Origin: a virus
Virus record (IMG/VR): IMGVR_UViG_3300005340_000003
Location: 10,599-74,598 of that record
DNA length: 64,000 bases
Direction: 5' to 3' (one strand)
Both the position numbers and the translations under genes were made by a program. Below are positions 1 to 64,000 of this stretch, piece by piece (within the stretch, counting starts at the first letter, position 1; the number at the start of each line of letters is the position of its first letter). The notes beneath the pieces are model-generated. The model ran no database searches. It worked only from the letters and a program-made list of their open reading frames with translations, and had not been told where the DNA came from.

Positions 1-867
1 CGCCCCGCCGATTTCCATTCGTAATCGTTTCTTACGGGCAAAAATTGTCTGGTCCTGGAACCCGGGCAGGCCGATGACATGGACGTTTCGGTCCACCATG
101 TAATTGCTGACGTGATAGTGTCCCTGCACGAGAATCGCCGGCTTCTCTCCGCCCTGGAAAGACTCCACTTGCTTCTGACCGGTATAGCTCCGAGCATACG
201 CGCTTCCTCCACCCGGATGTTGAACTTTGATGATCGCGCTTTTCTTAGCGCCCTTGATTTGAACCTCAACGTCGGATTCAACGTGGCCGATATATTTCAG
301 GTCGGTTCGCTTCCCCATTTCAGCGACGTGCTGAAGATACGCGCCGAAGTTGAATCCTTCCTTCTGCCACCATCCCTCATGATCGTCCCCTGTGATAAAG
401 TGCGTTGTAATGCAGTTTCTCGCGGGGTAATTGTCCACCACATATTGAGCCTGTCCGTCAATGCTGGTATCTTCCACCGATCCACCGTTGATATGCGGGA
501 CGTAACCATCGACGATATTCCCCGCGTGCAGCACCGTGGAAATTCCTTCGCGTTTAAACAGGTCGTATTGCGCGTGCAAGCTGTCGAGCCGGCATTCCTT
601 GCAAGCGAGGTGCGTGTCCGAGACCAGACCGAAACGAATCCATTCCCCGCCGTCAATCGACCGAAGCGGAATATATCCGAAATCCGGAGCATCGAGTTTT
701 ACGTCATGCTTGAGCTTCGGAGTATTGTCGGGAGAGGATAGCTTATGCTCCACCGATTTCCGGCTGCGTCCCAGGCGATTTCCGATTTCCCGGTAACTTT
801 TTCCCTCGCCCTTTAATTTTTCGGCTTGCGCCAGTTCGTTTGCGCTCCACGGTATTGATTTTGTCAT
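1..867 (-). CDS. Calcineurin-like metallophosphoesterase with N-terminal HTH (runs off the left edge; absent from ORF track)
   Basis: Manual translation from ATG 867: MTKSIPWS...GKSYREIGNRLGRS (HTH)...LVSDTH...HAGNIVDG...ITGDDHE...VQHPGGG...VQGHYH. These match the DxH, GNxxD, GxHE, H and GHxH metallophosphoesterase motifs. The frame is open to position 1. Confidence 0.85.
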   Translation of the reverse strand, partial: MTKSIPWSANELAQAEKLKGEGKSYREIGNRLGRSRKSVEHKLSSPDNTPKLKHDVKLDAPDFGYIPLRSIDGGEWIRFGLVSDTHLACKECRLDSLHAQYDLFKREGISTVLHAGNIVDGYVPHINGGSVEDTSIDGQAQYVVDNYPARNCITTHFITGDDHEGWWQKEGFNFGAYLQHVAEMGKRTDLKYIGHVESDVEVQIKGAKKSAIIKVQHPGGGSAYARSYTGQKQVESFQGGEKPAILVQGHYHVSNYMVDRNVHVIGLPGFQDQTIFARKKRLRMEIGGA

Positions 868-1459
868 TTTGTTCCTTATTCTCCCGCATGTCCCGCTCCG
901 CCAACCAAGCCAGAAGATGTTCCGGCAATGGTTCCCCTTTAAATAAACTGTCGAAAGACTCCAGCGCGTTTGCCGGTGTGTTGCCGATGCCGACAATTGA
1001 GTGCTCGACATCCTCCAGGCTTCCGATGTAGGCAATCCACTCACCCGTTACCGGGAGCTTCAGAAGTGTCGGCTTGTAACAGAAATGCGGCGTGTTGACT
1101 TGCCTCGCCGCCTTCGTTTGCTCCAACAAAAATTCGAGGTTCTGGTCATACATCTTTTCGAGTTTGTTTTCGAGCGTCTCCTGCACGTTGAAGTTCCATC
1201 GGTCGGTGTCGCTCAAAATATCGTCGAGCTTGTCGCAGACCTTGATGAAAATCGCTTCTGCGCTCGATTTGCACCCGCCGTCAAGTTCCGTCTTTTGATG
1301 CGGTTCAACCCCCTGGTTGTAGGTGAGAGAGTGCAACGCGAAGCTTCCGATCTGCACCAGATTTTGAATCTGGTTACTCGTCATAATATCTCTCTGAGGG
1401 AAAGGCAGCTTGTCTTTCCTCGGTCGGTTGTCGGGGGATTGTTGTGAGGTGTTGCTCAT
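743..1459 (-). CDS. Hypothetical phage protein
   Basis: 238 aa ORF coupled to the upstream RuvC gene by an ATGA overlap; its 3' end overlaps the phosphoesterase start. Confidence 0.6.
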   Translation of the reverse strand: MSNTSQQSPDNRPRKDKLPFPQRDIMTSNQIQNLVQIGSFALHSLTYNQGVEPHQKTELDGGCKSSAEAIFIKVCDKLDDILSDTDRWNFNVQETLENKLEKMYDQNLEFLLEQTKAARQVNTPHFCYKPTLLKLPVTGEWIAYIGSLEDVEHSIVGIGNTPANALESFDSLFKGEPLPEHLLAWLAERDMRENKEQNDKINTVERKRTGASRKIKGRGKKLPGNRKSPGTQPEIGGA

Positions 1460-1965
1460 AGTTTCATCCGTTTAAACGTCTTCATTGCCCACACCCAAAT
1501 CCAGGCTGCGTCGATGGCGTCATCATTCAGGCCGCTCGGATCATCTGGAAACTCCGCCTGGGCTCTCCAGCTTCCGAGGGCGTATTTTTTCATGGCTTCT
1601 TTCGTCGCATGTCCGTTGCCGGTTGCGAAAAGCTTCAGGGTGCCGACCGGAACGCAATCGAAATGTTTCGCATGAGCGCAAAGCCACACCACCGACCGAA
1701 GGGCACTCCACAATTGAACTTGGTAGGTGCTGCTGGCGAATTCAACATCTTCAAAAACCACTACATCGAAATCGTGTCCTGCAAGCTTCGATAGTTTTTT
1801 GCATAGCCGATCCACCCTCGGATCGTTGGTTCGTCGCTCCCTCGTTTTGCCCCAGGCGGTTATTTCTTTTTTAGTGGCGAGATTCCAGGTGCCGCAAAAG
1901 AATTCCGAGTCGATATTATAGGCGTAGCCGGTGTCGGTGCCGAGATCGAGTGCGAGGATATTCAT
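1456..1965 (-). CDS. RuvC-like Holliday junction resolvase
   Basis: MNILALDLGTDTGYA, VVVFEDV, LFATGNGHATKEAM and DDAIDAAW match the RuvC/RNase H acidic motifs. Confidence 0.85.
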   Translation of the reverse strand: MNILALDLGTDTGYAYNIDSEFFCGTWNLATKKEITAWGKTRERRTNDPRVDRLCKKLSKLAGHDFDVVVFEDVEFASSTYQVQLWSALRSVVWLCAHAKHFDCVPVGTLKLFATGNGHATKEAMKKYALGSWRAQAEFPDDPSGLNDDAIDAAWIWVWAMKTFKRMKL

Positions 1966-2264
1966 GAAGGCGGAATTTGTTCCACGAATTTCACGATCCG
2001 GGTATGATTACCCGGAAGAATGCAATCGTCATCGGAATAGACATGGCCATAATCGATTCCGGAACCTAGATATTCCTTCAAATACACAACCCGGGGCTCA
2101 GGTTTCACCCGATATCTTTCGGTCCCGAAGTTCCAACTCGGATCATTGTTCGAGACATCTTCCCAACCGTTTGAAGATGCAGACCAAAATTGAATTATCT
2201 TTCCGGCTCGATGCGCCCGAGCTAGTTCAATAATTTCGTCCGTAGGGATATTTCCGAGTCTCAT
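1962..2264 (-). CDS. Small phage protein, YR(I/V)KPEPR family paralog 1
   Basis: PSWNFGTERYRVKPEPR; ATG at 2264 overlaps the sigma gene stop. Confidence 0.65.
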   Translation of the reverse strand: MRLGNIPTDEIIELARAHRAGKIIQFWSASSNGWEDVSNNDPSWNFGTERYRVKPEPRVVYLKEYLGSGIDYGHVYSDDDCILPGNHTRIVKFVEQIPPS

Positions 2265-2893
2265 AACAGTTGATCTTTCTTTGGTTCGAGCACCACGCGC
2301 AATTTCTTCAACGCGCATGAGTGCAGATTTTGGATGTGTTGCCGGGAGTAGCCGATTCGTTCGCCGATTTCGCCGAAGGAAAATCCAGACTCATACCTGA
2401 GTATAAAAATGGCTCGCTCTCGGTCATTCAATACTCGAAATATAGCAGGTCGGAGACCGGCGAGCAACTCTTTAGTTTCGAGATTTGAGGTGTCGATTTC
2501 GCAGACTGTCGGCACCAAGGCGTTTCCGTGATCCGGATCAAGCTTTCCGGATTCACCTGGGGTAATGAAATCAATCGGGCAATGTTCCGCCTGCCGCACC
2601 ACTAATCGGCTTTTGAATTCCTTGCTGATTTGTCCTCTCAAATATTGTTTGCTAAAGGCGAAAAATGTTATCCCGTTCGATTTTCGCCGGCAATAGTTCT
2701 TCGCGGCCTGCCGCAACGCAATCCAACACATACTCGTCAACTCGCCGTCGTTCAAGCCGCCTCGGGAACAATGCCGAGCGTAAATGATCGCTTCCGACAT
2801 ATTCGCGAGAGCGAGTTTGTCGAGAGCGCCTTTCGTCCCCTTTCGAATCAGCTTGTGCTCTTCGTCGAGGGTTATTGTTTGTGAAATCCTCAT
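2261..2893 (-). CDS. Phage-encoded sigma-70-family RNA polymerase sigma factor
   Basis: Region 2-like segment (LALANMSEAIIYAR...ALRQAAKNY...ITFFAFSKQYLRGQI) and region 4 HTH (LNDRERAIFILRYESGFSFGEIGERIGYSRQHIQNLHSCALKKLR). Confidence 0.85.
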   Translation of the reverse strand: MRISQTITLDEEHKLIRKGTKGALDKLALANMSEAIIYARHCSRGGLNDGELTSMCWIALRQAAKNYCRRKSNGITFFAFSKQYLRGQISKEFKSRLVVRQAEHCPIDFITPGESGKLDPDHGNALVPTVCEIDTSNLETKELLAGLRPAIFRVLNDRERAIFILRYESGFSFGEIGERIGYSRQHIQNLHSCALKKLRVVLEPKKDQLL

Positions 2894-4971
2894 TTTGGAA
2901 ATATCCAGACTCTCGTTTTACTTTCCCCGGTTTCCGTGTAACATTTAATCACTCCCTCACGCTGGATTAGCTCAAGATACCGGTTTATCTGATCCGGCTT
3001 GAATGATTTAATCAATCCGTCGTTCATCGGGTTCGCCTGTAGCAAGCGATAAAGCTGTGTGAATGTCCCGCGCCACTCAGTCGCTTCCGGCGTCATATTG
3101 AAGAAGGCACGCAACTCTTCGATCAATATTTCCTTGAGCGGTGCCGCCTTGCTCGTCTGGTGGGTTTGGTCGAGAAGATGCGGATCGTGATAAGCAGCAA
3201 AACCATACCGCCCATCGCGAGGGATGTAGTCCGGAACTTTCCAGTTAAGCACGACACGGCCAAACACAGGAAGCTCAACAGCAAGAATTTTTTGCAGTTC
3301 ATATCGTTCGGGAAATTCGATTTTGGCGGAGGTGCATTTGAAAACGCATGTCTTCTCTGCCGAGTTATTATCGAGGGCGCACAGAATCCGGCTAGAGGTG
3401 AAGTCTGTATTTGCTGTTACCAATATACGTCCCATCCACTCAACAGTCACGGGAACGCGGAACTTTTCGTTCACTCGGAATTCCTGGTTTGCCGCCGTTT
3501 TTTTCATCATGGCCGAGAATCGGTCATGGGCATTGATCGAGTTGCCGGGAGTTTCATCATCGATTACCCACAAAGGCACATGATAATTCTCCGAGCCAAA
3601 TGAATCGCCCCGGACAATATAGTCGCTGGCGTCCACGAATCCGCCGACTAGTCGCCCAACAATGTGCCGGCCACAAAATGTCTTACCGCGATTCGGTTCT
3701 CCGAGGATAAAAACATTCTGTCCTGGGCGGGGGAGAAGTTCCACTGCGGACCGATAATAATGCTGGAGCCACGCCATGAATCTTTGAAACTGTTCCTCGG
3801 TGTCAAAAAGCTGCCGGAGAAATCGGATGATCCAAAGGTCATCGGAATTATGGTCGGCGGGCTGCACTACATTGTTTTTCCAGGTATTCAGCACTTTCCG
3901 AGTGTTGTATTCGATGAGCCCCGGCTGGCGGAAAACAAAGGGGGCCGCGCCGACTACCCGGGCATTTTCGTGAAGGTGGAAAAGTGTATCATCGATTTTC
4001 TTCTCGGGGATGCCGCAACCTTTCTTGAGGAAAATCTTCATCGCTGAGTCGTTTACGGATTGATAGATGCCGTCTATTTTTCGCCAGTAAGCTTGCCCGT
4101 CATGGAAGATGTCGAGTGTCGCCTGGGTGATTGCTTTTTCGTTGATGTCCTTTGTGAATTCTTTGCCGAGGATTTCCGACCACGAATAGAACGGTTTTTC
4201 TGCGTGGGCCGAGAAAGTAAGCATCCCGTCTGATTTGACAATCGCAGATAGTGGACTAATGGAAGCGGGTATCCAAAATGATGGGCCTTGTGTATCGAGT
4301 TCAAAAGAAGCGGGCCAAGAAAAACCCGGATACCGCTCTCTAATTGCAGGCTCGATGGTGGATAGTGGAATTGTGTTTCCCTCCGCCACTTTGAATTTGA
4401 ATTTTTTGAGAGCTTCGACATAGAATGCCTGGAGTTTGTTTTCGTCTATTGGGGCTGAATCATGAACAGGTGTCCAAACCGCGCCGTTGCAATAAAGGCG
4501 GGTGGGCTCTTCAAAAGCATTCGAATCAAGACCCGGAAGTAGATCGAGATTAAGCCATTTCTTAGCGTGCTGCAAAATCCAAATGGCCAAGTCCGTCGTT
4601 TCGACCGGAAGCGGACGAGGGAGTAACCAGAGCAAACGGCAATTACCTCCAAGGGATCGCTCAATCCAGGATGGTTTAATTGACATGGACAGAATGGCTT
4701 CCCGAATTCGATCTTCGGGAATTGTGACATCGTAGTCGGCAACGAATCCGTGAATATATTTGGCAGGGTTGTCTTTGTTAATTCGCTGATTGTTGTTGGC
4801 GGGCTCAATGGCGGTGTAGAAATTCCAGTCGGTTGATGATGTGCGATACCAGATTTGTCTTTCGGTTTTGTCATGACAGATTTTTTCTGAGGGTTTCGGA
4901 CTGTTGAATGTCCAGGGTTCGCAAGGCGTGAGCGTCTTGTCGAGGATGTTGTGGGAGTAGAAAAATTTCAC
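2890..4971 (-). CDS. Primase-helicase (AEP/RepB-like primase plus D5/DUF5906-like SF3 helicase)
   Basis: N-terminal FVADYD (DxD); C-terminal Walker A GEPNRGKT, Walker B LWVIDDE and motif C VTAN. Likely GTG start at 4971, overlapping the polymerase stop. Confidence 0.8.
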   Translation of the reverse strand: MKFFYSHNILDKTLTPCEPWTFNSPKPSEKICHDKTERQIWYRTSSTDWNFYTAIEPANNNQRINKDNPAKYIHGFVADYDVTIPEDRIREAILSMSIKPSWIERSLGGNCRLLWLLPRPLPVETTDLAIWILQHAKKWLNLDLLPGLDSNAFEEPTRLYCNGAVWTPVHDSAPIDENKLQAFYVEALKKFKFKVAEGNTIPLSTIEPAIRERYPGFSWPASFELDTQGPSFWIPASISPLSAIVKSDGMLTFSAHAEKPFYSWSEILGKEFTKDINEKAITQATLDIFHDGQAYWRKIDGIYQSVNDSAMKIFLKKGCGIPEKKIDDTLFHLHENARVVGAAPFVFRQPGLIEYNTRKVLNTWKNNVVQPADHNSDDLWIIRFLRQLFDTEEQFQRFMAWLQHYYRSAVELLPRPGQNVFILGEPNRGKTFCGRHIVGRLVGGFVDASDYIVRGDSFGSENYHVPLWVIDDETPGNSINAHDRFSAMMKKTAANQEFRVNEKFRVPVTVEWMGRILVTANTDFTSSRILCALDNNSAEKTCVFKCTSAKIEFPERYELQKILAVELPVFGRVVLNWKVPDYIPRDGRYGFAAYHDPHLLDQTHQTSKAAPLKEILIEELRAFFNMTPEATEWRGTFTQLYRLLQANPMNDGLIKSFKPDQINRYLELIQREGVIKCYTETGESKTRVWIFPK

Positions 4972-6935
4972 TTGAGGTAATGGGGAACTTCCTTTGCTTC
5001 GGCTTTCACCGGCAACCCGGCACACCATTCTGGACAAACCGACATGATGCTTTCAACATCGTGTTTGGTGATGTGTTGATCCGTTTCGAGGATCGCCTCG
5101 TCGTGGCTGGAAAACAGAACGTCAATTCCGGATGTGTCATGTAGGGTTAATAAGTGCTCTGAAAATACGTCCCGCGCCATTCCCTGATCGACGTTCTCAG
5201 TCAGCTTGCCGCCGTAGCTCTCAAATCGACGGTCTCCACGGTCGAACGTAAACACGACTCGAAGCTCCGGCTTGCCGTCCGCATCGGGCTTGAGTCTCCG
5301 CTCACACTTGACCTTTTCATAACGTAACACCCGGCCAGAAGGGAGGACAACTCTTAAATCTGAGCCGACACTGCGTTTAAACATGCCATCCAGGTATGCC
5401 CACAGCCCGGTTACTTTCGGATTCTGTTCGCGATATTCAGCGACGATCTTTTTGGCCCTCTGACCATAGCCGCTGACTTTTTTGCCGTCCACCTCGATCC
5501 ACTCCGGATCGTCTGCCGTTAAATCCATCCCGGTATAGTCCTGGGCCATGACGATGAACTTCTCCCATCCGGCCCCATATCCGAGCGCGAGAACCCGGGC
5601 TTTCACTTCCGCGTAATAGGTCGAGTCCTTATCGAGAGCAGGCTCGTTGAACCCAAGGGCGGTTCGAGCGTGAGCTTCATAAGGGCTCATGCCGGTTCGA
5701 ATCAAGTTGAGGGTCTTTTCATCCTTGGCAAGCCAGAGCAAACATCGAGGTTCGATCTGTGATAAATCCGACACAATCATTTTCTTCCCAGGTCGGGGAA
5801 TAATCAGGTGTCGGAAATCGATGGAATATTTCACCCAGGCCGGAAACGATTTGGTCTCTTTACGAATTTTCAAAGCTCCATCGATTACTTTTTCGTTCGT
5901 CTCCATCAGTCCGGATTGATCGCAGAGTATCGGTTTCTTCCGCATGTTCTGCATGTTGATTTTCGCGTCTCCGGACCACCTGCCTGTATGTGCTCCGAAA
6001 TACTTCAAACCAAATGGCATCGTCCCATCCGAGCGGAGACGTGCCTTGACCGTCAAAAACGATTTGTAGAGTTTGTTGATGCTGCGCCAGGACGATAATG
6101 CGACGATCCAGGGATTGCTCTTCCGATACATCGTTTCCCACTCCTCGTAAGCCTCCTCTCCTTCGTGTTCCTTGACGGGCGGGCTTGGAATTCCTGATCG
6201 CCGGCACTGCTCTGCTATGCACTTCGTCGATGTCGGTTTAGTGTTGAAGTCCTCCCATGAATCATCGTCGCTGCCGTCATCTTCCATCCAGGGGATTAAG
6301 CGTTCGGTCGCCAGTTTCATTTCATGACTTTGGAGGATGTAATCGTTTAAGAGCTTCGTATCGATTTGCACTCCGCGCATACCCTGCTCGATGGTCATAT
6401 TCGACAAACGCTTTTCTTTCTCTGGCCATTTATCGGAATGATCCGTCCAGAGTTTCCAACACCACCAAGGGTCTTTCCTTGCATAGTCGATCATCGTGGA
6501 TCGCTGTTCCGGAGTAAAATCTGCCGGCCAATGTTTGCCGTTGGCGTCCTCCCGAGGGTCTTTCGATAATTTGATTTTGTATAGGTGTTCGACCGCATGA
6601 GCGAGAGCGCGACGGTTGCAGAGATAAGCTGTGAGATTGGCGCTACAATGCCATTCGAGGTAATTTACTTTTGGTGCCCAACCTCGAAGGACCATTTCAT
6701 TGTAAACAGTGTTGTCGAAATATCGATTATGGCTAACGAGGATTTTTCCTTCGAGTGACGACCAAATAAAATCTTTCGGGGAGCCCGCCCAACAGGTCGA
6801 TCCATCGGAGACGCTAATAATATACGGATCGAAAAGTTCGTGCCGGCAATACTGCTCCGCTATCATCGTCTTAACGGAGTATTTTAATTTCTTGCTGAAG
6901 AAGGTTTCGAAGTCCAGGCCGATTACGTTATTCAA
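4968..6935 (-). CDS. polA: Family A DNA polymerase with 3'-5' exonuclease domain
   Basis: ExoI GLDFET, ExoII HNRYFD, GAHTGRWSG, motif A SDLSQIEPR, motif B KARVLALGYGAG, motif C SHDE. Confidence 0.95.
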   Translation of the reverse strand: MNNVIGLDFETFFSKKLKYSVKTMIAEQYCRHELFDPYIISVSDGSTCWAGSPKDFIWSSLEGKILVSHNRYFDNTVYNEMVLRGWAPKVNYLEWHCSANLTAYLCNRRALAHAVEHLYKIKLSKDPREDANGKHWPADFTPEQRSTMIDYARKDPWWCWKLWTDHSDKWPEKEKRLSNMTIEQGMRGVQIDTKLLNDYILQSHEMKLATERLIPWMEDDGSDDDSWEDFNTKPTSTKCIAEQCRRSGIPSPPVKEHEGEEAYEEWETMYRKSNPWIVALSSWRSINKLYKSFLTVKARLRSDGTMPFGLKYFGAHTGRWSGDAKINMQNMRKKPILCDQSGLMETNEKVIDGALKIRKETKSFPAWVKYSIDFRHLIIPRPGKKMIVSDLSQIEPRCLLWLAKDEKTLNLIRTGMSPYEAHARTALGFNEPALDKDSTYYAEVKARVLALGYGAGWEKFIVMAQDYTGMDLTADDPEWIEVDGKKVSGYGQRAKKIVAEYREQNPKVTGLWAYLDGMFKRSVGSDLRVVLPSGRVLRYEKVKCERRLKPDADGKPELRVVFTFDRGDRRFESYGGKLTENVDQGMARDVFSEHLLTLHDTSGIDVLFSSHDEAILETDQHITKHDVESIMSVCPEWCAGLPVKAEAKEVPHYLK

Positions 6936-7195
6936 AATGGATGCCTCTCTTTTTCTTGATGAGATTTCGAATTATTACACTTCTCGCAAAGCAACTGAAG
7001 ATTGCCGGCCCGATGCTGCGCGTGATAAAAACTCATCCGTGCGGAGGTATCCATCCGATGATGTCGATCTCCGCACGGTGTAATACAATCGAATTCTAGT
7101 TTTTCGGTGGCGGGGCATCTAGCGCATTTATCGCCGAGGACAACCCTCAGCTTTGCACGCGCACGGCGAGCCCATTCCTTGTGACGCTTCGCCAT
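6932..7195 (-). CDS. HNH endonuclease-like protein
   Basis: CARC...LEFDCITP...NLQLLCEKCNNSKS; the catalytic DH appears as DC. Confidence 0.75.
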   Translation of the reverse strand: MAKRHKEWARRARAKLRVVLGDKCARCPATEKLEFDCITPCGDRHHRMDTSARMSFYHAQHRAGNLQLLCEKCNNSKSHQEKERHPF

Positions 7196-7359
7196 TCAGC
7201 ACGCCCCGCCGTTCCAAGTGTCTTCCGACAACTCCCGTTTCAGGTTTTCGATTTCCACCTGGAGCTTCAGATTAACCTTGTCGAGTCGCTCGATTGCCTC
7301 GCACGCGGGGCAACGGTCCGCTTCGAAAAGTATCGGGTAGTGGCCGGCGTGACAGGTTT

Positions 7360-7671
7360 TCATTCGGCCTCCACAAATCGGATCGCACGAACGTATCTCG
7401 CCCCAAAATGAGCACGACCGATATTCTCCGCTTGAAGGTGGGTATCAGCGATAATGTTAGCTAATAAAACATCTCCGTCGATGCTCCGGAATTCAACCAC
7501 CCATTTTTCCCGGGGTTCCGGCTTGATTCGATAACGGTCGGCGTCGTAACAGAAATCGAGATTCTCTGAAACTTCCCATTTTTCGGTGCAAAGACCTTTC
7601 ATTTCCACCGGTTTGCCTTCGGCGAAGGCAGTGATGATCGGCAGCATTTGTTTGGCTTTCTCAGGACTCAT
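7360..7671 (-). CDS. YRIKPEPR family paralog 2
   Basis: IITAFAEGKPVEM...DFCYDADRYRIKPEPREKWV. Confidence 0.65.
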   Translation of the reverse strand: MSPEKAKQMLPIITAFAEGKPVEMKGLCTEKWEVSENLDFCYDADRYRIKPEPREKWVVEFRSIDGDVLLANIIADTHLQAENIGRAHFGARYVRAIRFVEAE

Positions 7672-8021
7672 AGGTTTATTAGTTGATCGGTTAATTCTCG
7701 GACGGATTGAAAGAATTTGATGTAGTCTTTCCGCGTTACTACGTTTACCTGTAGTAAAGCACAAGCGGCGACATCGCGCAACTCACGAAATTTAGTCGCT
7801 GTTTCGTTGCCGATGTTTGACGATTTCTTCGGGCCGGAGATCGATGTCTCGTTCAGCCGTTTATTCGGGCCAAGATCGCTACATGCCTTCCGAACCGTTG
7901 CGGAGACAACCGAATCGAGGGCCGTCAAAAACTCCGGTCCGGATTGGTTGCCGAGGCCCTTCACGAGTTTCTTCACTGACGAGGTTACAATGAATTCGGG
8001 TTTGTTCATGGTTTCAGCCAT
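7668..8021 (-). CDS. Putative histone-fold protein (bacterial/phage histone-like) with C-terminal helical extension
   Basis: EFIVTSSVKKLVKGLGNQSGPEFLTALDSVVSATVRKAC...NKRLNETSI aligns by eye with the a1-L1-a2-L2 pattern of Bdellovibrio Bd0055/HBb (VLVVTSKVKKLIKEKG...KTV, recalled from memory). Confidence 0.6.
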   Translation of the reverse strand: MAETMNKPEFIVTSSVKKLVKGLGNQSGPEFLTALDSVVSATVRKACSDLGPNKRLNETSISGPKKSSNIGNETATKFRELRDVAACALLQVNVVTRKDYIKFFQSVRELTDQLINL

Positions 8022-8093
8022 ATCTCTTTAATTAGTTTTTTGATGAGTCGAATCGCTTTCGCGTGCTTCCTGTAAAAGCCGATGGATGGTTTT

Positions 8094-8699
8094 TTACTCA
8101 TCGGTTTTTTCAGTTGAAGATTTGAATTCAGTGCCGCAGGCACAAGTCGGCAATCCGGTCTCGATCCACTTTTGCGTCGTCCGGATCACGTAGCCGCACT
8201 CCGGGCATTCGCACTTCAGCAGCCGAGTCGATTGTTTCTTCGTCGGTGCCATCCCCTTCAATTGACTGTGCGGATAAATGCCGAGCGACTTTTGCCAGCC
8301 GAGCATGTCCGACATCAACTTTTCGCCGGCATTGGTGGAAGTAAGTTTTCCCTCCAGGCCAACCGCACGAGCGCACTTGCCGAAAACTTTGTTGTGGCCT
8401 TCCTTGTGGCCGACAACGGCGTGAACGACTTCATGCACGAGTGTCGCAATGACTCCCATGTCCGTAGTCATTTCGTCGAGTGCGGGCGAGATAAAAATCT
8501 GCGCGGCTTGCTTGTCGGCTGATGCTGTTTTGCTCCAGCATTCGCCGAGCACTCGTTTCTTGTTCGCGAGACCACCACGGACGGGCCACCCACATGCTAC
8601 CCGCACTTGCGGCACTTTATATCCGGCCTCCACGAACAGCGGCGTCATTTCGCCGACTGCCGCCTGGAGCCACTCTTCCCGAGTTTTGTATTGTTTCAT
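8094..8699 (-). CDS. SprT-like zinc metalloprotease with C-terminal Zn ribbon
   Basis: LVHEVVHAVVGHKEGHNKVF (HExxH...H) and CPECGY...CACG. Confidence 0.8.
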   Translation of the reverse strand: MKQYKTREEWLQAAVGEMTPLFVEAGYKVPQVRVACGWPVRGGLANKKRVLGECWSKTASADKQAAQIFISPALDEMTTDMGVIATLVHEVVHAVVGHKEGHNKVFGKCARAVGLEGKLTSTNAGEKLMSDMLGWQKSLGIYPHSQLKGMAPTKKQSTRLLKCECPECGYVIRTTQKWIETGLPTCACGTEFKSSTEKTDE

Positions 8700-8965
8700 T
8701 TTTTATAGAGGTTTTCGTAAAATTTTCCCAACTTTTCAACAGTCATGTTGATGGGTTCCGAGGTTTTTTGCGGGACAAAATTTGCAAGTTCGTATTGAAT
8801 CTCCGGCCATTGTTTTCGGCAGTCATCGAGGAAAGTCTCTGCTGCTTCGATAGACTGCCCGATATTACAATACCATACTTCGCCAGTTTCCTTGCGCGTG
8901 CATCGAATCCAGTAGCATTGACTGGCTGGCGGAATTTGATCCGCCTTCATCGGTTCCTGGTTCAT
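8696..8965 (-). CDS. Hypothetical protein
   Basis: ATG at 8965 directly after the upstream stop; ATGA overlap with the SprT gene. Confidence 0.5.
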   Translation of the reverse strand: MNQEPMKADQIPPASQCYWIRCTRKETGEVWYCNIGQSIEAAETFLDDCRKQWPEIQYELANFVPQKTSEPINMTVEKLGKFYENLYKK

Positions 8966-8966
8966 G

Positions 8967-9266
8967 TTACTTGCTCCCGTGTTCAAGTCCGCGAAAATAG
9001 GCTCGCACGGTGGGATACCGACCAGCCTGCAAAAATGACTTCGCAATGTCCACCGACAATTCGGCGATAGCGCGGAGGTTGGCCTTGTAAAGTTTCGAAA
9101 CCCAATAGCTTTGATCTGCGATTGCGCGAACCTGATCGTAAGCAATCACGCTTAGTTTCGCGGGGTTCTGCTGTTCAGCGATTTTCTTTTCGGCAAACTG
9201 CAACCAGTCGATTGCCACCATCGAAGCCACCGCTTCCGCGTATTTTGAATTGTGTTTTTGTTTCAT
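8967..9266 (-). CDS. Hypothetical early protein
   Basis: 99 aa ORF preceded by a promoter, a hairpin and an A-run. Confidence 0.6.
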   Translation of the reverse strand: MKQKHNSKYAEAVASMVAIDWLQFAEKKIAEQQNPAKLSVIAYDQVRAIADQSYWVSKLYKANLRAIAELSVDIAKSFLQAGRYPTVRAYFRGLEHGSK

Positions 9267-9278
9267 GTTTTTTTTTTT

Positions 9279-9332
9279 GTGGGTCGTTTATTCGACTTCA
9301 CTACTTATCGCACCCTATCCAACGAATGTCAA
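9279..9332 (-). promoter_or_regulatory. Sigma70-like promoter plus AAUAAA-loop leader hairpin
   Basis: TTGACA-N17-GATAAG, then GTGAAGTCG-AATAAA-CGACCCAC. Confidence 0.6.
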
Positions 9333-11129
9333 ATGTTTTTTTGCCCGTGTAACTGCCACGTAGTAAATGTTTTGCTCCTCGTCGCCTTTATTCTTTTTGA
9401 AGGTCGCCGTCAGAATAAACACCCGGTTCCATTCGAGGCCTTTCGCCTTGTGAACGGAACTGAGGACAACAGAAGGCTTTGCGTTGCTGTCGGTATCCTG
9501 GAAAAGCGAGTAAATTTTCGATTCAATCTCGGCTACATTCCGAGCCCCCTCGGACACCGCCATCAGCGTATCCACTTGGTCGTTCACCTGGGCGATTTTC
9601 GCTTCCGCGTTTTTCGTCGCGCCAAAGCGAGCCCTCTGCTTGGTTCCCCAGGCTTCGAGCTTGCGGATGAAATCCGGCACGCTCTTCGCCCTGAGTTTCC
9701 GAACCATTCCGACTAGCTGCGCTCCAATGTCGCGTCCCTCGATCCGAGCCGGCGTTCCACGGCGGAGGAGGTTCAGGCATGCGCTCATGAGCGGAGCGTT
9801 GAGGCGGCTGAGGATCGCATCGCCGATCCGAGCATGTTCGAGAACGCTCACCACTTCATCCACCAAGCCCTCGGGAGCACTCGGGGCGGCTTTGTAATCG
9901 GTCACAATTTCAGCCGCAATTGCCACCACAGCCTTCGGGCAGCGGTAAGTGGTAGTCAGACCGAAGACCCGGGCTGAAAGACGCTCCTGCATCATCCTCA
10001 TGCCATTTTGAGCCGCTCCACGAAACGCATAGATTGCCTGCCGGTCGTCGCCCACGATGCAAATCCGACCGCCCGGTTCACAGCTTCGAATCGCCATTTC
10101 GAGTTGCGGGAGATTCATATCCTGGCTCTCATCCACCACCACGAGGCCGAAACGAGGGAAAACCCAATTCTTCACCACCGGCAACCAGACCATATCGTTG
10201 AAGCTGATTCGGCCCTCGTTGTCGCGTTCCTTGGCGGCTTCCAGGGCGTCGAAGGCCACTTTCGCGAGCTTCGCCACGGTCCAGCCGCCATCCGCTTCGG
10301 CCTCTGCTGCTGAGAAAATCCCCCGGTCGTTCGCGATGTCGATAAGTTGTTCGACGGTAGGGTTGAGGAGAAGGTTTTTCGCGAAGCCGACGATCCGTTC
10401 CACGCAACCAAGGACTTCCTCCGGGATATTCGGGCTAACCGCTTCGATCCGAGCCGCTTCCACCGAGGCGTCCGGCTTCACACCGGGCCAAACTTGCGTG
10501 ATGTAGAAAAAACCGAGGCTATGCAACGTCTTGATCTCCACGCGCTTGTCGGAGATTTTCTCTTCGGCTTCGATCTGGTTTTTCTTGTTGAAGACCGCGT
10601 AAAGGAGCTTCGTGATGTGGCTCGGAACGAAGGTGAAAGCCTGCTTAATGGTCGTCGTTTTGCCAGTGCCGGCCCGGGCTTGGACGACCGCATTGCCAGT
10701 GCCCGACGCGAACCATTGAAAAATCTCTTCCTGCTCTGCGGACCAAAAAACGGTGGGAATAGAAGGGATCGAACCTTCAACACCCGCGCTCAAACTATCA
10801 GTGCCAGTCGAGGCACCCGAGACGTTTGACGACTGCGCGGGCACGGAGCCATCCACTCCCGACAGTGACGGAACTTGGGCTTGTTCTTGAGGGTTGGTGG
10901 GATTGGTCGTCTCGTCAGACGTAGCGCCATTACCCCACAAGCAAATTTCCCAAGTTCCGTCACGGTCGTTTTTACTGCAAGAAACACCCTCATTTTTCAA
11001 GGTGTTCTTACTCGATCTCCAGGCATTCCAAAAAGCCGGTGTCGGCGCTGCGGTTCGGAGCGTCCGGATTCCCACTCGGGTATTCACGGTTTTCGGCTCG
11101 CTCCAGTTCAGTTGAATTGTTTCAATCAC
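9315..11129 (-). CDS. UvrD/Rep-like superfamily 1 helicase with N-terminal extension
   Basis: ARAGTGKTT, VVVDESQD, GDDRQAIYAFRGA, TYRCP, SVHKAKGLEW, YVAVTRAK. Probable leaderless GTG start at 11129. Confidence 0.92.
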   Translation of the reverse strand: MIETIQLNWSEPKTVNTRVGIRTLRTAAPTPAFWNAWRSSKNTLKNEGVSCSKNDRDGTWEICLWGNGATSDETTNPTNPQEQAQVPSLSGVDGSVPAQSSNVSGASTGTDSLSAGVEGSIPSIPTVFWSAEQEEIFQWFASGTGNAVVQARAGTGKTTTIKQAFTFVPSHITKLLYAVFNKKNQIEAEEKISDKRVEIKTLHSLGFFYITQVWPGVKPDASVEAARIEAVSPNIPEEVLGCVERIVGFAKNLLLNPTVEQLIDIANDRGIFSAAEAEADGGWTVAKLAKVAFDALEAAKERDNEGRISFNDMVWLPVVKNWVFPRFGLVVVDESQDMNLPQLEMAIRSCEPGGRICIVGDDRQAIYAFRGAAQNGMRMMQERLSARVFGLTTTYRCPKAVVAIAAEIVTDYKAAPSAPEGLVDEVVSVLEHARIGDAILSRLNAPLMSACLNLLRRGTPARIEGRDIGAQLVGMVRKLRAKSVPDFIRKLEAWGTKQRARFGATKNAEAKIAQVNDQVDTLMAVSEGARNVAEIESKIYSLFQDTDSNAKPSVVLSSVHKAKGLEWNRVFILTATFKKNKGDEEQNIYYVAVTRAKKHLTFVG

Positions 11130-11135
11130 GGGAGC

Positions 11136-11164
11136 ACTATCGCAGAGGATCGCCGGCACGTCAA
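11136..11164 (-). promoter_or_regulatory. Sigma70-like promoter for a leaderless helicase mRNA
   Basis: TTGACG-N17-GATAGT (with TGn) followed by 6 nt and GTG. Confidence 0.55.
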
Positions 11165-11180
11165 CAACTGTTTAAACATT

Positions 11181-11215
11181 TTAGCGGGCCTGATGGTTAG
11201 TATCAGACCCGCTAA
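11181..11215 (-). terminator. Strong hairpin, possible terminator
   Basis: TTAGCGGGTCTGAT-actaacc-ATCAGGCCCGCTAA, a 14-bp stem with a poor U-tract. Confidence 0.45.
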
Positions 11216-11240
11216 TTACTGAATCTCGAACCCAAATTAT

Positions 11241-11342
11241 TTCCGGTCTCTCCCGGAAGTCACGTTGCATGGTTTTCCGCAATTCCCTGACGTTAGTATT
11301 TTCCGCCTCACGGTATGGCTTTCAACGTTTAGCCGCTAGGAT
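11241..11342 (-). ncRNA. Candidate structured RNA
   Basis: Consecutive hairpins GGCT/AGCC, CCG-TGAGG-CGG, TTGC/GCAA and TTCCGG-GAGAGA-CCGGAA; possible ACGTT/AACGT pseudoknot. Confidence 0.35.
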
Positions 11343-11346
11343 GTTT

Positions 11347-12204
11347 TCAGATGCCGACGACCTTGTGGATGAACCCCATCAGGTCAGTGTCAGTAACGGC
11401 CTTGACTGCGAGGACCGGAACCGGTGCCTCGAATTTTCCCGTGTCTGTCTTGAAGGATTTCATCCTCGTTGAAAGACTCCAGGTGCGGGAAAAATACCCG
11501 TCCTGAAGGCACCCGAGCCGGCGCTGATAGTTGAAGGTGTTTTTCATGGCCTCCGTGTAAACAGAGCCCTTGCAGTTCCAGTATCCGACAGTCATCTTCC
11601 GACTGCCGACCGTGAATCCGAAAACCGCGCCGTCATCCTGGACGTGTGCCGGCTTTTCAATCGCCAGCAAAAGTTCCGTCATCGGCTCGAACCGGCGCAT
11701 GCCCTCCGCTTTCTTGAGTTTCCACTCGTTGTAATCGAGCGTGCCGCCGACTGCGCGGACCGCATCCTCGGTGTCCACGATCTCTCCGCCGACTTGACCG
11801 GCGAGTTTTTCCTGGAACTTCAGCCACACGATGCCGATCACGCAGATAACGACAGGCGGCAATTGCGCCCGAGTGATGACGCCCTGCTTCTGATCGATTT
11901 CAGCCGGCGAATACAGAATGGTTTCCTTGCCGAAAACGATGCTGCCCGGGGTAAAGTTCTTCCCAAGTTCTCCGACGCTGTAGGTGAGGTTCAGGCGAGG
12001 GAGGTTGATGTCCTTGAACCCTGGCAGGTAGTCACCGAGCTTGAAAGCATCCTTTGTCGCCGGCACGCCGGGAGAAGAAGACGCAACGGTTGTGGTGGTT
12101 TCGACTTTCACATCCGCTACCGGAGTGCTCACAGTCTTTGTTTCAACATCGATCACCGGAGCCGGTGACGATCCGCTATCATTTCCGAATTTGACTTCAG
12201 GCAT
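11347..12204 (-). CDS. Putative ssDNA-binding or recombination protein
   Basis: DINLPRLNL motif, low-complexity N-terminus and location near exonuclease and helicase genes; function inferred. Confidence 0.45.
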   Translation of the reverse strand: MPEVKFGNDSGSSPAPVIDVETKTVSTPVADVKVETTTTVASSSPGVPATKDAFKLGDYLPGFKDINLPRLNLTYSVGELGKNFTPGSIVFGKETILYSPAEIDQKQGVITRAQLPPVVICVIGIVWLKFQEKLAGQVGGEIVDTEDAVRAVGGTLDYNEWKLKKAEGMRRFEPMTELLLAIEKPAHVQDDGAVFGFTVGSRKMTVGYWNCKGSVYTEAMKNTFNYQRRLGCLQDGYFSRTWSLSTRMKSFKTDTGKFEAPVPVLAVKAVTDTDLMGFIHKVVGI

Positions 12205-12253
12205 TTTAGTTTTGTGTTTAGTGTTTAACCGACATTGGTGGACACTCCTAGTG

Positions 12254-12463
12254 TTAGCTAGGAAGGACTCCAGCCCTAACAGGCCCCGTCCTCACATTTG
12301 GTGATGTCCGACAGTTTACCATCCGACTCGATTTGGCGAACCATTCTCCGCCGTCCGCGTTGACTCCGTGGTGAACGAAGTAATGCGTGTCGGTTTCCCG
12401 GAGGACTTCCCCGGTGAAGACCACATCGAATTCTCCGCGATTGATTTCGACTCGTGTTTTCAT
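12254..12463 (-). CDS. Hypothetical protein
   Basis: 69 aa; ATGA-coupled to the upstream gene. Confidence 0.5.
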   Translation of the reverse strand: MKTRVEINRGEFDVVFTGEVLRETDTHYFVHHGVNADGGEWFAKSSRMVNCRTSPNVRTGPVRAGVLPS

Positions 12464-13461
12464 AGATTGTTCGCTTCATTTTGGATGTAAGCGCAAAGCC
12501 TTTCCAGGTTCGCGCCGATATTCGCGATGACCCGCCCGCCCCGATCCGTTTGCGTAATCGGCCTGGGTGTTTCCCAAAGACGTTTCGAAAACTCCAAAAT
12601 CTTTTCCTTGTCCGGGGCGAGCGCGGCTTTCTCTTCCGCCAATCGCACGGCGAGTTGTTCGGCGGCGAGTTTATCCCTCGCAGCCTTCGCTTCGCGTTCC
12701 AGCTTGGCGACCGCTTCGTTCGCTTTCGCGACGAGGGCCAGCTTTTCAGCTTTGAGTCGATTCGCTTCTGCTTCTAATTTCGCCTGGGCCGATTTGCGTT
12801 CGTCCGCAAGTTGTTTCTCAAGTCGATCCCGGGCGATTTCAGCGGCTTTGCGAGCGGCTTCCCGTTCGGCGGCTTCTTTCTTCAATCGTTCGTTCTCCGC
12901 ACGCTGCGCTTCGATTCGATCTGCTTCCGCTTTACGGACGGCTTCCGCCGCTTCGCACTCCAGTCTCAATCGTTCGAGTTTCGCGGTATGGGTAGCGATT
13001 GAATCCTTCAACAAGCCGGAATATTCAGCATCGGTCAAATCCGCTAAATCGATAATGACAGGGGCGGAGAGATACGGACCAAGTTCAGTGGTCCGCGATT
13101 GACGGACCTCGATTCGAATTCGTTCGGTTTCCCGTTCCGCAAAAGTTTCCTGCAACAACAACCGCTCTTCGAGTGGTTCGAGTATGCGAAGCAATTCGTT
13201 TTTGCCGGCGTCGATCTTCCGGCTCTCCTCCAGAACGCTTTCCTTCAATTCCCGATGCTTGTGCGTAATTGCAACGCGAAGGTTTTTGATGGTGAGCCGA
13301 GTCGCCCGGGCGAGTTTCATTTCGGCGACTTGAGAGACATCTGTTACGGTAAGGGTTTCCGCCGTGGTTTTCAACTTCTCCGCCTGGGACTTGAAGTCGT
13401 CCCAAACGATCAATTGTTTCATCCGTTCTCCGGGTAGTGAGTTTACAATTTCAACTTCCAT
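12460..13461 (-). CDS. Coiled-coil protein (DUF1351-like)
   Basis: ARATRLTIKNLRVAI...SRKIDA...LEPLEERL followed by a long E/A/K/R coiled coil. Confidence 0.6.
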   Translation of the reverse strand: MEVEIVNSLPGERMKQLIVWDDFKSQAEKLKTTAETLTVTDVSQVAEMKLARATRLTIKNLRVAITHKHRELKESVLEESRKIDAGKNELLRILEPLEERLLLQETFAERETERIRIEVRQSRTTELGPYLSAPVIIDLADLTDAEYSGLLKDSIATHTAKLERLRLECEAAEAVRKAEADRIEAQRAENERLKKEAAEREAARKAAEIARDRLEKQLADERKSAQAKLEAEANRLKAEKLALVAKANEAVAKLEREAKAARDKLAAEQLAVRLAEEKAALAPDKEKILEFSKRLWETPRPITQTDRGGRVIANIGANLERLCAYIQNEANNL

Positions 13462-13462
13462 A

Positions 13463-14731
13463 TTATTCTTTCGTTTTCTCCGCCTGCAAAAATACTGCTG
13501 GCGAGCCTCGTTCTACTACATTCGCGGCCTCCAGACAACTCTTGAATTCTTGGATCGCATGTTTTTTACTGCCGCGAGGTGCCTTCGCTCCGATTGAGTC
13601 CTCAATCGCGCCAATGCTCACGTCGAGCGCCTGGGCGTATTCTTCCTCCGTCAAATACCGCAATGCCTCGCGCTTGAATCCGGCCATATCGGTAACTGCG
13701 CGGCTTCCGTCCCGTTGTTGCAGGCGGTATCCTTCAGGAAGCGGAGCACCACGAAGAACCCTCTCCGCCGTAACCTTCCGGAACGCTTCCGACCAGACTT
13801 TCATTACCTGGGCGAGTTGCATCCCGAGACCGGTATTCGCCGGGTCTTGAACCATACTCGGAGTCACTGAAGCCGGGATTTTAAGTGGGGCGAATTTGTT
13901 TCCGACAGTGCAAGCGAATTTGGTAACAGCGGGACAGATGCCCGTATGTTTGCAAAAAAGACAGTTCGGAATAGTCGGATTTGCAGATGAAAAATCTGCT
14001 TTAGCCCGGGCCATTCTCGCCCGTTCAACGACAACCGAAACCCGAAGGAGTAGCGACAGAATTTCGGAACGGTGGAAAACGTGATCGTCAAGAAAACCGA
14101 TTGCTGGCTGCTTGATCCAGAAGCGAACCGATTCGAGCTTCGGAAATTTTTTGAATAGACCCAAAACATAAGCGATTGCCTGGAGGTTGTTTTTGACTTT
14201 CTCGACCGACCACACACCAAATTTCCAATCGAAGGCTTCACAGTAAGTGCCAGCATGAGAGAAAAACGCCCGGTCGAAATATCCTGCGGTCGTTGATTGA
14301 ATCTTCAAAAGAATCGAGCCGAGACCAACTTTGATTTCGTCTTCGAATTCCAGGTCGTCAATCGGGAGGTAAGTCTCGGTCAATTCGAGAATCTCCGGAT
14401 ACGATCTGTGATCCGGAAGTTCAGAAATCATCGCATGCGCCCGCGCATCGACCGCCAACTGTTTTCGCTCTTCGTAAAAATCCAGGCACTCAGCCGCCAT
14501 CAAAGCGTCATCATCGCTGAGGGACTCATCGTCCATTCTGTCCTCAGTAACCTTGTGCATTTTGGTGCCGGCAATGGCCCGAATATGGCTCTCGTCTCTT
14601 CCTTCATAGCACGGACAGGCTTCGAGACTTTGTAAGGTGGAGGGAGAGTAAGGATGGTGAACGCGATCCTCTTGCTTCGGTCGTTGTTCATTTATCAGAG
14701 TTTGTTCTTTCAACGCTTGTTCGAGATTCAT
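13463..14731 (-). CDS. PD-(D/E)xK Cas4-like exonuclease (DUF2800-like)
   Basis: HHPYSPS...ACP, GTKMH, GYFD, DWKFG, NLQAIAY, CLFC-x5-CP. Confidence 0.85.
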   Translation of the reverse strand: MNLEQALKEQTLINEQRPKQEDRVHHPYSPSTLQSLEACPCYEGRDESHIRAIAGTKMHKVTEDRMDDESLSDDDALMAAECLDFYEERKQLAVDARAHAMISELPDHRSYPEILELTETYLPIDDLEFEDEIKVGLGSILLKIQSTTAGYFDRAFFSHAGTYCEAFDWKFGVWSVEKVKNNLQAIAYVLGLFKKFPKLESVRFWIKQPAIGFLDDHVFHRSEILSLLLRVSVVVERARMARAKADFSSANPTIPNCLFCKHTGICPAVTKFACTVGNKFAPLKIPASVTPSMVQDPANTGLGMQLAQVMKVWSEAFRKVTAERVLRGAPLPEGYRLQQRDGSRAVTDMAGFKREALRYLTEEEYAQALDVSIGAIEDSIGAKAPRGSKKHAIQEFKSCLEAANVVERGSPAVFLQAEKTKE

Positions 14732-15327
14732 TGGCCTTTTCCTCCCTCGTCGCCGACGATGGTTTTCTTGAACATCACCCGGGCTGCGGTGTGCCAGATG
14801 ACGATCCCTTCGGGCTGCATGAATCCAGGAGACGCCACGCTACCTTTCTCCGCTAGTTCCTGAAGTGTCCAGGCAACATTACCGGTTGTGAAAAGTCCTC
14901 GATACAGTGTCGGAACTACAAGGCAACACTCGGGCGGCTTTTCCTTCCCATCCGGACCCCATCGGTCCACATTGAAAAGTGAAAAGTGTTTTTCCGTCAA
15001 ACCGTAGCGACGTTGAATTCCTCCGCCCCACCATTCGCCGAAGTGCCGTCCCTGTCCGAGTTTCACCAATTCTTCCGCGTTGGACTGCACCCATTTCGCG
15101 AATCCGTAATTATCGTTGTCCGGAGTGATCCAACGGGTGCGACTGCCTGCGGCAATCCAGGGACCGTTCGAACCGACGCGAACCAAAGGAATGTCATTTG
15201 GATTTGCCACCTCGTCGAGAACTTCAGTGATGAAAATCTGTGCGTTAGTGCCGTCGATCTTTTCGGTGATAACACACTCGCGGCTGAGACGCGCCATTTT
15301 CGGAAACGTTTCAAAGGTGCTATTCAT
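14728..15327 (-). CDS. RNA ligase (Rnl2-like nucleotidyltransferase domain)
   Basis: Motif I TEKIDGTNA, GSRTRW, GEWWG, FSLFNV, motif IV PEGIV, FKK. Confidence 0.88.
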   Translation of the reverse strand: MNSTFETFPKMARLSRECVITEKIDGTNAQIFITEVLDEVANPNDIPLVRVGSNGPWIAAGSRTRWITPDNDNYGFAKWVQSNAEELVKLGQGRHFGEWWGGGIQRRYGLTEKHFSLFNVDRWGPDGKEKPPECCLVVPTLYRGLFTTGNVAWTLQELAEKGSVASPGFMQPEGIVIWHTAARVMFKKTIVGDEGGKGQ

Positions 15328-15511
15328 GATTCATAATTTCCTTCAGGCGTTGCTGGAGTTTCCAGAGGGCAATCGTTTCGATTTGTCGAAGTCGAGTGGT
15401 GGACACGCCGATCATCGCGGCGACTTCCACCGGGGATTTTATCGGGGTGAGTTTATCCGCAATCGCTGCGCCGATACGCATGCGTTCCCGATTCTCGGGA
15501 TTCATTGTCAT
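15320..15511 (-). CDS. Stand-alone sigma region-4 HTH protein
   Basis: SPVEVAAMIGVSTTRLRQIETIALWKLQ matches the sigma 4.2 pattern (S..R.RQIE..AL.KL). Confidence 0.7.
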   Translation of the reverse strand: MTMNPENRERMRIGAAIADKLTPIKSPVEVAAMIGVSTTRLRQIETIALWKLQQRLKEIMNHE

Positions 15512-15529
15512 ACTAACCTTTCGTGTTTT

Positions 15530-15552
15530 GACCGGGCTTTATTACCCAGGTC
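15530..15552 (-). promoter_or_regulatory. AAUAAA-loop hairpin
   Basis: GACC-T-GGGT-AATAAA-GCCC-GGTC upstream of the sigma-4 HTH gene. Confidence 0.5.
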
Positions 15553-15736
15553 GTTTCATTACCGCTTTTCGAAGATTCTTTCGCTTTGCACCGGTTGGCT
15601 TCCATCCGTGTTCGACCGCGTTCAGGAGCCGCTCTTGTGCAGCCGCCTTTTCAGGGGTCGTCGATTTCGCCTTGACGCCGTTCGGGGTCGATACTCTCAC
15701 TCTCGACTTGCTGATTTTGCGAATGGTTACTGGCAT
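15542..15736 (-). CDS. Small basic protein, leaderless
   Basis: 64 aa, K/R-rich; preceded by TTGTCG-N17-CACTATT-N5-ATG. Confidence 0.65.
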   Translation of the reverse strand: MPVTIRKISKSRVRVSTPNGVKAKSTTPEKAAAQERLLNAVEHGWKPTGAKRKNLRKAVMKRPG

Positions 15737-15983
15737 ATTGAAATAGTGTCAGAAAATTATTACTTCGACAACTTGTATTCTTTCGGCCTCGGATGATGGT
15801 GAACACACCCGAAAAGAGGACCGGTGGCAAAACAGCCGGAATTAAAAGGTTCCCCATCCACCACGGCGAAACCATGCTCCGGGGCTGGATAACCAATTGG
15901 GTCGAGCTTCGGGCATCCGCACTTCTTGAAATTGGAAATTTCTCCGCACCTCTCCCCCCAATAGATACAAGTATTACAAGTGT

Positions 15984-16340
15984 TCATTTGAGGATTCGGT
16001 AATGAGTGAACCGGATTCCGCAATGCCAGCAATATTTTACCGGATAGTCTCCAGGGAATATTCCCGCTTCAAATTGAACGATCATCGTTAGCGGAGTGTA
16101 AGCGACTGGAAGAGTTTTGCCACATACCCCGCAATCGAATCTATAAATCCCGTCGCTGAGGTGTTGCCCCTGGATCAGCACTGCCGGATAAATTGTCCGA
16201 AATTCCGTCTGGTTGTGATGCCACGCGAGGACGTTTTTCGCCGCGCATGCAACCCCGCCCTCTCCGGATTCAATCAGGAGAGCCAGCATTTCTTGAAATT
16301 TTTCCGAGGTAATGTCGATGTCTGAGGCGTCGATTTTCAT
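15984..16340 (-). CDS. Hypothetical Zn-ribbon protein
   Basis: CGVC...CWHC; ATGA-coupled to the helicase. Confidence 0.5.
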   Translation of the reverse strand: MKIDASDIDITSEKFQEMLALLIESGEGGVACAAKNVLAWHHNQTEFRTIYPAVLIQGQHLSDGIYRFDCGVCGKTLPVAYTPLTMIVQFEAGIFPGDYPVKYCWHCGIRFTHYRILK

Positions 16341-17803
16341 TTTAGTTTGAGGTTTCCCGGCATCAAGTCCGAGTCCATGATCGCTGAGTGGTTGTCGAGC
16401 TTCCGGCGCAACGCCCTAAACATATCGATCTCCACCGTGCCGGCAGCGAACGGAACCCGGTAGTGCGATTTGCTTTTACCGCCATCCCGAGGGAAACGCC
16501 CGAGGACTTGTGTGAAGGTTGCCGCCGACCACGGAGGACAGACTAAACCCCATCGCGGATGTTTTCCCTCAATGTCCTGTAGGCCGATATTGACTCCCCC
16601 GACTTCGGAGTTGAGGACCAGGGCACGACATTCGTTTCTCTGAAACGACGCAATGATCTCATCGCGTTTTTTACCTGTAATGGTGCCATCAATAAAAGGG
16701 CAGTGAAGTGCCCCGGATAGTTCCTCAATAGATTGTCGAAAGTTACAAAAAATTCCGACGTTGAAATTTTGCTCCATTCGGTCTCTAGCAAGTTCAACGA
16801 GTGTTGGAACTTTGAGGATTTCGATTGCCTGTCTCGCGTGGAGGATTTGCGTGATGTTGATTTCATGTTCGATTGATCTGTATATCTCAGCGATTTCTTC
16901 GGTTGTCGTAAAGTCGATTAACTGCGCCTGAACGTCCACTTCGGGGAAATTCGGGATTTGGTCTGTGGTAACTCGAATGCCTCGTGCCGGAAAAATTTGC
17001 GAACCGATCTCCAACATCGTCTGCTTTTGCTTTTCGTCGGACACCCACCATTTCCAGGCGTGAAAAGTCTTGTCGAACGTCGCGCCGTGTTCAGCGAGCC
17101 ATCCGGAAAAGACCTTACGCTTTGCTCCTTTTGTGTTCGATTCAACCAGTCCGCGAATGTCGAGGCAGTGCAGGTCGAGCGAGTAGCCGAGAGCCCGAAG
17201 TTGAAGTATCGTCTGCGCTGGAGTAGCGGATAGCATGAGGTGTTTTATACCCTGTCGTTTGGCGGCAACGAGCAACTCGGAGTTGAGGGAGTCGAGTCCT
17301 CCGCACTTGTGAACTTCGTCGAAAATAATAAAGCGCACGGCTGAGTGGAATTTGAAATCGCCGTAGGGAACATCTTTGGTCCGAGTGCTAACACAGTGTA
17401 TCCCCGAGGCGTTAACAGGGCAAAGCTGCTGTTGCAAATCCTCCGGGCTCGAATACTTTCGCTGACAGAATTCACAAACGTAAATAGTGGGTCTCCCGGC
17501 GTCGAGCGCAGCTTGATTAGACCAAGAACCGAATGGAGTGTGTCCAAGTCGAAGTCGTTCATAATTGATTATTGAGAGGGTTTCGCCGAAGTGTTCGCAA
17601 ACAACTTTCCATCCTGATATAGCAATCTTCGGCACAACGGCGACAGTCGGCAATTGTAAAGCTTGAGCGATTGCAACAGCAAGGTAAGTCTTGCCTGTGC
17701 CTGTGTCCGAGCCATCGATTGCTGAGTCATGCGCTTGTAATATCCTGGCGAGTTGATTCGCCTTCGGCACCTGCCAAGGTTTCAGTTTGTTGGTGGTAAT
17801 CAT
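16337..17803 (-). CDS. Superfamily 2 (DExH/SNF2-like) helicase
   Basis: Q-motif LKPWQ, DTGTGKT, IIFDEVH, LSATP, FIDG, QVLGRFPR; Cys/His insertion CEFC...CPVN...HC. Confidence 0.9.
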   Translation of the reverse strand: MITTNKLKPWQVPKANQLARILQAHDSAIDGSDTGTGKTYLAVAIAQALQLPTVAVVPKIAISGWKVVCEHFGETLSIINYERLRLGHTPFGSWSNQAALDAGRPTIYVCEFCQRKYSSPEDLQQQLCPVNASGIHCVSTRTKDVPYGDFKFHSAVRFIIFDEVHKCGGLDSLNSELLVAAKRQGIKHLMLSATPAQTILQLRALGYSLDLHCLDIRGLVESNTKGAKRKVFSGWLAEHGATFDKTFHAWKWWVSDEKQKQTMLEIGSQIFPARGIRVTTDQIPNFPEVDVQAQLIDFTTTEEIAEIYRSIEHEINITQILHARQAIEILKVPTLVELARDRMEQNFNVGIFCNFRQSIEELSGALHCPFIDGTITGKKRDEIIASFQRNECRALVLNSEVGGVNIGLQDIEGKHPRWGLVCPPWSAATFTQVLGRFPRDGGKSKSHYRVPFAAGTVEIDMFRALRRKLDNHSAIMDSDLMPGNLKLK

Positions 17804-17806
17804 TCA

Positions 17807-18223
17807 TCATCCAACATGCACTCTTATCGCGAACCCGCCGTAATAGCCGTTGTGTTCGTTGTGGCTCGCCATTTGAAAAACGCCTTTGTCGGTGGTGATG
17901 TCGAGGAACTGAACTTCATGTTCGTCCCCACGGCATTCAATATTCGGAGCGTCTTTGATTTCCGCGCCGAGGAGTTTCGCGCCGATGAATGCCGACAAGT
18001 CGTCGTCGGTCCGCATGTATCGATGCTCACAGCACGACTGGCCGTCATCGGAGAAATAAATCTTCGATCCGTCGCTGAATTCGAAATGAAGGTAATTGGT
18101 CTCCGTATCCAGGCGTAAGCCAGTTATGGTTTTGCCGAGGGCACCAGTAAACGCGGCAACTGAGTCCGCGTTGCCGCCGAGTTGGGCTATCATTACGCCG
18201 AGTCCAGGATTGCTATTGCTCAT
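17807..18223 (-). CDS. Conserved phage hypothetical protein (SCCE...NGYYGG type)
   Basis: DDGQSCCE and HNGYYGG motifs. Confidence 0.65.
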   Translation of the reverse strand: MSNSNPGLGVMIAQLGGNADSVAAFTGALGKTITGLRLDTETNYLHFEFSDGSKIYFSDDGQSCCEHRYMRTDDDLSAFIGAKLLGAEIKDAPNIECRGDEHEVQFLDITTDKGVFQMASHNEHNGYYGGFAIRVHVG

Positions 18224-18420
18224 GATTTGGTTTGTGGCTTAAAGACGTAATCACCTTCATTCGCGCCGAAAGACATTTCAATTCCGACACGGATTAACAT
18301 TTCGGCGCGGGTGATAATTAAAACCTTCGTCGAGGGCATCGGCATCCAGCCAAAAACAGAACCACACCACACGTCTCCATTGCTGTTATAGAGATACCCT
18401 TGTTGTATTGCGTTTCTCAT
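18220..18420 (-). CDS. Hypothetical early protein
   Basis: Follows a promoter and hairpin; ATGA-coupled downstream. Confidence 0.5.
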   Translation of the reverse strand: MRNAIQQGYLYNSNGDVWCGSVFGWMPMPSTKVLIITRAEMLIRVGIEMSFGANEGDYVFKPQTKS

Positions 18421-18428
18421 ATTTTATT

Positions 18429-18484
18429 CAGAGTCTTTATTGACCGTGACGAACCCTACCAAATTGCCGACATTTTGCAACAAC
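18429..18484 (-). promoter_or_regulatory. Sigma70-like promoter plus AAUAAA-loop hairpin
   Basis: GTTG-TTGCAA-N16-TAGGGT, then CACGGTC-AATAAA-GACTCTG. Confidence 0.55.
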
Positions 18485-18675
18485 TAGGGCCGGGTGTATT
18501 CCTTAGTGGTCTCAGGAGTCCCGGCCAGAAAAGTGATGTGAGGTGCCCACGGAAAACCGGGCCGAAGGTTCACCGGGCAAAAAGCTATGTCGCGCTTGCC
18601 CCACAATTGACGCGCACGAGCTTTTGATACCCGGGTAAAGGTGGTTGCACCGGACTTGATAACAAAGTGCCTCAT
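18484..18675 (-). CDS. Hypothetical protein
   Basis: 63 aa ORF in an early operon. Confidence 0.45.
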   Translation of the reverse strand: MRHFVIKSGATTFTRVSKARARQLWGKRDIAFCPVNLRPGFPWAPHITFLAGTPETTKEYTRP

Positions 18676-18682
18676 AAACGAT

Positions 18683-19012
18683 TTAGCTGAGTTTGGTCTG
18701 GTTGCGGAAGTAGTAAATCGCGAGGGCGAGCTTCGCGTTTTCGAGCTTCGACTCCAATTCGTTCACCACTGCGCGGAGTGCGGACCCATCAGCTTCGATG
18801 GTGGAATCAAGCGGGACGTATCTCCCGTTTAAGTCAAACGATTTGGTCGGGGTTTCATAGCCCGACCAAATTCCTATAGTGCTGCCCCGGCTGCGTCGAT
18901 CAGGAGCACCAGACTTTGTGATTTCCGAGTGGGTGAAAAACTTCTTTCCATCGACTACGGCAGGCGTGATAATTTCCCCGGTGTAGATGTTTACGATTTG
19001 CGTGATGTTCAT
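18683..19012 (-). CDS. Hypothetical early protein
   Basis: 109 aa; first gene after the repeated promoter. Confidence 0.6.
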   Translation of the reverse strand: MNITQIVNIYTGEIITPAVVDGKKFFTHSEITKSGAPDRRSRGSTIGIWSGYETPTKSFDLNGRYVPLDSTIEADGSALRAVVNELESKLENAKLALAIYYFRNQTKLS

Positions 19013-19027
19013 TTTTCGGTTTTTTCT

Positions 19028-19099
19028 GGTCTGCCTTTATTGGCTGACCGTGCATATAACATATCAGAAAGGACGCACTCTGCAACAAGTATTTTCAAC
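19028..19099 (-). promoter_or_regulatory. Repeated early promoter plus AAUAAA-loop hairpin (copy 1)
   Basis: GTTGAAAATACTTG-TTGCAG-N16-TATGTT-N5-CAC-GGTCAGCC-AATAAA-GGCAGACC; near copy at 26969-27040. Confidence 0.75.
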
Positions 19100-19104
19100 T
19101 TTCA

Positions 19105-19323
19105 CTAACTCTTTGGTATTTCGGGAGTTGCGTCCGGATTGTCGAGAAAAGCGACGATCATCAACAGCACGTTTGAGTTCATTGCCAGGGCGAGAAGGAG
19201 TATCTGAAACCAGTCGAGTGTCGCCCAGGTTGCGGCAGTGAAGCCGACTGTTTTCACCAGAAATATGTTGGTCGCTGCCCACAGGCCATACAAAACCATC
19301 CGTGCGATTTTTCGAGGTGTCAT
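19105..19323 (-). CDS. Small membrane protein
   Basis: Two hydrophobic segments; ATGA-coupled to the FN3 gene. Confidence 0.55.
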   Translation of the reverse strand: MTPRKIARMVLYGLWAATNIFLVKTVGFTAATWATLDWFQILLLALAMNSNVLLMIVAFLDNPDATPEIPKS

Positions 19324-20219
19324 CGCTTGAGGGTTCGCGCAGAGATTACCGGCGAGTATGCGCTGAGTGTGCCGGCAGCATTTTGAGATTGCACGCGGAA
19401 AAAATACGTTCGGTCCCGGCGCAGTCCGGTGTTCGAGTAATAGGAATTGGAAGTGGTCGCAACATATTTGTTGTCTCGCTCCACACGGACCGTCACGGCC
19501 TCGGGCGGGGCGTCCCACCTGATGTCTATCCTGCTCGCGCTGATAACCGTTGCTCGGAGGTTCGTCGGCGCAGCCGGCACTGTAGGCACCGCTACAGTAA
19601 ACGCGGTATCCGGTCCATCCGTCCAGAGGCCGGAAGCGTTCTGAACGGCGAGGTGGCACCTCCACTGCCCGGCAGGAGCGTCAGCCGGAACAATCCAGGT
19701 TCCGGTGAAGTTCACGGTCTGTCCAGGCTGCACGCTGACATTGATTACCTCCGGAGAAAAGTCGTCGAACGGTCCTCCGGTATTTGTCGCTCCAGGACGC
19801 CGAGCGGTGATAACGGATTTCGCCGCGATGAAAACCGTGGTGGTGTCGTTCTTGAGGGTCGCGTTTGCGGTGATAGTCTGCCCTCGATTAAAAATGGTCG
19901 AATTCAGGACAGGAACACTCAAGACGATATTCCCGGACGCGGGCGGTGGCGGAGAATACGCGAGGACGTTGCTCTGCGGGGATTCGCCGGCTGAATTGAA
20001 GGCCGTCACGTAATACTGATATTGATTCGGATTCGAGACGGAGACCGTCACGGGTGGCGACGTTGGCGAAACTACCACGGCAAACGGAGCGGAATTGACG
20101 GCCTGATAAAGCCGGTAGCCGTCCGCGTTCGACACGGTGTCCCAAGTGAGCGTGAGGCTATCCGACTGTGCGACGAAGCTGCACAGGCCGGCCAGTAGTG
20201 CGATTAGTTGCTTTTTCAT
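19320..20219 (-). CDS. Secreted fibronectin type III / Ig-like domain protein
   Basis: Signal peptide MKKQLIALLAGLCSFVAQS; FN3 motifs LTLTWD...YYVTAFNSAGES and PAAPTNLRA...IRW...GL...TYFFRVQSQNAAG. Confidence 0.85.
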   Translation of the reverse strand: MKKQLIALLAGLCSFVAQSDSLTLTWDTVSNADGYRLYQAVNSAPFAVVVSPTSPPVTVSVSNPNQYQYYVTAFNSAGESPQSNVLAYSPPPPASGNIVLSVPVLNSTIFNRGQTITANATLKNDTTTVFIAAKSVITARRPGATNTGGPFDDFSPEVINVSVQPGQTVNFTGTWIVPADAPAGQWRCHLAVQNASGLWTDGPDTAFTVAVPTVPAAPTNLRATVISASRIDIRWDAPPEAVTVRVERDNKYVATTSNSYYSNTGLRRDRTYFFRVQSQNAAGTLSAYSPVISARTLKR

Positions 20220-20764
20220 TATGCGTTGGTTAGTTGATGGTAACGTGAGAGAAAAGTGTGTTCGACAGAATCGAAATCGAATCGTCGGTAATCCGACATG
20301 AGTTTGAAATCCCAATGCCATTTTACCGGAGGAATAACACGCGGAACGTCACCGGGATGGTCTGGAAAAAAATACTCGTGCTCCAGGAAAAGTGCCGCTG
20401 CGTCCGCTTGCTTGACTTGCTCGTGAAACGGAAATTCAAAGTTGAGGGCGTCAGCGATTGTTTTCATTAGCCGGTGTTCGATGATTTGATATTCCGGCAT
20501 GTCGTTTTTTACCGGTTTCGCGATGTCGGAGAGTCCGAGTCCTTCACTCGCATCGTGCAGTAGTGCAGCCCGCGCATGCTCGGGTTCCACCATAAAAGAA
20601 ACGTGGATCGAGTGAAGACCGACTGAATAAAATCCTGGGAGGTGCCCATTCCATCGGCAGAGTCGAGAAAGTGTGTGGGCTATGTCTTCGATCCGAATGT
20701 CCGAGGGTTCTGCATCGAGGGGGTAAAATGGATCACCTGAAAATGTTCTAATGTATTCGCTCAT
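20219..20764 (-). CDS. HD-domain 5'-deoxynucleotidase (YfbR/YfdR-like)
   Basis: IEDIAHTLSRLCRWNGH, YSVGLHS, ALLHDASE, DIAKPVK, VKQAD. Confidence 0.88.
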   Translation of the reverse strand: MSEYIRTFSGDPFYPLDAEPSDIRIEDIAHTLSRLCRWNGHLPGFYSVGLHSIHVSFMVEPEHARAALLHDASEGLGLSDIAKPVKNDMPEYQIIEHRLMKTIADALNFEFPFHEQVKQADAAALFLEHEYFFPDHPGDVPRVIPPVKWHWDFKLMSDYRRFDFDSVEHTFLSRYHQLTNA

Positions 20765-20778
20765 GGTTTATTTTTAGC

Positions 20779-20976
20779 CTACACGTCCTCCGGTGTGCTC
20801 ACAACTTCTATTCGGAGGATTTGAAAAGTCGTTTTTCGATACTGTCTCTCACGAGGTTTCAACACCTTGTCCCGATACCAAAGAGCGCCATCGAGGGTTT
20901 GATGGTCCGACCCCACAATAAAAGGTTTTTCATCTTTGTTTGTGGCCTCAACTTGCCAGTATGTTCGAACGATCAT
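20779..20976 (-). CDS. Hypothetical protein
   Basis: 65 aa ORF in operon. Confidence 0.45.
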   Translation of the reverse strand: MIVRTYWQVEATNKDEKPFIVGSDHQTLDGALWYRDKVLKPRERQYRKTTFQILRIEVVSTPEDV

Positions 20977-20981
20977 AAAAA

Positions 20982-21160
20982 GTTGCCGGTTACGTCTCCG
21001 GCTCCCGCCGTTGATAGACGGGACGATTTAATATTTGCCGCGTATCGTTAGCGTGCCCACGGCTATGTTTTTCTGTTGAATCGGCGACATCTTTTACCCG
21101 ATGCCGATAGCCCGATCCCTTCACCGGCTGATTTGTCCCGGTTATCGACCGGAGCCGGTT
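20982..21160 (-). ncRNA. Candidate structured RNA
   Basis: Nested helices ACCGGCT/AGCCGGT, CCGGT/ACCGG, GGCTAT/ATAGCC, TCGGC/GCCGA, TCCCGTC/GGCGGGA and GCCGG/CCGGC in a ~210-nt gene gap. Confidence 0.4.
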
Positions 21161-21190
21161 CGAAATTGCGTGCCGTCCCTCTCTTAGAAA

Positions 21191-21424
21191 TCACTTCCGT
21201 TGTCTCCGTTCCAGGAGTGCCGTAATTGCGAGAGCTACTCCGGCGAACGCCAGGATGCCTCCAAGGAAAACCACCACCAGCCCGAGGCTAATCCAAAGCG
21301 GAGACAGCACCCACCACCAGGACCAGTCGATTACGTGACAAAGTTTCAGGGTGATAAAAACGATGGTGAGAAGTCCTCCGAAACTGATTCCTCCGCTTGA
21401 CGCTTGTGTTTTTGTGTCGCTCAT
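21191..21424 (-). CDS. Small membrane protein ([11 protein letters not shown] family)
   Basis: [19 protein letters not shown] plus transmembrane segments; a widespread phage family. Confidence 0.75.
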
Positions 21425-21993
21425 AGTTTTGCTGTTACGATTCCGGTTTGTGATTGATACTTTCCTTTTTTGTCCGCGTAACTGACATCGCAGCCGCCAG
21501 CGTCACCTCGGAAGAAAAGCACCTGGGCGATGCCTTCGTTAGCGTAGATTTTCGCCGGCAATGGAGTTGTGTTTGAAATCTCCAGGGTGACGAAGCCTTC
21601 CCACTCGGGCTCGAAGGGTGTCACGTTGACGATGATCCCGCACCGGGCGTATGTCGATTTGCCGAGGCATACCGTAATCAGGTCGCGAGGAATTCGAAAA
21701 TACTCCACACTCACGCCGAGGGCGAAACTGTTCGGCGGGATGATTACGTATTCTTCCGTCTGCACGGTAACGAATGCCTCGTCCTTGAAAGCCTTCGGAT
21801 CGACAAGGGTGCCGTGGACGTTGGTGAAAATCTTAAACTCATTCCCGATGCGGATGTCATATCCGTAGCTGCTCAAACCGTAGGATATTTTCCCGTCGCG
21901 CACTTGATGATCCACGAAGGGGTCAATCATCGGCTTAAAGTTGCCGGAGGTAAAACATCGGGCGGTTATTTGATGGTCGGCGAGGACGCTCAT
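21421..21993 (-). CDS. dcd: dCTP deaminase
   Basis: [47 protein letters not shown]; start MSVLAD at 21993. Confidence 0.97.
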
Positions 21994-22184
21994 ACGCTCA
22001 TGTCTTCGTGTTTTTCTTGTGTGCGATTGAATCGACGACCGGGATGGTGACTCGTTCGCCCTTTTCGTTGATGAATTCTCCGGCCTCCTGGTTGCCTTCA
22101 CCGGGCCAGAACGGATTCTGGCCGAGTGAATCTTCCGGGCGACCTTCGATTTTGTTTCCTGGTTTTTTCTTTCTGCTCATATTT

Positions 22185-22427
22185 TTAGAACGGGTTGTCA
22201 TCGGGTTTCTTTCGAAAATAAATGAAAAGGTCTCCGGTATCGTCGGTGGTTAAAACTGTGTCCCAACCAAGTAAGCCGGCTGTTGCAACGCGCTCCCGCA
22301 AGGACTTCAATTCCCACCCGTTGCTGAGTTTGTCCTTCGGGTATCTCCACAAGAGTCTGGTGCGCGGAAACTCCACGGAGTATGCCCACGCCTGGGCTCG
22401 GGCGAGAAGTTTTGTGTATGGGTTCAT
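22185..22427 (-). CDS. Hypothetical protein
   Basis: ATG at 22427 overlaps the kinase stop. Confidence 0.5.
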   Translation of the reverse strand: MNPYTKLLARAQAWAYSVEFPRTRLLWRYPKDKLSNGWELKSLRERVATAGLLGWDTVLTTDDTGDLFIYFRKKPDDNPF

Positions 22428-23440
22428 TGTGCGATCCTGGTAAATTCTTCGAGTGTGTAAATCCGGTTGCTCGGAGACGGGACACTCGGGTCCGACCAGA
22501 TGACTCGAAGTTTGTTGCCGGCGCGTTGTGCCGATAGTTTTTTCGTGAGGTCCGCGTCGAGGGAGTGGGCGAGTTTCTCCGACATATCGCGAAGCTCCGG
22601 CGACTCTGGCGTGAGCTTGCGCTGCGCGAGTCGGGCGGTCCACGATACAGGCGAACAGAGAATATGCCAGTGTTCGAAACCGCCAGCAGTGAGAGATTTG
22701 TATTCGTTCGCGAATCGGCAGTTGGTGACGGCGACACGCGCCGGCCCGAGGCCGAGGGACCGGTGGAATACCGACTTCACCCAAATGTCCTGATCGAGTC
22801 CGAAAAGTCCGAAGTCGGTTCCGGTGTTAACCAGGATTTTCTGGTTCGCCAGGGATCGAACCATCAGGCAAAACATTGCCCGCTCGGGAGTAAGTGGATA
22901 CTGCTCGTTGATTTCGTTGCGTCCCCACTGGCCGATTGTCTGGAGGGTTTTTCGAATGCCGGGGAGCGCCTTGTTGTCGGCGTCGATCCGAGTATTAAAA
23001 AGGTATTCCGCTAACACATACATCGGGTCCGCGAATCCGAGGACTGTCGCGCCGATACTTTTGGCGACGAAATCCTTGCCGGCGCAAAGCTTGCCGGTGA
23101 AGAAAATTTTCCGTGCAACTGAGGCGTGTGTTGAACTGGTCGCTGGAGGATTAGCGGTGGGAGTAGTTGCCTCAGCTTGCACGGTGGAAGTTAGTTGTGT
23201 GATCCTACCGACAACCGGCGCGGAGGCCGGCATCGGATCGGCGAAAATCGTTGCGCCGTGACGATCCGTTTGTTGTTTAAACGTGTCAGCGATTTCTTGT
23301 TTGCCCTCGGGCGGCACAACTGCACCGGTAACTTCGGGGTTATTCACGAAGTCAACCAGTCCGCGCAACGTGGCGGCGTCGGTGCCCATGTTGGATTTGT
23401 CTAGGGGCTTCTTCAAGGTCGTATCGGTAAGTTCATTCAT
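22424..23440 (-). CDS. Deoxynucleoside monophosphate kinase (T4 gp1-like) with N-terminal extension
   Basis: P-loop TGKLCAGKD, FADPM, RKTLQTIGQWGR, WVKS, TNCRFANE. Confidence 0.82.
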   Translation of the reverse strand: MNELTDTTLKKPLDKSNMGTDAATLRGLVDFVNNPEVTGAVVPPEGKQEIADTFKQQTDRHGATIFADPMPASAPVVGRITQLTSTVQAEATTPTANPPATSSTHASVARKIFFTGKLCAGKDFVAKSIGATVLGFADPMYVLAEYLFNTRIDADNKALPGIRKTLQTIGQWGRNEINEQYPLTPERAMFCLMVRSLANQKILVNTGTDFGLFGLDQDIWVKSVFHRSLGLGPARVAVTNCRFANEYKSLTAGGFEHWHILCSPVSWTARLAQRKLTPESPELRDMSEKLAHSLDADLTKKLSAQRAGNKLRVIWSDPSVPSPSNRIYTLEEFTRIAQ

Positions 23441-23714
23441 AAAAATTCCATGCTGATCGTATCACCACAAAACACCCAATTTTTTCCACGGCAGTATTCA
23501 CGAAAAAGTCCCTGCTCGCGCCAGGAACGATACTCAAAACCGGTTCGGCGCACAACTTCTGTTGCGAATCTTTTATCTCTCTCGCACAGAAAGGATAGGT
23601 TCGTTACGGGAGAAAAGCCGGAGGCGGCTGGTTCGCTCTGCAACTCTCGGGCGGATTTCGGTTGGTTGTTCACGAGCTATGTATCGCCAGTATGCCGCCT
23701 GGAAGGAATGCCAT

Positions 23715-23945
23715 TCAGACACATGAGCGGTTGTCGGTAGTTTGTTCTTCATAAAGTTTCCTCAATCCGCGACGGAGCTTCGCGAGGGCCTCTTGCTCGA
23801 TCTGCACGACACGTTGGCGGCTGAGCCCGAGGATGTCGGCGACTTGCTGGTGTGTTCGAAGTTCATAAGGTAGCATCGGATTTTTCACTGATCTAGCGGC
23901 TTTATCCGGTCGGTGCCGGATTCGGTATATTTCATTATCGTCCAT
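23715..23945 (-). CDS. Stand-alone sigma region-4 HTH protein
   Basis: RTHQQVADILGLSRQRVVQIEQEALAKLR. Confidence 0.75.
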   Translation of the reverse strand: MDDNEIYRIRHRPDKAARSVKNPMLPYELRTHQQVADILGLSRQRVVQIEQEALAKLRRGLRKLYEEQTTDNRSCV

Positions 23946-24019
23946 TGTCGTTCTTGTTGAAAAGTCCGATGATGAAAGCCACGAGACCGATAAGCAAAAT
24001 GAAAAATATGGCTGTCACA

Positions 24020-24376
24020 TTAGCATCCCCTGCATCCGTCGTCGATGTCCTCGGGCGCTTCCGGCTCAGGCCGAGCCATATCCGGATGATCCCACTCGTG
24101 CCGAAGATTCGTCACGGTGCCTGGATAAAGGACCATCCAAAATCGTTTGCCTGGAGTGACGCCGTGATCGAGAAAAGGATCGACCACTCCGATAGGCTGG
24201 ATCATTTCCGGACACGCGATGACTCTCTCAATGCAGCCGGGAGCGAGAATAACTTTCTGCCCCGGTAAAAGTTTCTCGTCTGAGAAAACTGGCGCGATTG
24301 CGACGTGAACGGCATCGCGTTGGATGTCATCGTAAGACCGCAGCAATTCTCCGAGCTTAGGTGAGTGTTTCGACAT
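24020..24376 (-). CDS. Conserved phage hypothetical protein
   Basis: RDAVHVA...GVVDPFL...LYPGTVTNLRHEWDHP. Confidence 0.65.
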   Translation of the reverse strand: MSKHSPKLGELLRSYDDIQRDAVHVAIAPVFSDEKLLPGQKVILAPGCIERVIACPEMIQPIGVVDPFLDHGVTPGKRFWMVLYPGTVTNLRHEWDHPDMARPEPEAPEDIDDGCRGC

Positions 24377-24797
24377 AAGGTGCTCCGAAAATCTGGTGTT
24401 CCGGGGAGGCGAGGTGGGCCTGATAGTTTTTGATGTTCTCTTCGCGACGGCGGATTTCCCGAGTTGCCGCCGTTTGAATGGTGATGAGCGGGTAAATCAC
24501 TTCCTTCGTGAAGTTCTCGCGGATGAAATCCACCTGAATTTTCCTGAGTTGCGTCGATGCCATCCGGAAACGGCGAACGGATCGCCTGAGTGCCCGGTGA
24601 ACCCGGTCGATGGGGGTGTGAGTGAACATCGTTTCAATCCGTTGGCCGAGCGACTTCGGCTGCTGTTCGCTGATCCAGTGTGTTTCCCGGCTCCGCATCA
24701 GGTTCCGGCGAAAAGTCCCGGTCATCCGAAGCTTCGGATTCGTTAGCTGCTCCGTCGCTGTTGACGCCGGTATCGTGTCCCTGTCTAGTTTTTGCAT
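24357..24797 (-). CDS. Hypothetical protein
   Basis: 146 aa ORF tiling the minus-strand operon. Confidence 0.5.
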   Translation of the reverse strand: MQKLDRDTIPASTATEQLTNPKLRMTGTFRRNLMRSRETHWISEQQPKSLGQRIETMFTHTPIDRVHRALRRSVRRFRMASTQLRKIQVDFIRENFTKEVIYPLITIQTAATREIRRREENIKNYQAHLASPEHQIFGAPYVETLT

Positions 24798-25023
24798 AAC
24801 ATTTATTCCTTCGTTTTAGTTCGTCTGTCAGTGGCAGAATCATTCCGCACCGGCAGACAAAATTCTTCGGATCGGCTGCTCGTGTCAGCCATATTGGTTC
24901 GATCTGTTCCACTTCGTTGTCTCCCATATCTAGTGACGCAATTTCGAGTCGCGTGCTGCTCTCCGCAACCACGGCAAGGTTGCTGATTGCGGAGGGCTTT
25001 CCAGTTGATTTTCCTCAGTTGCA

Positions 25024-25248
25024 TTATTGGTGAGAGTCGGAGACTTCATCATACATCGAGGGGATAAAAACCTCGGGCGTTTCATTGAAACGCCAATTAG
25101 GTATGATGTTCGCCCAGGACCAATTCTCCGCACCGTCAACATGGAGGAAAAATCCAGGTTTTTCTTTCGGCATTTCCGGATGATTGAGCGACAGCAAAAG
25201 CTTCTCGATCTCCGCCGCGATGTGTTGTTTTTCTGAGGTGCTGAACAT
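25024..25248 (-). CDS. Hypothetical protein
   Basis: 74 aa; LHVDGAENWSWANI. Confidence 0.55.
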   Translation of the reverse strand: MFSTSEKQHIAAEIEKLLLSLNHPEMPKEKPGFFLHVDGAENWSWANIIPNWRFNETPEVFIPSMYDEVSDSHQ

Positions 25249-25249
25249 A

Positions 25250-25474
25250 TTATTTTGAGGGTGCGCGGCAGATTGCTACGCCGTGCCCGGTTGAAACGAT
25301 GATGTAGGTGCTGCCGTCAATTTCGACTTTGCTTACTGTCAGGGACGAGGAAAATGTTTGCGACTGAGCCACGACCCGAATTTGCGCGTATTCCTCCGGC
25401 AGCTTCACGTCCGATTGAGGCGTGCAGCCGGCAGCGAGTGCCGCGATTAGTGCGAGGATTTTGATTTTCGTCAT
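25250..25474 (-). CDS. Putative lipoprotein
   Basis: MTKIKILALIAALAAGC lipobox. Confidence 0.6.
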   Translation of the reverse strand: MTKIKILALIAALAAGCTPQSDVKLPEEYAQIRVVAQSQTFSSSLTVSKVEIDGSTYIIVSTGHGVAICRAPSK

Positions 25475-25806
25475 ACGAATTGAGTGGATACTACAGTGAT
25501 GGTGACGGCGACACAACTTTGATTGAGACCGTCGCGGATAAATTTCGCGAGGCCGAGGATTTCGTGGGTTTTGTTGTCGGTGGTGAGAATCGACAAAATC
25601 CTCCCATCCTCACGGATGATGATCTTGTTCGGATCGACCCATCCGCCTCGGGTGTCGATCCAAGTGTAACCTCCGAAAAGCTCGCAGGCGAGTTTTTCGA
25701 TTTGCTCTCGGAGCGACCACATTTCGTGCGTGGTCGTGTCGAGCAGATCGTTGTTCCTGTCGCGCTCGATGCCGAAGGTGATTTCAGCTTTGATGGATTG
25801 GCTCAT
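25471..25806 (-). CDS. DUF3574/SAM-lyase-like protein (tentative)
   Basis: FGGYT...RGGW...RED...LAKFIRDGLNQSCVAV pattern. Confidence 0.4.
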   Translation of the reverse strand: MSQSIKAEITFGIERDRNNDLLDTTTHEMWSLREQIEKLACELFGGYTWIDTRGGWVDPNKIIIREDGRILSILTTDNKTHEILGLAKFIRDGLNQSCVAVTITVVSTQFV

Positions 25807-25807
25807 A

Positions 25808-26176
25808 TTAAAAGGTCCAGTCGTCGCCGGCGATTGTCGGCATTCGATTCGCTTCTCGCACGTTGGCGGAAAAGTTCCACCAGTCTTCGATGGCGCGTTT
25901 GGCGACGGCAAGATGAGTGAGATACTTCCGGCTATCGATGACGGTAGCATCATAATACGGGTTCAGGAAGAATTCCCGAAATTGTTTGATGGCGGCGATT
26001 TTTTTGTCGGGCCGGATGTTTCCCAGGTGAGTAACGAACGGTGCCATTGCCTCGAAAAATCGGGCGACATCCGGATCGAGTGCCGAGGGGCTGATGATGT
26101 CCAGTTCGAAATTATCGATGCCGAGCTTCGTTGCGATGATGGCGTGGACTTCTGCGAGTGTGAGCGTGATTTTCAT
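25808..26176 (-). CDS. Protein with a ribosomal bL12 C-terminal-like motif
   Basis: KKIAAIKQFRE...LAVAKRAIE. Confidence 0.45.
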   Translation of the reverse strand: MKITLTLAEVHAIIATKLGIDNFELDIISPSALDPDVARFFEAMAPFVTHLGNIRPDKKIAAIKQFREFFLNPYYDATVIDSRKYLTHLAVAKRAIEDWWNFSANVREANRMPTIAGDDWTF

Positions 26177-26463
26177 TGGCGAGTCTTTCGAACGCTGACG
26201 AGGTTTTCCGCCGTGGCGACTCCGGGCGTTCCGAAACGACCGCCCATATTCAAGGCGACGTATCCGGGAGAAATGATGACTGCGCGTCCGGTGGCATTCT
26301 TCCATTCCTGGCCGTGCATGCCACGACCAGCCGGAACGAGGATTGTCACGCGGTCGCCTGGGCGGATGCTGGCGAGGTAGCGTTTCACGCTGGCGGCGTA
26401 TTCACTGCCCATGCTCGCCGCGTCGGTCATTCGTTTTTCCAGTGTCACGGATTCACCACGCAT
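26173..26463 (-). CDS. Hypothetical protein
   Basis: ATGA-coupled ORF in an early operon. Confidence 0.5.
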   Translation of the reverse strand: MRGESVTLEKRMTDAASMGSEYAASVKRYLASIRPGDRVTILVPAGRGMHGQEWKNATGRAVIISPGYVALNMGGRFGTPGVATAENLVSVRKTRQ

Positions 26464-26663
26464 TCAATCTCAAAGTCTATGCTGTCTTTAAGAGCGCGGA
26501 GGCTTGGGCTGCCAACAATTTTCCTCCCACTGGGAAGCGTTGCACCCCATCGGTAGCAACGCACATACCCATTGGCGGCAATACCTGAACTAACAGTCCA
26601 TCGGCTATCCGCCTTCACGCGGAGGCAAGGTTTTTTGAAAATTTCGCAGCCTTTGTATTTCAT
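26445..26663 (-). CDS. Hypothetical protein
   Basis: 72 aa ORF in an early operon. Confidence 0.45.
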   Translation of the reverse strand: MKYKGCEIFKKPCLRVKADSRWTVSSGIAANGYVRCYRWGATLPSGRKIVGSPSLRALKDSIDFEIECVVNP

Positions 26664-26714
26664 GTTAGCCTTTCAGGTTGCGCCCGATGCTGGCGAGGAG
26701 TTGTTCGGCGGGGA

Positions 26715-26951
26715 TCATCGGGCACCTCCGGTCACGCCGCAGGCGGCGAGAAAAATGTTGCGGTTGAATCGGGGATTGGCGTCGGAGAAAACGTCTGCGA
26801 GGCGGTTTGCCATCCGTTCGATGGTGAAAACCCGGGTGTTGCCCTCAGCAATAGACTGCCCGTCCTGGCCGGGGAGATTGCGAAGTTGAATCGCAGCGTC
26901 ATATTGGTTCTTGATCGCTGCCGCCACTGCTACGAAGTCTTTTCTGCTCAT
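26715..26951 (-). CDS. Early phage protein (NPRF...FLAACG family)
   Basis: MSRKDFVAVAAAI...LADVFSDANPRFNRNIFLAACG. Confidence 0.7.
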   Translation of the reverse strand: MSRKDFVAVAAAIKNQYDAAIQLRNLPGQDGQSIAEGNTRVFTIERMANRLADVFSDANPRFNRNIFLAACGVTGGAR

Positions 26952-26968
26952 GATTTTTGTTTTTGTTT

Positions 26969-27040
26969 GGCCGGCGTTTATTCGCTGACCGTGGTTACAA
27001 CATATCAAAACCGCTGGAGTCTGCAACAACTATTTTCAAC
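26969..27040 (-). promoter_or_regulatory. Repeated early promoter plus AAUAAA-loop hairpin (copy 2)
   Basis: GTTGAAAATAGTTG-TTGCAG-N16-TATGTT-N5-CAC-GGTCAGCG-AATAAA-CGCCGGCC. Confidence 0.75.
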
Positions 27041-27656
27041 TTTCTTTGGCTGGTTGTAGAAGTCGTTGCTCAATAGACACTTGCATAACGTTGTCTGCGT
27101 TCGGAATAACTTTCCTCACCTCCGCGATGTCGCCGCAGCCGTAAACCAGGCTCGGATGTGACTTGTCGGCCTCAAACCAAGTGCTTACGACCGTTTTGGT
27201 TGAGTCGAGACTGAGAGGCTCGAAAATGATCGCCTGGGAAGTTCCCAAGCTACTCAGTTTCACAATGCCCTGAAATGCGTTCCGGACGAGGCTACGGGCG
27301 GTGTTGTTGACGATGGACATCAGTTGCGCCGGATTCTCCTTGGCGTTGCGTATAACCGATTCTGGAATGAATGCGGATACTTGCCATCCGATGCGGCCTC
27401 TACCCGATGGGTCGCTGTTCTCAACACGGATTTGCATAACCTGGGAGCGCAGGTGTTGATAATCCTTTCCCCACTGTTTGATCTCTGCGTTTAAACGAAC
27501 CTTTTGGGCGGAGCACCCGTGAAAACGAAAAGTCATCGCGTCGAGTTCCACCTGGAGGCGGATAACATTCGATTTGAGATTCTCGCACTCCGAGAAAAGG
27601 TCGCCGGTCCAGAAATTCCACAGCCAGCGGTGGAGTTTATGAAGAATGTTTTTCAC
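27036..27656 (-). CDS. Hypothetical coiled-coil protein
   Basis: Long ORF; likely GTG start at 27656. Confidence 0.55.
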   Translation of the reverse strand: MKNILHKLHRWLWNFWTGDLFSECENLKSNVIRLQVELDAMTFRFHGCSAQKVRLNAEIKQWGKDYQHLRSQVMQIRVENSDPSGRGRIGWQVSAFIPESVIRNAKENPAQLMSIVNNTARSLVRNAFQGIVKLSSLGTSQAIIFEPLSLDSTKTVVSTWFEADKSHPSLVYGCGDIAEVRKVIPNADNVMQVSIEQRLLQPAKES

Positions 27657-27867
27657 TGAGGGTTTCTTTCGCGATGTTGTATGCGTTGGTGATGTTGGAC
27701 GGGTAATCGGGTGTGGGGACTCCGATTTCTTTTTGGATTCTCTGGAGCGCGTCACGGAGTTTCAAATCCCGCCATCTCCACATCTCGCAACATTGGGAGG
27801 CGTGCGTCTCGGATACCCGTCGAATAATGTCCCGGATTTCTTCCAGTTCTTCAATGAAAGGTTTCAC
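27637..27867 (-). CDS. Hypothetical protein
   Basis: 76 aa coupled ORF. Confidence 0.45.
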   Translation of the reverse strand: MKPFIEELEEIRDIIRRVSETHASQCCEMWRWRDLKLRDALQRIQKEIGVPTPDYPSNITNAYNIAKETLSEKHSS

Positions 27868-28058
27868 GATTCGAATACGAGCGTCGTTTCCAATAATCGC
27901 TTAGTCCAGTCCTCGTCAACCCGGCGATAGACCTTGTGAAAATTGCGGGTGTCCTTCGACGGCCAATTGATGTCATCGTAATTGGCCCGCCATTTGGTTG
28001 ATCGTTCCTTGCATCCTTTGCCGGCACCTTGTAGGCCGATGTCGCGTGGGTTGCTCAT
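27864..28058 (-). CDS. Hypothetical protein (GKG..R...NYDDINW type)
   Basis: AGKGCKERSTKWRANYDDINW. Confidence 0.55.
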   Translation of the reverse strand: MSNPRDIGLQGAGKGCKERSTKWRANYDDINWPSKDTRNFHKVYRRVDEDWTKRLLETTLVFES

Positions 28059-28360
28059 ATTGCGTTGATTCGTTTAATGGTGAGTAATCGCCAGGAGGGA
28101 TTCACGAAGGCCCGAGCGTCCGCTTTGTCTGAATAATACCCCGAGCGAAAAGTGCCAATCTCTGTATCGGCATATACGTTAGTCCAGGCATGAGAGAGTT
28201 TCGCGGGTGGAGCGATGCGGTATTTGAAGACGCTGAAGTTGATCGCCACGAGGGAACGTGGTGTGCGTATCCAGTGCTTTCCTCCGTCGATCCGTTTTCG
28301 CTGAACGTGGACCTGTTTGGAGAATGCCGCGATGATTTCCGAGACGTTGGTGAGTTGCAT
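28055..28360 (-). CDS. YRI-family paralog 3
   Basis: IIAAFSKQVHVQ...INFSVFKYRIAPP...AWTNVY. Confidence 0.55.
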   Translation of the reverse strand: MQLTNVSEIIAAFSKQVHVQRKRIDGGKHWIRTPRSLVAINFSVFKYRIAPPAKLSHAWTNVYADTEIGTFRSGYYSDKADARAFVNPSWRLLTIKRINAI

Positions 28361-28677
28361 CAGATTAGGCTTCCGCGTGATTCGGTGGCGACATGCTTCA
28401 CTTGTTCCGGCGCGGGTTTGTTGTGCGCTTCAGCACGGCGAAAAATCGCCGACAGTCCGGTGACGAGCGGCTGGTATTCGTCGGTGGCGGCAAGCCATGT
28501 CGCGATGAATTCGTTGCCGTGCTGGAGGAAAAGTGTCGTCAGGTAATTTTGGAGCACTTCGATCTCTGCGGCTTTACCGGATCGCTCGATTGGGCTGGTG
28601 TTCGTTTCCTCAATCTTCGCGAGTGTGCGATACATTTCAACGACTGTCTGTCTGGTTAGGGGTGGTGCTGTTATCAT
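28360..28677 (-). CDS. Hypothetical protein
   Basis: 105 aa coupled ORF. Confidence 0.5.
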   Translation of the reverse strand: MITAPPLTRQTVVEMYRTLAKIEETNTSPIERSGKAAEIEVLQNYLTTLFLQHGNEFIATWLAATDEYQPLVTGLSAIFRRAEAHNKPAPEQVKHVATESRGSLI

Positions 28678-28946
28678 GGTAGTGTGATGGTGAACCGAAT
28701 GGGTTTGGTTGGTTGGCGGAGGTCGGTGCGTTCGATGAATTTTTGTGCTGTGCGCGGAAGCGGGACGAAGACATGTTCATTACCGATTTCAAATCGAAGT
28801 TTAGTCGTGAGAACCGATCCGAAAATTTTCCTCAGTTGTTCGTGGCATTTGATTGCCCGAGCTACCGGGCAACAAGAAGGGCTTTTAGGTGCTCCGAGAC
28901 GAATGCACGATTCCGTTACGTTGATGATGAATTTCTTCTTTTTCAT
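28674..28946 (-). CDS. Hypothetical protein
   Basis: INVTESCIRLG...CCPVARAI. Confidence 0.5.
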   Translation of the reverse strand: MKKKKFIINVTESCIRLGAPKSPSCCPVARAIKCHEQLRKIFGSVLTTKLRFEIGNEHVFVPLPRTAQKFIERTDLRQPTKPIRFTITLP

Positions 28947-29257
28947 CGCACCTCCAAAAGTTCGATGCACTCAACTCGGTTAGGCGCGGCGTTGTCGTTC
29001 GCGTCCGCGAGGGAAGAGTGGATTTGAGGATCGGCGTCATCGGGATACACGTTCAGCCAGAATCTCCGGGGAGACCGCTTGATGCGATACCTGAATTCCT
29101 CGAACCAGAATTTGTCGCCTTTATCGAGGTCGCAGTATCCCTCGCCGGCTTTGTTTTCTGTGGCGGTGTATTCGACGGCTTCGCCGTTAAGAAAAGCCTT
29201 CACCACTGCGGCGGCTTCGTCGGGTGTATTCGGCTGGTTGCGTTTTACGGTTTCCAT
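28943..29257 (-). CDS. YRIK-family paralog 4
   Basis: VVKAFLNGEAVEY...FWFEEFRYRIKRSPRRFWLNVY. Confidence 0.6.
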   Translation of the reverse strand: METVKRNQPNTPDEAAAVVKAFLNGEAVEYTATENKAGEGYCDLDKGDKFWFEEFRYRIKRSPRRFWLNVYPDDADPQIHSSLADANDNAAPNRVECIELLEVR

Positions 29258-29871
29258 ATTGTCACGGGTGCTGGTGTTGGTTTTTCGATGTTGTCGTAAA
29301 TCGGCGTGGTGATCTCGGTCAGTGCTTCCAGGTTTGCGAGTCGCGTTTCGAGGTTTGCAAGTGAGTTGGTCAGCCGATCCTGGAGATATTTTATCGCTTC
29401 GTTGTCGAGGTTTGTGATCCGGAGTTCGAGTGCGTCGAGTCTTTCATCGAGGGAAAGTTTAGCGGGAGACGAGGGAGCGCACAACTTCTGTTTTGGTTGT
29501 GTGTCGTTAAGAAAATCGCCGAACGCGACGGCGAGTCGGGCGAGGAGAAAATTGGCGAGGGCTCCGCCGTTCTCTTCCTCATTCTGAGTATCGTAAGTCG
29601 CCTGGGCTTCGCTGTAGTTGTATTTGGGCGGGCCTTTGCGATACCGTTGAAAACGAAGGGACGCCATATCAGCGAAGCGCAAAGCCGATTGGTAGTCGTC
29701 AATGTAGGCTAGGACGACCTGTGATCCGGCAATCGACATCTGAACGACGTAGCTGTTGCCAGCAGTGCGATACACGAAAAGGTTCCGCTTGAGCGGTATC
29801 GGTGCGTCCGAGAATTTAAGGTGGCGGGCTGATTTAATCAGGGATGCGGTTTGCGGATCGAGTTTTTTCAT
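29245..29871 (-). CDS. AP2-like DNA-binding domain plus coiled coil
   Basis: FVYRTAGNSYVVQMSIAGSQVVLAYIDDYQSALRFADMASLRF...YNYS. Confidence 0.5.
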   Translation of the reverse strand: MKKLDPQTASLIKSARHLKFSDAPIPLKRNLFVYRTAGNSYVVQMSIAGSQVVLAYIDDYQSALRFADMASLRFQRYRKGPPKYNYSEAQATYDTQNEEENGGALANFLLARLAVAFGDFLNDTQPKQKLCAPSSPAKLSLDERLDALELRITNLDNEAIKYLQDRLTNSLANLETRLANLEALTEITTPIYDNIEKPTPAPVTIWKP

Positions 29872-30457
29872 TGAGGTAATTGATTGCGGAGGATAGTTGA
29901 TCGGTGGAATTGTTGAACGCTTTTATCCCCATGTGGCATGCGCGGCACAAAATACCGTTGTTGTCCGGATCGAATTTTGGTCGGAGGAATTCGGTAAAAT
30001 CATTCCGGCAGATGGCACACTTGCCGGTTTGTTTGCGGAATAACAGGGCGAAGTCTTCTTGCGTGATACCATACCTGGATTTCCGAATGCGGCCCGCATT
30101 TGACGATATGCTGACCCTACGAATGTCAACGCCTGATTCGATTTTATCCAGGTGAGCCCGAATCTCTGGAATCTCTGCATCGATGGCGGCTTGCTCCTCG
30201 GAGAAGCACCAGAGAGGGAATTGTATCCGGTCGAGGAAACGAAAAGTGGCGGCATCCGCTAGACGGAATGCGGTCTCCAGGTGTTTGACGAATCCTATCG
30301 TGAGGGATTTCTTGGGATTGAATGTGATGGTCACGGACCAGATGTCGGGATAGGGAGATCGAAAAACGTTGTTTGCGGTTTGCCGTTTGCGGTCGGTGTT
30401 TGGCAGTTCAAGCTCTCTAACCTCAAACGCTGCTGGAGGACGAAGGATTTCTCGCAT
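29834..30457 (-). CDS. AP2-like domain fused to a degenerate endonuclease VII domain
   Basis: WSVTI...IGFVKHLETAFRLADAATFRF; RYGITQEDF...QTGKCAIC...GILCRACHMGI...AINYL, lacking the VDHCH motif. Confidence 0.6.
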   Translation of the reverse strand: MREILRPPAAFEVRELELPNTDRKRQTANNVFRSPYPDIWSVTITFNPKKSLTIGFVKHLETAFRLADAATFRFLDRIQFPLWCFSEEQAAIDAEIPEIRAHLDKIESGVDIRRVSISSNAGRIRKSRYGITQEDFALLFRKQTGKCAICRNDFTEFLRPKFDPDNNGILCRACHMGIKAFNNSTDQLSSAINYLNEKTRSANRIPD

Positions 30458-30462
30458 ATCCG

Positions 30463-30493
30463 AACAGTGCCACAGCTACAGGGAAAATGACAA
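30463..30493 (-). promoter_or_regulatory. CACT-type promoter, leaderless
   Basis: TTGTCA-N18-CACTGTT-N5-ATG. Confidence 0.5.
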
Positions 30494-30566
30494 CTCTTTT
30501 TGTGTCGGACGTGGGAGGTTGGGTATTACGATAGAAACAAGCCCCCCCAAAAAGGTAAGGATTAAG

Positions 30567-30677
30567 CTCGGTAGGTAGGTAAGCAGGAGTATTCCCTTAG
30601 ATACACTTTAATATTATTTGTAAAAATTGATATATAAAGATAAAGGGTGGGAGACCCCCAGTTACCTACCTACCGAG
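30567..30677. repeat. Perfect 16-bp inverted repeat flanking an AT-rich core; candidate replication origin
   Basis: CTCGGTAGGTAGGTAA (30567-30582) and TTACCTACCTACCGAG (30662-30677), located at the switch of coding strands. Confidence 0.7.
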
Positions 30678-31141
30678 TATCTCTAAGGGTTTTGGACCCC
30701 GAAGTTTCTATCGTAAGGTCGCAACACCGTTTTTTCAGTGGCGCTTTTCAGCGCCGGGGATCACATCTTTTCGTGAGAGAGAACGAGACTGACCTTTTCT
30801 CGGGCCTACCGTCCGAGGACGTAAAACGCCTCAACCGCCAAGCCCGACAGGAGCGCCGGCAGAAAGCCAGGGAAGAATGGAAACGAAAGAACCTCCAACG
30901 TTTGCCGGATTCGAGAGATATGAAGTAAAGGGCGATTCGGCGAGCCCACCACCCGATTCTGAATTCGCCCGAGTTGTCGCCGAGGTGTGGGCGTTGAACC
31001 TCGCGTGGCCCACCACTTTTCGCGGCGGCATGCGCGAATCGATTCAGCACGGTCGCCGATGCGCCGGTTTGCGACGGGTGAGGCATGGCGAAGTGAACGG
31101 CTTTTCTGGATTCGTGCAGATACCGCGACAGACCACTCATT

Positions 31142-31831
31142 ATGAGTAATCAAATTTCAATCCCCGTGAAGCATACAGAACTGGAAGCAGCGTTTGATCG
31201 AGAGCAGGCTTTTCTGTTATACACAATGTTTGGTGGCGATTCAGTAAAGACCGCGCATGCGTTGGGAATGCGAGCCGTCGATGTGTTGCGTATGTCGGAA
31301 GAGGAATCATGGAACGAGAAGATCAAACCAATTCTTGAGCTTCGTAAATCAAATAAGCCTGGAGATTTTGAACGTTCCGTCAACCGAGCGATGAACTTTT
31401 GTCAGGCTCGCCGTCTTTGGTTATTTCTTGAACGAGTCATTAACAGAATCACAGGCATGTCTGAAGAGGAGTTGAACGACTATTTGTTTACGGGTGAGCA
31501 GAAGTTCAATGCGGATGGATCGTTGAAAGGTGAAGTGAAGAAACTAACGACACGGGCGCTCGCGGATTTAGCTAGTGCGTGCGAGAAAGCGCATGCGTTG
31601 ACTTACTTGGCTCTTCATGATGTGGCCTCAGACCGAGCGAGACGAAAAGAGGAAGTGAGTGGGAACGAAGACGCAGGAGAACTTCATATCCGAATCGCAC
31701 GGGCAATGAGCGAGGTAAAGCGAAGCAATACACCACGCGCCGAGTTGTTCGACCTGAAGCTTGAGCAAGCCTCACAGCAAATCAATGCTCAGGAGAAACC
31801 CGCAAACCCCCTGGACAATGACGACCATTGA
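31142..31831 (+). CDS. Putative terminase small subunit / HTH protein
   Basis: N-terminal HTH (DSVKTAHALGMRAVDVLRM...W); first large gene of the structural arm; function inferred from position. Confidence 0.5.
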   Translation: MSNQISIPVKHTELEAAFDREQAFLLYTMFGGDSVKTAHALGMRAVDVLRMSEEESWNEKIKPILELRKSNKPGDFERSVNRAMNFCQARRLWLFLERVINRITGMSEEELNDYLFTGEQKFNADGSLKGEVKKLTTRALADLASACEKAHALTYLALHDVASDRARRKEEVSGNEDAGELHIRIARAMSEVKRSNTPRAELFDLKLEQASQQINAQEKPANPLDNDDH

Positions 31832-32323
31832 CAGTTGTAAAGGCGGCTCTACAAATGTAGAGAGTCTAATCTAACAATGTTAGTCATGCCTAACATTATC
31901 CTCATTTATCATGCCAACAATTGAAAGCGAGTTCGGGTCGAGACCGCCGCAAACCACGTCCGAGGTGTAGAATTTTGACCACCCTGAGCAAAAGTCGCCA
32001 AAACGAGGGTCGTCGCGTTCCCGTTGATCTGGAAACCAGCGCGAACCGCCGACCGCAGCCCGCGATCCCCAGGCCGGCGTGGACGGACGGTGGAGGACGG
32101 TCCGGAGCCTGGGAGGGCTTTATCGGTAACGTTAACGTTAAAGTTGGGTGGGGGCCTCGGGGGGTTTGCGCCGGCCCGGACTCGCTTACTGACGGACCCG
32201 AAATTTGAAAAATTGACATCGAGGAAGTCTTTCAGTAGCGTCTGACGCTCTGATATGAAAACCACGATCAAAGGAGATTTCCACCTGGAGTTTCTCAGTG
32301 AGGACCGTTGCGAGAGAAAACAG

Positions 32324-32353
32324 TTGTCACTTCGACGCCCACGGATCACTTCT
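32324..32353 (+). promoter_or_regulatory. CACT-type promoter, leaderless
   Basis: TTGTCA-N17-CACTTCT-N5-ATG. Confidence 0.55.
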
Positions 32354-32358
32354 CGTAT

Positions 32359-32574
32359 ATGGCAACACTTTCAACGGCGGAGAAGGCAGACATCGCATAT
32401 TTGATCGAGTATCAGCGCGGCAACTACGACACGCCACTCGACAGTTTTGTGGCGGAGAGACTGAGCGTCCTTCACGCGAAGTTCGGATACGACAGCCAGA
32501 TTGTGTATCTCGAAGCCCTTCGCGATGCGCCCCACCGCACACTTTTGCAATCTCTCCTGGCAGTGTCGGCTTAA
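32359..32574 (+). CDS. Small hypothetical (virion?) protein
   Basis: ATG at 32359, 5 nt after the promoter motif. Confidence 0.55.
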   Translation: MATLSTAEKADIAYLIEYQRGNYDTPLDSFVAERLSVLHAKFGYDSQIVYLEALRDAPHRTLLQSLLAVSA

Positions 32575-32586
32575 CCTCTTTTCGAC

Positions 32587-33909
32587 ATGGGCTGGCCACT
32601 AACCGGTAATAACCTCAGCCGTTTCAATCGGCTGCTCGACGACCTCCGGCAATACGGGGATTTTCCCTTCGTTGGTTCGCCCGATGACATCACTTGGCTC
32701 TGGCAGATAATCCGGGAAGCGAGCGACAACCAACTCAATCCCGCACTCGATGACGTAGCGAATCGCTCTCACTATTGGATGCTTCGGCTGGTCGCTTTCC
32801 TCGGCGATCAAGTAACTCCACCAGCACCCGCACCCCCCACCGGTTTATTGTGGGGTCCGAACCCATCTATTATAGACATGAGTGTGGATGGCAGGAATTT
32901 GGACTTTTCTTTTCTGGATAACCCCTCAATCACGAGTTTAGATTTTCGAGGACTTACTTTGATAACAGACGGGGGATCGGGTAATGGTCTGAACCTCTAC
33001 ACTCCCAATTCTGTGGGGATGAACTTTTCTTTTCCCGATCTGGAAAACGTAGATGCTCCATTTGGTTTTGGTGGAGAAGGAACCATCGGTTCGATCAGTG
33101 CCCCCAAGCTGAAGAACGTTCAATTCGGAATGTTTTTGTATGGCAACCCCATCACTTCTCTGGATTTTCCAGGTCTGGAAACAGTTGTAGAAGGCGGCTT
33201 GGATGTCGTGGACGACGTTCCATTAACCAGCATGAGTTGGCCGGCACTTCGAACCGTTGGTGTCGGGTCTGTAGGAGGTGTTACTTATTACGCAGCCTAT
33301 TCCTGTCCGAACCTCACCACACTTTTGCATCCGGCACTCGAACAAGTGGACTCCGATTTGGTTGTTTTTGGTTGCCCGCTTTTGACCGCCCTGGATTTTC
33401 CGTCCCTTGTTTCGGCAAGAATTTCTGTTGCTGACTGCGTTTCGTTAGTCAGTCTTTCTGTTCCCCTTTGGGGAACGCTTTCAGCTTCTAACGCAGGATT
33501 CACTTTAGTTAACACCGGATTGATTTCATTGGTTCTTCCGTCGCTTGTTGAAGCAACGCAGGGCTCTGTCGATGTTCACAACAATTTATTTTTGGATTCA
33601 ATCAGCCTCCCGCTATATGTGGGTAACGACGCCCCTTCCGCCAATTTAGCGTTTTACAATAACCCGGTATTAACCACTCTGAGTTTGCCATCGTGGTCTC
33701 CTGCCGATGGTTCCGGTCTTCTTTTTTCTGGAAACTCATTATCCGCTTCGAGCGTAAATCATGTCCTGGCTCGTGCTGTGGCAAATCTGGCTTATGTTTC
33801 AGGTTCTATTGATCTCAGCGGGCAGACTCCCGCGCAGCCCCCGACTGGTCAAGGTGCCACAGACAAAACAACGCTTCAAGGTCGCGGCGTAACGGTCATC
33901 ACAGACTAA
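32587..33909 (+). CDS. L-domain/LRR-like solenoid repeat protein
   Basis: ~22-25 aa repeats ITSLDFRGL, FSFPDLENV, ISAPKLKNV, LDFPGLETV, LDFPSLVS, LVLPSLVE. Confidence 0.75.
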   Translation: MGWPLTGNNLSRFNRLLDDLRQYGDFPFVGSPDDITWLWQIIREASDNQLNPALDDVANRSHYWMLRLVAFLGDQVTPPAPAPPTGLLWGPNPSIIDMSVDGRNLDFSFLDNPSITSLDFRGLTLITDGGSGNGLNLYTPNSVGMNFSFPDLENVDAPFGFGGEGTIGSISAPKLKNVQFGMFLYGNPITSLDFPGLETVVEGGLDVVDDVPLTSMSWPALRTVGVGSVGGVTYYAAYSCPNLTTLLHPALEQVDSDLVVFGCPLLTALDFPSLVSARISVADCVSLVSLSVPLWGTLSASNAGFTLVNTGLISLVLPSLVEATQGSVDVHNNLFLDSISLPLYVGNDAPSANLAFYNNPVLTTLSLPSWSPADGSGLLFSGNSLSASSVNHVLARAVANLAYVSGSIDLSGQTPAQPPTGQGATDKTTLQGRGVTVITD

Positions 33910-34032
33910 CTATCATCATGACACGGGAAGAAATAATCCGCAAGCACGACGAGCTTCATCGCCAGCATAAAGAGAAGCAACTCAAGCAACGACTAAAAGG
34001 GATAAAAGGGAAAACCGCCGAACCCAAGACCA

Positions 34033-35688
34033 ATGATTCTTAAGACCTTATTTTCCATCCTGGCTTTTCTTTCCGCCGCATCCGCTCAATCACCTCTCCC
34101 TCAGTCAGTCTATCAGCAATTCGCTGATCCGAGTGTCAGTGTGATTAACCTTCCATCGGGAACATACACGCTACCCGGCAACGCACCGCTCATTCTCCAT
34201 CGGTCCGGGGTGACAGTAAATTTTTCCGGATGCGTCCTCGAAGTTAATCCCGCCGACAAAGCGAACGACGGGAATTATCCGATTCAAGTGGCAAGCACCA
34301 GCATCACCTCCCCCACGTATCCCGGGGGAAATAACAGCCGATACATTTCCCATCTGACCGGCAGCATCTCGGAATGCACGACGCAACTCACGATGGACCC
34401 CGCCGAAGCAGTGAGTCTCTCCCCAGGCGAACGTGTGCTTATTTGGGCCGGCGTAGCGAATTCCGATCCGGTGGAACCAGCGGCTTTTATTCCGGCGACA
34501 GTATCATCCGTGGATAGTCGCGGCACCATCACTTTTACCGCACCCCTCGGGAAAAACATTTACAATTACGGATCAGTAACCGGGATCATCAACGCGACGA
34601 TTCCGTCCCTCCAATGGAAAGCAGGCGCATGGGGAAGCTGGCCGAGTGGAGCGAACTTTTCGAAAGGGTTCGGCATCGACCACGGGCTCGAAAGATTTGT
34701 TGGCGGAATGGTTCACGATGTCGTCCTCAACGACATCACTCTTAATCTTCAGACGGTTGACGCGGCACATTCGCCGAACGCGATGTGGGACGTGTCGGCA
34801 ATCGCAGTGGACGGGTTCACCATCAGGAACGCCTCAATCAATAATCCCCACGGCAACACGGTTCATTTTTGGCGCAGCTTCAATACGCTTGTTGACGGAG
34901 CGACATTCACCGGTCACGGTCAGAACAAGATTTGGAATACGACCATGAGCGAGGCATTCGCTCTGACGGCCTGGGGCGGGGATCACCTCGCTTACAATAA
35001 TGTCACCATCACCGGCACGGACATAACGGCATTCAACACCGAGGTTGGATCGAGCGACATTTCTGTAAACGGCCTGAGTTTCGATGTCGAATTCACGAGT
35101 GCTCGAAACTACGCATCATCGCCGACGATTTTCGGATTCCACTCTCCAGCAACCACACCGAAAATTACCAACGCGAGCGTCCATGCTGTAACTACAGGCG
35201 GATCGAATCACGCATACACCACCTACGACTATATCGAATTCCTCGGGAGCCTCACTTTTCCAGGATCGTCCCTCACGGCATTTTTCGATTGGGGTTATCA
35301 ACGACACGCTGATTTGAATGGAACGGTGTCCCTCAACGGAATCACATACGGGCCGAAGGCTTCAGTCGCGGCAACGATCACCTTGTTGCATGGAGCCGGT
35401 TCTCGGACTTACACACCGCCCGAGGGAGTTTATGCTTCCGGAAAGTTCCGCGTCACCACACTCGGATCGTTGCGTGGCGTGACTGATACGCAAGGCGGCA
35501 CCTACGATTGGAACGCGGTGTCCACCGGACAGTGGGTGACTTTTCTTTCTAACCGGTGGTTTTCAATCGGTCCCGGTGACTCGAATCTCGCAATGTATCT
35601 TTCGAAGGGGATTCAGTTTTGGTTCACGTCTCCCTGGCCGAATGATTCCGTGGTGGAATTCGAATTCACATATCTCCCGAAACAATGA
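34033..35688 (+). CDS. Secreted right-handed beta-helix (pectate-lyase-like) protein
   Basis: Signal peptide MILKTLFSILAFLSAASAQ; INLPSGTYTL; helix rungs GFTIRNASI, NTLVDGATF, YNNVTI. Confidence 0.65.
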   Translation: MILKTLFSILAFLSAASAQSPLPQSVYQQFADPSVSVINLPSGTYTLPGNAPLILHRSGVTVNFSGCVLEVNPADKANDGNYPIQVASTSITSPTYPGGNNSRYISHLTGSISECTTQLTMDPAEAVSLSPGERVLIWAGVANSDPVEPAAFIPATVSSVDSRGTITFTAPLGKNIYNYGSVTGIINATIPSLQWKAGAWGSWPSGANFSKGFGIDHGLERFVGGMVHDVVLNDITLNLQTVDAAHSPNAMWDVSAIAVDGFTIRNASINNPHGNTVHFWRSFNTLVDGATFTGHGQNKIWNTTMSEAFALTAWGGDHLAYNNVTITGTDITAFNTEVGSSDISVNGLSFDVEFTSARNYASSPTIFGFHSPATTPKITNASVHAVTTGGSNHAYTTYDYIEFLGSLTFPGSSLTAFFDWGYQRHADLNGTVSLNGITYGPKASVAATITLLHGAGSRTYTPPEGVYASGKFRVTTLGSLRGVTDTQGGTYDWNAVSTGQWVTFLSNRWFSIGPGDSNLAMYLSKGIQFWFTSPWPNDSVVEFEFTYLPKQ

Positions 35689-35723
35689 AAAAGAAAAAAG
35701 GCAAAAAGAAAAGCAAGGGCTAT

Positions 35724-35750
35724 TGACGCCGGCAGTTCTTCTGATATAGT
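35724..35750 (+). promoter_or_regulatory. Sigma70 promoter, leaderless
   Basis: TTGACG-N16-(TGA)TATAGT-N6-ATG. Confidence 0.6.
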
Positions 35751-35756
35751 TCCGAC

Positions 35757-36083
35757 ATGAACGAATTTTTCGATCATGTCCTGAAACTGTGCGAACAGCA
35801 CAACATCGCGGTTTATATCCATCCCGAATGCAGGCCGTGTTCTTTTCCCCCGATCCGTCAAATCAACATCCACCCGGTTAAATCCGTCGAGGACTACTGT
35901 GTGGCCCTCCATGAAATCGGCCACGTAATTCTCGGACACCTGCCGGAGCAAGATCGCATGGAGAAAGAAACCTCGGCTTGGTGGTGGGCGATAAACAATG
36001 CGCTTGAGTGGGATATAGAGCATACAGAATTTCTTGCGAAATGTCTTGCGCTTTGGGAGGAAGAGTGTAAGTTGACGCCATGA
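35757..36083 (+). CDS. HExxH metallopeptidase (ImmA/IrrE-like)
   Basis: ALHEIGHVILGH...EKETSAWWWA. Confidence 0.7.
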   Translation: MNEFFDHVLKLCEQHNIAVYIHPECRPCSFPPIRQINIHPVKSVEDYCVALHEIGHVILGHLPEQDRMEKETSAWWWAINNALEWDIEHTEFLAKCLALWEEECKLTP

Positions 36084-36189
36084 AAAGATTCATAACCAAT
36101 CCGAGAACGGACACAGATGCCTTGATTGGAGGCTTCATTATTTCCGTGGCTGTCGCTACCGTGATAATCCTCATTGTGTGCGCTCTTAC

Positions 36190-36999
36190 ATGAAAGTTTA
36201 CAGCTACATTCGGGTCTCGGGTCGCGGACAAGTCGGCGGGGAAGGCCCCGACCGCCAGCGTGAGAGCATCAACGCCTTCTGTGCGGCCCGAGGACTTTTC
36301 TCCAACGGCGAGTTTTTCGAGGCCGGCGTCTCCGGCACGGTCGATGGAATGGACCGCCCTGAATTCTCCGACATGATCGAGCGGATCGAATGTCTGCGTT
36401 TAAACGGCGCTGAATGCGACGGGTTCGTTATCGAGCGGCTCGACCGGTTGGCGCGTGATTTAATGGTTCAGGAGGTTCTACTCAGTGAATGCCGGAAGCG
36501 TGACATTAAGGTTTTCGCTGCCGACCAGGGGGAACTTCTCGACCTCGCTTCGGATGCCGGCGATCCGACACGCAAGCTCATCAGGCAGGTTATGGGAGCC
36601 CTCGCGGAGTGGGAGAAATCTCAGACGGTTTTGAAGTTGCGTAAAGCGCGTCAGGCGGTTAAGGTTCGAACTGGACGTTGTGAAGGTGCCAAGCCGTATG
36701 GCGTCACTCCTGAAGAGCGGGGGATTTTGACGGCCTTGAAACTTTTCGTCCGTCCGGATAGCACTTTGAAGGACATCGCGTCACTACTTAACCGGGAAGG
36801 TTTTCATACCCGGCACGGCGGCACCTGGGACGAGAAGTCCGCATTCAGGGTGATGAAGATTGCCGGCGTGTGGCAGCGAAAGCCGACCGAGAATAATTTG
36901 AAGAATTTGGGTAAACACGCAAAAAATAAGCGGGAAGTCGGGGAGCATAGCCCCGCATTGCCTCTGGCATGTGGTGTAACAGTAGCACAACCGCACTAA
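36190..36999 (+). CDS. Serine recombinase (resolvase family with short recombinase domain)
   Basis: YSYIRVS...Q...RQ, EAGVSG, DRPEF, ERLDRLARD, GALAEWEK, PYG, IASLLNREGFHTRHGGTW. Confidence 0.92.
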   Translation: MKVYSYIRVSGRGQVGGEGPDRQRESINAFCAARGLFSNGEFFEAGVSGTVDGMDRPEFSDMIERIECLRLNGAECDGFVIERLDRLARDLMVQEVLLSECRKRDIKVFAADQGELLDLASDAGDPTRKLIRQVMGALAEWEKSQTVLKLRKARQAVKVRTGRCEGAKPYGVTPEERGILTALKLFVRPDSTLKDIASLLNREGFHTRHGGTWDEKSAFRVMKIAGVWQRKPTENNLKNLGKHAKNKREVGEHSPALPLACGVTVAQPH

Positions 37000-37223
37000 T
37001 CGAAAGGAAACAAATGGATGGAGCATACAAAGCATTCGTAAAGAGTTACGGGACAGACGTGGTGGAAGATTTCGCGAGGAAACATCGCGAGGACTGCCTC
37101 CTCCGTCTCGCTCGAATCACCAACGGCGCGGTGAAGGAATACCAGAACGGAACTACCGTCACCAAGCTTCGTAATTTGAGGAATAGCCGGTAAGAGACTT
37201 TCCGACTTTTCACTCAGAACGAC

Positions 37224-37262
37224 ACGACCACTGGAGGGCAAAAATCCAGTGGCCGTTTTTTT
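37224..37262 (+). terminator. Intrinsic terminator
   Basis: ACGACCACTGGA-loop-TCCAGTGGCCGT followed by a T-run. Confidence 0.75.
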
Positions 37263-37294
37263 GCGCTCGGAGCACTTCTTATTGCGGGCGGTAT

Positions 37295-37373
37295 TGCGGG
37301 CGGCAGGTCGTAATCTGAGCGTGCCTCATAAGCAACGCATTGAAGCGAGTTTAACTCTCGCGCTTCGCATCCA
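37295..37373 (+). tRNA. Atypical tRNA-Met/Ile2-like (CAT)
   Basis: Acceptor TGCGGGC/GCTTCGCA (bulged), anticodon arm GCGTGC-CTCATAA-GCAACGC, T arm GCGAG-TTTAACT-CTCGC, encoded CCA; D arm poorly formed. Confidence 0.6.
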
Positions 37374-37374
37374 T

Positions 37375-37450
37375 CGGAATGTAATGTCAGTAGCAGACGG
37401 CCCGGCTCGGAACCGGGAGGCCGCTGGTGCAACTCCAGCCATTCCGACCA
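37375..37450 (+). tRNA. tRNA-Pro(CGG)
   Basis: 76 nt; acceptor CGGAATG/CATTCCG plus ACCA; anticodon arm CCCGG-CTCGGAA-CCGGG; T arm GCTGG-TGCAACT-CCAGC with a non-canonical T loop. Confidence 0.88.
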
Positions 37451-37457
37451 ATTTTAT

Positions 37458-37622
37458 CGGGGGATAGTGTAAGTATGCCTGGATAGACATAAACGGGTTG
37501 GACGAAACTCCTGCTTCGGCGGGCATCAACCTCTGGCCCGGGAACGACGTGAAATCCCAGGAAAAGAAAGCACACCGGATGTGATTCCGGAAGTAGCGCA
37601 TCATTGCGTCTTCGCCCGACCA
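37458..37622 (+). ncRNA. tRNA-like RNA (His/GTG-like anticodon arm) with ~95-nt structured D-loop insertion
   Basis: CGGGGGA/TCGCCCG plus ACCA; T8A9; D stem GTGT/GCAC; CCGGA-TGTGAT-TCCGG; 5-nt variable region; GCGCA/TGCGT. Confidence 0.6.
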
Positions 37623-37629
37623 AATGTTA

Positions 37630-37748
37630 GCGGAGTGCGGCACCAACCAGGATAGGCCCTGGCCGTTGCAACGGGTTCCGGCCCGGTGGTCAAACGCCAT
37701 CGGGAAAATAGGGATGTGGCTCGGTTCCACGACCTCACTTCGCGACCA
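37630..37748 (+). ncRNA. CCA-terminated multi-hairpin RNA
   Basis: Terminal helix GCGGAGTG/CACTTCGC plus GACCA enclosing four hairpins. Confidence 0.5.
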
Positions 37749-37917
37749 ATTTTGAAACGAATCGTTTACACAAGAATTGATACTCGACCGACCGCACCCC
37801 CCGGTCAGGGTCAGGCGATCCGCGAATGGGACGACGCCTGGAGAGCGAAAGGTTTTCGGACAAAGATTCTGATTTCTCCGGACTCCGCGAAGCTCCTCGG
37901 GATTAAACCTAAGAACC

Positions 37918-39867
37918 ATGCTGACCGACCCCGCTGAAAAATTTCTCGCGCAGCAAGTCGCTCAGAAAGTTCACTCGGATAAAAAATTCGAGGCGGCTCA
38001 ACAGATTGACGATTACCTGAAGCTCAACCTCCACCTGGAGGACGACCCGAAGCAGTTCCTTCCGGTCCTGATGCACTACGTTCACTATCTCCTGAACGCA
38101 AACGCACCGGAAGCCGCCGCGCAGGTTCTCTGGACACCAAACCAATTCACGCCGGAGCCACAATTTACAAAAGACCTCTGGCAACTTTTCGACCGGTCCG
38201 CGCAGGGGCTGATTATGGGCGCGGCATCCTGCTCGAAGTCCTACGGAATGGGTGTAAGACTTTTTCTCGAATGGATTCGCGATCCGGAGTGGACGACCAT
38301 TCGAGTGCTCGGTCCGAGCGAGGCTCACCTGGAGCAGAATCTTTTTTCTCATCTTGTCGGATTGCACAAGTCAGCATCGCTGCCGATGCCCGGGGAAATC
38401 GGGGAACTTTTCATCGGCACCGACCGGAGAAATCAGTTGTCGAGCATCATGGGCGTAATTATTCCCGTTGGCCAAAAGAAGAAGGCCGGCAGGATTCAGG
38501 GTGTGAAGCGGAAGGGACGGATCACCCGTCATGAAGTCTTCGGAACTCAAAGCAGGCTTTTTATTTTTGTGGATGAAATTGAAAACGTCCCGGGCGGTCT
38601 CTGGTCCGACATCGACAACATTCTGTCGAACATCCAAGAGGAAGGCGAGACATCCGGATTCAAAATTTTCGGCGCGTTCAACCCAACGAATCAAACAGAC
38701 GAAGTGGGGAAACGAGTCGAGCCTCCTTTCGGTTGGGAAGGATTCGATGTCGAAAGCCATTACCAATGGAAATCGAAACGTGGGTGGGATGTTCTGCGTC
38801 TTGACGGGGAACGATCCGAGAATGTAGTTCAGAAAAAAGTAATCTACCCAGGACTGCAAACTTATTCCGGATTGGAGATTATCGCGAGGAATGCCGGTGG
38901 GAAATCCGCCGCAGGATATTTTTCTATGGGACGCGGTGCCTATCCGCCACAAGGCATCGAGCTTACCGTGATACCTCCGGGAATGTTAATGAAGTGGCGG
39001 GGAAAGTTCATTTGGTATGACGAACCTAAACCTGTTGGATCAGAAGATTTGGCTCTGGAGGGAGGAAACGCAGCAATATACACTCTCGGAAAATGGGGGA
39101 GAGCAACTGGTATTCTTTTTCCTCCAACCATTGAATACCCATCCGGTCGCAAGTTCATGTTTAAAGACCGCAATGGACACTCAGTCACTCGATACGGACT
39201 TCAGGCCGACCAGCAGTTCATCATTCCTAAAGGAGATACACGGGCAATGACTGACCGGACGATTGAAGTGAATCGTCGCGCGGGAGTGCGGGGGGAATTT
39301 TTCGCGTGTGATCGAACGGGCGCGGGTGCTGGAACAGCAGACCTTCTCCGGCATGAATGGAGTCCATCGCTTCATGATGTGAATTATTCTGAGGCGTGCA
39401 GCAAAGATAAAATCATGATGGAGGATTCGAAACCCTGCAACGAACAATTCGAACGAATGAATTCGGAACTCTGGTTTGCCCTCAAGTCCTGGGGCGAGTT
39501 TCAATATTTCCTCATCAACCCCGAACTGGATTTGACGAAGCTCACCGGACAACTCACTCAACGAAAATTTCGAATCGTTGGCGGGAAGACGCGAGTCGAG
39601 CCGAAGAAGGATTATGTATCGAGAGGCTTCGAATCTCCGGACGAAGCGGACAGCCTAACTCTTCTCGTTCACGCGGCACGTAAAGGTTCCGGTGTGACTC
39701 TCAGCATGTCCCTCGATAATGTCGGCGAACTGAATCCGAATTACGACGATTCGGATGGATGGCTCGACGAGATAACACTTTTGGGTGGGGCTCGGATCGA
39801 TGAGAGCAACCGCACGCAATTTCTCGATGACGGAATGAAGCCGGTTCACGAGGACGCAATTTTATGA
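37918..39867 (+). CDS. terL: Terminase large subunit
   Basis: Deviant Walker A GAASCSKS, Walker B LFIFVDE, AFNP, nuclease motifs EDLALEGG, DRTGAG, SPDEADS. Confidence 0.85.
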   Translation: MLTDPAEKFLAQQVAQKVHSDKKFEAAQQIDDYLKLNLHLEDDPKQFLPVLMHYVHYLLNANAPEAAAQVLWTPNQFTPEPQFTKDLWQLFDRSAQGLIMGAASCSKSYGMGVRLFLEWIRDPEWTTIRVLGPSEAHLEQNLFSHLVGLHKSASLPMPGEIGELFIGTDRRNQLSSIMGVIIPVGQKKKAGRIQGVKRKGRITRHEVFGTQSRLFIFVDEIENVPGGLWSDIDNILSNIQEEGETSGFKIFGAFNPTNQTDEVGKRVEPPFGWEGFDVESHYQWKSKRGWDVLRLDGERSENVVQKKVIYPGLQTYSGLEIIARNAGGKSAAGYFSMGRGAYPPQGIELTVIPPGMLMKWRGKFIWYDEPKPVGSEDLALEGGNAAIYTLGKWGRATGILFPPTIEYPSGRKFMFKDRNGHSVTRYGLQADQQFIIPKGDTRAMTDRTIEVNRRAGVRGEFFACDRTGAGAGTADLLRHEWSPSLHDVNYSEACSKDKIMMEDSKPCNEQFERMNSELWFALKSWGEFQYFLINPELDLTKLTGQLTQRKFRIVGGKTRVEPKKDYVSRGFESPDEADSLTLLVHAARKGSGVTLSMSLDNVGELNPNYDDSDGWLDEITLLGGARIDESNRTQFLDDGMKPVHEDAIL

Positions 39868-40000
39868 AAAATCCAGAAGACATCGATATTCGACCGATGG
39901 GTTTAAACACTCCCCAAATTCGAACGCTCGTCATTAAGATAATTGAAAGACAGTGGGAGGAATTTTTTAAGCAGGCGATGAACGCGATCCCGAGGAAAAA

Positions 40001-40579
40001 ATGAATCGGATCAACGTCAACCTTTTCCCGAAGTCCGGATTCATCTATAAGGAATCTGACGGCACGACCATTGCCGGCAGCACTTGGGATGGCGTTGTAA
40101 ATCGAGTCCGCGCATACCGCAAACGCGCCGGATTACCTCCAGGCGATCCGGAGAATGAAGTGCGTGCCCAGGCATGCCAGCGCGATCCCGTGCTTTGCAC
40201 AAACGATGATGGGAGCCATGCGCGAGCCGTGAAAGTCGCCACGTTAAAAGGGCGTGTTCTTCAGTGGTTCTCCCGGATCAAGGCCGGAAATGCCCGGGAA
40301 CCCATCCAGCTTGCCTTTACAGAGGTGATGTATGCCCGGGCGAACGTTTGTGCCTCCTGCCCGATGAATCAGCCCCTACCCGAAGGCTGCTCCAGTTGTA
40401 AGTCAGCCCTGGAAGAGCTTCGAGTCGATATAATCGGCGCGAGGCCGACAGACGGGCGACTCGTTCACCACGGATGTAACGTTTTGGGTGCTGACCTCGC
40501 AACGCAGGCGTGGATTGAGTCGCCAACAGTCGAAAATGCGGAATTGCCGGCGCATTGCTGGAGGAAACGGACCCTTTGA
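40001..40579 (+). CDS. Cys-rich hypothetical protein
   Basis: RANVCASCPMN...CSSC...CNV...LPAHCW. Confidence 0.65.
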   Translation: MNRINVNLFPKSGFIYKESDGTTIAGSTWDGVVNRVRAYRKRAGLPPGDPENEVRAQACQRDPVLCTNDDGSHARAVKVATLKGRVLQWFSRIKAGNAREPIQLAFTEVMYARANVCASCPMNQPLPEGCSSCKSALEELRVDIIGARPTDGRLVHHGCNVLGADLATQAWIESPTVENAELPAHCWRKRTL

Positions 40580-40833
40580 GGCTCTTATCACCGTTCAGAG
40601 CGGCCCTAGCTGCGCTCAGGTTGGCGTATGCGAGGCTTTTCGGCTATCGGACGGTTACGACAGTGCCCGAACGAATGATGCGTCAGGATTGTTGTGAAAA
40701 CTGCGAGTTTTTCGATTATCGGGAACGGCAATGTAAGGTTTGTGGATGTTACACCGATTTGAAGATAGTTCTGGCTACCGAAAGCTGCCCGAAAAGAAAA
40801 TGGCGGTCTATTTGGATCAAACGCACTACTTAG
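40576..40833 (+). CDS. Cys-rich DUF6171-like protein
   Basis: RQDCCENCEF...QCKVCGCY...K......ESCPKRKW. Confidence 0.65.
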   Translation: MRLLSPFRAALAALRLAYARLFGYRTVTTVPERMMRQDCCENCEFFDYRERQCKVCGCYTDLKIVLATESCPKRKWRSIWIKRTT

Positions 40834-40842
40834 AAGCAAGAT

Positions 40843-42945
40843 ATGCCTAGCGACTCTGCTGTTTTCAGCACTCAATATCCATCGGGAGACTACCCGGGCA
40901 CAATCGTTCAATCTCCGAAGATTAACGAAGCCGGCAAGCCGACTCAGCGATCCATCAAGGACGCCAACATGGGCCGGGACATTGTGAAGTTGATTATCCA
41001 GGCAGGCCGGAACCGTTCGATAGTCGGTTCGCGTATCCTGGCGAAGTATAATGCAGAGCGGCCATTCGACAGCTACAAACTGGAAGCGGAGGGACTCGCA
41101 TGGAAGCAGAATTTCACGACCAAGCCGATGCCGTCCATGATCGACAAGGTTGCTCCGAGATTTACTCAAGCGGTGGATGGACTGAAATACCTCACAAGCT
41201 CCAGCCTCAGCAACAAGTGGGAAAACGCAGCCGCCAAAACGGAAACTTTTCGAGAGGTAATCACGCGAACGATTCGCGGACGAAAAGGATGGACGACTCT
41301 TCTTGAAGACATCGCATTCAACAACGCTCTTTTCGGTTATTCAACCGTCGCGTGGCTCGATGAATTTACGTGGTTCCCGCTTCATTTCAAATTCGATGAA
41401 TCCTTCGCCCCGGACGGCACAAAACAGGACTCGACTTTTTGTCAGGTGATGATCCTGAAGGAAACGCTTTTGCCACACGAACTTTTCGCAAAGATCGAGG
41501 ACAGAGAAGTTGCTTCCTCAGCCGGCTACAATATCGAGGAAACAATTACCGGGATCAACAACGCGAGCCCGGTTCAAATTCGTGATCGGCTTAACGTTGG
41601 CGGCACCCTAGAATTTTGGTATCAGAACGCACTTCGCGAGCTTACCATCGGCGCAAGTTATATGGCAGGCGCGTCTGTCATTGTGGTTTATCATCTCCTC
41701 GCACGCGAAGTAACCGGGAAGGTCAGTCATTACCAATTCGCCGGCCCGAGCATGACGGCTATTTTTTCGAAGGACGACCGTTTCCCGAGTATGCAGGAAT
41801 GCCTCACGTTCTACACGTATCAGAAAGGCAACGGAACACTTCACGGCAGCAAAGGCGTCGGTCGCGACATTTACGAATTGGCCGGAATGATCGACCGTAA
41901 CCGGAATGAAATCGTGGACCGATCCATCATGTCCGGGAAAATCCCCATCCAGGGAGACATAAAGCGGCTGCACACTTTCAAGATGTCGGTTGTTGGCATG
42001 ACGTGTATTTTCCCGAACGGTTGGACGATCCTGGAGCAACGCCTCGACGGAAACGTTGAGCCGAACCTGAAGCTCGACGCATATTTTAGCGCACTCATAG
42101 ACCAACTCATCGGCAACACGAGCCCGCCGCAGATGCAGAGCGGGGAGGCTTTTCGTTCTCCCGCCGCATGGAATCTTTTGGCGGCTCGCGAAGAGGAAGG
42201 AAAAGATAATCGCATTAGCCGATTCATGACTCAGTTTGTGAACATGATCCAGGCGATGCAGAAACGAATCTGTGACTCCGACACCGCCGAGGACGACGCG
42301 AAAGCGGCTCAAGATGAGTTGCTAAAATCAATGACTCGGGAAGAAATCACTGAGCTTGCAAACTATCCAGTGGCCGGCACGATCCGGGACTTAACTCCAC
42401 TCGAAAGGCAAATGATTGCGATGGTAGCCACGGAGAAAAAAGGAAATCCGCTTTACAATCAACGCGCCCTCGAACTTGAAGACCTCACGGCCCGAGTCGG
42501 AACCGAATTTGCGGAGAGAGTGCTTTTGCCGGATAACGATCCGAGCGTGGAAGCGGAGCAACACCGACAACAGCAACTCGAATCAAACCTGCTCGTCCAA
42601 GGACAGGCCGTGCCAGTGTCTCCGCGTGACAATCACATGATCCACCTCCAAACCCTGATGCCGCTCGCTCAACAAATCGGCGGGGCAGTCATGCAGGGTC
42701 AAGGAAACACCGCCATGCTGGAGGCCGTTGTCGCGCACATCTCGGAGCATTTTTCTCGTGCTGTCGAACAAGGCGTAAAGAAAGAACTGTTGAAACCCGT
42801 CCAAGAATTCCTGGACAAAGCCGGTCCCGCCATAGCACAACTTAAGCAGATCGACGCAGAGCACGAACAAATCGGTCAAACACTCGGACACCCCGATCAA
42901 CCGCAACCCCCACCAAACAATGTCGTCCCCCTCGGAACTCCTTGA
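40843..42945 (+). CDS. Portal protein
   Basis: 700 aa, largely helical, downstream of terL; C-terminal VSPRDNHMIHL...H motif typical of podovirus-like portals. Confidence 0.75.
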   Translation: MPSDSAVFSTQYPSGDYPGTIVQSPKINEAGKPTQRSIKDANMGRDIVKLIIQAGRNRSIVGSRILAKYNAERPFDSYKLEAEGLAWKQNFTTKPMPSMIDKVAPRFTQAVDGLKYLTSSSLSNKWENAAAKTETFREVITRTIRGRKGWTTLLEDIAFNNALFGYSTVAWLDEFTWFPLHFKFDESFAPDGTKQDSTFCQVMILKETLLPHELFAKIEDREVASSAGYNIEETITGINNASPVQIRDRLNVGGTLEFWYQNALRELTIGASYMAGASVIVVYHLLAREVTGKVSHYQFAGPSMTAIFSKDDRFPSMQECLTFYTYQKGNGTLHGSKGVGRDIYELAGMIDRNRNEIVDRSIMSGKIPIQGDIKRLHTFKMSVVGMTCIFPNGWTILEQRLDGNVEPNLKLDAYFSALIDQLIGNTSPPQMQSGEAFRSPAAWNLLAAREEEGKDNRISRFMTQFVNMIQAMQKRICDSDTAEDDAKAAQDELLKSMTREEITELANYPVAGTIRDLTPLERQMIAMVATEKKGNPLYNQRALELEDLTARVGTEFAERVLLPDNDPSVEAEQHRQQQLESNLLVQGQAVPVSPRDNHMIHLQTLMPLAQQIGGAVMQGQGNTAMLEAVVAHISEHFSRAVEQGVKKELLKPVQEFLDKAGPAIAQLKQIDAEHEQIGQTLGHPDQPQPPPNNVVPLGTP

Positions 42946-43231
42946 ATGGAATAGCGAAGACGAGTCAATTTTCAGACAATTTATCGAAACCCGAACAGGG
43001 GCGAAACTTTGTCCGAGATTGGCTGAACTAGCCCCGACACTCCTCGACGGCGCACACGCGAATAAAACCCTGGTTCGCAACGGCGAACTTCGCGGGTATC
43101 AATTTGCCCTACAAAACATTCTTTTCCTGGCGTATCCCCCGCCTCCGCCAGTGAAAGAAACCGCCGCGTATCCCCCGCTCGAAGATGACGATGCGTGGGA
43201 CGGAGAGAAACTCAATGAACCCAAGAAATAA
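42920..43231 (+). CDS. Small portal-adjacent protein
   Basis: FIETRTGAKL...GELRGYQ; position after portal. Confidence 0.6.
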   Translation: MSSPSELLEWNSEDESIFRQFIETRTGAKLCPRLAELAPTLLDGAHANKTLVRNGELRGYQFALQNILFLAYPPPPPVKETAAYPPLEDDDAWDGEKLNEPKK

Positions 43232-43234
43232 TTT

Positions 43235-44581
43235 ATGGCAGAACCCACACTAACCCCCGAACAAGTAGCCGCCAAAAACGAAGAGACGGCACGCACCCTT
43301 GCGAATCAAGGTAACGATTTTCTGAGGCCCGCATCCCCGGACGATTTCAAGTCGGCTTCCGAGGGTCTCGATAAACTCGCCGAATCAATCAGCAAAAAGA
43401 ACGATCCGGAAGTAATCGCCGCTGAAGAAGCTGCCAAGAAAAAAGCTGAAGCGGACGCTGCCTCTCCCGAACAAAAAGCCGCCGCAGAAAAAGCTGCTGC
43501 TGAAACTGCTGCCAAGGAAGCGGAACAAAAGGCCCTGAAGGAAAAGGCCGATGTCTATTTCAAGGACTCCCCAACGCTGCCGCCGAACGCCAGCCCAAGA
43601 TCGGGCGAAGCTTTTGAGGGTATCAAGCTTCGGGCCGCTCAGGAAATCGGCGCGAGAGAAGCTGAGATTGAGAAGTTGAAGAAAGACATCGCGGAGAGAG
43701 ACGAGAAACTCAAGAACCCGGTTCCGCCCGAAATCGAAAAAGAACTGAAGGAGCATCGGGAATGGCGTGCGAAGATCGATGTTGAATACGATCCGAAATT
43801 TACAGAATTCGATAAGAACGCGGACAACATCCGGGAATTCGTTTACGACCAACTCCGGAAGTCCCCGAACGTCTCCGCCGACAAACTGATTGAGAAAATC
43901 AAGGCCCTTGGCGGTCCGGAAATGGTGGACTGGACGAAGATTTTCGAATCTTTGAAGGACCCAACGCTCGAAAACATCATCAAGTCGAAGGTCTCCGACA
44001 TTGAACTGATAAAGTTCAACAAAGCGGAATCGATCAAGACCGCGAAGAAAAACATCGAGCAATACATCACGGACAAAAATGCACAGTCTGAAAAAACTCT
44101 TACGGCACGTCGCGACGAAACTAAGTCCCATCTCGATAGCTTTGTTCAGAAGCTCGGGTTTCTTAAGCCCGTGCCCGATGACCCGAAAGCGGATAGCGCG
44201 AAGAAATCGCAGATTGAAGAACACAACAAATGGGTCGCCCAGGTGAATGAGAACATTCAAACCGCCTTGAATGACGACACGCCCGAGACTCGGGCTTTGA
44301 TGATTGCCGGTGTCGCGAACCTCATGTATCTGAATCGAATTCACGACGGCACGGTTGCGGAAAACGAGTCGCTCAAGAAAGAAAACGCAACCCTGAAGGA
44401 ATCCATCGCGAAATTCAAAGGCGCGAGCGTCAACCGAATCCGAGAAGGCGGAGCGCCGGCATCCGGTGACTTGCCTAAACCGAAGACGGACGAGGAGAAG
44501 CTTTTCAAGACTCCGGCGACTCAGGCCCTCGATGATTTGGCGAAGGACATCATGGCGAAACGCGCTGCTGCCGGCCAATGA
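43235..44581 (+). CDS. Putative capsid scaffolding protein
   Basis: 448 aa E/K/A-rich coiled coil between portal and capsid genes. Confidence 0.6.
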   Translation: MAEPTLTPEQVAAKNEETARTLANQGNDFLRPASPDDFKSASEGLDKLAESISKKNDPEVIAAEEAAKKKAEADAASPEQKAAAEKAAAETAAKEAEQKALKEKADVYFKDSPTLPPNASPRSGEAFEGIKLRAAQEIGAREAEIEKLKKDIAERDEKLKNPVPPEIEKELKEHREWRAKIDVEYDPKFTEFDKNADNIREFVYDQLRKSPNVSADKLIEKIKALGGPEMVDWTKIFESLKDPTLENIIKSKVSDIELIKFNKAESIKTAKKNIEQYITDKNAQSEKTLTARRDETKSHLDSFVQKLGFLKPVPDDPKADSAKKSQIEEHNKWVAQVNENIQTALNDDTPETRALMIAGVANLMYLNRIHDGTVAENESLKKENATLKESIAKFKGASVNRIREGGAPASGDLPKPKTDEEKLFKTPATQALDDLAKDIMAKRAAAGQ

Positions 44582-44802
44582 AAACCACACGTCATTGGGC
44601 ACCCTTTGGTAGAGACAACGAATTCAACATTTGGGGTGATTTTAATCTCCTTGTCGCTGAGAGGGAATCTGACGAGATTTCTTATCGTATGACAAAATAT
44701 TATTTGGAGGGGCCGAATAATCGGCGCAGGGATTTAACCGAGGAAGAATACAAGAAGTGTTGCATGTCTTTCGTTGTCCAAAACTCAACTTTTTCAGAAT
44801 GA
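44578..44802 (+). CDS. Hypothetical protein
   Basis: ATGA-coupled 74 aa ORF. Confidence 0.45.
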   Translation: MKTTRHWAPFGRDNEFNIWGDFNLLVAERESDEISYRMTKYYLEGPNNRRRDLTEEEYKKCCMSFVVQNSTFSE

Positions 44803-45051
44803 AACAACTTAGGCCGACCGCTAGATACCTCGTCATACGAATTCGGGTTCCCTCGATTTTCGCTCCGCACGGATTGTGGGCAAGATTCGTAACCAACGTT
44901 TTGAAATGTCCCCGGCTTTACAAATGTCGAGACACTTTCAAGATGATTAAATATCGGACCTCGCCGTTTCCTCGGATCAATCTCACTACGGCGATCACCG
45001 AACATTTCGAAGATACTGAAAAAGCTCTCGATAAACTCGCGAAAGAAATTC

Positions 45052-45972
45052 ATGATCGAAATAGCGGATCACACCTCGGGACTCCCGGCCCTTCCGGTCG
45101 ATCCCCCCAGGACAATTAACGTATTCGACAAGAAAGTTATGGTCGCGCTGCCGTGGCACAAAGCATCGCATCCGATCACCGCTTTCTGTGTAGCGCAATT
45201 ACTCGACAAACGGCGCACATCGAGCGTGCTGAATTTTGGTGATGCGTTCGTGGCGCACTCGCGAAACAGCATCGTGGATGCTTTTCTGAAGACCGACCTA
45301 GACTATATCCTCAGTATCGACGACGATATGGTTCTGCCGATAGGGAACGCGGAGTGGTTCAAGCTGTATTCGGGGTGGAAATGGATGGGAGACAGTTTTG
45401 CCGGCTTGAATACCATCGACAGATTGACGTCACACAAAAAGTCCGTGGTCGGGGCGTTGTATTTTGGCCGATATATCCACGGTCCACCGGTTTTTGCCGA
45501 GGGAGTGAACGAAGAAGTGGCAAAAATGGTTCGATCAGGCCCGCACGACCGGCTGATGGCGACGAATTGGGTGGGCACAGGCTGCATTTTGATTCATCGG
45601 CAGGTTTTTCTCGACATTGAAAAGCGTTTTCCGCGCCTTGCGCGTGACAACTCAGGGAAATATGGCCAGTGGTTCACCAGTTCCGAACACGGAATCATGG
45701 AAGGTATCGACAGAATGCGCGACATGCTCTCAAAAGGGCCGATGGACGGTCAAAAAGCGATGAAGGCATACGAAATGGCCGAGGGACTTGCCGCAAAAGC
45801 GAGACAATCGAGCGGCCTGGGCGTCGGTGAAGACGTTATTTTCTGCCGGCGAGCCCGGGAATGCGGTCACGAGGTTTATGTGGACCTCGGACTCGTCGCG
45901 GGGCATGTCGGACACTGCTGTTACGGACCGAAAAACACTTTTCAACGACCAACCGATGCGAAATCCACCTAA
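45052..45972 (+). CDS. GT-A (family 2-like) glycosyltransferase
   Basis: VAHSRNSIV, ILSIDDDM (DxD), VVGALY, VGTGCILIHRQVF, GEDVIFCRRA...VYVD...GHVG. Confidence 0.85.
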   Translation: MIEIADHTSGLPALPVDPPRTINVFDKKVMVALPWHKASHPITAFCVAQLLDKRRTSSVLNFGDAFVAHSRNSIVDAFLKTDLDYILSIDDDMVLPIGNAEWFKLYSGWKWMGDSFAGLNTIDRLTSHKKSVVGALYFGRYIHGPPVFAEGVNEEVAKMVRSGPHDRLMATNWVGTGCILIHRQVFLDIEKRFPRLARDNSGKYGQWFTSSEHGIMEGIDRMRDMLSKGPMDGQKAMKAYEMAEGLAAKARQSSGLGVGEDVIFCRRARECGHEVYVDLGLVAGHVGHCCYGPKNTFQRPTDAKST

Positions 45973-46708
45973 AACCGATAAAATCCTGATCGCTCTCCAG
46001 TTTTGGAACGGAGATAAGCCCTATGCCATGCACCTTGCGAGGCTTCTTGCCGACATCGAGCCGGCCATGTGTCAAAAAGCGGATTTTCTGTTCGTTAGCC
46101 GGTTCGATTGCGATCACGATCAGGCTACGATCAATTATGTGGCACGAAAATTCAACACTTTCTCGTATGTGTCGAAGCGACGAGGCACCGGCTGGCCCTC
46201 CGGGTGCAACGCGACGTTTTTCGGAACCCTGGAGTGGTTCTATCACAAGAAAAACATGGGACAGATACTTCCTTACAAGTCGATTTTTCTTTTTGAGGCG
46301 GATGGAGTGCCGATGTCCCTCGGATGGATCGACGGCCTAAGTAAAGCCTGGGACAATGCAAATTCCGTGAAGCCCGTTTGCATGGCCGGCGCGTGGTTGG
46401 AGAACGGACCGATCCCGGACTGTGGACACATCAACGGAAACGCGATGATGACAGGTGATTTGAAATTCTTGCGCTGGCTCGTAACTCGCGTCACTGATGT
46501 TTCGGTAAATGTCGGTTGGGATTACATTCTCGCGCCTCAGTTTAAACAACACGGATGGGCAAATCTCCCGCAAGTGAAAAGTGTGTGGAGACAACCGCTG
46601 ACTGAAGAAATTTTTCTTCGACAAATCGAAGAGGGGACGCTCTGGTGGCACGGGTGCAAGGGCGATGCGGGAATCAAACTGGCGAGAAAATTCTTACTCG
46701 GACAATGA
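45956..46708 (+). CDS. Glycosyltransferase-like protein
   Basis: GWPSGCN, IFLFEADGVP (ExD), HINGNA, GWD, WWHGCK. Confidence 0.6.
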   Translation: MRNPPKTDKILIALQFWNGDKPYAMHLARLLADIEPAMCQKADFLFVSRFDCDHDQATINYVARKFNTFSYVSKRRGTGWPSGCNATFFGTLEWFYHKKNMGQILPYKSIFLFEADGVPMSLGWIDGLSKAWDNANSVKPVCMAGAWLENGPIPDCGHINGNAMMTGDLKFLRWLVTRVTDVSVNVGWDYILAPQFKQHGWANLPQVKSVWRQPLTEEIFLRQIEEGTLWWHGCKGDAGIKLARKFLLGQ

Positions 46709-47427
46709 GCAAATTACTTGTCGCAATTTCCGGATATGACGGAGATCGTCATCAAATCGAAAGCAACTGGCAATGCTATGAGCATCACAACAGCCCGGTC
46801 CTGGTGCTGTCCCCGAAGGACGGAGCAATCGACCGCATGAATTCCGCAAAGTGTATTTCAATCGGAGCGAAGGGCTGGATCGGGGCGCATACGCTTTATC
46901 GCCAGCGTCGGTTCCTTCAGATGATCCTGAATGAACCTGGGGAATTTGTTTTGTTCAACGACGCGGATTCGGTGTGCCTTTCTCCGCAAATTCCAAAATA
47001 CCTTTACGATTCTCCGGGAGTTTTCTGGTCGAACGAAGTCAGAGACACGAATCCAGCCGCCTCCAAACTACCGAAACTTGCGTTTCAACCGCCGTATTTT
47101 TTCTCTAAGAGCGTTCTCCATTCGCTCGTCAGATCGTCTGCAACTCCGGCACACTCCTTCACTCAACCGAGCCCCGAAGGTTGGCCGATGCCACTTCCAA
47201 CCGAGTGTATCGACCATTGGATGCTTCAGGTGGTTTACGCGGCGAATTTACCTCACAGAAGTTTTCCGGATGGAGCGAGCTTTGAGACGACCAGCCAGCA
47301 CGGACTCGATACGATGTCCGAGCATGTGCGGGCACACGGGAAGATTTTCATTCATCAAGTGAAAACTCGTCCGGTGCTCGACCGTCTTCTCGCTGATAGA
47401 CAAATTTTCCTCGATACTCACCGATGA
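46705..47427 (+). CDS. Glycosyltransferase-like protein
   Basis: VLFNDADSVC (DxD), AFQPPYFFS, IDHW, IHQVK; paralog of the next gene. Confidence 0.6.
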   Translation: MSKLLVAISGYDGDRHQIESNWQCYEHHNSPVLVLSPKDGAIDRMNSAKCISIGAKGWIGAHTLYRQRRFLQMILNEPGEFVLFNDADSVCLSPQIPKYLYDSPGVFWSNEVRDTNPAASKLPKLAFQPPYFFSKSVLHSLVRSSATPAHSFTQPSPEGWPMPLPTECIDHWMLQVVYAANLPHRSFPDGASFETTSQHGLDTMSEHVRAHGKIFIHQVKTRPVLDRLLADRQIFLDTHR

Positions 47428-48083
47428 ACGAAAGCACACTCATCGCAGTTTTCGGATACGGACCGAGCAAACACGGTTCGAACACCTGGGATTACAAAAA
47501 TGCCGGGGATGTCGAACGTATTCGAATGCTCCTCCCATATTACGAGCATCACAAATGCCCGGTGGTAATCATGTCTCCCTCAGACGCGCCGATCCTCAAA
47601 CTCGGTCCGCACATCTGCCGGCAGGCCGGCAAACGCGCATATACAGGGCAGGCGTCCCTCGACCGTCAACGGGATCATTTGAGAATCTTGCTTGAGTATC
47701 CGTTTAAACACTTCCTTTTATGTGATTCGGATTCGTGTTGTGTCACCCCGGAAATTCCACAGAATTTTTATGATGTGGACGCCTTCTGGTCGAACGAAAT
47801 TACGGAGCCGAGACCACATGAGTCGCCGTATCCTAAGATTGCGCTTCATCCTCCGTATTTTTGTTCTCGGGAAGTGCTTGGTAGGATGTTGACGGTTGCT
47901 GATAGGATCGTGGCGCACCCGATTACTCCGTTCATTGACCATTATATGCTTCAACTCGTGTGTGAGTCCGGAGCGGAGCACCGGAATTTTCTCGACTACA
48001 TTTTGGATCGTCGGATTATGATTCATCCGGTAAAGACGAAGGAAGACATTATCAAATGTCAGTGCATAGGAGAAACTAAATGA
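47424..48083 (+). CDS. Glycosyltransferase-like protein
   Basis: FLLCDSDSCC (DxD), FWSNE, ALHPPYFCS, IDHY, IHPVK. Confidence 0.6.
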   Translation: MNESTLIAVFGYGPSKHGSNTWDYKNAGDVERIRMLLPYYEHHKCPVVIMSPSDAPILKLGPHICRQAGKRAYTGQASLDRQRDHLRILLEYPFKHFLLCDSDSCCVTPEIPQNFYDVDAFWSNEITEPRPHESPYPKIALHPPYFCSREVLGRMLTVADRIVAHPITPFIDHYMLQLVCESGAEHRNFLDYILDRRIMIHPVKTKEDIIKCQCIGETK

Positions 48084-49048
48084 GAGATTTGCATGTTGTA
48101 TGCGGTGGTCGCGGATTTGTCGGACAGGCTCTCATCGCAGACCTGAAACAAAAGGGCCATGAAGTGAAATGCGTATCTCGCGGCCTGGGACAGAATAATT
48201 GTGGGTGGTCGAGTGAACCGTGGGAAATTCGCGATGGGGTTGAATACGTAAACGCTGACTTGATGAAGCCAGATCACGCAGTCGGAGTGGTTCGAGACGC
48301 TCGATACGTTTACAACCTCGCGGCGTCCGTGGGCGGGATCGATTTCATTCAGAACAATCGAGCAGCCTGCATGTCGTCAGCGTTGATTAACCTGAATCTC
48401 CTCCGCGCATGCCACCAATTCGGAACGCAGCGATATTTTTTCGCCTCCAGCGCGTGCGTGTATTCGAGCCGGGATTTTCCGATTACGGAAAGTTGCGCGG
48501 AGCCCGCAACCCCGGAAAGAGGATACGGGTGGGAAAAACTTTTTGGCGAGCAAGTTTGCCGAGAATATCGCGAGGCCGGATTTGTCGATACGCGAGCGGC
48601 TCGATATTTCACACTGTATGGCCCGGGCGACGACAAGAAGCACAACCATTTTCCCGCCGAGTTGTGCAAGAAAATCGCTACGGCAAAAATCCTCGCTCAC
48701 AAATCGATTGAGCTTTGGGGCGATGGTTCTCAAGTTCGGTCCCTTTTGTATATTGACGACTGCGTAGAGGGCACTCAAAGGATCATGGACTCTGGCGTGA
48801 CGATCCCTCTGAATCTCAGTGGCGCGGAATACGCTTCCACAAATCAAATGGCCGATCTCGTTCAATCGATTGCCGGCACGGACCTCCAGGTGAACTACGT
48901 TCCGGGAGTTACCGGGGTCCAATCTCGATTCGCGAGCAATGAACGGATTCACCGAGAACTGGATTGGGAACCCTCGACGGGATTGAAGGAAGGGTTCGAG
49001 TGGACTTACCGGTGGTGGTTCGATAAACTTTTGAAGGAGTTGCGTTGA
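48080..49048 (+). CDS. NAD-dependent epimerase, GDP-mannose 3,5-epimerase-like
   Basis: GGRGFVG, YNLAASVGGIDFI, FFASSACVY, YGWEKL (YxxxK), WGDGSQVRSLLYIDDCVEG. Confidence 0.88.
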   Translation: MRDLHVVCGGRGFVGQALIADLKQKGHEVKCVSRGLGQNNCGWSSEPWEIRDGVEYVNADLMKPDHAVGVVRDARYVYNLAASVGGIDFIQNNRAACMSSALINLNLLRACHQFGTQRYFFASSACVYSSRDFPITESCAEPATPERGYGWEKLFGEQVCREYREAGFVDTRAARYFTLYGPGDDKKHNHFPAELCKKIATAKILAHKSIELWGDGSQVRSLLYIDDCVEGTQRIMDSGVTIPLNLSGAEYASTNQMADLVQSIAGTDLQVNYVPGVTGVQSRFASNERIHRELDWEPSTGLKEGFEWTYRWWFDKLLKELR

Positions 49049-49074
49049 GGGAGATTTTCTGATAGAGTTTTGGA

Positions 49075-49482
49075 ATGACGAAGGTTTGCAAAAAGTGCGG
49101 TGTGGAAAGAACTCTCGACCGATTTCGAAAGCGGGACGGCAAAAGAACTGAATTCTGTTACGAGAGTGTTTGTAAGGATTGTGTCGCTAAGTCCAAACGT
49201 GAAAAATATGATCGAGACCCCACCGCACTTAAAATGGCCCAACTCAAATGGAATTACGGAATAACTGAATTTGAATTCAATGGTCTAAGAAAATCTCAGG
49301 ACGACAAGTGTGCTATTTGCAGAAGGGAATTTATACCCGGTAGCCTTTGTGTCGATCACTGTCATTTTTCCGGAAAAGTTAGGGGCCTTCTTTGCAAGCC
49401 CTGTAATATGTTCATCGCTTTGATTGGGGAAGACACCTCCGCCCTTGTTAGAGCGATTGAATACCTTCAAAAAAATTCTTAG
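49075..49482 (+). CDS. Endonuclease VII-like (probable homing) endonuclease
   Basis: CKKC...CKDC...YGITE...QDDKCAIC...LCVDHCHFSGKVRGLLCKPCN...AIEYL. Confidence 0.9.
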   Translation: MTKVCKKCGVERTLDRFRKRDGKRTEFCYESVCKDCVAKSKREKYDRDPTALKMAQLKWNYGITEFEFNGLRKSQDDKCAICRREFIPGSLCVDHCHFSGKVRGLLCKPCNMFIALIGEDTSALVRAIEYLQKNS

Positions 49483-49512
49483 TTGACAGTCTTCTAAACT
49501 CGCGTCACTTCT
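49483..49512 (+). promoter_or_regulatory. CACT-type promoter for the major capsid gene
   Basis: TTGACA-N17-CACTTCT. Confidence 0.6.
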
Positions 49513-49655
49513 TTTTGAAGCCTAAAAAGGCTCGCGCTCGCTTCAGCGCGAGAAGACCTACTCTTCTGTTTGGTCGCAGAAACTAAACTCCGCTTACGCG
49601 GACCGAAAACTGAGTCTCGGAACAGACTCTATTCAGTTTAGAAAGACCAAATTTT

Positions 49656-50954
49656 ATGGCTTTTTTCTGCGATAATCCATCCGATATCTCTGATATTGCC
49701 TCCAAGGACGTGAACCGCATCGTCGGAACCATTGCAAAGGCTCTTGCGGCAAACTCCCCATACATGGGGGTAATCACTGGAGGCACCTTTCCATCGGGCA
49801 CTTCTGACGCGATACGCTCTGTTGTGCAAATGCAAGCTGCCCCAGGGGACTCACTTGCAATTCCTACGTTCCTCTGCGATACCGAAATCTGCGGCAACAC
49901 CGGCATCCAAGACCTCACCGACACAGTGGAGTTTACGCTCCGCCTGGAGTCGTTTCGCGGTCGCGGCCCGAACATCTGCGTCAAGAAAGGCTACAGCGCC
50001 TTCAAGGGCAGCTATGTTATGGCCGAGGACAGCTTGAAAAAGCTCGTCACTCAGTATGTCAACGCTGACATCCGCGCACAGTTGTATCTCCGATCCGCCT
50101 CCAAGTTCACGGCGAACGCCGGATACGACTTCAACAGTCTGTTCACTGGCGGTCTGGAAACCGACCTGGGCGTGAAATTCGCTCCGTTGCTTCCGACAGG
50201 CCCGATGACCTTCAAGGCTCTCCATTACATTGCGCGGTATCTCCGCGAGGTGCTTTTCGGCGAGTGGTATTCTCAGTCCGAGGGCATGCCTCACTTCCGA
50301 TTCATCGGAGGTTCCGATCAGGTGGAATATTTCCGCTCTGAAGTCGGAGTCCAAAATGTGATGATCGCTCTTACGACCGGTCAATACAAACTCGGTGAGA
50401 CCAGCCTTACGGCTTATTCCTTCGAGCAGTCGCCGGCCTACCGGGGAATTGCTTTCGGCGTGGATCAACGTCCGCTTCGTGCGACGGGATTCAATCCGGA
50501 CGGCACACTCGCCCTGGTCGATCCCGTGACCGTGGTTTCGAACCCGGCACGTAACACCGCTTTTGCCAAGCCGAACCCGGCGTGGTTGAACGCGGACTAC
50601 GAAGTCGGTGTTCTGATTGCCGATGGCAGCTTCGAAAGGCTCGTGCCCGAGAAGTATGTCGGCGAAGGTTCCTTCAAATTCGCTCCGCAGTTGCACATGG
50701 GCGAGCTTGAGTGGCACTACCAGATCGACAACCAATGTAACCAATGGGGGGACTTTGGATGGCACAAGTATCAAATCACCCGGGCATATCGCCCATTGCG
50801 TCCTCAGCACATCATCCCGATCCTCTACAAACGCTGCAAAGCGGACCTGGGTTTGGTGAGTTGCGCGGACACGGCCTCGTCCAGCTTCACGGGCGCTGAC
50901 TCCTTCGTGGAAATCGGCGTGTGCGGCGATGACGAAACGCCAGTGATCCACTAA
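49656..50954 (+). CDS. Major capsid protein
   Basis: 432 aa with strong C/G-ending codon bias, its own promoter and terminator, and a position after scaffold. Confidence 0.8.
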   Translation: MAFFCDNPSDISDIASKDVNRIVGTIAKALAANSPYMGVITGGTFPSGTSDAIRSVVQMQAAPGDSLAIPTFLCDTEICGNTGIQDLTDTVEFTLRLESFRGRGPNICVKKGYSAFKGSYVMAEDSLKKLVTQYVNADIRAQLYLRSASKFTANAGYDFNSLFTGGLETDLGVKFAPLLPTGPMTFKALHYIARYLREVLFGEWYSQSEGMPHFRFIGGSDQVEYFRSEVGVQNVMIALTTGQYKLGETSLTAYSFEQSPAYRGIAFGVDQRPLRATGFNPDGTLALVDPVTVVSNPARNTAFAKPNPAWLNADYEVGVLIADGSFERLVPEKYVGEGSFKFAPQLHMGELEWHYQIDNQCNQWGDFGWHKYQITRAYRPLRPQHIIPILYKRCKADLGLVSCADTASSSFTGADSFVEIGVCGDDETPVIH

Positions 50955-50970
50955 GTCTTGAATGACTCGC

Positions 50971-51004
50971 GAGGCGGTCGGGAATAAAACCTCGACCGCC
51001 TTTT
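50971..51004 (+). terminator. Intrinsic terminator after MCP
   Basis: GAGGCGGTCGGG-AATAAAA-CCTCGACCGCC-TTTT. Confidence 0.75.
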
Positions 51005-51146
51005 CACTATAGACAAAAAACTTTGTCTCAAATCCACTTAACACAAAATGATTTGTCACAATATCTCACGACGACATTGTGACATTGGGGGTGGGTAAAC
51101 CGGAGCGGGTGCTCAACACATCCGCTCCGCAACTTTAGAAAAAATT

Positions 51147-52121
51147 ATGGCTGCTGACGAACTAACATTTAAACCCGGAGACACAGACAATAACCTGCTT
51201 CGAAAAATTCTCGGGACACTCGAAAACGGCCTGGATATTTCGGGCGGAACAATCAACATTCCAGGAGCGATTACCGCTTCAATTGCCGATGGCGCGGACA
51301 CCGCCGAAGGCTCTCGTGCCGATCCAGCCGAAACCAATCCAGCCGCCGTCGCTTCGATTGTTTCTCTGTTGAAGGGAATCCTTACAATCGACACTCAATC
51401 GAACAGCGGAGTAGCCCAACTCAATACCGCTACCGGGCTCATCAATTCAGCGGCAGTTACAAATCCGGCTTCGAATGCTTCTGTAATCGCAGCCCTCAAG
51501 GGAATTTTGACCGGAGTAAACAGCATAAACACCAATACAGGTGCTCCGGCAGACGCGGCAGTCACCAATCCAGCATCCAGTGCCTCAATTATCGCGGCGA
51601 TTAAAGGTCTTCTAACGTTAATTACGACTGGTAACGCCCAACTCGTAACGAATAACAATGTCGGCGGATACACTACGGCAATCAAGGACACTACGGCAGT
51701 AAGTGCTACTCCTGATTATTCGATTGGGGACGCAGTTGGCGGAAAAAGAACACTCACTAACGCGGTTCGAGTTAGCGGTGGAACCGGGGTTTTGGAATCG
51801 GTTATCCTACTTGATCGAGCAAATCAAAAAGCGGGAATGGAACTTTTCATTTTCGACTCCGATCCAACCGCAGCGACGATCACGGATAATGCAGCTTTCG
51901 TTTTCAGCACTGACGACTTGAAAGTTATCGCCAGGGTGTCCATTTCATCCGGCGATTATGTTACAATCAACAGCAAAGCGGTCGCTGTTGTGAAGGGACT
52001 AGGCATCGCATTAAAAGCCTCGGGAAGCACCAGCTTATATGCGGCTCTCGTTACTACGGGTGCCCCCAACCTTGCTGCTACGGACGACATTCAATTGATT
52101 TATGGCATTTTACAGGACTAA
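51147..52121 (+). CDS. Virion (head decoration/fibre-like) protein with internal repeats
   Basis: Three repeats of A(V/E)TNPA...S(I/V)(I/V)..(L/I)KG(I/L)LT. Confidence 0.6.
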   Translation: MAADELTFKPGDTDNNLLRKILGTLENGLDISGGTINIPGAITASIADGADTAEGSRADPAETNPAAVASIVSLLKGILTIDTQSNSGVAQLNTATGLINSAAVTNPASNASVIAALKGILTGVNSINTNTGAPADAAVTNPASSASIIAAIKGLLTLITTGNAQLVTNNNVGGYTTAIKDTTAVSATPDYSIGDAVGGKRTLTNAVRVSGGTGVLESVILLDRANQKAGMELFIFDSDPTAATITDNAAFVFSTDDLKVIARVSISSGDYVTINSKAVAVVKGLGIALKASGSTSLYAALVTTGAPNLAATDDIQLIYGILQD

Positions 52122-52123
52122 AA

Positions 52124-52876
52124 ATGCCTAATCCAGTTCTCATAAAAAGACTGTCACCGTCTTCTGTTTCATCGGGTGTTTTACCAACAGTGGGTTTGAC
52201 CCATCAATATAAAGCCGATAGTTATGTCGGAGTCGCAGACAACACCGCCCTCGGTGGAACTGGATTAGAGTGGGTGGATTCAGTTGGAGGTGTGTCTTAT
52301 CAAGCTGCCCAAGCCGTAGCAGCACTTCGACCAGTTTTTAAAACCTCTGTAACTAATGGGCTTCCTGGGGTTTTGTTTACTAATCTCACTACGTTCGCAA
52401 CACAAAATTATTTGGACATCGCCACAGGAATCGCTCATGTGAACACCTACAGTGTTTTCGCAGTCATTAAAGCGAGCACTACCGCAGGACAGTTTCAAGG
52501 CGGATGCGTCATCGGTGCTTTTTCTGTGGGTGGAGGTGTGGCAGATGAAGATACCTTGATGATTATCAGAAACTCCGTTTCCGCTCAATCCGTTTCAGGA
52601 TTGGCCAGTGATAAGGGAACTGTTTTGGCAGTAGGATTTATTCAGGACAATTTCAACGTCGCCTTTTTTCGAAACAACGTAACGCAATCCACCAACACCT
52701 TGACTTTGGGAACACTCAATCTTAACGAAATTGGGGCTGCAGGTGATATGGGTTTCGGGCCGACTTCCTCGGTTAGATACAGCGGACACATTTTTGAAAT
52801 TTTGGTTTATGATCGTGCAGTCTCTAGTGATACTCGGGCGGCGATTCAGAAATATTTTGGACGTTGGGGGATTTAA
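52124..52876 (+). CDS. LamG/concanavalin-A-like lectin domain protein
   Basis: YKADS...WVD...NGLPGVLF...YSGHIFEILVYDRAVS...IQKYFGRWGI. Confidence 0.7.
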   Translation: MPNPVLIKRLSPSSVSSGVLPTVGLTHQYKADSYVGVADNTALGGTGLEWVDSVGGVSYQAAQAVAALRPVFKTSVTNGLPGVLFTNLTTFATQNYLDIATGIAHVNTYSVFAVIKASTTAGQFQGGCVIGAFSVGGGVADEDTLMIIRNSVSAQSVSGLASDKGTVLAVGFIQDNFNVAFFRNNVTQSTNTLTLGTLNLNEIGAAGDMGFGPTSSVRYSGHIFEILVYDRAVSSDTRAAIQKYFGRWGI

Positions 52877-52878
52877 TT

Positions 52879-53133
52879 ATGCCCGAGCTAGAAAAAATTA
52901 CTTTCCCTCTTGTTACTGGAGGTATGTCGAACGAACAACGAATCGAGTTGCTGGAGAAACAAATTCTCATCGTGTATCATCAACAGCAAAACATCGCTAT
53001 TGAAATCGATACCACACTCAAAGGAATCGAAAAACTCGAAAAACGTTTTCGACTCCTCGAACGGGCTAATTGGGTAGGCATTGGAATTATTTTGGTCGTG
53101 GAGTTTCTGTTCAGATCGAAACTTCTACCATGA
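52879..53133 (+). CDS. Putative holin-like protein (coiled coil plus C-terminal TM)
   Basis: LEKRFRLLERANWVGIGIILVVEFLF. Confidence 0.45.
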   Translation: MPELEKITFPLVTGGMSNEQRIELLEKQILIVYHQQQNIAIEIDTTLKGIEKLEKRFRLLERANWVGIGIILVVEFLFRSKLLP

Positions 53134-53867
53134 AGAAAATTCTCCAGGCGATACTCGTAGTTTTTCTGGCAACCGGATGCAGCAGTCTATTCCCCAAAAC
53201 CGTAGAATTCGGACAGGACAAAGTTGAAAAATTCCCAAGTCACCCAAAACAACAACTCGAAGCGGAGAGACAAGCTACTGCCCTCGCCGCAGAGAAGGCT
53301 CGCGAGGCTGAAACAATTGCAACCATCGATAACAGCACAGCATCCCAACCAGCCGGCGAAGCTGCCGACCTATCGGAATCTGTTGCGCGTTCATTGGGTC
53401 CACCTTCTGACCCGTGGTCTGGAGAGGTGAAAAAATTGACGGAAAGGCTCGACCGGCTCACTTCTAAATATAACGGCTTACTGGCCAACTTTCAGAAAGA
53501 CAACGACGAAAATGCGGGAAAGAAAATCGAGGGAACCGGATTTTTGCAAGTCCCATATTTTTTATGGCTAGGTATCGTGGTCGGCGTGGTTATGATTTTG
53601 TGGATTATCCTGAAAACAGTGGCAAATGTTGCGGCGGCAGCGAACCCGGGTGTCGCCGTTGGCCTTCGGGCAGCGCAAGTCGGAGGCCGAGTTTTGTCCC
53701 GGGGGTTTTCTCAAGTTTTGAAAGGCGGAGAAGCCTTCAAGGACTGGCTGAAAAAAGAAGTCCCCGACGAAGCATTGAAAACGAAAATACTCGAAGCGTT
53801 TAAACAACATCACACCCAGGCGCAGGATGAGGATGTTCAAAACTTGGTGAAAGACTTAACGAAATGA
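53130..53867 (+). CDS. Lipoprotein with internal TM helix (spanin-like?)
   Basis: MKKILQAILVVFLATGC lipobox, coiled region, TM YFLWLGIVVGVVMILWIIL. Confidence 0.55.
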   Translation: MKKILQAILVVFLATGCSSLFPKTVEFGQDKVEKFPSHPKQQLEAERQATALAAEKAREAETIATIDNSTASQPAGEAADLSESVARSLGPPSDPWSGEVKKLTERLDRLTSKYNGLLANFQKDNDENAGKKIEGTGFLQVPYFLWLGIVVGVVMILWIILKTVANVAAAANPGVAVGLRAAQVGGRVLSRGFSQVLKGGEAFKDWLKKEVPDEALKTKILEAFKQHHTQAQDEDVQNLVKDLTK

Positions 53868-54439
53868 GCGGATGCAATTCATTCAACGTCCCGAGCGGTT
53901 GCTCGAATAACCCTTGCGCTGTCACTCAGCTTAATACGGCTCAATGCGAATCGCTCCCGAGCCAGATCAGCAATTTCACTCTTCAATTTTTCGGCACGGT
54001 CGTAAAAACCGAAATCGATGGCGTGGTTACGTGGTCGTTGCCGTGCAATCTTGATGTTGGTCTGACGAATAACCCTCGCGGAGCCGATGAAGGGCTTGCG
54101 TGCTACTTCCTTCGACTTTTCCAGGACGGAATTGTCGGCCTCACCGGTCCGAAGGGAGATCAAGGATGTCCCGGAACGGATGGATTCAACGCTTATACCG
54201 TCACGCTCCAGGCATTCGTCCAGCCGACCGAAGATCAGCCGAATATTTCTGTCCTCACGCAATTTTCACCGGCAATCCTGGAGGGTTTGAACGTTTTCAT
54301 TGCGACGAGCGGATATTACCAAGTCACCGGCACAAGTTCAACCGGGCTCGTGTTTTTGACGCTCATTAAGCCGGTTGCCGGCGCGTCCGGAACGATTGCA
54401 GCCGGTAAAATCGTGGTCCCAACCGGGCCGGCGCTCTAA
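53864..54439 (+). CDS. Virion protein with short collagen-like segment
   Basis: GLTGPKGDQGCPGTDG; Cys-rich N-terminus. Confidence 0.65.
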   Translation: MSGCNSFNVPSGCSNNPCAVTQLNTAQCESLPSQISNFTLQFFGTVVKTEIDGVVTWSLPCNLDVGLTNNPRGADEGLACYFLRLFQDGIVGLTGPKGDQGCPGTDGFNAYTVTLQAFVQPTEDQPNISVLTQFSPAILEGLNVFIATSGYYQVTGTSSTGLVFLTLIKPVAGASGTIAAGKIVVPTGPAL

Positions 54440-54444
54440 AAACT

Positions 54445-54795
54445 ATGCTAGACTGCATCGACTCATTCAAAACGGGTGAATGCGGGTGTGGCTGCGGCTG
54501 CGTCCCGTGCCTGAACAACAGACCGCCACTCGGTCCGAAATGTCGCTCTTTGCCAGCACCGGTAATTGTCCACGACAATAAGGGACAATGTGTCCCGGTC
54601 CTGCACGACCCGAATCATCTCTTTTCGCACTCCTGTAAACGGCCCAAGGGAGGCGATATGACCGTAAGAGCGCCTTTATACGCTCTAACAGTCGAAAACC
54701 CGCCTGATGGCGTCCTGAGAGACGCTGAGGGCTTCCCTGTGCTCGATGCAGAGGGGAATGTGCAGGCGGAAAACGCGGTTACACAACACTGTTAA
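54445..54795 (+). CDS. Cys-rich hypothetical virion protein
   Basis: CGCGCGCVPC. Confidence 0.55.
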   Translation: MLDCIDSFKTGECGCGCGCVPCLNNRPPLGPKCRSLPAPVIVHDNKGQCVPVLHDPNHLFSHSCKRPKGGDMTVRAPLYALTVENPPDGVLRDAEGFPVLDAEGNVQAENAVTQHC

Positions 54796-54797
54796 TT

Positions 54798-55157
54798 ATG
54801 GCAAAATACAATCTTGACCTGGAAGGCGCAAATTACCCTGGTGGCGAACCGTATCCGGAATCTCCGGGTAACGACGAAAAGAACGATTACCCTCAGTTCA
54901 CGTATTACCACGAGGAAGAGTTTGAGGGACCGGAAGAGGGGATCATGACGATCCGATATTGCAAGGTGAAATCGGACCACGACACTCGCCGGCCAGCCGA
55001 CAAACAATACTCATGCACCCTCGGTGTAGAGGAAATTATTTCAGTCAAGGCCGTGAAATCAGAAGCACCAGCAAGCCGGGACCGAAGTGCGGAGGAATCA
55101 CTCGACGCACTCGCGGCGGAGAAATCGAAAGAGAATGATGCAGGGGAGGGATATTAA
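54798..55157 (+). CDS. Acidic hypothetical protein
   Basis: 119 aa, D/E-rich, in operon. Confidence 0.55.
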   Translation: MAKYNLDLEGANYPGGEPYPESPGNDEKNDYPQFTYYHEEEFEGPEEGIMTIRYCKVKSDHDTRRPADKQYSCTLGVEEIISVKAVKSEAPASRDRSAEESLDALAAEKSKENDAGEGY

Positions 55158-56159
55158 GTGTTCAGGGTCGATGACATCTACGACGAAGGTAAGAAAATCG
55201 TGGGGCAATGCTCCGACGAAAAGTTTTTTCGTTGGTGCGGCGATGTCGTGACCATGACGGCCAACAAAGCCGACTTCGAAGGGTGGAAAGGTTGGATCGA
55301 CATCTGCACAGCGGGATGCTCGTGCTCTTCCGGATCAGTTTGCAGTTTTGGCGCGTGTTGCGGAAAACGTTGCGTGACGATGCCGCGAGAAGTCGAAACA
55401 GTTATCGCGGTCAACATCGGCGGTCAACCGTCTCTCGGATTCGAGCAACTTTTCAATTTCCATCTGAACGGCCCGGGTGACTGCCGCAATTCTTGCGATT
55501 GGGCGTGGCAGGATCAAGGTCAATGGCACGTAACATATCGCGACTTGATTACACCCGCGCAACTTGTCGTTCACCTTCAAACGCCCGAAGACAATAACAA
55601 ACAGTTCGTGATTTTTGGTTATGACGACAAGGGAAATGTTCTGCGCCGGGAAGTTGGCGGCGTATGGATGGACGGACTTCAACTCCCAACCGTCTTTGGT
55701 TACGCCATCCCTGAAGTTACAGCGCCGAAGGTGGCTCGAATCACCGGACTTTTCAAAGCCGAATCTGTCGGCAGTATGCGTCTTGCAACGACTGATAGCA
55801 ACGGACAAAGCGGTGTCAATCTTGGCGTTTACGAGCCCGACGAAACCCTCCCTCAACTGAGACGGATTACCCTCAATCGTCAATGCGGTTGGGTGCGGGT
55901 CGCGTATATCAAAACGTCGCCTATTTTCAAGAGCCGGTGGGATCATATACCGCTCAAGAGTCGCCTGGGGTTCCTTTTGGGACTCCAGGCGCATAAACTT
56001 TATGCGGCACTCGATTTCGCCAACGCGCACTCGTGCGAAGCTGACGCTGCGCGTCTCGAACTCGAAGCTCAGATGAAACTGGAGCCTCCAACATACTCGC
56101 CGATACAAGTAATCGACCGCAACAACCTTCGTTCGAAAGACGACTACGATATTCGCTAA
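55158..56159 (+). CDS. Putative head-tail adaptor (tail tubular A-like)
   Basis: Size and position immediately before the nozzle-like gene; inferred from synteny. Confidence 0.5.
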   Translation: MFRVDDIYDEGKKIVGQCSDEKFFRWCGDVVTMTANKADFEGWKGWIDICTAGCSCSSGSVCSFGACCGKRCVTMPREVETVIAVNIGGQPSLGFEQLFNFHLNGPGDCRNSCDWAWQDQGQWHVTYRDLITPAQLVVHLQTPEDNNKQFVIFGYDDKGNVLRREVGGVWMDGLQLPTVFGYAIPEVTAPKVARITGLFKAESVGSMRLATTDSNGQSGVNLGVYEPDETLPQLRRITLNRQCGWVRVAYIKTSPIFKSRWDHIPLKSRLGFLLGLQAHKLYAALDFANAHSCEADAARLELEAQMKLEPPTYSPIQVIDRNNLRSKDDYDIR

Positions 56160-58165
56160 TGGCTGGTGAAAGACTACTCGACTTTGACAGCAGTTGGATC
56201 GGGGGAACAAATAGTTCCGTTGACCCAAGCCAGTTGCCTTTGGGACAAGCCTGGAGCGCGATTAACACAATCAACATCGGCGGCGTCATCTCCTGCCGCC
56301 CCGGGTATCGTTGCATACTTAAACTCCCAAAAGGAAATCTCCAAGGAGCCGCAATTTTTCGTCCTCTTGTCGGCCTAGAACAATTTCTTTTCGCAGTCGA
56401 GGGTCTGATTTACGTTTCCACCTACCCGTTCAAGGAATTTTCGCAAGTCCCGAATATCCTGTTCTCAACTTTCGCGAAGCAGGTTTTTTTCACTCAGACA
56501 CTTCAATCCGCACGTCGCATTAACCCCGGAGACCTTACCTCCGCCATCGAGTTAATCACTCCCCGCGCAGTCATGATTATGCAGGACGGCGGAGCAACCG
56601 CGCCGGCATATTACGACGGATCAACATCGGGTCATATTAAGGGATTGCCTTTCGAAACTCCAATTGGCGGCGTGATGCAATGGGTCGGTGACAGACTTTG
56701 GGTCTCGAACGGTCCGGAAGTGGAAGCCAGCGACATTTCAAATCCATTTTCGTTCATCGAACAAATTTACCTCGGAGGAAAGACCAGCTTCAACTTCAGC
56801 CGGGACGTTACCGCGATGTCGAAGACTCCAAGTATCGAATCACCACAATTGATGGTTTTCACCGACGACGACGTTTCATTACTCCAGGCCGACATTCGGG
56901 ATCGAAGCCTCTGGCCCACCACAATCGGATTCCAAAAGGAGATTTTGCAGGTTGGATGTTCTTCGGCTCGCGCAGTAACTTCAGAGTCAGGCCGTCTGAG
57001 TTGGTGGTCTAGCGCCGGAATAGTAGTTTTCGACGCGGCATCCGCGAGGGCTTGGACTTCGAGAGCACCTATTCGCGACAACGAAATGTTGATCTCTAAG
57101 AAGTTCCTCAAAGAAGATTTGAGCCAAGTCGCTCTTGGAGCTTTTGGACAGTGGACACTTATTTCTGTTCCTGCCGAAGATGTTTACAACAAACACACAT
57201 GGGTCTATAATAATGCAAGCTACGAAACTGTCAGCGACGAAGGCGGGCCTACTTGGTCCGGTTACTGGCTCGGGACTCGCCCCGTGGAATGGCTTTACGG
57301 AGTCATCGCCGGAGCAGAGAAAATCTATCACGTCAGCGCCGATGTGGATGGAGAAAATCGTCTTTGGCAATGCTTCACCCCGGACCGACTCGACAACAAC
57401 TGTCCGATCACCTGGGCAGTTTTCACCCGTGGTTATTTCGGATTGACGAGCAAGACCAAGCCTCCAGGAATCGACTGCCGATATACCTTTGCCGACATCG
57501 GATTTACGGCTATCGCTGAAGATACCGATATTGGAATTTTTTCGGCCCCAGGCGTGCGCGGAAGCTTCAAACCGATTGCAACTCGAAGAATATCTGTCGA
57601 AAAAGGATCGTTGTCTTTTGATCGAGACATCAACATCAACACAGACCTTTTCGCTTACAAAGAGCAATCGAGGATTCTGCGGACTGAAGACCTGTCTCAA
57701 CAGTTCCCCGATGAAGAGTCCGGATCATGCCCGGTCGAGTCGAACCTCAACGATGACAATGAAGAGTCTTTTCAACTTTTGATCGTTGGCCACGGTCCCG
57801 CTACCCTCCGGTGGGTTCGAAGCTTCGCGACTATCGCCCCCGAAGAAGATTTTTCTGGAAGCGCGAAGGCATGCGAGAACGAAGAAGAATTCAACACCAC
57901 TCGATTCGATGGTGAAAGTGTTTTCAATGTCAACTCCGACGAGGCCGAAGCATTGTTGTCCGCGAAGCCACTCAGAATTTTCACTTCGATTCAGACGGCC
58001 TCCGTCAGTCAAAGCGGAATTTCCGCCGTTGGTGTCGGAACAGCCGAATCAATCGTTAACCAGGGCGCAGCCGACAGAGTAGCGAATCGTGTGGCCACTC
58101 GTGCGGCAGAAATCGAAGTGCAAGCCTTTTCTGAACCGTTTCTTTCACTCGGAATAGGATTCTAA
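56159..58165 (+). CDS. Putative tail nozzle / stabilisation protein (P22 gp10 / tubular B-like)
   Basis: GGTNSSVDPSQLP...AIN...RPGY N-terminus, beta-propeller-like body (GDRLWV, QVGCSS), 668 aa. Confidence 0.65.
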   Translation: MAGERLLDFDSSWIGGTNSSVDPSQLPLGQAWSAINTINIGGVISCRPGYRCILKLPKGNLQGAAIFRPLVGLEQFLFAVEGLIYVSTYPFKEFSQVPNILFSTFAKQVFFTQTLQSARRINPGDLTSAIELITPRAVMIMQDGGATAPAYYDGSTSGHIKGLPFETPIGGVMQWVGDRLWVSNGPEVEASDISNPFSFIEQIYLGGKTSFNFSRDVTAMSKTPSIESPQLMVFTDDDVSLLQADIRDRSLWPTTIGFQKEILQVGCSSARAVTSESGRLSWWSSAGIVVFDAASARAWTSRAPIRDNEMLISKKFLKEDLSQVALGAFGQWTLISVPAEDVYNKHTWVYNNASYETVSDEGGPTWSGYWLGTRPVEWLYGVIAGAEKIYHVSADVDGENRLWQCFTPDRLDNNCPITWAVFTRGYFGLTSKTKPPGIDCRYTFADIGFTAIAEDTDIGIFSAPGVRGSFKPIATRRISVEKGSLSFDRDININTDLFAYKEQSRILRTEDLSQQFPDEESGSCPVESNLNDDNEESFQLLIVGHGPATLRWVRSFATIAPEEDFSGSAKACENEEEFNTTRFDGESVFNVNSDEAEALLSAKPLRIFTSIQTASVSQSGISAVGVGTAESIVNQGAADRVANRVATRAAEIEVQAFSEPFLSLGIGF

Positions 58166-59379
58166 TGGATACCATCCTCGATTTACTCTGGCTGAGAATT
58201 CCGCCGATCAACTATGTAACGCCTCCGCTCTGCGAATTCATTTTCAGCGGCAGCGGCAGTGGTTCATTCGTCATCGCGACTCACCCGAGCCCGTGCAAAA
58301 TAACGGGGGTTCGTATCGAGGGCAACACACTTTTTTGGGACGCACTAACCGCCGATAGTTGCAGCGCGGGAGTCGGAGCGATTTGTTACAACGTGTATCA
58401 TGCGACACTCGGATCGAATTCATACTCAGTGGTCGCTGAGTGCATCCCAGGAACCGAATATGATGTTACCGGTCAAACAGGATGCTTCCGAGTTACCGGA
58501 ATCACGACCGAGGGAGAATGCGACTTGAGTGATCCGGCATGTATCGAGGGACCACCGCCCGAAGAATTTTTCAGCGAGGTTTGGAGAAATCAAAACGATG
58601 CGGGGTTCGTTATTCTCGACACAGTTTCGGGAGAAACCGAATCAACTCCGGAACTCTTGTTGAATATTAACTCAGTCCCGAGTGATATACGGCTTAATTG
58701 GGACTCCCTCACTTACGTTGACGCAACGGCAGGTATGGCGGCTGGCGATATTTGGTGTTACAAAGTTCGGTCCAGCGTTCCATCAGTCGGAAACTTCTCG
58801 AACGAAGCATGCGCGGTGATGGATCAATTTTTTCCGTTTAACACTGGAACTGTAGTAAACCATCCAACATGGCAAATCGCTTTTGGTGATTTCCAGCCCG
58901 CCGATAACGTGGATGTCACCGACATAAATCTTTCGGGACTTCGAGCAGTGATCGGAGGGAATCTCTTCCTTGATGCGCTATTAGTGATAAACACTCTCGA
59001 TTTGAGCAGCCTCATACTCGTAACGGGAAGCTTATTTTTTTCGTCGGAGGGACTTATTGGTGGAACGCTCACAGTGCTGTCTCTCCCGTCTCTCGTAAAC
59101 GTAAACGGAAACTTGTTTTGCGATAATACCATGTTCACTTCGGTATCTATCCCGAACCTAATCATGCACAATGGCGGAACATACGCCTTCGATTTTAACG
59201 CACTCGACATCCCTTCAGTAGAGGGAATCCTTGCTCGTGGTATTGCTTCCGGGGTAACATCAGCGACCATCTTCCTTGATGGAGGAACGAACGCGGGATT
59301 ATCGTCATTATCCGCCCAAGGACAGGCTGATTACGCAACTCTTATCGGTCTCGGAAATACGGTAAGCATAAACCCCTGA
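58165..59379 (+). CDS. Tail-associated protein with FN3-like and L-domain/LRR-like repeats
   Basis: YNVY...FRVTG, WCYKVRS...SNEAC; INLSGLRAV, LDLSSLILV, LSLPSLVNV; C-terminus related to 32587..33909. Confidence 0.6.
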   Translation: MDTILDLLWLRIPPINYVTPPLCEFIFSGSGSGSFVIATHPSPCKITGVRIEGNTLFWDALTADSCSAGVGAICYNVYHATLGSNSYSVVAECIPGTEYDVTGQTGCFRVTGITTEGECDLSDPACIEGPPPEEFFSEVWRNQNDAGFVILDTVSGETESTPELLLNINSVPSDIRLNWDSLTYVDATAGMAAGDIWCYKVRSSVPSVGNFSNEACAVMDQFFPFNTGTVVNHPTWQIAFGDFQPADNVDVTDINLSGLRAVIGGNLFLDALLVINTLDLSSLILVTGSLFFSSEGLIGGTLTVLSLPSLVNVNGNLFCDNTMFTSVSIPNLIMHNGGTYAFDFNALDIPSVEGILARGIASGVTSATIFLDGGTNAGLSSLSAQGQADYATLIGLGNTVSINP

Positions 59380-59397
59380 TATGCGTCACTGATTGAT

Positions 59398-60603
59398 ATG
59401 GCCTTACAAGCTACAAACCTCGTCATCCAGGCATCGCAACTGCCCGCAACATTCGCCGGCAAGCCGAACGACCTTTTCCGAGCAATGATCGAACGCATGC
59501 GGATCGTTTCGCCGTCCGGGACCGGTTTTTTCGTGATTGGTGACAATGAACCACCGAACAATCAAGGCCCCTGGTTGAAGGGCGGAACTCAATGGTGGGT
59601 TTGGGATGAAGACTTGAAAAGATACGTCCCACTCGATGTCAGCGAGTCAGAGACAAAATGGTATCAAATCGGAGCGACGACCCCGACAACTTCCGAGCCT
59701 CCGCTTTGGCTCAGAACGACCGCGAACGCGACGGAAGCTAAACCGAGTTTCGGAACACCCGTTGCTTGGTATCTTTTCGATGGAACGACCTGGATACAGT
59801 TACCAGTATTGATTGAAGACCGGTCAATTACCCAGGCGAAACTTCATTGGAATACCCCATTTTTCGGGACGGCATCCGGGACCGATAATTACGTTATTTC
59901 GTTCAGCCCAAACACCGGATTTACTTTGGGCGACGGAGCAGCGACTTCGATTTTGTTTCTGGTGAAATTCCCGAACACAAACACGGGACCGGTGACTCTC
60001 AATGTCAATTCCTCGGGACCGATCCCGGTGAAAAAATTCACCAGCGAAGCAATCGTCGCGGGAGAGATTGTCGCCGGATCGATTCACGCGGTTTCGTTCG
60101 ACGGAACGAATTATCAAATTCTAAGCTCGATCCCCAATCGCGAGTCGGGAGTTTTGTTGAATGTCGTCACAAAAATTTCGAATGTAGCTTTTAGCGGAGC
60201 ACTGATGTTTCCTTACGACAACACGCCTCCGGAAAACACTGAGGGAAACCCATATAATGATTTGGAGACCGTCTATTCAGCGGAGAGGGCCAACTCAAAG
60301 TTGATTGTGGACGTGAAATTACAAGCGTCCACGAATAACGGAACCTATTTTATTACGGCTCTATTCAAAGACTCAGACACGAACGCTTTGGCAGCTAGTT
60401 CAACCTCCATTGTTGCTATCGAGGACGAGCAAGCCACTCTAAGAGCGATTTTCGATGTGGGGGATACGTCTCCGCACACTTACAAAGTTCGATTCGGGCC
60501 GTCAGCTTCGGCTGCGACGGTTTTCATAAATCAAAACTCCACTGCACCGACCTTCGGTGGAACGTTGATGTCGTCACTTACGATTATGGAGGTGTCAGCA
60601 TGA
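59398..60603 (+). CDS. Tail fibre / receptor-binding protein 1
   Basis: The first ~245 aa are paralogous to the next gene; VKFPNTNTGPVTLNVN fibre motif. Confidence 0.75.
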   Translation: MALQATNLVIQASQLPATFAGKPNDLFRAMIERMRIVSPSGTGFFVIGDNEPPNNQGPWLKGGTQWWVWDEDLKRYVPLDVSESETKWYQIGATTPTTSEPPLWLRTTANATEAKPSFGTPVAWYLFDGTTWIQLPVLIEDRSITQAKLHWNTPFFGTASGTDNYVISFSPNTGFTLGDGAATSILFLVKFPNTNTGPVTLNVNSSGPIPVKKFTSEAIVAGEIVAGSIHAVSFDGTNYQILSSIPNRESGVLLNVVTKISNVAFSGALMFPYDNTPPENTEGNPYNDLETVYSAERANSKLIVDVKLQASTNNGTYFITALFKDSDTNALAASSTSIVAIEDEQATLRAIFDVGDTSPHTYKVRFGPSASAATVFINQNSTAPTFGGTLMSSLTIMEVSA

Positions 60604-62060
60604 GTCTCCAAAACACAAACTTGATTATCCAGGCGTCACAGCTTCCGGCGACGTTCAAGGGTAAGCCGAACGATTTGTTCCGCGCAATGGTGGAACGAAT
60701 GCGGATTGTTTCAAGTTCCGGAACCGGATTTTTCGTAATCTCCGACACAGAGCCGCCGAACAATCAAGGCCCCTGGCTGAAGGGCGGGACTCAATGGTGG
60801 GTCTTCGATCCGGACTTGAAACGATATGTCCCACTCGACATCAGCGAGAGCGAAACGAGGTGGTATCAGGTTGGCAACAGCATCCCGACCACGACCAGCC
60901 CTCCGTTGTGGTTGAAAACAACCGCTACAGTTCCGCCTAGTTCTACCGTGGCGGAACCTACGCCGGGAACACCGATTGCATGGTATCTTTTCGACGGTAG
61001 CAACTGGATTCAACTTCCGGTGCTCATCGATGATCGATCCATTACGGCAGCGAAGCTGAATCCAACGGCGAATTTTTACGGCACCGCGTCCGGAACCAAT
61101 AACTATACCCTGGTGTTCACTCCGGACACCCCGTTCAATTACGGCAACGGATCAACCGAAGCTTTTGTCGGTTACGTTAAGTTCACCAACGCGAATACCG
61201 GAGTCTCAACACTCAGCCTCAACGGTGGGGGCGGCGTTACGATCAAAAAGGCCGTCAACATGGACTTGGTTGCCGGCGAAATCAAAGCGGGCTCCGTTCA
61301 TCTTCTCGTTTATGACGGACAGTTTTTCCAAATCCTTTCCGAGTTGCCTTCGACTGAAATCGATCCCGGCCCGGTTGGTGGAATTGGAAACTCTGAGGGA
61401 CTCCTAATTACAAACGATTTGGTTACTCCAGATGACATCCTGGTAATCACTGCCAACAGTGTTTTGCTTGAGGACTCAATGGGTGATGACCTTCGAATCA
61501 ATACGGTCAATCTCGATTTGAATCTCACGCTTTCCGGCCTGGGCGGTCTCGATACGGGATCATCGACGGCGAATACATGGTATTACATTTGGTTGGTGTC
61601 GGATGGGACAACGATCAACGCGGTGTTTTCTCTCAGCGATTCGAACCCGACTCGACCAGCCGCTTATCGATTTATCGGACTCTTCGGAGCGGTTTTCTCC
61701 GACTCCAGCAACGACCTTACGAAGATGTGGCAGACGGCGAGGAAAACCTATTTGATCGTGTCACCTATCGTCAAAGGTCCAGACGGCTTCCAGGATTTTT
61801 CAACTGTTGTTCCGCCGATTGCGATAACTGTTTTCGGATCGACAACTCCAATAGGAGGACCGAATGCCGTTGCAGATTTGGTGATGTCAGGGGACGCGAA
61901 CCTTGTGGGTGGGTTCACTTTTCATTTGCAAGATGTCGCCGGCAACACCACGGCGGTCGGAGGGTTTTTCGAGGTGCCGATGATTACTCCTCAGAATGTT
62001 TACGCAACCTCGACCGGGACACTCGGGGTGAGTTTCGATATTTCCGGATTTACGATATGA
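60600..62060 (+). CDS. Tail fibre / receptor-binding protein 2
   Basis: Shared N-terminus; different C-terminus with GGLDTGSSTANTWYYIWLV. Confidence 0.75.
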   Translation: MSLQNTNLIIQASQLPATFKGKPNDLFRAMVERMRIVSSSGTGFFVISDTEPPNNQGPWLKGGTQWWVFDPDLKRYVPLDISESETRWYQVGNSIPTTTSPPLWLKTTATVPPSSTVAEPTPGTPIAWYLFDGSNWIQLPVLIDDRSITAAKLNPTANFYGTASGTNNYTLVFTPDTPFNYGNGSTEAFVGYVKFTNANTGVSTLSLNGGGGVTIKKAVNMDLVAGEIKAGSVHLLVYDGQFFQILSELPSTEIDPGPVGGIGNSEGLLITNDLVTPDDILVITANSVLLEDSMGDDLRINTVNLDLNLTLSGLGGLDTGSSTANTWYYIWLVSDGTTINAVFSLSDSNPTRPAAYRFIGLFGAVFSDSSNDLTKMWQTARKTYLIVSPIVKGPDGFQDFSTVVPPIAITVFGSTTPIGGPNAVADLVMSGDANLVGGFTFHLQDVAGNTTAVGGFFEVPMITPQNVYATSTGTLGVSFDISGFTI

Positions 62061-62506
62061 GGTTGAATGAGTTGCTAATGCGGGAATATCTGAGCACTGT
62101 TATAGAGGCTAGACAGGATTTGCAAGAGCGTGAACCGGGCGGCTTCGGGAAAATCAACGTGGAATTTTTGGCGGAGACCTGGGCGGGGCTTATGGCACAG
62201 GGTTCTGGAGTGGCCTACGGCGAAGAGGATTCGGGGAAACCGGTTGGGTTTTTGATTGGGACGCATACTCACGATCCGATGACCGGTATTTTGACCGCGT
62301 TTGAATACTTGTGGGTTCGCCGGAAAGACGCTCCGAAAGGGACCGGAATGAAGCTCCTGAATGAATTTGAATCAGAAGCAAAACTCGCCGGTTGCAAACA
62401 GGTAGTGGTCGGATGCAATTCTGTGTATAAGCACGAGGCTCTGGCCTATTGGTATTTGCAAATCGGTTTCAAATTGTGCAGTCAATCTTTCCAGAAATGG
62501 ATTTAA
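62057..62506 (+). CDS. GNAT-family acetyltransferase
   Basis: PVGFLIG...EYLWV...GTGMKLLNEFESEAKLAGC...WYLQIGF; typical position before ejection proteins. Confidence 0.8.
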   Translation: MRLNELLMREYLSTVIEARQDLQEREPGGFGKINVEFLAETWAGLMAQGSGVAYGEEDSGKPVGFLIGTHTHDPMTGILTAFEYLWVRRKDAPKGTGMKLLNEFESEAKLAGCKQVVVGCNSVYKHEALAYWYLQIGFKLCSQSFQKWI

Positions 62507-62509
62507 TTT

Positions 62510-63481
62510 ATGGGTGATGTCCTCGGATTCGTTGGAACAATCGCCGGAGCAGAAATCTCTGCGGCGGCACAGAGAAATATTGCCAACAAACAAATCGCGG
62601 CCCTCGAACGGCAGCGACAGTTTGTCTATGACCAACTCGATCCAAGCCGACTTGCCAAAGCTGCGGCGGCTGGCGATACCGCAAACGCGAAGGCCCGCCT
62701 GGAGCTTCAGAAACAACTCGATCCCGAGCTTTTCAAGTTGCGTTACGGCGCACAGGCCGGCGTAAACGATGCGCTCGAACAACTGAAGTCCGGAGGCACT
62801 CAGGAAGTCGCCGGTCAAGCTGTCAAGGAAGCGTTATCCGGTGGAGACGTAGCGGCCCAGGCGAAACAGAAGCTCATCGATGCCGCCCTCGAACAACTCA
62901 ATGCCGGCGCGACATTGCCTCCCGATGTTCAGGCGGAACTTGTGAAAGCCGGCCTGGAGAAATCCGGAATGGTAACAGGCGCGGCTCGATCAAAAGGTGT
63001 CGGTGGTCAGTTGACTAGACAATTACTCGGATCAGGCGGAATCGCGCTCCAGCAGCAACGACAGCAGCAAGCGATGGGTCTCCTCGGTCGCGCACAAGAT
63101 TTGGAAACGCAGCGTTCGCAGCTACTCGGAACGCTTTTCCCGAACCTCGCGACGACTCAACTCAACGTGTTGAAAGGAAACGAAGGCGCACTCGCTTTTT
63201 CGAACGAGCTAATGCCGAATGCGGGACTCACTGGAAAAGACATCGTGAATCTCTGGCTCGCTCGCGTGGGCGCGAATAGCTCGCTTGAATCGCAGAAAAC
63301 TCAAGCAGGGTATCTTGGCGGGGTCAATAGTGCAGCCGCTCTTCAGCAAGGTTATGGCGCAGCTACTAGCTATGCGGCGAACGCTTTTCCGACGACCTAT
63401 CAGTTGATTAAGCAAGGTCAAAACAGTGGAAACGGAGGTTATACAAAACTTCCGGACGGTAGTTACGATTGGGGAACTTAA
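62510..63481 (+). CDS. Internal virion / DNA ejection protein
   Basis: G/A/Q-rich helical protein following the GNAT gene. Confidence 0.6.
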   Translation: MGDVLGFVGTIAGAEISAAAQRNIANKQIAALERQRQFVYDQLDPSRLAKAAAAGDTANAKARLELQKQLDPELFKLRYGAQAGVNDALEQLKSGGTQEVAGQAVKEALSGGDVAAQAKQKLIDAALEQLNAGATLPPDVQAELVKAGLEKSGMVTGAARSKGVGGQLTRQLLGSGGIALQQQRQQQAMGLLGRAQDLETQRSQLLGTLFPNLATTQLNVLKGNEGALAFSNELMPNAGLTGKDIVNLWLARVGANSSLESQKTQAGYLGGVNSAAALQQGYGAATSYAANAFPTTYQLIKQGQNSGNGGYTKLPDGSYDWGT

Positions 63482-63487
63482 AAACCT

Positions 63488-64000
63488 ATGGCATTTGGAC
63501 CAGCAGAACCAGACGTGCAGCTTCGACCCGAGTTATCGACAAATCGTGTGCCCGTGGATTTTAATGTCGAACAGAACGCGGTCGCGCAATTGGCGGATGC
63601 GTTCCGTAAAGGCGTTGTTACGGCTGACGATTTGATTGAGCGATACGGCACTCTCGCGAAGACGAGGGACAAAGCGCAAATCACCGGTCTGGAGGAATTT
63701 ATTTCTCCTGAATCGATTCAGACGAGGCAGAACCAAGTTCATGCAGCGAATACAGAAGCGATTCTTCGATCCTCTCCGGAATATCAACAAGCGAAACAAG
63801 CAGAATTTATCGACCTTCGAAACAAAGCTGAGGGCGGGGATTACAATGCAATGCGTCAAGCGATGTTGACGAAAGGTTTTCCGATTTCCACTTTCGATGT
63901 CAAAGCGGGATGGACCCCCGACACGATTAAGCGGACCCAGGATGAGTTTCAAGAATTTGTGAACTATAATGACAACGTGGAATCCGCGAAGGCTTTTATT
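63488..64000 (+). CDS. Probable internal virion protein (runs off the right edge; absent from ORF track)
   Basis: Open frame from ATG 63488 (MAFGPAEPDVQLRPELS...) to the window end. Confidence 0.6.
   Translation, partial: MAFGPAEPDVQLRPELSTNRVPVDFNVEQNAVAQLADAFRKGVVTADDLIERYGTLAKTRDKAQITGLEEFISPESIQTRQNQVHAANTEAILRSSPEYQQAKQAEFIDLRNKAEGGDYNAMRQAMLTKGFPISTFDVKAGWTPDTIKRTQDEFQEFVNYNDNVESAKAFI

What the first reader, a model, noticed from the sequence alone, without database searches (positions are those of the whole stretch)
7668..8021. Phage-encoded histone-fold protein in the replication module
Seen: IVTSSVKKLVKGLG-NQSGPEFLTALDSVVSATVRKAC-SDLGPNKRL, then a linker and two predicted helices. 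Known (sequence recalled): the Bdellovibrio histone Bd0055/HBb begins LVVTSKVKKLIKEKG...S.E....L...I......G...A...RKTV, and phage histones with C-terminal helical domains have been noted in metagenomes but are little characterised. The RxTxxxxD clamp is degenerate here (KRLNETS). Inference: it may coat phage DNA, shield it from nucleases or poison host chromatin.
Basis: partly seen in the sequence, partly recalled or inferred. Interest (0 to 1): 0.8.

Follow-up and report, generated by a model that had tools for sequence, protein, structure and literature searches.

The report
Phage histone-fold protein, new family
A complete, uncultured 74.6-kb phage carries, inside its DNA-replication operon, a 117-residue protein with a short "alpha3-truncated" histone fold joined to a two-helix pairing domain; phage histones of this design were predicted by computer in 2024-25, but this sequence family is in no annotated database and none has been tested at the bench.

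Summary
ORF 7668-8021 (-) encodes the quoted 117-aa protein. The window is a complete IMG/VR phage genome with direct terminal repeats. The gene lies between a SprT-like protease and HNH/family-A DNA polymerase genes.

Pfam and PHROGs give nothing. A profile of 19-40 metagenomic relatives matches the solved face-to-face alpha3 histone HTkC (9f2c) at E = 1e-6 to 6e-6 over 57 of its 59 residues.

AlphaFold2 gives alpha1, a 22-residue alpha2, a 4-residue alpha3, a linker and a helical hairpin. A four-copy complex model passed its controls (0.51 vs 0.10); its confident contacts have histone-handshake geometry between two copies. Two lysines (K17, K54) are conserved at the usual DNA-contact positions. 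The RxTxxxxD clamp is absent across the family.

The architecture matches the "phage histones" of Schwab 2024 and the VTTHFPs of Liu 2025, so the kind is known. This family is rare (about 40 clusters among 5.8 billion), metagenome-only, and differs in invariant D36/C47 and a two-helix C-terminal domain. DNA binding and function remain inferred. I rate it a new member of a known kind, of moderate interest.

The parts
7668..8021 (-). Histone-fold protein gene (117 aa plus TGA stop), protein P0001
   Evidence: ORF list and translation. 35-40 homologues at 24-67% identity with conserved columns.
8024..8029 (-). Shine-Dalgarno-like AAAGAG, 2 nt upstream of the ATG
   Evidence: Read from the sequence. 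No sigma-70-like promoter or terminator lies between the flanking genes.
7839..7997 (-). N-terminal alpha3-truncated histone fold, residues 9-61 (alpha1 13-22, L1 23-28, alpha2 29-50, L2 51-57, alpha3 58-61)
   Evidence: Profile match to HTkC 9f2c, E = 9.9e-7 and 5.5e-6. AF2 secondary structure. Foldseek top ranks are HLp and HBb. VIA Z 5.2, rmsd 2.4 over 52 of 56 residues of HLp. Handshake contacts.
7809..7838 (-). Variable, low-confidence linker, residues 62-71
   Evidence: pLDDT below 50. Length-variable, unconserved columns.
7671..7808 (-). C-terminal helical hairpin, residues 72-117 (helices 72-90 and 97-116, conserved L90-x-x-N93-x-x-T96 turn)
   Evidence: AF2, conservation, confident inter-copy contacts at 78-115. 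Only generic hairpin matches, e.g. HK853 DHp and CsoR/CstR, Z up to 6.9.
7360..7671 (-). Downstream 103-aa ORF whose ATG overlaps the histone gene's TGA (ATGA); function unknown; context
   Evidence: Sequence. Same arrangement and 48% identity in the related phage L003. Weak phrog_21668 match.
8094..8699 (-). Upstream SprT-like zinc metalloprotease gene with a C-terminal zinc ribbon; context
   Evidence: Pfam SprT-like E = 1.9e-6, phrog_6361 E = 2.9e-49. 80% identical in L003 at the same position.
4968..7195 (-). HNH endonuclease (6932-7195) and family-A DNA polymerase (4968-6935) downstream on the same strand; context
   Evidence: PHROG matches. The order histone, HNH, polymerase recurs in the distant relative L005.

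Best explanation
The gene encodes a phage alpha3-truncated histone. Residues 9-61 form a minimal histone fold: alpha1, a 22-residue alpha2 and a 4-residue alpha3. This fold pairs with a second copy in the classic antiparallel 'handshake'. Residues 72-117 form a helical hairpin that packs against the partner's hairpin and locks, or possibly further oligomerises, the dimer. I infer that the dimer binds double-stranded DNA without sequence preference. The contacts would come from the conserved alpha1 lysines (K17/K18, placed next to each other at the dimer dyad) and the L2 lysine/arginine (K54/R55). The protein is made together with the replication enzymes, in one operon and translationally coupled to the next gene. 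Its likely role is as an architectural protein that bends or bridges replicating phage DNA, a phage counterpart of a nucleoid-associated protein. Shown here: the gene, its conservation, homology to a solved histone, and its genomic setting. Predicted: the fold and the dimer. Inferred: DNA binding, bridging and the biological role.
For: Homology: a profile of 19 relatives hits HTkC (9f2c, face-to-face alpha3 histone) at E = 9.9e-7, 32 bits, over chain residues 1-57 of 59. A profile of 40 relatives gives E = 5.5e-6. HBb/Bd0055 and HLp follow at E 0.2-0.8.

Fold: the AF2 model with 35 sequences has pLDDT 66 and helices 13-22, 29-50, 58-61, 72-90 and 97-116. This matches the published definition of alpha3 histones: alpha3 of 3-4 residues and a shortened alpha2 (PMC11390915). 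Foldseek's top-ranked solved chains are the bacterial histones HLp and HBb (prob 0.89 and 0.57, TM 0.55-0.64, 28% identity), although E is about 1. VIA gives Z 5.2, rmsd 2.4 A over 52 of HLp's 56 residues.

Dimer: the four-copy complex scored 0.51 against a best control of 0.10 (3 controls). That mark was reached by 20 of 30 proteins solved as pairs of one chain and 1 of 23 solved as single chains. The runs agree in at least 49% of contacts and the partner's pLDDT is at least 61. The confident contacts are alpha2-alpha2 pairs with index sums of 74-78, meaning an antiparallel crossing at the alpha2 midpoint; alpha1 on the partner's alpha2 C-terminal half; and L1 on the partner's alpha2 end.

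Conservation: K17 is K in 37 and R in 3 of 40; K54 is conserved in 37 of 40. These are the structural positions Schwab et al. name as DNA-contact lysines (K10 and K49).

Context: a complete phage and a replication operon. The order histone, HNH, PolA is kept in a relative about 35-40% identical. JGI labelled one member 'histone H3/H4'.
Against: No Pfam, PHROG or single-sequence match identifies a histone. All structural evidence is prediction at moderate confidence: pLDDT 66, and about 50-56 around alpha3. The fold-search statistics are within the noise range for small helical models. The complex pass may reflect likeness to solved histone dimers; it used my own alignment and four copies, unlike the calibration. 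The histone domain is only mildly basic (median net +2, range -5 to +6) and family pI reaches down to 5.4. The RD clamp that stabilises L2 in DNA-binding alpha3 histones is missing. DNA binding was not and cannot be tested here. The synteny evidence rests on only two independent contexts.
Confidence: 0.55

Rival explanations
1. It is a histone-fold protein used as a protein-protein or replisome adaptor rather than a general DNA organiser. It could be an accessory subunit that tethers the phage family-A polymerase or helicase to duplex DNA, as the histone-fold pair Dpb3-Dpb4 does for eukaryotic Pol epsilon. Alternatively it could be a non-DNA-binding histone-fold scaffold like the DUF1931 proteins.
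For: The gene sits immediately upstream of HNH and PolA in both this phage and a relative about 35-40% identical. The charge is modest and some family members are acidic. The RD clamp is lost. Schwab et al. note that some prokaryotic histone-fold categories lack DNA-binding residues and may have other roles. The gene is translationally coupled to an unknown 103-aa protein.
Against: The two lysines at canonical DNA-contact positions are conserved in 37 of 40 sequences. No interaction with the polymerase was tested. Synteny in phage replication modules is common without physical association. Only two independent contexts could be retrieved.
Confidence: 0.2
2. It is a DNA-binding histone aimed at defence or takeover. 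It would coat phage DNA to shield it from restriction or CRISPR nucleases, or bind and silence the host nucleoid.
For: It is expressed from the early/replication strand block, not the structural block. Histone-fold dimers bind DNA non-specifically, as in the HBb and HLp structures with DNA (9ezz, 9qt1/2, listed).
Against: Nothing in the locus is a recognised defence or anti-defence gene, although PADLOC was not searched. A coating role needs high abundance and strong basicity, and net charge is only +2. No promoter of its own was found. The host is unknown.
Confidence: 0.12
3. It is not a histone fold at all. It would be a small four-helix phage protein whose N-terminal half resembles alpha3 histones by chance or by convergence of amphipathic helices.
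For: There is no curated-family hit. Foldseek E is about 1 and VIA Z is 5.2, within noise for helical models. Monomer pLDDT is only 66.
Against: The profile E-value of 1e-6 covers essentially the full HTkC chain, including the shared S-P-E-F and V-K motifs, and is stable across three alignments. The only other sub-threshold natural hits are also histones (HBb, HLp). The independent complex model gives handshake geometry.
Confidence: 0.07

Closest known systems
'Phage histones' of Schwab et al. 2024 (Nat Commun 15:7950, PMC11390915; exemplars A0A2E7QIQ9, A0A516LIY4, A0A2D7X1W6)
   Same: Both have an N-terminal alpha3-truncated histone fold, a flexible linker and a C-terminal alpha-helical oligomerisation domain. 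Both lack the RxTxxxxD clamp, keep two conserved lysines about 38-39 residues apart (their K10 and K49; K17 and K54 here), come from tailed phages or metagenomes, and are uncharacterised experimentally.
   Different: None of the 29 clusters examined carries a UniProt/UniRef source, so these proteins were outside that survey. Their highly conserved R30 and G17 have no conserved counterpart here; this family instead has invariant D36 and C47. The C-terminal domain here is a two-helix hairpin, not the single tetramerising helix of their figure legend. Foldseek aligns A0A516LIY4 at only 16% identity, E 1.3. Their tetramer was not reproduced here.
[quoted passage not shown] 2025 (hLife 3:284, PMC13681535), mined from IMG/VR 4
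   Same: Both are Caudoviricetes proteins with an alpha3 histone fold linked by a loop to a C-terminal helical part predicted to mediate oligomerisation, with conserved basic residues in alpha1 and L2.
   Different: VTTHFPs are described with one long C-terminal helix and conserved K5, K9, R29 and K48. Here there are two C-terminal helices and no conserved Arg at the R29-equivalent spacing. I could not check whether this record is in their set, because no supplement is held.
HTkC, the face-to-face (FtF) alpha3 histone of Thermococcus kodakarensis (PDB 9F2C)
   Same: It is the closest solved relative by sequence: E = 1e-6 over the whole fold, with shared V-K (alpha1), S-P-E-F (start of alpha2) and K-x-L (L2) motifs.
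   Different: HTkC is 59 aa with no C-terminal domain, has the RxTxxxxD clamp, and forms a torus-shaped tetramer through its histone folds. It is archaeal and chromosomal.
Bacterial dimer and tetramer histones HBb/Bd0055 (8CMP, 8FVX, 9EZZ) and HLp (9QT0-2)
   Same: They share the alpha3-truncated fold and are the top Foldseek ranks (28% identity over 56 columns). HLp gives Z 5.2, rmsd 2.4 A over 52 residues.
   Different: Sequence similarity is not significant (E 0.2-0.8). They are single-domain proteins of about 60-65 aa with an RD clamp (HLp R55-D62), and they are essential chromosomal proteins of bacteria.

Membership tests
alpha3-truncated histones (Schwab 2024) | Histone fold with a shortened alpha2 (about 22-23 residues) and an alpha3 of only 3-4 residues | tested here: met
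   AF2 model: alpha2 is 29-50 (22 residues) and alpha3 is 58-61 (4 residues). Confidence is moderate (mean pLDDT 66, about 50-56 around alpha3).
alpha3-truncated histones (Schwab 2024) | Detectable sequence relationship to established alpha3 histones | tested here: met
   hmmsearch of family profiles against PDB: HTkC 9f2c at E = 9.9e-7 (A2) and 5.5e-6 (A5), covering residues 1-57 of 59.
alpha3-truncated histones (Schwab 2024) | Antiparallel 'handshake' homodimer | tested here: met
   Prediction only. The complex scored 0.51 vs a best control of 0.10 (a mark reached by 20 of 30 solved homo-pairs and 1 of 23 single chains), with run agreement of at least 49% and partner pLDDT of at least 61. 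The alpha2-alpha2 contact sums are 74-78. The pass may reflect likeness to solved histone dimers.
alpha3-truncated histones (Schwab 2024) | Binds DNA | not testable with these tools
   The only support is conservation of K17 (37 K and 3 R of 40) and K54 (37 of 40) at the canonical alpha1 and L2 positions.
Phage histones (Schwab 2024) / VTTHFP (Liu 2025) | N-terminal alpha3 fold plus a C-terminal alpha-helical domain, phage-encoded | tested here: met
   The C-terminal part is a two-helix hairpin rather than one long helix.
Phage histones (Schwab 2024) / VTTHFP (Liu 2025) | Lacks the RxTxxxxD motif | tested here: met
   The Arg position is Arg in 0 of 40 and the Asp position is Asp in 1 of 40. 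The Thr position is T in 20 and R in 20.
Phage histones (Schwab 2024) / VTTHFP (Liu 2025) | Conserved K10, G17, R30 and K49 (VTTHFP: K5, K9, R29, K48) | tested here: inconclusive
   The two lysines fit. G24 is present in P0001 but not conserved. By spacing, the R30 position falls at S37, next to invariant D36, and no Arg is conserved there. The mapping is by spacing only, because their HMM is not at hand.
Phage histones (Schwab 2024) / VTTHFP (Liu 2025) | Tetramer through the C-terminal domains | tested here: inconclusive
   In the four-copy model the confident interface listed was between two copies only.
Phage histones (Schwab 2024) / VTTHFP (Liu 2025) | Scores above threshold with the authors' HMM profile | not testable with these tools
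   The profiles are in the 4TU repository and are not available here. Foldseek aligns A0A516LIY4 at 16% identity, E 1.3.
Face-to-face histones (HTkC type) | RxTxxxxD clamp and a single-domain protein that forms a tetramer through its histone folds | tested here: not met
   The clamp is absent and there is an extra C-terminal domain. Formation of an FtF tetramer was not specifically tested.
Bacterial dimer histones (HBb/Bd0055 type) | Significant sequence similarity; single domain of about 60-65 aa with an RD clamp | tested here: not met
   E is 0.2-0.5. The protein is 117 aa with two domains, and the clamp is absent.
Pfam CBFD_NFYB_HMF (PF00808) / Histone (PF00125) / DUF1931 (PF09123) | Score above the Pfam gathering threshold | tested here: not met
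   No match even at E up to 1 for P0001, or at E up to 0.1 for nine other full-length and short relatives.

The most novel reading that the evidence does not exclude
The histone-fold dimer is a dedicated accessory of the phage replisome. It would be a viral analogue of the Dpb3-Dpb4 histone-fold pair of eukaryotic DNA polymerase epsilon, using its C-terminal hairpin to dock on the family-A polymerase (or the coupled 103-aa protein) and its histone fold to grip duplex DNA behind the fork. That would be the first histone-fold replisome subunit outside eukaryotes.
Probability: 0.08. Interest if true: 0.8.

Novelty: new member of a known kind. Interest (0 to 1): 0.45.

Why it matters
Histones in bacteria and their viruses were recognised only recently. 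HBb and HLp are the only bacterial ones with solved DNA complexes. In the literature I could search, no phage alpha3 histone has been purified or tested.

This locus offers a clean test case. The phage genome is complete with terminal repeats. The gene is short and soluble-looking, with about 40 natural variants for covariation or mutagenesis. It sits in a defined operon next to the polymerase. The family lies outside UniProt, Pfam and PHROGs, so it extends the catalogued diversity of viral histones.

Showing whether it bridges, bends or wraps DNA, or instead serves the replisome, would say what a minimal histone fold does for a virus of bacteria. It would also show how often the fold has been combined with new oligomerisation modules.

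Tried and rejected
- **Family scans:** Pfam and PHROGs scans of P0001 and relatives found no histone family.
- **Single-sequence PDB search:** the best hit was only E 0.21.
- **GenBank phages:** tblastn of P0001 and P0017 against 50,697 phage records found no match at E up to 1.
- **First AF2 monomer (6 sequences):** pLDDT 52, not usable.
- **VIA-align, wide and second-look:** both lists are filled by the generic C-terminal hairpin, Z up to 6.9, within noise for helical models. HLp appears only at rank 44.
- **Tetramer:** the four-copy model listed confident contacts for the scored copy with one other copy only. An oligomer above a dimer was neither supported nor excluded.
- **The look-up of encoding contigs:** The long contigs carrying P0013, P0021, P0036 and P0039 could not be inspected.
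- **The search for related loci:**
  - A3 and A2 were too degenerate for the metagenome and genome collections.
  - A1 on genome contigs found nothing.
  - A4 on genome contigs gave one false positive, L008, a pattern inside a 356-aa cellular ORF of a Gammaproteobacteria MAG.
  - The metagenome scan gave only short contigs.
  - P0013 and P0021 on viral contigs found nothing.
- **Catalogue membership:** the hLife paper has no supplement held. Schwab's supplement files are truncated, so the absence of the BFVD neighbours there is uninformative.
- **ESM Atlas:** only unnamed Uroviricota clusters at 0.90-0.91, and histone-annotated clusters at 0.86-0.87. These are leads, not evidence.
- **Promoter and terminator scan around the gene:** nothing above shuffled expectation.
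- **Host:** not identifiable. PolA is at most 32% identical to any deposited phage, and ten large late ORFs have no Pfam hit.

Full report
**1. What is there**

An AAAGAG Shine-Dalgarno-like element lies 2 nt upstream of the start. The TGA stop overlaps the ATG of the next ORF in the sequence ATGA. That ORF is 103 aa, at 7360-7671.

No sigma-70-like promoter or intrinsic terminator separates the gene from its neighbours. It reads as one cistron of a long minus-strand operon.

The window belongs to a 74,598-bp IMG/VR virus record with direct terminal repeats, rated 100% complete.

Neighbouring genes on the same strand:

| Coordinates | Gene |
|---|---|
| 2890-5037 | DUF5906 primase/helicase-like protein |
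| 4968-6935 | family-A DNA polymerase |
| 6932-7195 | small HNH endonuclease |
| 8094-8699 | SprT-like zinc metalloprotease |
| 9315-11159 | helicase |
| 13463-14731 | exonuclease |
| 14728-15327 | RNA-ligase-like protein |
| 21421-22101 | dCTP deaminase |

Both 'phage-encoded' and 'replication module' are therefore correct.

**2. Is it a real, conserved protein?**

Yes. The 5.8-billion-protein collection holds 6 close relatives (57-67% identity). A profile search of 1.84 billion cluster representatives found 19 hits at E up to 1e-3, 14 of them of similar length covering both halves. A second profile search found 30 clusters.

All are from metagenomes (JGI, ENA, Logan, one NCBI contig). None of the 29 clusters I looked up has a UniProt/UniRef source or an informative name, except one that JGI calls 'histone H3/H4'.

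In a 40-sequence alignment D36 and C47 are invariant. K17, F31, L35, K54 and L56 are at least 90% conserved. The C-terminal half keeps a conserved L90-x-x-N93-x-x-T96 turn between two helices.

A few relatives are histone-domain-only forms of 65-68 aa (P0024, P0028). One carries the domain at its C-terminus after an Ala/Thr-rich tail (P0027).

**3. Is it a histone fold?**

Curated libraries say nothing. There is no Pfam or PHROG match at permissive thresholds, and the single sequence reaches only E 0.21 against solved structures.

The family profile gives a different answer:

| Profile | Best PDB hit | E-value |
|---|---|---|
| 6 sequences (A1) | HTkC, 9f2c | 0.01 |
| 19 sequences (A2) | HTkC, 9f2c | 9.9e-7 (32 bits, residues 1-57 of 59) |
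| 40 sequences (A5) | HTkC, 9f2c | 5.5e-6 |

9F2C is the crystal structure of HTkC, the face-to-face alpha3 histone of Thermococcus kodakarensis (PMC11390915). The only other natural proteins near threshold are also histones: HBb/Bd0055 (8cmp, 8fvx; E 0.2-0.5) and HLp (9qt0; E 0.15-0.8).

With 35 sequences, AlphaFold2 gives a moderate model (pLDDT 66) with these elements:
- alpha1, residues 13-22
- alpha2, residues 29-50
- a four-residue alpha3, residues 58-61
- a disordered linker
- helices 72-90 and 97-116

A shortened alpha2 and an alpha3 of 3-4 residues is how Schwab et al. define the alpha3 family.

Foldseek ranks HLp and HBb first among 350,542 solved chains (prob 0.89 and 0.57, TM 0.55-0.64, 28% identity), but E is about 1, as expected for a domain of about 50 residues. 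VIA-align gives Z 5.2 and rmsd 2.4 A over 52 of HLp's 56 residues. That is full-domain coverage, but the Z lies within the noise band for helical models.

**4. Does it form the handshake dimer?**

A four-copy complex model scored 0.51 against a best control of 0.10 (3 controls). That mark was reached by 20 of 30 proteins solved as pairs of one chain and by 1 of 23 solved as single chains. The runs agree in at least 49% of contacts and the partner's pLDDT is at least 61.

Three caveats apply. My own alignment was used. Four copies differ from the calibration. Histone dimers are solved, so the pass may reflect that likeness.

The lowest-error contacts fit a histone handshake:
- **alpha2 to alpha2:** pairs 35:39, 35:42, 35:43 and 31:46 have index sums of 74-78. 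This means an antiparallel crossing at residue 38-39, the midpoint of alpha2.
- **alpha1 to partner's alpha2:** residues 16-20 lie on the partner's 39-47.
- **L1 to partner's alpha2 end:** residues 23-25 lie against 46-48.
- **N-termini:** the two alpha1 N-termini meet at 12:12, which would place the K17/K18 pairs side by side at the dyad.
- **C-terminal hairpins:** they also touch each other, at 78-115.

Confident contacts were listed between two copies only.

**5. What is missing**

Aligned to HTkC's R-K-T-L-Y-A-R-D, this protein reads N-K-R-L-N-E-T-S. Across 40 relatives the Arg position is never Arg and the Asp position is Asp once.

The histone domain is only mildly basic (median +2). Whole-protein pI ranges from 5.4 to 9.4, and is 9.4 here.

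**6. Comparison with what is known**

Schwab et al. 2024 defined 'phage histones'. These have an N-terminal alpha3 fold, a C-terminal helical tetramerisation domain, no RxTxxxD motif, and conserved K10, G17, R30 and K49. They were proposed to bridge DNA.

Liu et al. 2025 mined IMG/VR 4 and named VTTHFPs. These have an alpha3 fold, a loop and one long C-terminal helix, with conserved K5, K9, R29 and K48.

This protein shares that architecture, the missing clamp and the two lysines. It differs in four ways:
- It has invariant D36 and C47.
- It has no conserved Arg at the R29/R30 spacing.
- Its C-terminal domain is a two-helix hairpin.
- Foldseek aligns it to the catalogued phage histone A0A516LIY4 at only 16% identity (E 1.3).

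I could not run the authors' HMMs, so whether it is a distant branch of their family or a parallel family stays open. Either way the kind is known, and the literature I could search contains no experimental work on any phage alpha3 histone.

**7. Context and function**

A related 74.5-kb phage (L003) keeps the trio of SprT-like, histone and 103-aa ORF, at 80%, 67% and 48% identity. A relative about 35-40% identical (L005) keeps the order histone, HNH, (Mom-like DNA-modification gene), PolA.

The gene is co-oriented and co-transcribed with replication enzymes, not with the plus-strand late block. This favours a role on intracellular, replicating DNA over a virion-packaged condensing protein.

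My best reading (0.55) is a handshake dimer, stabilised or further assembled by the hairpin, that binds duplex DNA non-specifically and bends or bridges phage DNA during replication. The rivals are:
- a replisome or protein adaptor (0.2)
- a shielding or host-takeover histone (0.12)
- not a histone fold at all (0.07)

**8. Verdict**

The nearest relative is corrected to HTkC. Function remains inferred. This is a new, very rare, metagenome-only member of an already described kind, of moderate interest, mainly as a well-defined candidate for the first biochemical study of a phage histone.

Noticed in passing
window 7360-7671 (-): A 103-aa ORF starts at an ATG overlapping the histone gene's TGA (ATGA), which suggests translational coupling. 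The same arrangement occurs in L003 (8351-8659, 48% identity). It has only a weak match to phrog_21668, of unknown function. It could be a partner of the histone-fold protein.
   Followed up: partly
P0001 residues 27 and 47 (window about 7941-7943 and 7881-7883); alignment A5: C47 is invariant in 40 of 40 relatives. A second Cys sits in loop L1 (reference position 27) in 24 of 40, though it is Ser in this phage. The dimer model puts L1 (residues 23 and 25) against the partner's C47, so most family members might form an inter-subunit disulfide or metal site.
   Followed up: partly
window 8094-8699 (-): A SprT-like zinc metalloprotease with a C-terminal zinc ribbon lies directly upstream. It is much better conserved between the two related phages (80%) than the histone (67%). 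SprT/Spartan-type enzymes are DNA-dependent proteases of DNA-bound proteins, so a functional link to a DNA-binding histone is conceivable but untested.
   Followed up: no
L005 767-1429 (+): A distant relative's contig carries a Mom-like DNA-modification gene (phrog_1384, E = 4e-49) between the HNH and DNA polymerase genes, just downstream of its histone gene. No Mom-like gene was looked for in this window.
   Followed up: no
window 32587-62060 (+): Ten large plus-strand (presumably structural or late) ORFs of 400-700 aa have no Pfam match, apart from a weak Mtd second-domain hit in 60600-62060. The phage's DNA polymerase is at most 32% identical to any GenBank phage. This is a very remote phage lineage with an unknown host.
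   Followed up: partly
P0027 (120 aa) and P0024/P0028 (65-68 aa), metagenomic relatives: The histone domain of this family also occurs alone (65-68 aa), and once at the C-terminus of a protein with an Ala/Thr/Ser-rich low-complexity N-terminal tail of about 50 residues. The C-terminal hairpin is therefore a separable module.
   Followed up: no
L008 4028-4132 (Gammaproteobacteria MAG JADGEK010000040.1): The only 'hit' among 185,579 species genomes is a false positive. The peptide DFIVVSAVK lies inside an unrelated 356-aa cellular ORF.
   Followed up: yes

Follow-up and report, generated by a model that had tools for sequence, protein, structure and literature searches.

Do the five short hairpins that precede start codons on one strand of this phage DNA, each with an AAUAAA loop, constitute a single regulatory element, and if so, how might it act? 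The window, namely the whole stretch of 64,000 nucleotides analyzed here, comes from an uncultured soil phage of about 75 kb (74.6-kb genome). Judged from sequence, the AAUAAA hairpin is a real, uncatalogued regulatory leader tag. The element itself is confirmed as real, strand-specific, and conserved in structure with an invariant loop.

The five hairpins and their leaders

All five hairpins were found on the minus strand at coordinates given beforehand and share a common build: an inner stem of 3–4 bp, one mismatch or bulge, an outer stem of 3–5 bp, and the AAUAAA loop. In the minimum-free-energy fold of every leader (5/5), the hairpin is the structure formed and the remaining leader bases are unpaired; the hairpin free energies of the five copies are −6 to −12 kcal/mol. 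The coordinates and folds thus bear out the first-pass annotation, which had described five minus-strand hairpins with paired but differing stems and an invariant AAUAAA loop, and the folds also show the mismatch or bulge that it had placed 3–4 bp beneath the loop.

The site 1 hairpin (GUG-AA-GUCG-AAUAAA-CGAC-C-CAC, 9279..9301, minus strand, as are all features of the five leaders; 22.4 bits) is followed by the A-rich spacer AAAAAAAAAAAC (12 nt, 92% A) and the ATG of a 99-aa ORF (9264..9278), for which Atlas yields only a helical hypothetical phage protein. Site 2 (GACC-U-GGGU-AAUAAA-GCCC-GGUC, 15530..15552) is intergenic, the edge of its loop holds the stop codon of the 64-aa gene upstream, and an 18-nt spacer (50% A) leads to the ATG of a 63-aa sigma-70 region-4-like protein (15509..15529). 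The hairpin claimed at site 3 stood, but its borders are better placed at 18428..18449 than at 18429-48, where the minimum-free-energy fold gives UCA-C-GGUC-AAUAAA-GACU-C-UGA; a 66-aa ORF begins behind the 7-nt spacer AUAAAAU (spacer and ATG, 18418..18427). Site 4 (GGUC-A-GCC-AAUAAA-GGC-A-GACC, 19028..19049; fold z −4.2, 29 bits) stands 15 nt (73% A) before the ATG of a 109-aa ORF (19010..19027), and site 5, likewise folded (GGUC-A-GCG-AAUAAA-CGC-C-GGCC, 26969..26990), stands 17 nt (76% A) before that of a 78-aa ORF (26949..26968). The spacer tracts are 50–92% A, compared with 32–36% around average gene starts, and a Shine-Dalgarno core occurs in only about 20% of genes. An A-rich spacer and an ATG follow every copy, as had been proposed, but the proposed length of 8–18 nt fails at site 3. 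The proteins encoded beside the hairpins gave no RNA-binding family matches.

Upstream of four of the five copies lies an extended −10 promoter (TTGNNN-N13/14-TGn-TAnnnT), found with a dedicated pattern for this type; a generic sigma-70 scan had missed it. The pattern scan agrees with the earlier claim of sigma70-like promoters just before four copies and identifies their type. The site 1 promoter (9304..9332), which is kept in the closest relative, G001, comprises TTGACA (9332-9327), a 17-nt spacer with TGc, and GATAAG (9309-9304); the pattern matches at the others are TTGCAA-N13-TGg-TAGGGT at site 3 (18453..18480) and TTGCAG-N13-TGa-TATGTT at both site 4 (19058..19085), with the shared AAAGTTGAAAATA upstream, and site 5 (26999..27026). 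Between sites 4 and 5, the promoter–hairpin cassette shares 78% identity across 88 nt. No promoter was found at site 2 in any of three lineages. The label "early" for the tagged genes is our inference, drawn solely from the type of promoter.

The first paired base lies 7–9 nt past the −10 hexamer in all seven promoters from two phages, and therefore 0–3 nt would be unpaired at the predicted 5' end; the −10-to-loop distance is 11 to 16 nt. At site 1, only the inner 4-bp stem and the loop (9283-9296) are downstream of the predicted +1, and the inner stem of site 3 begins at the predicted +1 to +3. Since the outer stems of both begin upstream of the predicted +1, they are probably absent from the RNA; the inner stems alone are weak at these sites (−2.4 to −3.7 kcal/mol). 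Hairpin-less candidates of the same promoter pattern look leaderless at 11164 (−) and 35723 (+), the latter being conserved in G001.

Two other candidates were set aside. At 7852-7873, the arms around AATAAA are weak and the stretch codes in frame for G-P-N-K-R-L, the frame being the same in the relative. The hairpin with the AAUAAAAC loop at 50971-51002 (+) has a U-run, is a terminator of the usual kind, and is not kept in G001.

Enrichment, covariation, and conservation

AATAAA alone is not enriched (32 observed vs. 31 expected). Flanked by a two-part stem, it occurs seven times in the 74.6-kb genome, whereas 100 first-order Markov simulations gave 0.85 on average and never more than 4, so that the hairpin, checked against background frequency, is enriched. 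Six of the seven are on the early-gene strand, and all five copies are located in leaders.

Covariation was scored on ten copies from three phages. Paired cells amount to 77.5%, versus 49.8% in shuffles, and the covariation score of 0.606 (0.186 when shuffled) was equaled in none of 500 shuffles and falls to at most 0.161 with the 3' partners slid; as the copies were collected by requiring pairing, the independent evidence lies in the enrichment and in conservation at orthologous positions. By our own reading, the stems hold five G-U pairs versus one A-C mismatch. All ten copies stand in the sense orientation with an identical AAUAAA loop, including the U at position 3. GGUC/GACC-like arms stand at varying distances from the loop, and this variation, together with that of the −10-to-loop distance, argues against a fixed DNA half-site; RNA is presumably the active form. 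Given that sites 4 and 5 are paralogues of each other and that the block holding site 1 was recently exchanged, the independent observations come to about four loci, with three diverged versions existing for site 2 only.

The tag is known from three lineages only: the phage under study (G0), G001 (about 70% nucleotide identity), with four copies at the same positions, and contig L092 (about 67%), which keeps one. At site 2, these lineages, about 67–72% identical, have unrelated stems that all pair beneath the unchanged loop (GCUGG-A-GC/GC-G-CCAGC in G001 and GGUCG-C-AC/GU-C-CGGCC in L092). At site 5, GCC/GGC replaces GCG/CGC in G001, with both sides of the pair changed. The G001 orthologue of site 1 keeps the inner stem and has lost the outer one, that of site 4 is present, and site 3 is absent from G001. 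Over a block of 575 nt that includes the site 1 cassette, identity to G001 is at least 93%, compared with about 70% elsewhere. G0 and G001 have different first genes behind sites 4 and 2, and only G0 has site 3 and the two genes that go with it; because small-ORF turnover is widespread along the arm and not limited to the hairpins, there is no demonstrable enrichment of gene replacement at them.

Among other relatives, L095 has a similar pre-ATG hairpin with the loop AAUGAA. Helicase matches give intermediate relatives at 50–60% identity (P0004-P0013); relatives at 40–45% helicase identity have no such element at all, and a stricter search found no other recurrent 5–7 nt loop in them, a simple recurrent-loop count having been dominated by coding tandem repeats. 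The covariance-model scan suggested by the first-pass annotation gave no matches in 1.36 Mb of more distant relatives. When IMG/VR was searched for exact peptides of the helicase and the 99-aa protein, only G001 came up, and a pattern scan for the core of sites 4 and 5 returned G001 and four unrelated matches, about the chance number by our estimate. Contigs of four soil and rhizosphere runs contained identical fragments with no listed variation at the hairpins. A genome-contig scan gave only relatives of at most 33% identity, in MAGs of many phyla, and therefore no host is called.

A proposed reader and the alternatives

The hairpin matches no Rfam family: the whole window at the gathering threshold gave one tRNA match only, and the region 9200-27100 at E ≤ 5 gave only two chance snoRNA-like matches, both off the hairpins. 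Compared with an N4-type hairpin promoter (5–7 bp stem, read by a giant virion RNA polymerase), the loop has 6 nt instead of 3 nt and a canonical −35/−10 lies upstream; the family matches of the 2621-aa ORF are limited to DUF7178 and PHROGs of unknown function, with no match to a T7-like RNA polymerase domain. No copy has a U-run behind it, and therefore the hairpin is not a terminator; an A-rich tract lies downstream and the opposite-strand T-run precedes the hairpin.

The hairpin is tied to promoters and start codons and therefore marks a small set of co-tagged messages. The first-pass annotation had proposed a protein-binding site defining a regulon and acting by antitermination, translational control, or 5' stabilization; the element and the co-tagged messages stand, and none of the three mechanisms is singled out. 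A 5' stabilizer or a translational operator fits the anatomy, to go by the predicted +1 within 0–3 nt and the open A-rich tract, in which no Shine-Dalgarno sequence precedes the ATG.

Our best reading, to which we give a probability of roughly 0.5, is that the hairpin may belong to a cis-acting two-part leader tag with a sequence-specific reader of translation or stability. The first part would be the hairpin of 22 nt, whose two-part stem is free in sequence and whose AAUAAA hexaloop is fixed; four host-type (sigma-70, extended −10) transcripts would carry it 0–3 nt from their predicted 5' ends, and one copy is internal, between two operon genes. The second part would be an unstructured A-rich tract of 7–18 nt up to the ATG, a putative ribosome landing zone. 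The paired 5' end would shield the message against 5'-end-dependent decay, and the hairpin would keep upstream RNA from pairing with the A-rich tract at the start. A single putative trans-acting reader, most simply a phage or host protein, may use the invariant loop as its handle and, bound 7–18 nt from the ATG, would set 30S loading or message life across all tagged genes. A sequence-specific reader is the simplest account because the loop is kept in 10/10 copies while the stems turn over.

Without a dedicated reader, the hairpin would be a purely structural 5' cap and insulator, its loop fixed by an A-rich non-pairing need or by a general host factor, such as S1 or Hfq, bound to the loop and the tract. 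Ribosomal protein S1 and the A-R-N face of Hfq favor A-rich RNA, AAU-AAA can be read as two A-R-N triplets, and the similar hairpin of L095 loops AAUGAA; the hairpin at the predicted 5' end, the open leader, and the A-rich tracts behind it agree with such a cap, and at 7/7 predicted starts in two phages the stem would begin within the roughly 0–4 nt of the 5' end that mark stabilizers, site 2 being promoterless. We nevertheless regard it as unlikely: an identical loop, U3 included, above fully replaced stems is a constraint that exceeds "A-rich", site 2 is internal rather than 5'-terminal, and the relatives at 40–45% helicase identity lack the element. Counting against a reader, a plain stabilizer requires no fixed loop, and the proteins beside the hairpins gave no match to RNA-binding families. 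The antitermination claimed earlier fits less well, with no evidence favoring it, and we judge it quite improbable that these are nut/boxB-like sites at which an N-like protein on the nascent hairpin makes polymerase terminator-resistant in the early/replication arm. One hairpin past each early-type promoter and one inside an operon do recall nutL and nutR, and the loop is A-rich, as that of boxB is. However, all ten copies have a hexaloop instead of the lambda-type pentaloop (15-nt hairpin, GAAAA/GAAGA), and this loop does not open with G and is therefore not GNRA-like; since four of the five hairpins begin at the predicted +1 to +3, an upstream boxA would have no room in the transcript, and an A-tract lies behind them instead. 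The arm has about as many terminator-like sites as expected by chance (34 vs. 26 ± 5; 13 vs. 16 ± 4), and the small proteins beside the sites gave no N-like family match.

Acting as DNA, the element would be a repressor operator at +1 to +22 or a PeSL-like recombination/attenuation cassette moving small genes. Its position overlaps that of classical operators, and the similar cassettes of sites 4 and 5, the exchanged block around site 1, and the gene replacements abutting sites 2, 3, and 4 are in keeping with mobility. Against this, the conserved part is only an asymmetric 6-bp center, and the arms keep complementarity rather than sequence at varying spacing, which dimeric DNA binders do not tolerate; small-ORF turnover reaches well beyond the hairpins, site 2 has no promoter, and no copy is trailed by a U-run, which makes this account very improbable. 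An RNA–RNA switch, with the tags kissed by a phage RNA whose UUUAUU loop is complementary to theirs, is scarcely credible: the phage encodes unusual tRNA-like RNAs, but neither their array nor, apart from the reverse complements of the tags, any conserved hairpin offers a UUUAUU loop, and a kiss of only six A-U pairs would be very weak.

Returning to the two-part tag with a reader, the hairpin might further be the address label of a phage-encoded RNA-binding factor, by which the phage's own leadered messages are protected, or jointly switched on or off, during host-message shutdown, as one instance of a wider undescribed soil-phage habit with lineage-specific loops; this extension is less likely than not, and we offer it tentatively. 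To our knowledge, post-transcriptional control of phage genes is known from a handful of models, namely boxB/N, RegA, gp32, and the coat-protein operators. What an uncultured soil phage lineage offers here is a small RNA tag that can be put to the test. Among sequence signs of a specific reader, a loop that stays fixed while the stems turn over is the clearest, and tagged messages with A-rich, Shine-Dalgarno-less starts beside apparently leaderless ones would give a simple picture of how early messages are built. Should there be a reader, it would form with the 22-nt tag a new orthogonal RNA–protein pair; if the tags of other soil phages act alike, they would form a general, overlooked layer in phage regulation.

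Comparison with known systems

Lambdoid nut sites resemble the tag in being small hairpins with purine-rich loops that every early operon has in its leader and that are read, as the tag may be, in the nascent RNA. In contrast, the boxB stem measures 5 bp and closes a GNRA-like pentaloop, with boxA as its partner, and the tag has an AAUAAA hexaloop, a two-part stem, and no boxA, at the predicted extreme 5' end before a start codon. In the MS2 and PP7 coat-protein operators and the eukaryotic IRE, a protein reads the loop and a bulge, and the stem sequence is free. By analogy, the fixed loop, the mismatch or bulge a few pairs beneath it, and a placement in the start region that controls initiation may be common to these and the tag, but they share no sequence similarity with it, and the reader of the tag is only putative.

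A 5'-terminal stem-loop stabilizes E. coli mRNA (Emory, Bouvet and Belasco 1992, cited in PMC3997798), and the stem-loops of ompA and papA lie a few nucleotides from the 5' end of the message, where the predicted starts would also place the tag, and need no loop sequence, whereas the loop of the tag is invariant and one copy is internal.

PeSLs are promoter and stem-loop cassettes that shuffle small genes (PMC2839356). Those of the T4-type phages RB49 and phi1 (PMC2839356, PMC4122927) likewise comprise many copies of a strong sigma-70-like promoter that is AT-rich upstream and has a stem-loop beside it, a combination found at 4/5 copies here; they also lie mostly ahead of small genes of unknown function, with a stem-loop that can adjoin the −10 downstream. 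The PeSL cassettes are linked with gene replacement between close relatives. However, PeSL stem-loops are terminators with G/C tracts, and the sequence of the whole cassette is conserved, whereas only sites 4 and 5 share a cassette here and an A-run, not a U-run, trails every copy; the tag has a free stem, a fixed loop, one promoterless copy, and an A-rich tract for translation, in a phage unrelated to T4.

The SAS/ESAS of Cluster K mycobacteriophages (PMC3203893) are also recurrent motifs of one orientation shortly before the start codons of a subset of non-structural genes; about half of the SAS have imperfect inverted repeats, and a role in translation is suspected (PMC3203893). SAS is a 13-bp sequence including the ribosome-binding site, and the arms of ESAS are conserved in sequence, whereas the arms of the tag are free and its loop is fixed.

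Build, enrichment and conservation of the hairpins

Five hairpins with the loop AAUAAA, each followed by an A-rich tract and an ATG, lie on the minus strand at 9279-9301 (site 1), 15530-15552 (site 2), 18428-18449 (site 3), 19028-19049 (site 4) and 26969-26990 (site 5), and all five sequences reported in the first-pass annotation are present there. The hairpin is the minimum-free-energy structure of each leader (5/5; -5.7 to -12.2 kcal/mol), and the leader outside it is unpaired in all five. In the common build, eight positions flank the loop on each side, and one position, 3-5 pairs down from the loop, is non-canonical; sites 1 and 2 carry one additional 5' nucleotide. As a plain word, AATAAA is not enriched in the sequence. 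AATAAA hairpins of this build number seven across the genome, well above the 0.85 expected, and none of 100 simulations gave more than 4; six of the seven are on the early-gene strand. The sixth minus-strand match, at 7852-7873, was counted as chance: it is in-frame coding sequence (G-P-N-K-R-L), and the pairing of its arms is not kept in the relative.

Homologues of the DEAD-like helicase of this phage number in the hundreds and are encoded on contigs of ~70-76 kb, which places the phage in a large uncultured clade. The closest genome, G001 (IMGVR_UViG_3300010400_000004; 74,533 bp), with ~66-84% nucleotide identity across roughly 42 kb, keeps the hairpin at the orthologous positions of sites 5, 4, 2 and 1, and site 3 is missing. 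The inner stem of site 5 is GCC/GGC in G001 instead of GCG/CGC, and the stem of site 2 is wholly different, GCUGG-A-GC/GC-G-CCAGC. A metagenome contig of a third lineage, L092, with ~67% identity to both genomes, has a third unrelated stem at site 2, GGUCG-C-AC/GU-C-CGGCC, between the same two flanking genes. Across the three lineages, every one of the ten copies has the loop AAUAAA. The earlier observation that the stems differ yet stay paired is borne out by a covariation score of 0.606 versus 0.186 in shuffles (0/500 as high; slid controls ≤0.161), with 77.5% of cells paired on a loop-anchored alignment versus 49.8% in shuffles; as the copies were located by requiring pairing arms, we place the weight on the enrichment and on hairpins kept at orthologous positions while their stems turned over.

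The ten copies were used to build a covariance model. In both genomes and L092, its only matches were those copies and a weak one in G001 (E 2.1), at the equivalent of the hairpin in coding sequence. At E ≤ 1, it gave no match in sequence from 79 more distant relatives (1.36 Mb in all) and four weak matches (E 0.26-0.78) in 0.34 Mb of metagenome loci. Since the matches are essentially limited to the ten known copies, the tag is restricted to a narrow sub-lineage. The hairpins have no match in Rfam, even at E ≤ 5. Judged from these comparisons of sequence, the leader RNA tag is real, conserved and uncatalogued, and its mechanism is one that we infer.

One of the weak metagenome matches, L095:4237-4258, is a perfect 8-bp hairpin with the loop AAUGAA, six nucleotides 5' of an ATG, and could represent the tag in diverged form. 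It lies downstream of the same 64-aa gene (63% identity in the protein) that occupies 15542-15736 (minus strand) in our phage. This gene encodes a very basic protein, MPVxIRK...RVSTPGGVKAK...LLNAVEHGWKPTG, without a family hit, which is 55-76% identical across the whole clade and occurs in soil, sediment and groundwater metagenomes (at least 191 stretches).

Promoters, predicted 5' ends and translation starts

The promoters described as sigma70-like at four sites are present in the form TTGNNN-N13/14-TGn-TAnnnT, that is, with an extended -10. Their hexamers are conserved between our phage and G001 and their spacers diverge, as is typical of genuine promoters. The two genomes together have seven promoter-hairpin units, and in each of them pairing begins 7-9 nt past the -10 hexamer; with +1 placed at the usual 6-8 nt from that hexamer, the predicted RNA thus starts 0-3 nt before a stem. 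At sites 1 and 3, the stem at the predicted 5' end is the inner one, and the outer stems are probably not transcribed, going by the predicted +1, in keeping with G001, where site 1 has lost its outer stem. Where the same promoter pattern occurs without a hairpin, the predicted +1 coincides with the start codon. Candidate leaderless genes are the UvrD-like helicase (pattern at 11136-11164, minus strand), less certain because of its GTG start, and a 108-aa ORF conserved in G001 (35723-35759, plus strand; ATG at 35757). The messages predicted from the extended -10 pattern are apparently leaderless or tag-first. No recognisable promoter was found for site 2 in any of the three lineages; the hairpin there sits in an intergenic gap of 12-30 nt, and the stop codon of the upstream gene touches or overlaps it in two of the three.

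A Shine-Dalgarno core occurs at ~20% of gene starts (about one gene in five across the genome), and positions -20 to -1 average 32-36% A. The A-rich spacer noted in the first-pass annotation is well above this norm, with tag-to-ATG tracts of 50-92% A (mean ~0.7), and we therefore count the tract as belonging to the unit. Across the genome, G is depleted and A enriched just 5' of starts; together with the few Shine-Dalgarno cores, this suggests that the host uses Shine-Dalgarno sequences only weakly.

Genome arms and possible cassette exchange

The IMG/VR record is 74,598 bp long and ends in 50-bp terminal repeats; the window covers its bases 10599-74598. Genes for replication and nucleotide metabolism lie on the minus-strand arm (window 1 to ~31,000); they encode a family A DNA polymerase, UvrD-like and DEAD/SNF2-like helicases, a PD-(D/E)XK exonuclease, a dNMP kinase, a dCTP deaminase-like protein, an RNA-ligase-like protein and endonuclease VII. 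At the far end of this arm is a 210-aa sigma-like factor with a clear region 4 (2261-2893, minus strand), and the site 2 tag is followed by a 63-aa protein that is barely more than a sigma-70 region 4 helix-turn-helix (15320-15511, minus strand; weak Pfam hit). The plus arm is structural, with most of its genes lacking family hits. A family search of the 2621-aa ORF outside the window gave no RNA polymerase domain, and the GenBank phage collection holds no close phage. The phage DNA is present in rhizosphere and soil metagenomes. In four of four soil runs, contigs of many variants stack at 21510-21680 to depths in the hundreds versus ~1-5 elsewhere; this is the conserved core of the dCTP deaminase-like gene, common to many other organisms.

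In the divergent non-coding region between the arms, 30450-30760, a long inverted repeat, CTCGGTAGGTAGGTAA ... TTACCTACCTACCGAG, encloses an AT-rich core, and a promoter-like TTGTCA-N18-CACTGTT precedes an ATG by 5 nt; the region may be the origin or a switch. The palindrome GTTTAAAC has 11 copies versus 0.77 expected (reached by 0/100 shuffles), at window 552, 1470, 5375, 11170, 23275, 27489, 36398, 39901, 46540, 47702 and 53798. Many are directly 5' of gene starts on both arms, and the palindrome recurs in G001 and in the more distant relatives L012, L013 and L032. It probably serves the clade as a second regulatory motif.

The tag might also take part in cassette shuffling, as do the PeSLs, the promoter-early stem-loop cassettes of T4-type phages (PMC2839356). 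The site 4 and site 5 cassettes are paralogous, genes are replaced directly after sites 2 and 4, the module at site 3 is confined to our phage, and a 575-nt near-identical block starts just 5' of the site 1 promoter. However, turnover of small ORFs is general along the arm, so we regard such shuffling as a possible secondary role rather than the main function. The block, at 8778-9352, is the sole long stretch at least 93% identical to G001 (~70% elsewhere); within it are the promoter and hairpin of site 1, a 99-aa ORF (8967-9266) and the first part of the following gene. The 99-aa protein is 100% identical in G001, with 7 synonymous changes, and a promoter-tag-gene cassette seems to have been exchanged here recently. 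This ORF and a 63-aa ORF at 18484-18675 occur only in lineages that carry the tag.

Proposed reader and comparison with known leader hairpins

We favour a folded single strand, most simply mRNA, as the active form over a duplex operator. Sequence is conserved only in the asymmetric centre, and what the arms keep is their complementarity; the GGUC/GACC-like arms vary in their distance to the centre, and the -10-to-loop distance ranges from 11 to 16 nt. Further support comes from the promoterless copy, from the sense orientation of all copies and from the stems, which read as five G-U pairs against one A-C mismatch. A terminator was rejected, because an A-run and not a U-run lies 3' of the hairpin, and an N4-type promoter hairpin was also rejected. 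The first-pass annotation had listed boxB/put-like antitermination beside a 5' stabiliser; the former is less likely, since its defining features are missing, and the anatomy fits the latter, a 5'-terminal protective stem-loop, here coupled to an open A-rich start region.

The conservation of the loop in 10/10 copies while the stems were replaced points to a sequence-specific reader. Such a putative reader would bind 7-18 nt from the start codon, from where it could gate 30S loading, or decay, jointly across all tagged genes. The small proteins adjoining the hairpins gave no RNA-binding family hits, and no RNA with the complementary loop UUUAUU was found as a conserved partner. An 8-bp hairpin with this loop, the complement of the tag loop, does occur on the sense (minus) strand at 18044-18072, within the DUF7448 gene and ~380 nt 3' of site 3; it is not conserved in G001, which is without that gene, and is probably due to chance.

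The principle of a protective 5'-terminal stem-loop was set out for ompA and papA (Emory et al. 1992, as cited in PMC3997798). Compared with those stabilisers, the fixed loop of the tag is more than protection requires; leader operator and stabiliser hairpins are known, and the tag is a variant of these.

What the first reader, a model, noticed from the sequence alone, without database searches (positions are those of the whole stretch)
37273..37748. Tandem array of four CCA-terminated RNAs grading from tRNA to tRNA-derived scaffolds
Seen: after a terminator and a CACTTCT promoter motif lie four back-to-back units separated by 1-7 nt. Each is closed by a terminal helix and ends in encoded CCA (GCATCCA, CCGACCA, CCGACCA, GCGACCA). 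They are a bulged CAT tRNA, tRNA-Pro(CGG), a 165-nt unit and a 119-nt unit. None has the canonical TTC T loop. Known: phage tRNA clusters are common, and RNase P plus 3' trimming mature RNAs with acceptor-like ends. Inference: the phage may use tRNA ends as processing or stability tags for novel RNAs, or as decoys for host anticodon nucleases or synthetases. The genome also encodes an RNA ligase and a phosphoesterase.
Basis: partly seen in the sequence, partly recalled or inferred. Interest (0 to 1): 0.9.

Follow-up and report, generated by a model that had tools for sequence, protein, structure and literature searches.

The report
Phage array of tRNA-shaped RNAs
An uncultured soil phage carries, just ahead of its DNA-packaging genes, one working-looking proline tRNA plus three conserved tRNA-shaped RNAs that almost certainly cannot read codons; this kind of RNA has been known since phages T4 and T5, and its job is still unknown.

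Summary
Four same-strand units lie back to back at 37295-37373, 37375-37450, 37458-37622 and 37630-37748. Spacers are 1, 7 and 7 nt, each unit is closed by a terminal helix, and each ends in an encoded CCA.

Only unit 2 is a recognisable tRNA: Rfam gives 50.5 bits, anticodon CGG (Pro). ARAGORN finds none. Units 1, 3 and 4 match no Rfam family.

Three close relatives (L003-L005) carry reshuffled versions of the array.
- Unit 4 keeps its fold: 96% of cells paired, and 14 of 37 pairs changed on both sides.
- Unit 1: 11 of 23 pairs changed on both sides.
- Unit 3: 5 of 26 pairs.

So these are selected structured RNAs, not decayed tRNA genes. Unit 3 is a tRNA frame with an 84-nt hairpin in its D loop (37 nt in L005). 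Unit 4 has an acceptor-like stem, D- and T-like hairpins and a 5+9 bp arm where the anticodon arm should be.

A bipartite motif, TTGNC-N18-CACTTCT, recurs in the window and precedes the array. A small ORF and a terminase-like gene follow directly.

The closest known things are T4 rnaC/rnaD and T5 RNA1/RNA2, which are analogues, not homologues. This scan has found the same kind before on other DNA. Expression, processing and function remain untested.

The parts
37228..37262 (+). Terminator-like hairpin (8-bp stem, 9-nt loop) plus T7 run. It ends the upstream 74-aa gene.
   Evidence: Sequence. The hairpin and T run are identical except for one loop base in L004. L003 and L005 have a different hairpin sequence at the same place. 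The scanner did not list it; I infer this is because the loop is 9 nt.
37250..37279 (+). Promoter-like bipartite motif: TGGCCG, 17 nt, CACTTCT. It is probably read by the phage's own sigma factor.
   Evidence: TTGNC-N18-CACTTCT with up to 1 mismatch occurs 6 times in the window against 1.06 expected; 0 of 100 shuffles reach 6. Exact copies are at 32324, 49483 and 53436 (+). The same TGGCCG-N17-CACT(T/G)NT spacing is seen by eye in L003, L004 and L005. A sigma-70 region 4 protein is encoded at 2261-2893, minus strand. That it works as a promoter is inferred.
37280..37303 (+). 12-nt tandem duplication (TATTGCGGGCGG x2) covering the 5' end of unit 1.
   Evidence: Sequence. The first copy is absent from L004.
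37295..37373 (+). Unit 1: a 79-nt tRNA-shaped RNA. It has a CUCAUAA loop (CAU) on a 6-bp stem with a bulged A, a 5-bp D hairpin with a 4-nt loop, a UUUAACU T loop, an acceptor stem with a bulged U, and ends U + CCA.
   Evidence: The MFE fold is a cloverleaf. No tRNA match by Rfam even at E<=10 on 85 nt, nor by ARAGORN. Homologues in L004, L003 and L005: 87 of 92 cells paired, 11 of 23 pairs changed on both sides, and the YUCAUAA loop is invariant.
37375..37450 (+). Unit 2: tRNA-Pro(CGG), with C1-G72, A73 and an encoded CCA. Its elbow is unusual: D loop AGUAGCA without GG, T loop UGCAACU.
   Evidence: Rfam RF00005 gives 50.5 bits, E 1e-9. It is the only tRNA in the 74.6-kb genome. CCG makes up 49% of Pro codons. 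L004's orthologue (UGG) has the canonical loops AGCGGAA and UUCGAAU; L003's shares the odd elbow.
37458..37622 (+). Unit 3: a 165-nt tRNA-frame RNA. It has a 7-position acceptor stem with a G-G mismatch plus ACCA, a GUGU/(G)CAC D stem, a 5-bp arm with the 6-nt loop UGUGAU, and a 5-bp T-position hairpin with a 4-nt loop.
   Evidence: Fold. No Rfam match. Orthologue at L005 3710-3825 (116 nt): the cores are 77% identical (z about 9-10), 48 of 52 cells are paired, and 5 of 26 pairs changed on both sides. Relaxed ARAGORN reads it as 'tRNA-His gtg with a 95-nt intron', but it makes spurious calls at the same settings.
37478..37561 (+). Unit 3 insert: an 84-nt hairpin domain set in the D loop. The base helix is CCUGG/CCAGG, and the conserved internal-loop strands are AUAGAC and UGAAAUC.
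   Evidence: L005 has the same base helix, with 2 of 5 pairs changed on both sides, and identical loop strands, but an insert of only 37 nt. The window-specific extra of about 48 nt has no other copy in the genome or the loci.
37630..37748 (+). Unit 4: a 119-nt multi-branch RNA. It has an 8+2 bp terminal stem with a GACCA tail, a D-like hairpin (loop AUAGGC), a small hairpin, a long 5+9 bp arm, and a T-like hairpin (loop CUCGGUU).
   Evidence: Fold. Covariance models R1 and R2 find only window, L004 3711-3828 and L005 3605-3705. 96.2% of cells are paired and 14 of 37 pairs changed on both sides. Slid controls give 37-44% paired and 0-2 such pairs. No Rfam match.
37752..37937 (+). Small conserved ORF (61 aa, TTG start 3 nt after unit 4's CCA) that overlaps the next gene's start. 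It is not part of the RNA array.
   Evidence: The reading frame is conserved in L004 and L005, and third-position changes are seen by eye in the DNA. It is homologous to the roughly 100-aa ORF upstream of the same gene in L006 (E 1e-8). Translation.
37918..39867 (+). 649-aa ORF, probably the large terminase subunit. It is the first large gene of the late arm, downstream of the array.
   Evidence: No Pfam or PHROG match. The Atlas structure search gives rows with Terminase_6N (TM 0.58-0.77). More than 700 homologues, mostly from uncultured phages.

Best explanation
This is a small RNA-gene cluster at the head of the phage's packaging operon.

Transcription (inferred). It probably starts at a phage-specific promoter (TGGCCG-N17-CACTTCT) a few bases before unit 1. 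It then runs through four RNA units into a small ORF and the terminase-like gene.

The units.
- Unit 2 is a decoding tRNA-Pro(CGG) for the phage's commonest proline codon.
- Units 1, 3 and 4 are tRNA-derived structured RNAs kept by selection for their fold.
- Units 3 and 4 cannot decode. Unit 3 has a 6-nt loop, a 4-nt loop where the T loop should be, and an 84-nt domain in its D loop. Unit 4 has a 14-bp interrupted arm with a non-conserved tip in place of the anticodon arm.
- Unit 1 keeps a perfect CAU anticodon loop on an aberrant body. It may or may not decode.

Maturation (inferred from how bacterial polycistronic tRNA precursors are matured). The acceptor-like helix plus the encoded RCCA makes each unit a substrate for host RNase P at its 5' end. 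The short AU-rich spacers are cut by RNase E and trimmed back to CCA by exonucleases. This would release four stable RNAs and leave the downstream mRNA with almost no leader.

Function (weakest step). Units 3 and 4 are the same kind of thing as T4 rnaC/rnaD and T5 RNA1/RNA2, meaning tRNA-shaped stable RNAs that use the tRNA frame for processing and stability. Their conserved cores most likely bind a tRNA-recognising host or phage factor.
For: Shown here:
- The four units, their helices and their CCA ends.
- Unit 2 is the only Rfam tRNA in the window and in the whole genome. CCG is 49% of Pro codons.
- Units 1, 3 and 4 match no Rfam family.
- Structure is conserved with compensatory change. Unit 4: 96% of cells paired, 14 of 37 pairs changed on both sides, against 0-2 in slid controls. 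Unit 1: 11 of 23 pairs over four genomes. Unit 3: 5 of 26 pairs over two genomes.
- The conserved parts are the cores and junctions (AUAGAC/UGAAAUC in unit 3; ACCAACC, AUAGGC and UUGCAA in unit 4). The tips vary: CAAAC, CAGAC or CUGCAAA in unit 4, and a 37-nt versus 84-nt insert in unit 3.
- L005's unit 4 keeps a canonical T loop. Window and L004 both have C54 with G58, a double change at the two positions that pair in a T loop.
- The bipartite CACTTCT motif is enriched: 6 observed against 1.06 expected.
- No terminator-like site was found on the + strand between unit 4 and the small ORF.
- The T4 and T5 records annotate stable RNAs of 119-144 nt, two of them called tRNA-like, lying among or next to the tRNA genes.
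Against: - No expression or end-mapping data. No listed sequencing run that holds this DNA is RNA.
- Only 2-4 homologues per unit. The unit 4 alignment was fitted to the model, and the unit 1 and unit 3 pair tables were set by hand.
- L005's unit 4 lacks an encoded CCA (its tail is CCGAU). L005's unit 3 keeps only 4 acceptor pairs.
- Unit 4's terminal stack is about 16 layers with a 5-nt tail. Unit 3 has 2 unpaired nt between its acceptor stem and the T-position hairpin. Neither fits the 12-bp acceptor-plus-T ruler of RNase P or the CCA-adding enzyme.
- The T loops of units 1-3 lack the usual elbow contacts.
- The -35-like half of the promoter-like motif at the array is the weakest copy (TGG, not TTG).
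- The host is unknown.
- No partner protein was identified: no Ro, Pth or RtcB gene.
Confidence: 0.62

Rival explanations
1. The units act mainly in cis. They are tRNA-like punctuation marks, like plant mitochondrial t-elements, whose cleavage by RNase P and 3' processing enzymes sets the 5' end, stability or translation of the small-ORF/terminase mRNA. The released RNAs are by-products.
For: - In all four genomes the last unit's CCA lies 3-10 nt from the next start codon. This holds for window and L004 (unit 4), L005 (unit 3) and L003 (tRNA-Pro).
- No terminator-like site was found on the + strand between the array and the ORFs.
- Few genes have a Shine-Dalgarno-like motif: 9 of 39.
- t-elements are documented in PMC1920247 (listed; I did not read it in depth).
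Against: - One unit would be enough for punctuation. Four units with conserved internal cores, and 84-nt and 14-bp elaborations kept by compensatory change, suggest that the RNAs themselves matter.
- The order and number of units change between relatives, while each unit's own fold is kept.
Confidence: 0.2
2. Units 1, 3 and 4 are decaying tRNA pseudogenes that have picked up insertions and have no function.
For: - They fail ARAGORN and the Rfam tRNA model.
- Their T loops are degenerate.
- Array content is unstable between close relatives.
- L005's unit 3 has lost part of its acceptor stem, and L005's unit 4 has lost its CCA.
Against: - Helices are kept through many two-sided changes: unit 4 has 14 of 37 pairs, unit 1 has 11 of 23, and P4 and P5 of unit 3 together have 5 of 10.
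- 92-96% of cells are paired, against about 40% in slid controls.
- Loop and junction motifs are invariant while the stems change.
Confidence: 0.07
3. Units 3 and 4 are interrupted tRNA genes (for example His-GUG). Their inserts are removed by splicing, perhaps with help from the phage RNA-ligase-family protein, to give decoding tRNAs.
For: - Relaxed ARAGORN reads unit 3 as tRNA-His(gtg) with a 95-nt intron.
- The genome encodes an RNA_ligase-family protein.
Against: - With the insert removed, unit 3 would still have a 6-nt loop and a 4-nt loop in place of the T loop.
- The loop differs in every relative: UGUGAU in the window, AAUCGA in L005.
- What would remain of unit 4's arm after removal is not conserved between window, L004 and L005.
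- I saw no bulge-helix-bulge motif on inspecting the folds, and the inserts are far shorter than known bacterial group I introns.
- The same ARAGORN settings give clearly spurious calls.
- The ligase gene lies in the replication module, 22 kb away.
Confidence: 0.03
4. The stretch is protein-coding on the minus strand (197-aa ORF, 37326-37919).
For: An open frame of 197 aa exists.
Against: - No Pfam or PHROG match.
- The frame is not conserved. L004, L005 and L003 have different, shorter minus-strand ORFs, and whole units are inserted or deleted.
- The substitution pattern preserves RNA helices.
Confidence: 0.01

Closest known systems
Phage T4 species 1 and species 2 RNAs (rnaC, 139 nt; rnaD, 119 nt; AF158101 70908-71171)
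   Same: - They are small stable RNAs encoded back to back at the end of a phage tRNA cluster, on the same strand, with gaps of 1-6 nt.
- They are larger than a tRNA.
- rnaC has an acceptor-like terminal helix and a T arm, plus extra hairpins, much like unit 4.
- From my own knowledge, their function has been unknown for about 50 years.
   Different: - No sequence or covariance-model similarity, so they are analogues, not homologues.
- rnaC has a canonical UUCGAAU T loop, and the DNA after its annotated end reads CAA, not CCA.
- Neither T4 RNA has an evident D-loop insertion like unit 3.
- The T4 RNAs are known to accumulate in infected cells. These are only predicted.
Phage T5 RNA1 (144 nt) and RNA2 (125 nt), annotated 'tRNA-like stable RNA with unknown functions' (AY543070)
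   Same: They are tRNA-like stable RNAs scattered through a phage tRNA cluster, of similar size, with unknown function.
   Different: No covariance-model similarity to unit 4. T5 carries many canonical tRNAs, whereas this phage has one.
Canonical bacterial and phage tRNA (Rfam RF00005)
   Same: Unit 2 is a member (50.5 bits). All units keep a terminal helix with a 3' CCA. Unit 1 folds as a cloverleaf with a CAU loop. Unit 4 keeps D-like (GG) and T-like (U55, C56) loops.
   Different: Units 1, 3 and 4 score below any reportable threshold. Units 3 and 4 have no usable anticodon loop. No unit in the window has a canonical T loop.
YrlA / bacterial Y RNAs with a tRNA-like domain
   Same: They are non-decoding RNAs that mimic part of a tRNA.
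   Different: No Rfam family, Y RNAs included, matches here. The phage has no Ro/TROVE gene. From my own knowledge, in YrlA the 5'/3' helix is the Ro-binding stem, not an acceptor stem with CCA.
tmRNA (Rfam RF00023)
   Same: It has a tRNA-like acceptor/T domain with a non-tRNA body. A relative (L020) carries a tmRNA gene about 0.9 kb upstream of the same terminase-like gene (78.7 bits).
   Different: No tmRNA match in the window by Rfam or ARAGORN. The units are far shorter than the 374-position Rfam model, and neither tool reports a tag reading frame.
Engineered 'tRNA scaffold' for RNA expression (Ponchon and Dardel 2007; from my own knowledge, not checked here)
   Same: A foreign RNA module replaces or extends the anticodon arm of a tRNA, so that the chimera is processed and stabilised like a tRNA. 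Unit 4's design is what this looks like.
   Different: That design is man-made. Here the arrangement is natural, and in unit 3 the insert sits in the D loop.

Membership tests
tRNA (Rfam RF00005) | Covariance-model score at or above the gathering score (29 bits): unit 2 | tested here: met
   50.5 bits, model positions 1-71, at 37375-37447.
tRNA (Rfam RF00005) | Covariance-model score at or above the gathering score: units 1, 3 and 4 | tested here: not met
   No tRNA match even at E<=10 on stretches of 85 and 296 nt. ARAGORN finds nothing at default, ps90 or ps80.
tRNA (Rfam RF00005) | 7-nt anticodon loop with U33 and a purine at 37, on a 5-bp stem | tested here: not met
   Units 3 and 4 fail. 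Unit 3 has the 6-nt loop UGUGAU. Unit 4 has a 5+9 bp arm tipped by CAAAC. The tips differ in relatives. Unit 2 passes. Unit 1 has the loop, but on a 6-bp stem with a bulge.
tRNA (Rfam RF00005) | T loop U54-U55-C56-R57-A58, with G18 and G19 in the D loop | tested here: not met
   The window's T loops are UUUAACU, UGCAACU, UCAU (4 nt) and CUCGGUU. Only unit 4 keeps U55, C56 and a D-like GG.
tRNA (Rfam RF00005) | 7-bp acceptor stem + discriminator + CCA | tested here: inconclusive
   Unit 2 fits exactly. Unit 1 fits with a bulged U. Unit 3 fits with a G-G mismatch. Unit 4 has 8 bp and a 5-nt tail, GACCA.
Phage tRNA-like stable RNAs (T4 rnaC/rnaD, T5 RNA1/RNA2): a kind, not a homologous family | Encoded inside or at the end of the phage tRNA cluster, same strand, back to back | tested here: met
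   Window spacers are 1-7 nt. T4 gaps are 1-6 nt. T5.
Phage tRNA-like stable RNAs (T4 rnaC/rnaD, T5 RNA1/RNA2) | Longer than a tRNA (about 105-170 nt), with tRNA-like end features around a non-tRNA body | tested here: met
   Units 3 (165 nt) and 4 (119 nt). The rnaC fold.
Phage tRNA-like stable RNAs (T4 rnaC/rnaD, T5 RNA1/RNA2) | Accumulates as a discrete stable RNA in infected cells, matured by RNase P | not testable with these tools
   No RNA run is on record for this DNA. The host is unknown.
Phage tRNA-like stable RNAs (T4 rnaC/rnaD, T5 RNA1/RNA2) | Sequence or structure homology to the T4 or T5 RNAs | tested here: not met
   Model R1 finds nothing in the T4 and T5 loci at E<=10. blastn against 50,697 phage records finds only a tRNA-Pro match.
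YrlA / Y RNA | Match to the Rfam Y-RNA families, and a linked Ro (TROVE) gene | tested here: not met
   No match to any Rfam family beyond tRNA. No TROVE match in the genome.
tmRNA (RF00023) | Covariance-model match; tRNA-like domain plus a tag reading frame | tested here: not met
   No match by Rfam or ARAGORN in the window. The same search does find a tmRNA in relative L020.

The most novel reading that the evidence does not exclude
The phage uses the tRNA frame as a natural expression scaffold. The acceptor helix and CCA recruit the host's tRNA-maturing enzymes and give stability. The grafted parts (the D-loop domain of unit 3, with its conserved AUAGAC/UGAAAUC internal loop, and the body of unit 4) are the working modules. 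They could be sponges or decoys for a tRNA-recognising host factor such as a tRNA-targeting defence nuclease or a CCA-end-modifying toxin. On this reading the altered T loops would be adaptations that keep the RNAs out of translation, or out of reach of such factors.
Probability: 0.25. Interest if true: 0.8.

Novelty: new member of a known kind. Interest (0 to 1): 0.5.

Why it matters
Non-decoding tRNA-shaped RNAs have been known in phage tRNA clusters since T4 and T5, and no function has been assigned to them. This locus adds three new families that are in no catalogue.

It also shows how such RNAs change between close relatives:
- The same frame carries a 37-nt or an 84-nt D-loop insert.
- An anticodon arm is stretched to 14 bp while the tRNA-like ends stay.
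- Units are reshuffled within the array.

That pattern argues that the tRNA frame is reused as a carrier, not merely decaying. This bears on current work on phage tRNAs as counter-defence (PMC10264068, PMC11464382, PMC11555353; I saw titles and abstracts only).

Its immediate value is limited. The phage is uncultured, its host is unknown, and there are no RNA data.

Tried and rejected
The closer relatives seen as proteins P0002-P0015 (67-84% identity) could therefore not be fetched. This is the main limit on the covariation tests.
- The metagenome scan returned only the contigs already held.
- Pattern scans of viral contigs for units 2, 3 and 4 found only the L003, L004 and L005 contigs. One of my patterns was mis-specified and wasted a scan.
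- The genome-contig hit, in an Alistipes MAG, is a chance match.
- No RNA holder is listed among the sequencing runs.
- The laid contigs were identical to the window or were fragments. No run gave a part of the stretch without cover that a contig joins across.
- CACTTCT alone, with flanks, is not enriched. Only the bipartite form is.
- I first read the conserved GTTTACACA..GATAC stretch as a promoter. It is coding sequence of the small ORF.
- I first took the 72/73-nt units of L004 and L003 as short orthologues of unit 3. They are no more similar to it than the tRNA-Pro units are (z about 4-5), so I dropped that claim.
- No Pth, Ro or RtcB gene.
- No antisense target or repeat of units 1, 3 and 4 or of the unit 3 insert elsewhere in the genome.
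Full report
**Context.** The window is bases 10599-74598 of a 74.6-kb IMG/VR virus record with direct terminal repeats. The DNA occurs in many rhizosphere and soil metagenomes. The left arm, on the minus strand, encodes:
- a family A DNA polymerase, helicases, a PD-(D/E)XK nuclease and a dCTP deaminase;
- a sigma-70 region 4 protein and a 199-aa RNA_ligase-family protein.

The right arm, on the plus strand, holds the late genes. The finding lies in a 558-nt gap. On one side is a conserved 74-aa ORF, itself preceded by a 273-aa serine recombinase. On the other side is a small ORF followed by a 649-aa protein whose Atlas model resembles large terminases.

**Observation.**
- A hairpin at 37228-37252 is followed by T7.
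- CACTTCT lies at 37273-37279.
- Four units follow at 37295-37373, 37375-37450, 37458-37622 and 37630-37748. Spacers are 1, 7 and 7 nt, and each unit ends in CCA.
- Single-sequence folds close each unit with a terminal helix. Their z-scores against shuffles are unremarkable (0.1 to -1.8), so the case for structure rests on the comparative data below.
- ARAGORN finds no tRNA in the whole window, nor in this stretch at thresholds relaxed to ps80.
- Rfam finds only unit 2: tRNA, 50.5 bits, anticodon CGG.
- Units 1, 3 and 4 match nothing in Rfam even at E<=10 on stretches of 85-296 nt.
- None of the four has a canonical T loop.

**Relatives.** The terminase-like protein has more than 700 homologues. 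21 IMG/VR loci were fetched. Three are close: L005 at 85% amino-acid identity, L003 at 82% and L004 at 80%. All three carry reshuffled arrays at the same place.
- L004: unit 1, tRNA-Ala, tRNA-Pro(UGG), a 72-nt tRNA-like unit, unit 4.
- L003: unit 1, a 73-nt unit, tRNA-Pro(UGG).
- L005: unit 1, unit 4, unit 3.

12 of the 13 units end in CCA. More distant relatives have an ordinary tRNA-Met, nothing, or (L020) a tmRNA plus two tRNAs upstream of the same gene.

**Unit 4.** A covariance model built from window and L004 also finds L005 3605-3705 (E 5e-4; E 1e-16 with the three-sequence model), and nothing else in 228 kb of relatives. On the three sequences:
- 96.2% of cells are paired.
- 14 of 37 pairs changed on both sides.
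- No shuffle of 500 reaches the observed paired share, two-sided-change counts or covariation score.
- Slid controls give 37-44% paired and 0-2 such pairs.

The alignment was fitted to the model, which favours it. Even so, the terminal helix alone has 5 of 10 two-sided changes.

The L005 member is the most tRNA-like. It has a UUCGAUU T loop and a 7-nt CUGCAAA loop on a 5+8 bp arm, but no encoded CCA. Window and L004 both have C54 with G58 in the T loop, and they keep U55, C56 and a D-like loop with GG. The tip of the long arm is not conserved, so it is not an anticodon.

**Unit 3.** L005 3710-3825 (116 nt) is the orthologue. The cores are 77% identical. It has the same D stem, the same 5-bp arm and a T-position hairpin with 3 of 5 pairs changed on both sides. 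The insert's base helix has 2 of 5 pairs changed, and it is flanked by identical AUAGAC and UGAAAUC strands. The insert is 37 nt in L005 and 84 nt in the window.

The core is about as similar to the tRNA-Pro units as to the short 72/73-nt units (z 4-5). I therefore call it tRNA-derived and Pro-like (C1-G72, A73), but I claim no orthology to the short units. Relaxed ARAGORN reads it as 'tRNA-His with a 95-nt intron'. That setting also gives spurious calls, and the loop is only 6 nt and differs in L005.

**Unit 1.** Four genomes give 87 of 92 cells paired and 11 of 23 pairs changed on both sides. The YUCAUAA loop is invariant. The anticodon stem always carries an extra nucleotide on its 3' strand, and the D hairpin has a loop of only 3-4 nt. 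It is selected, but whether it decodes is open.

**Unit 2.** It has proline identity features (C1-G72, A73, G35, G36; from my own knowledge of ProRS). CCG is 49% of the phage's proline codons. Its elbow differs from L004's canonical orthologue in both the D loop and the T loop, and L003 shares this odd form.

**Transcription.** TTGNC-N18-CACTTCT with up to 1 mismatch occurs 6 times, against 1.06 expected. Exact copies lie on the plus strand at 32324, 49483 and 53436. The copy at 37250 has TGG for TTG, and its spacing is kept in the three relatives. With a phage sigma factor on board, a phage-specific promoter is a reasonable inference.

No terminator-like site was found on the plus strand after unit 4. 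A conserved 61-aa ORF starts 3 nt after its CCA. So the array is probably the leader of the packaging operon.

**Mechanism.** The folds, their conservation and the CCA ends are shown. Processing by RNase P, RNase E and exonucleases is inferred from how bacterial polycistronic tRNA precursors mature. It is made less certain by unit 4's roughly 16-layer stack and 5-nt tail, and by the odd elbows.

Function is unknown. I favour tRNA-shaped stable RNAs that bind some tRNA-recognising factor. Cis-acting punctuation of the late mRNA is the main rival, and the two are not exclusive. Pseudogenes, spliced tRNAs and a minus-strand ORF are rejected for the reasons given under the rival explanations.

**Known things.** T4 rnaC and rnaD lie back to back after tRNA-Arg. 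T5 RNA1 and RNA2 are annotated 'tRNA-like stable RNA with unknown functions'. Model R1 finds no homology to any of them. There is no Y-RNA, Ro, Pth, RtcB or tmRNA signal in this genome.

Earlier notes of this scan describe the same kind of RNA in at least eight other phage genomes. This is therefore a new member of a known but unexplained kind.

Noticed in passing
window 37752-37937 (+): A conserved 61-aa ORF with a TTG start 3 nt after unit 4's CCA and no Shine-Dalgarno motif. It overlaps the terminase-like gene's start by 20 nt. It is homologous to the roughly 100-aa ORF upstream of that gene in more distant relatives.
   Followed up: partly
window 32324-32353, 49483-49512, 53436-53465 and 37250-37279 (+): A bipartite motif, TTGNC-N18-CACTTCT, enriched about six-fold over shuffles. 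It may be a promoter class for the phage's own sigma factor (ORF 2261-2893, minus strand).
   Followed up: partly
window 37280-37303: A perfect 12-nt tandem duplication (TATTGCGGGCGG x2) over the 5' acceptor strand of unit 1. The first copy is absent from L004.
   Followed up: no
L020 1038-1423 (+): A relative (59% identical terminase-like gene) carries a tmRNA gene (Rfam 78.7 bits, missed by ARAGORN) and two tRNAs upstream of the same gene.
   Followed up: no
window 37918-39867 (+): The 649-aa ORF has no Pfam or PHROG match, but its Atlas model aligns to clusters carrying Terminase_6N (TM 0.58-0.77). It is probably a divergent large terminase.
   Followed up: partly
window 14728-15327 (-); genome 10452-11642 (-): A 199-aa RNA_ligase-family (PF09414) protein sits in the replication module.
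   Followed up: partly
whole genome (39 larger ORFs): Only 9 of 39 genes have a Shine-Dalgarno-like motif upstream, and many have A-rich leaders. This may point to a host that makes little use of Shine-Dalgarno motifs, such as Bacteroidota.
   Followed up: no
run X9, contigs laid at 37373-37501: Loose ends show further array variants in rhizosphere samples. One has an L005-type unit 4 end directly followed by a unit 3 start. Another has a tRNA-Pro variant flanked by different units.
   Followed up: no
L006 3240-3696 (+): An ORF inserted between tRNA-Met and the small ORF looks like an HNH/AP2-type homing endonuclease by eye. I did not test this.
   Followed up: no
genome 1004-8869 (+), outside the window: A 2621-aa ORF, not examined.
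   Followed up: no
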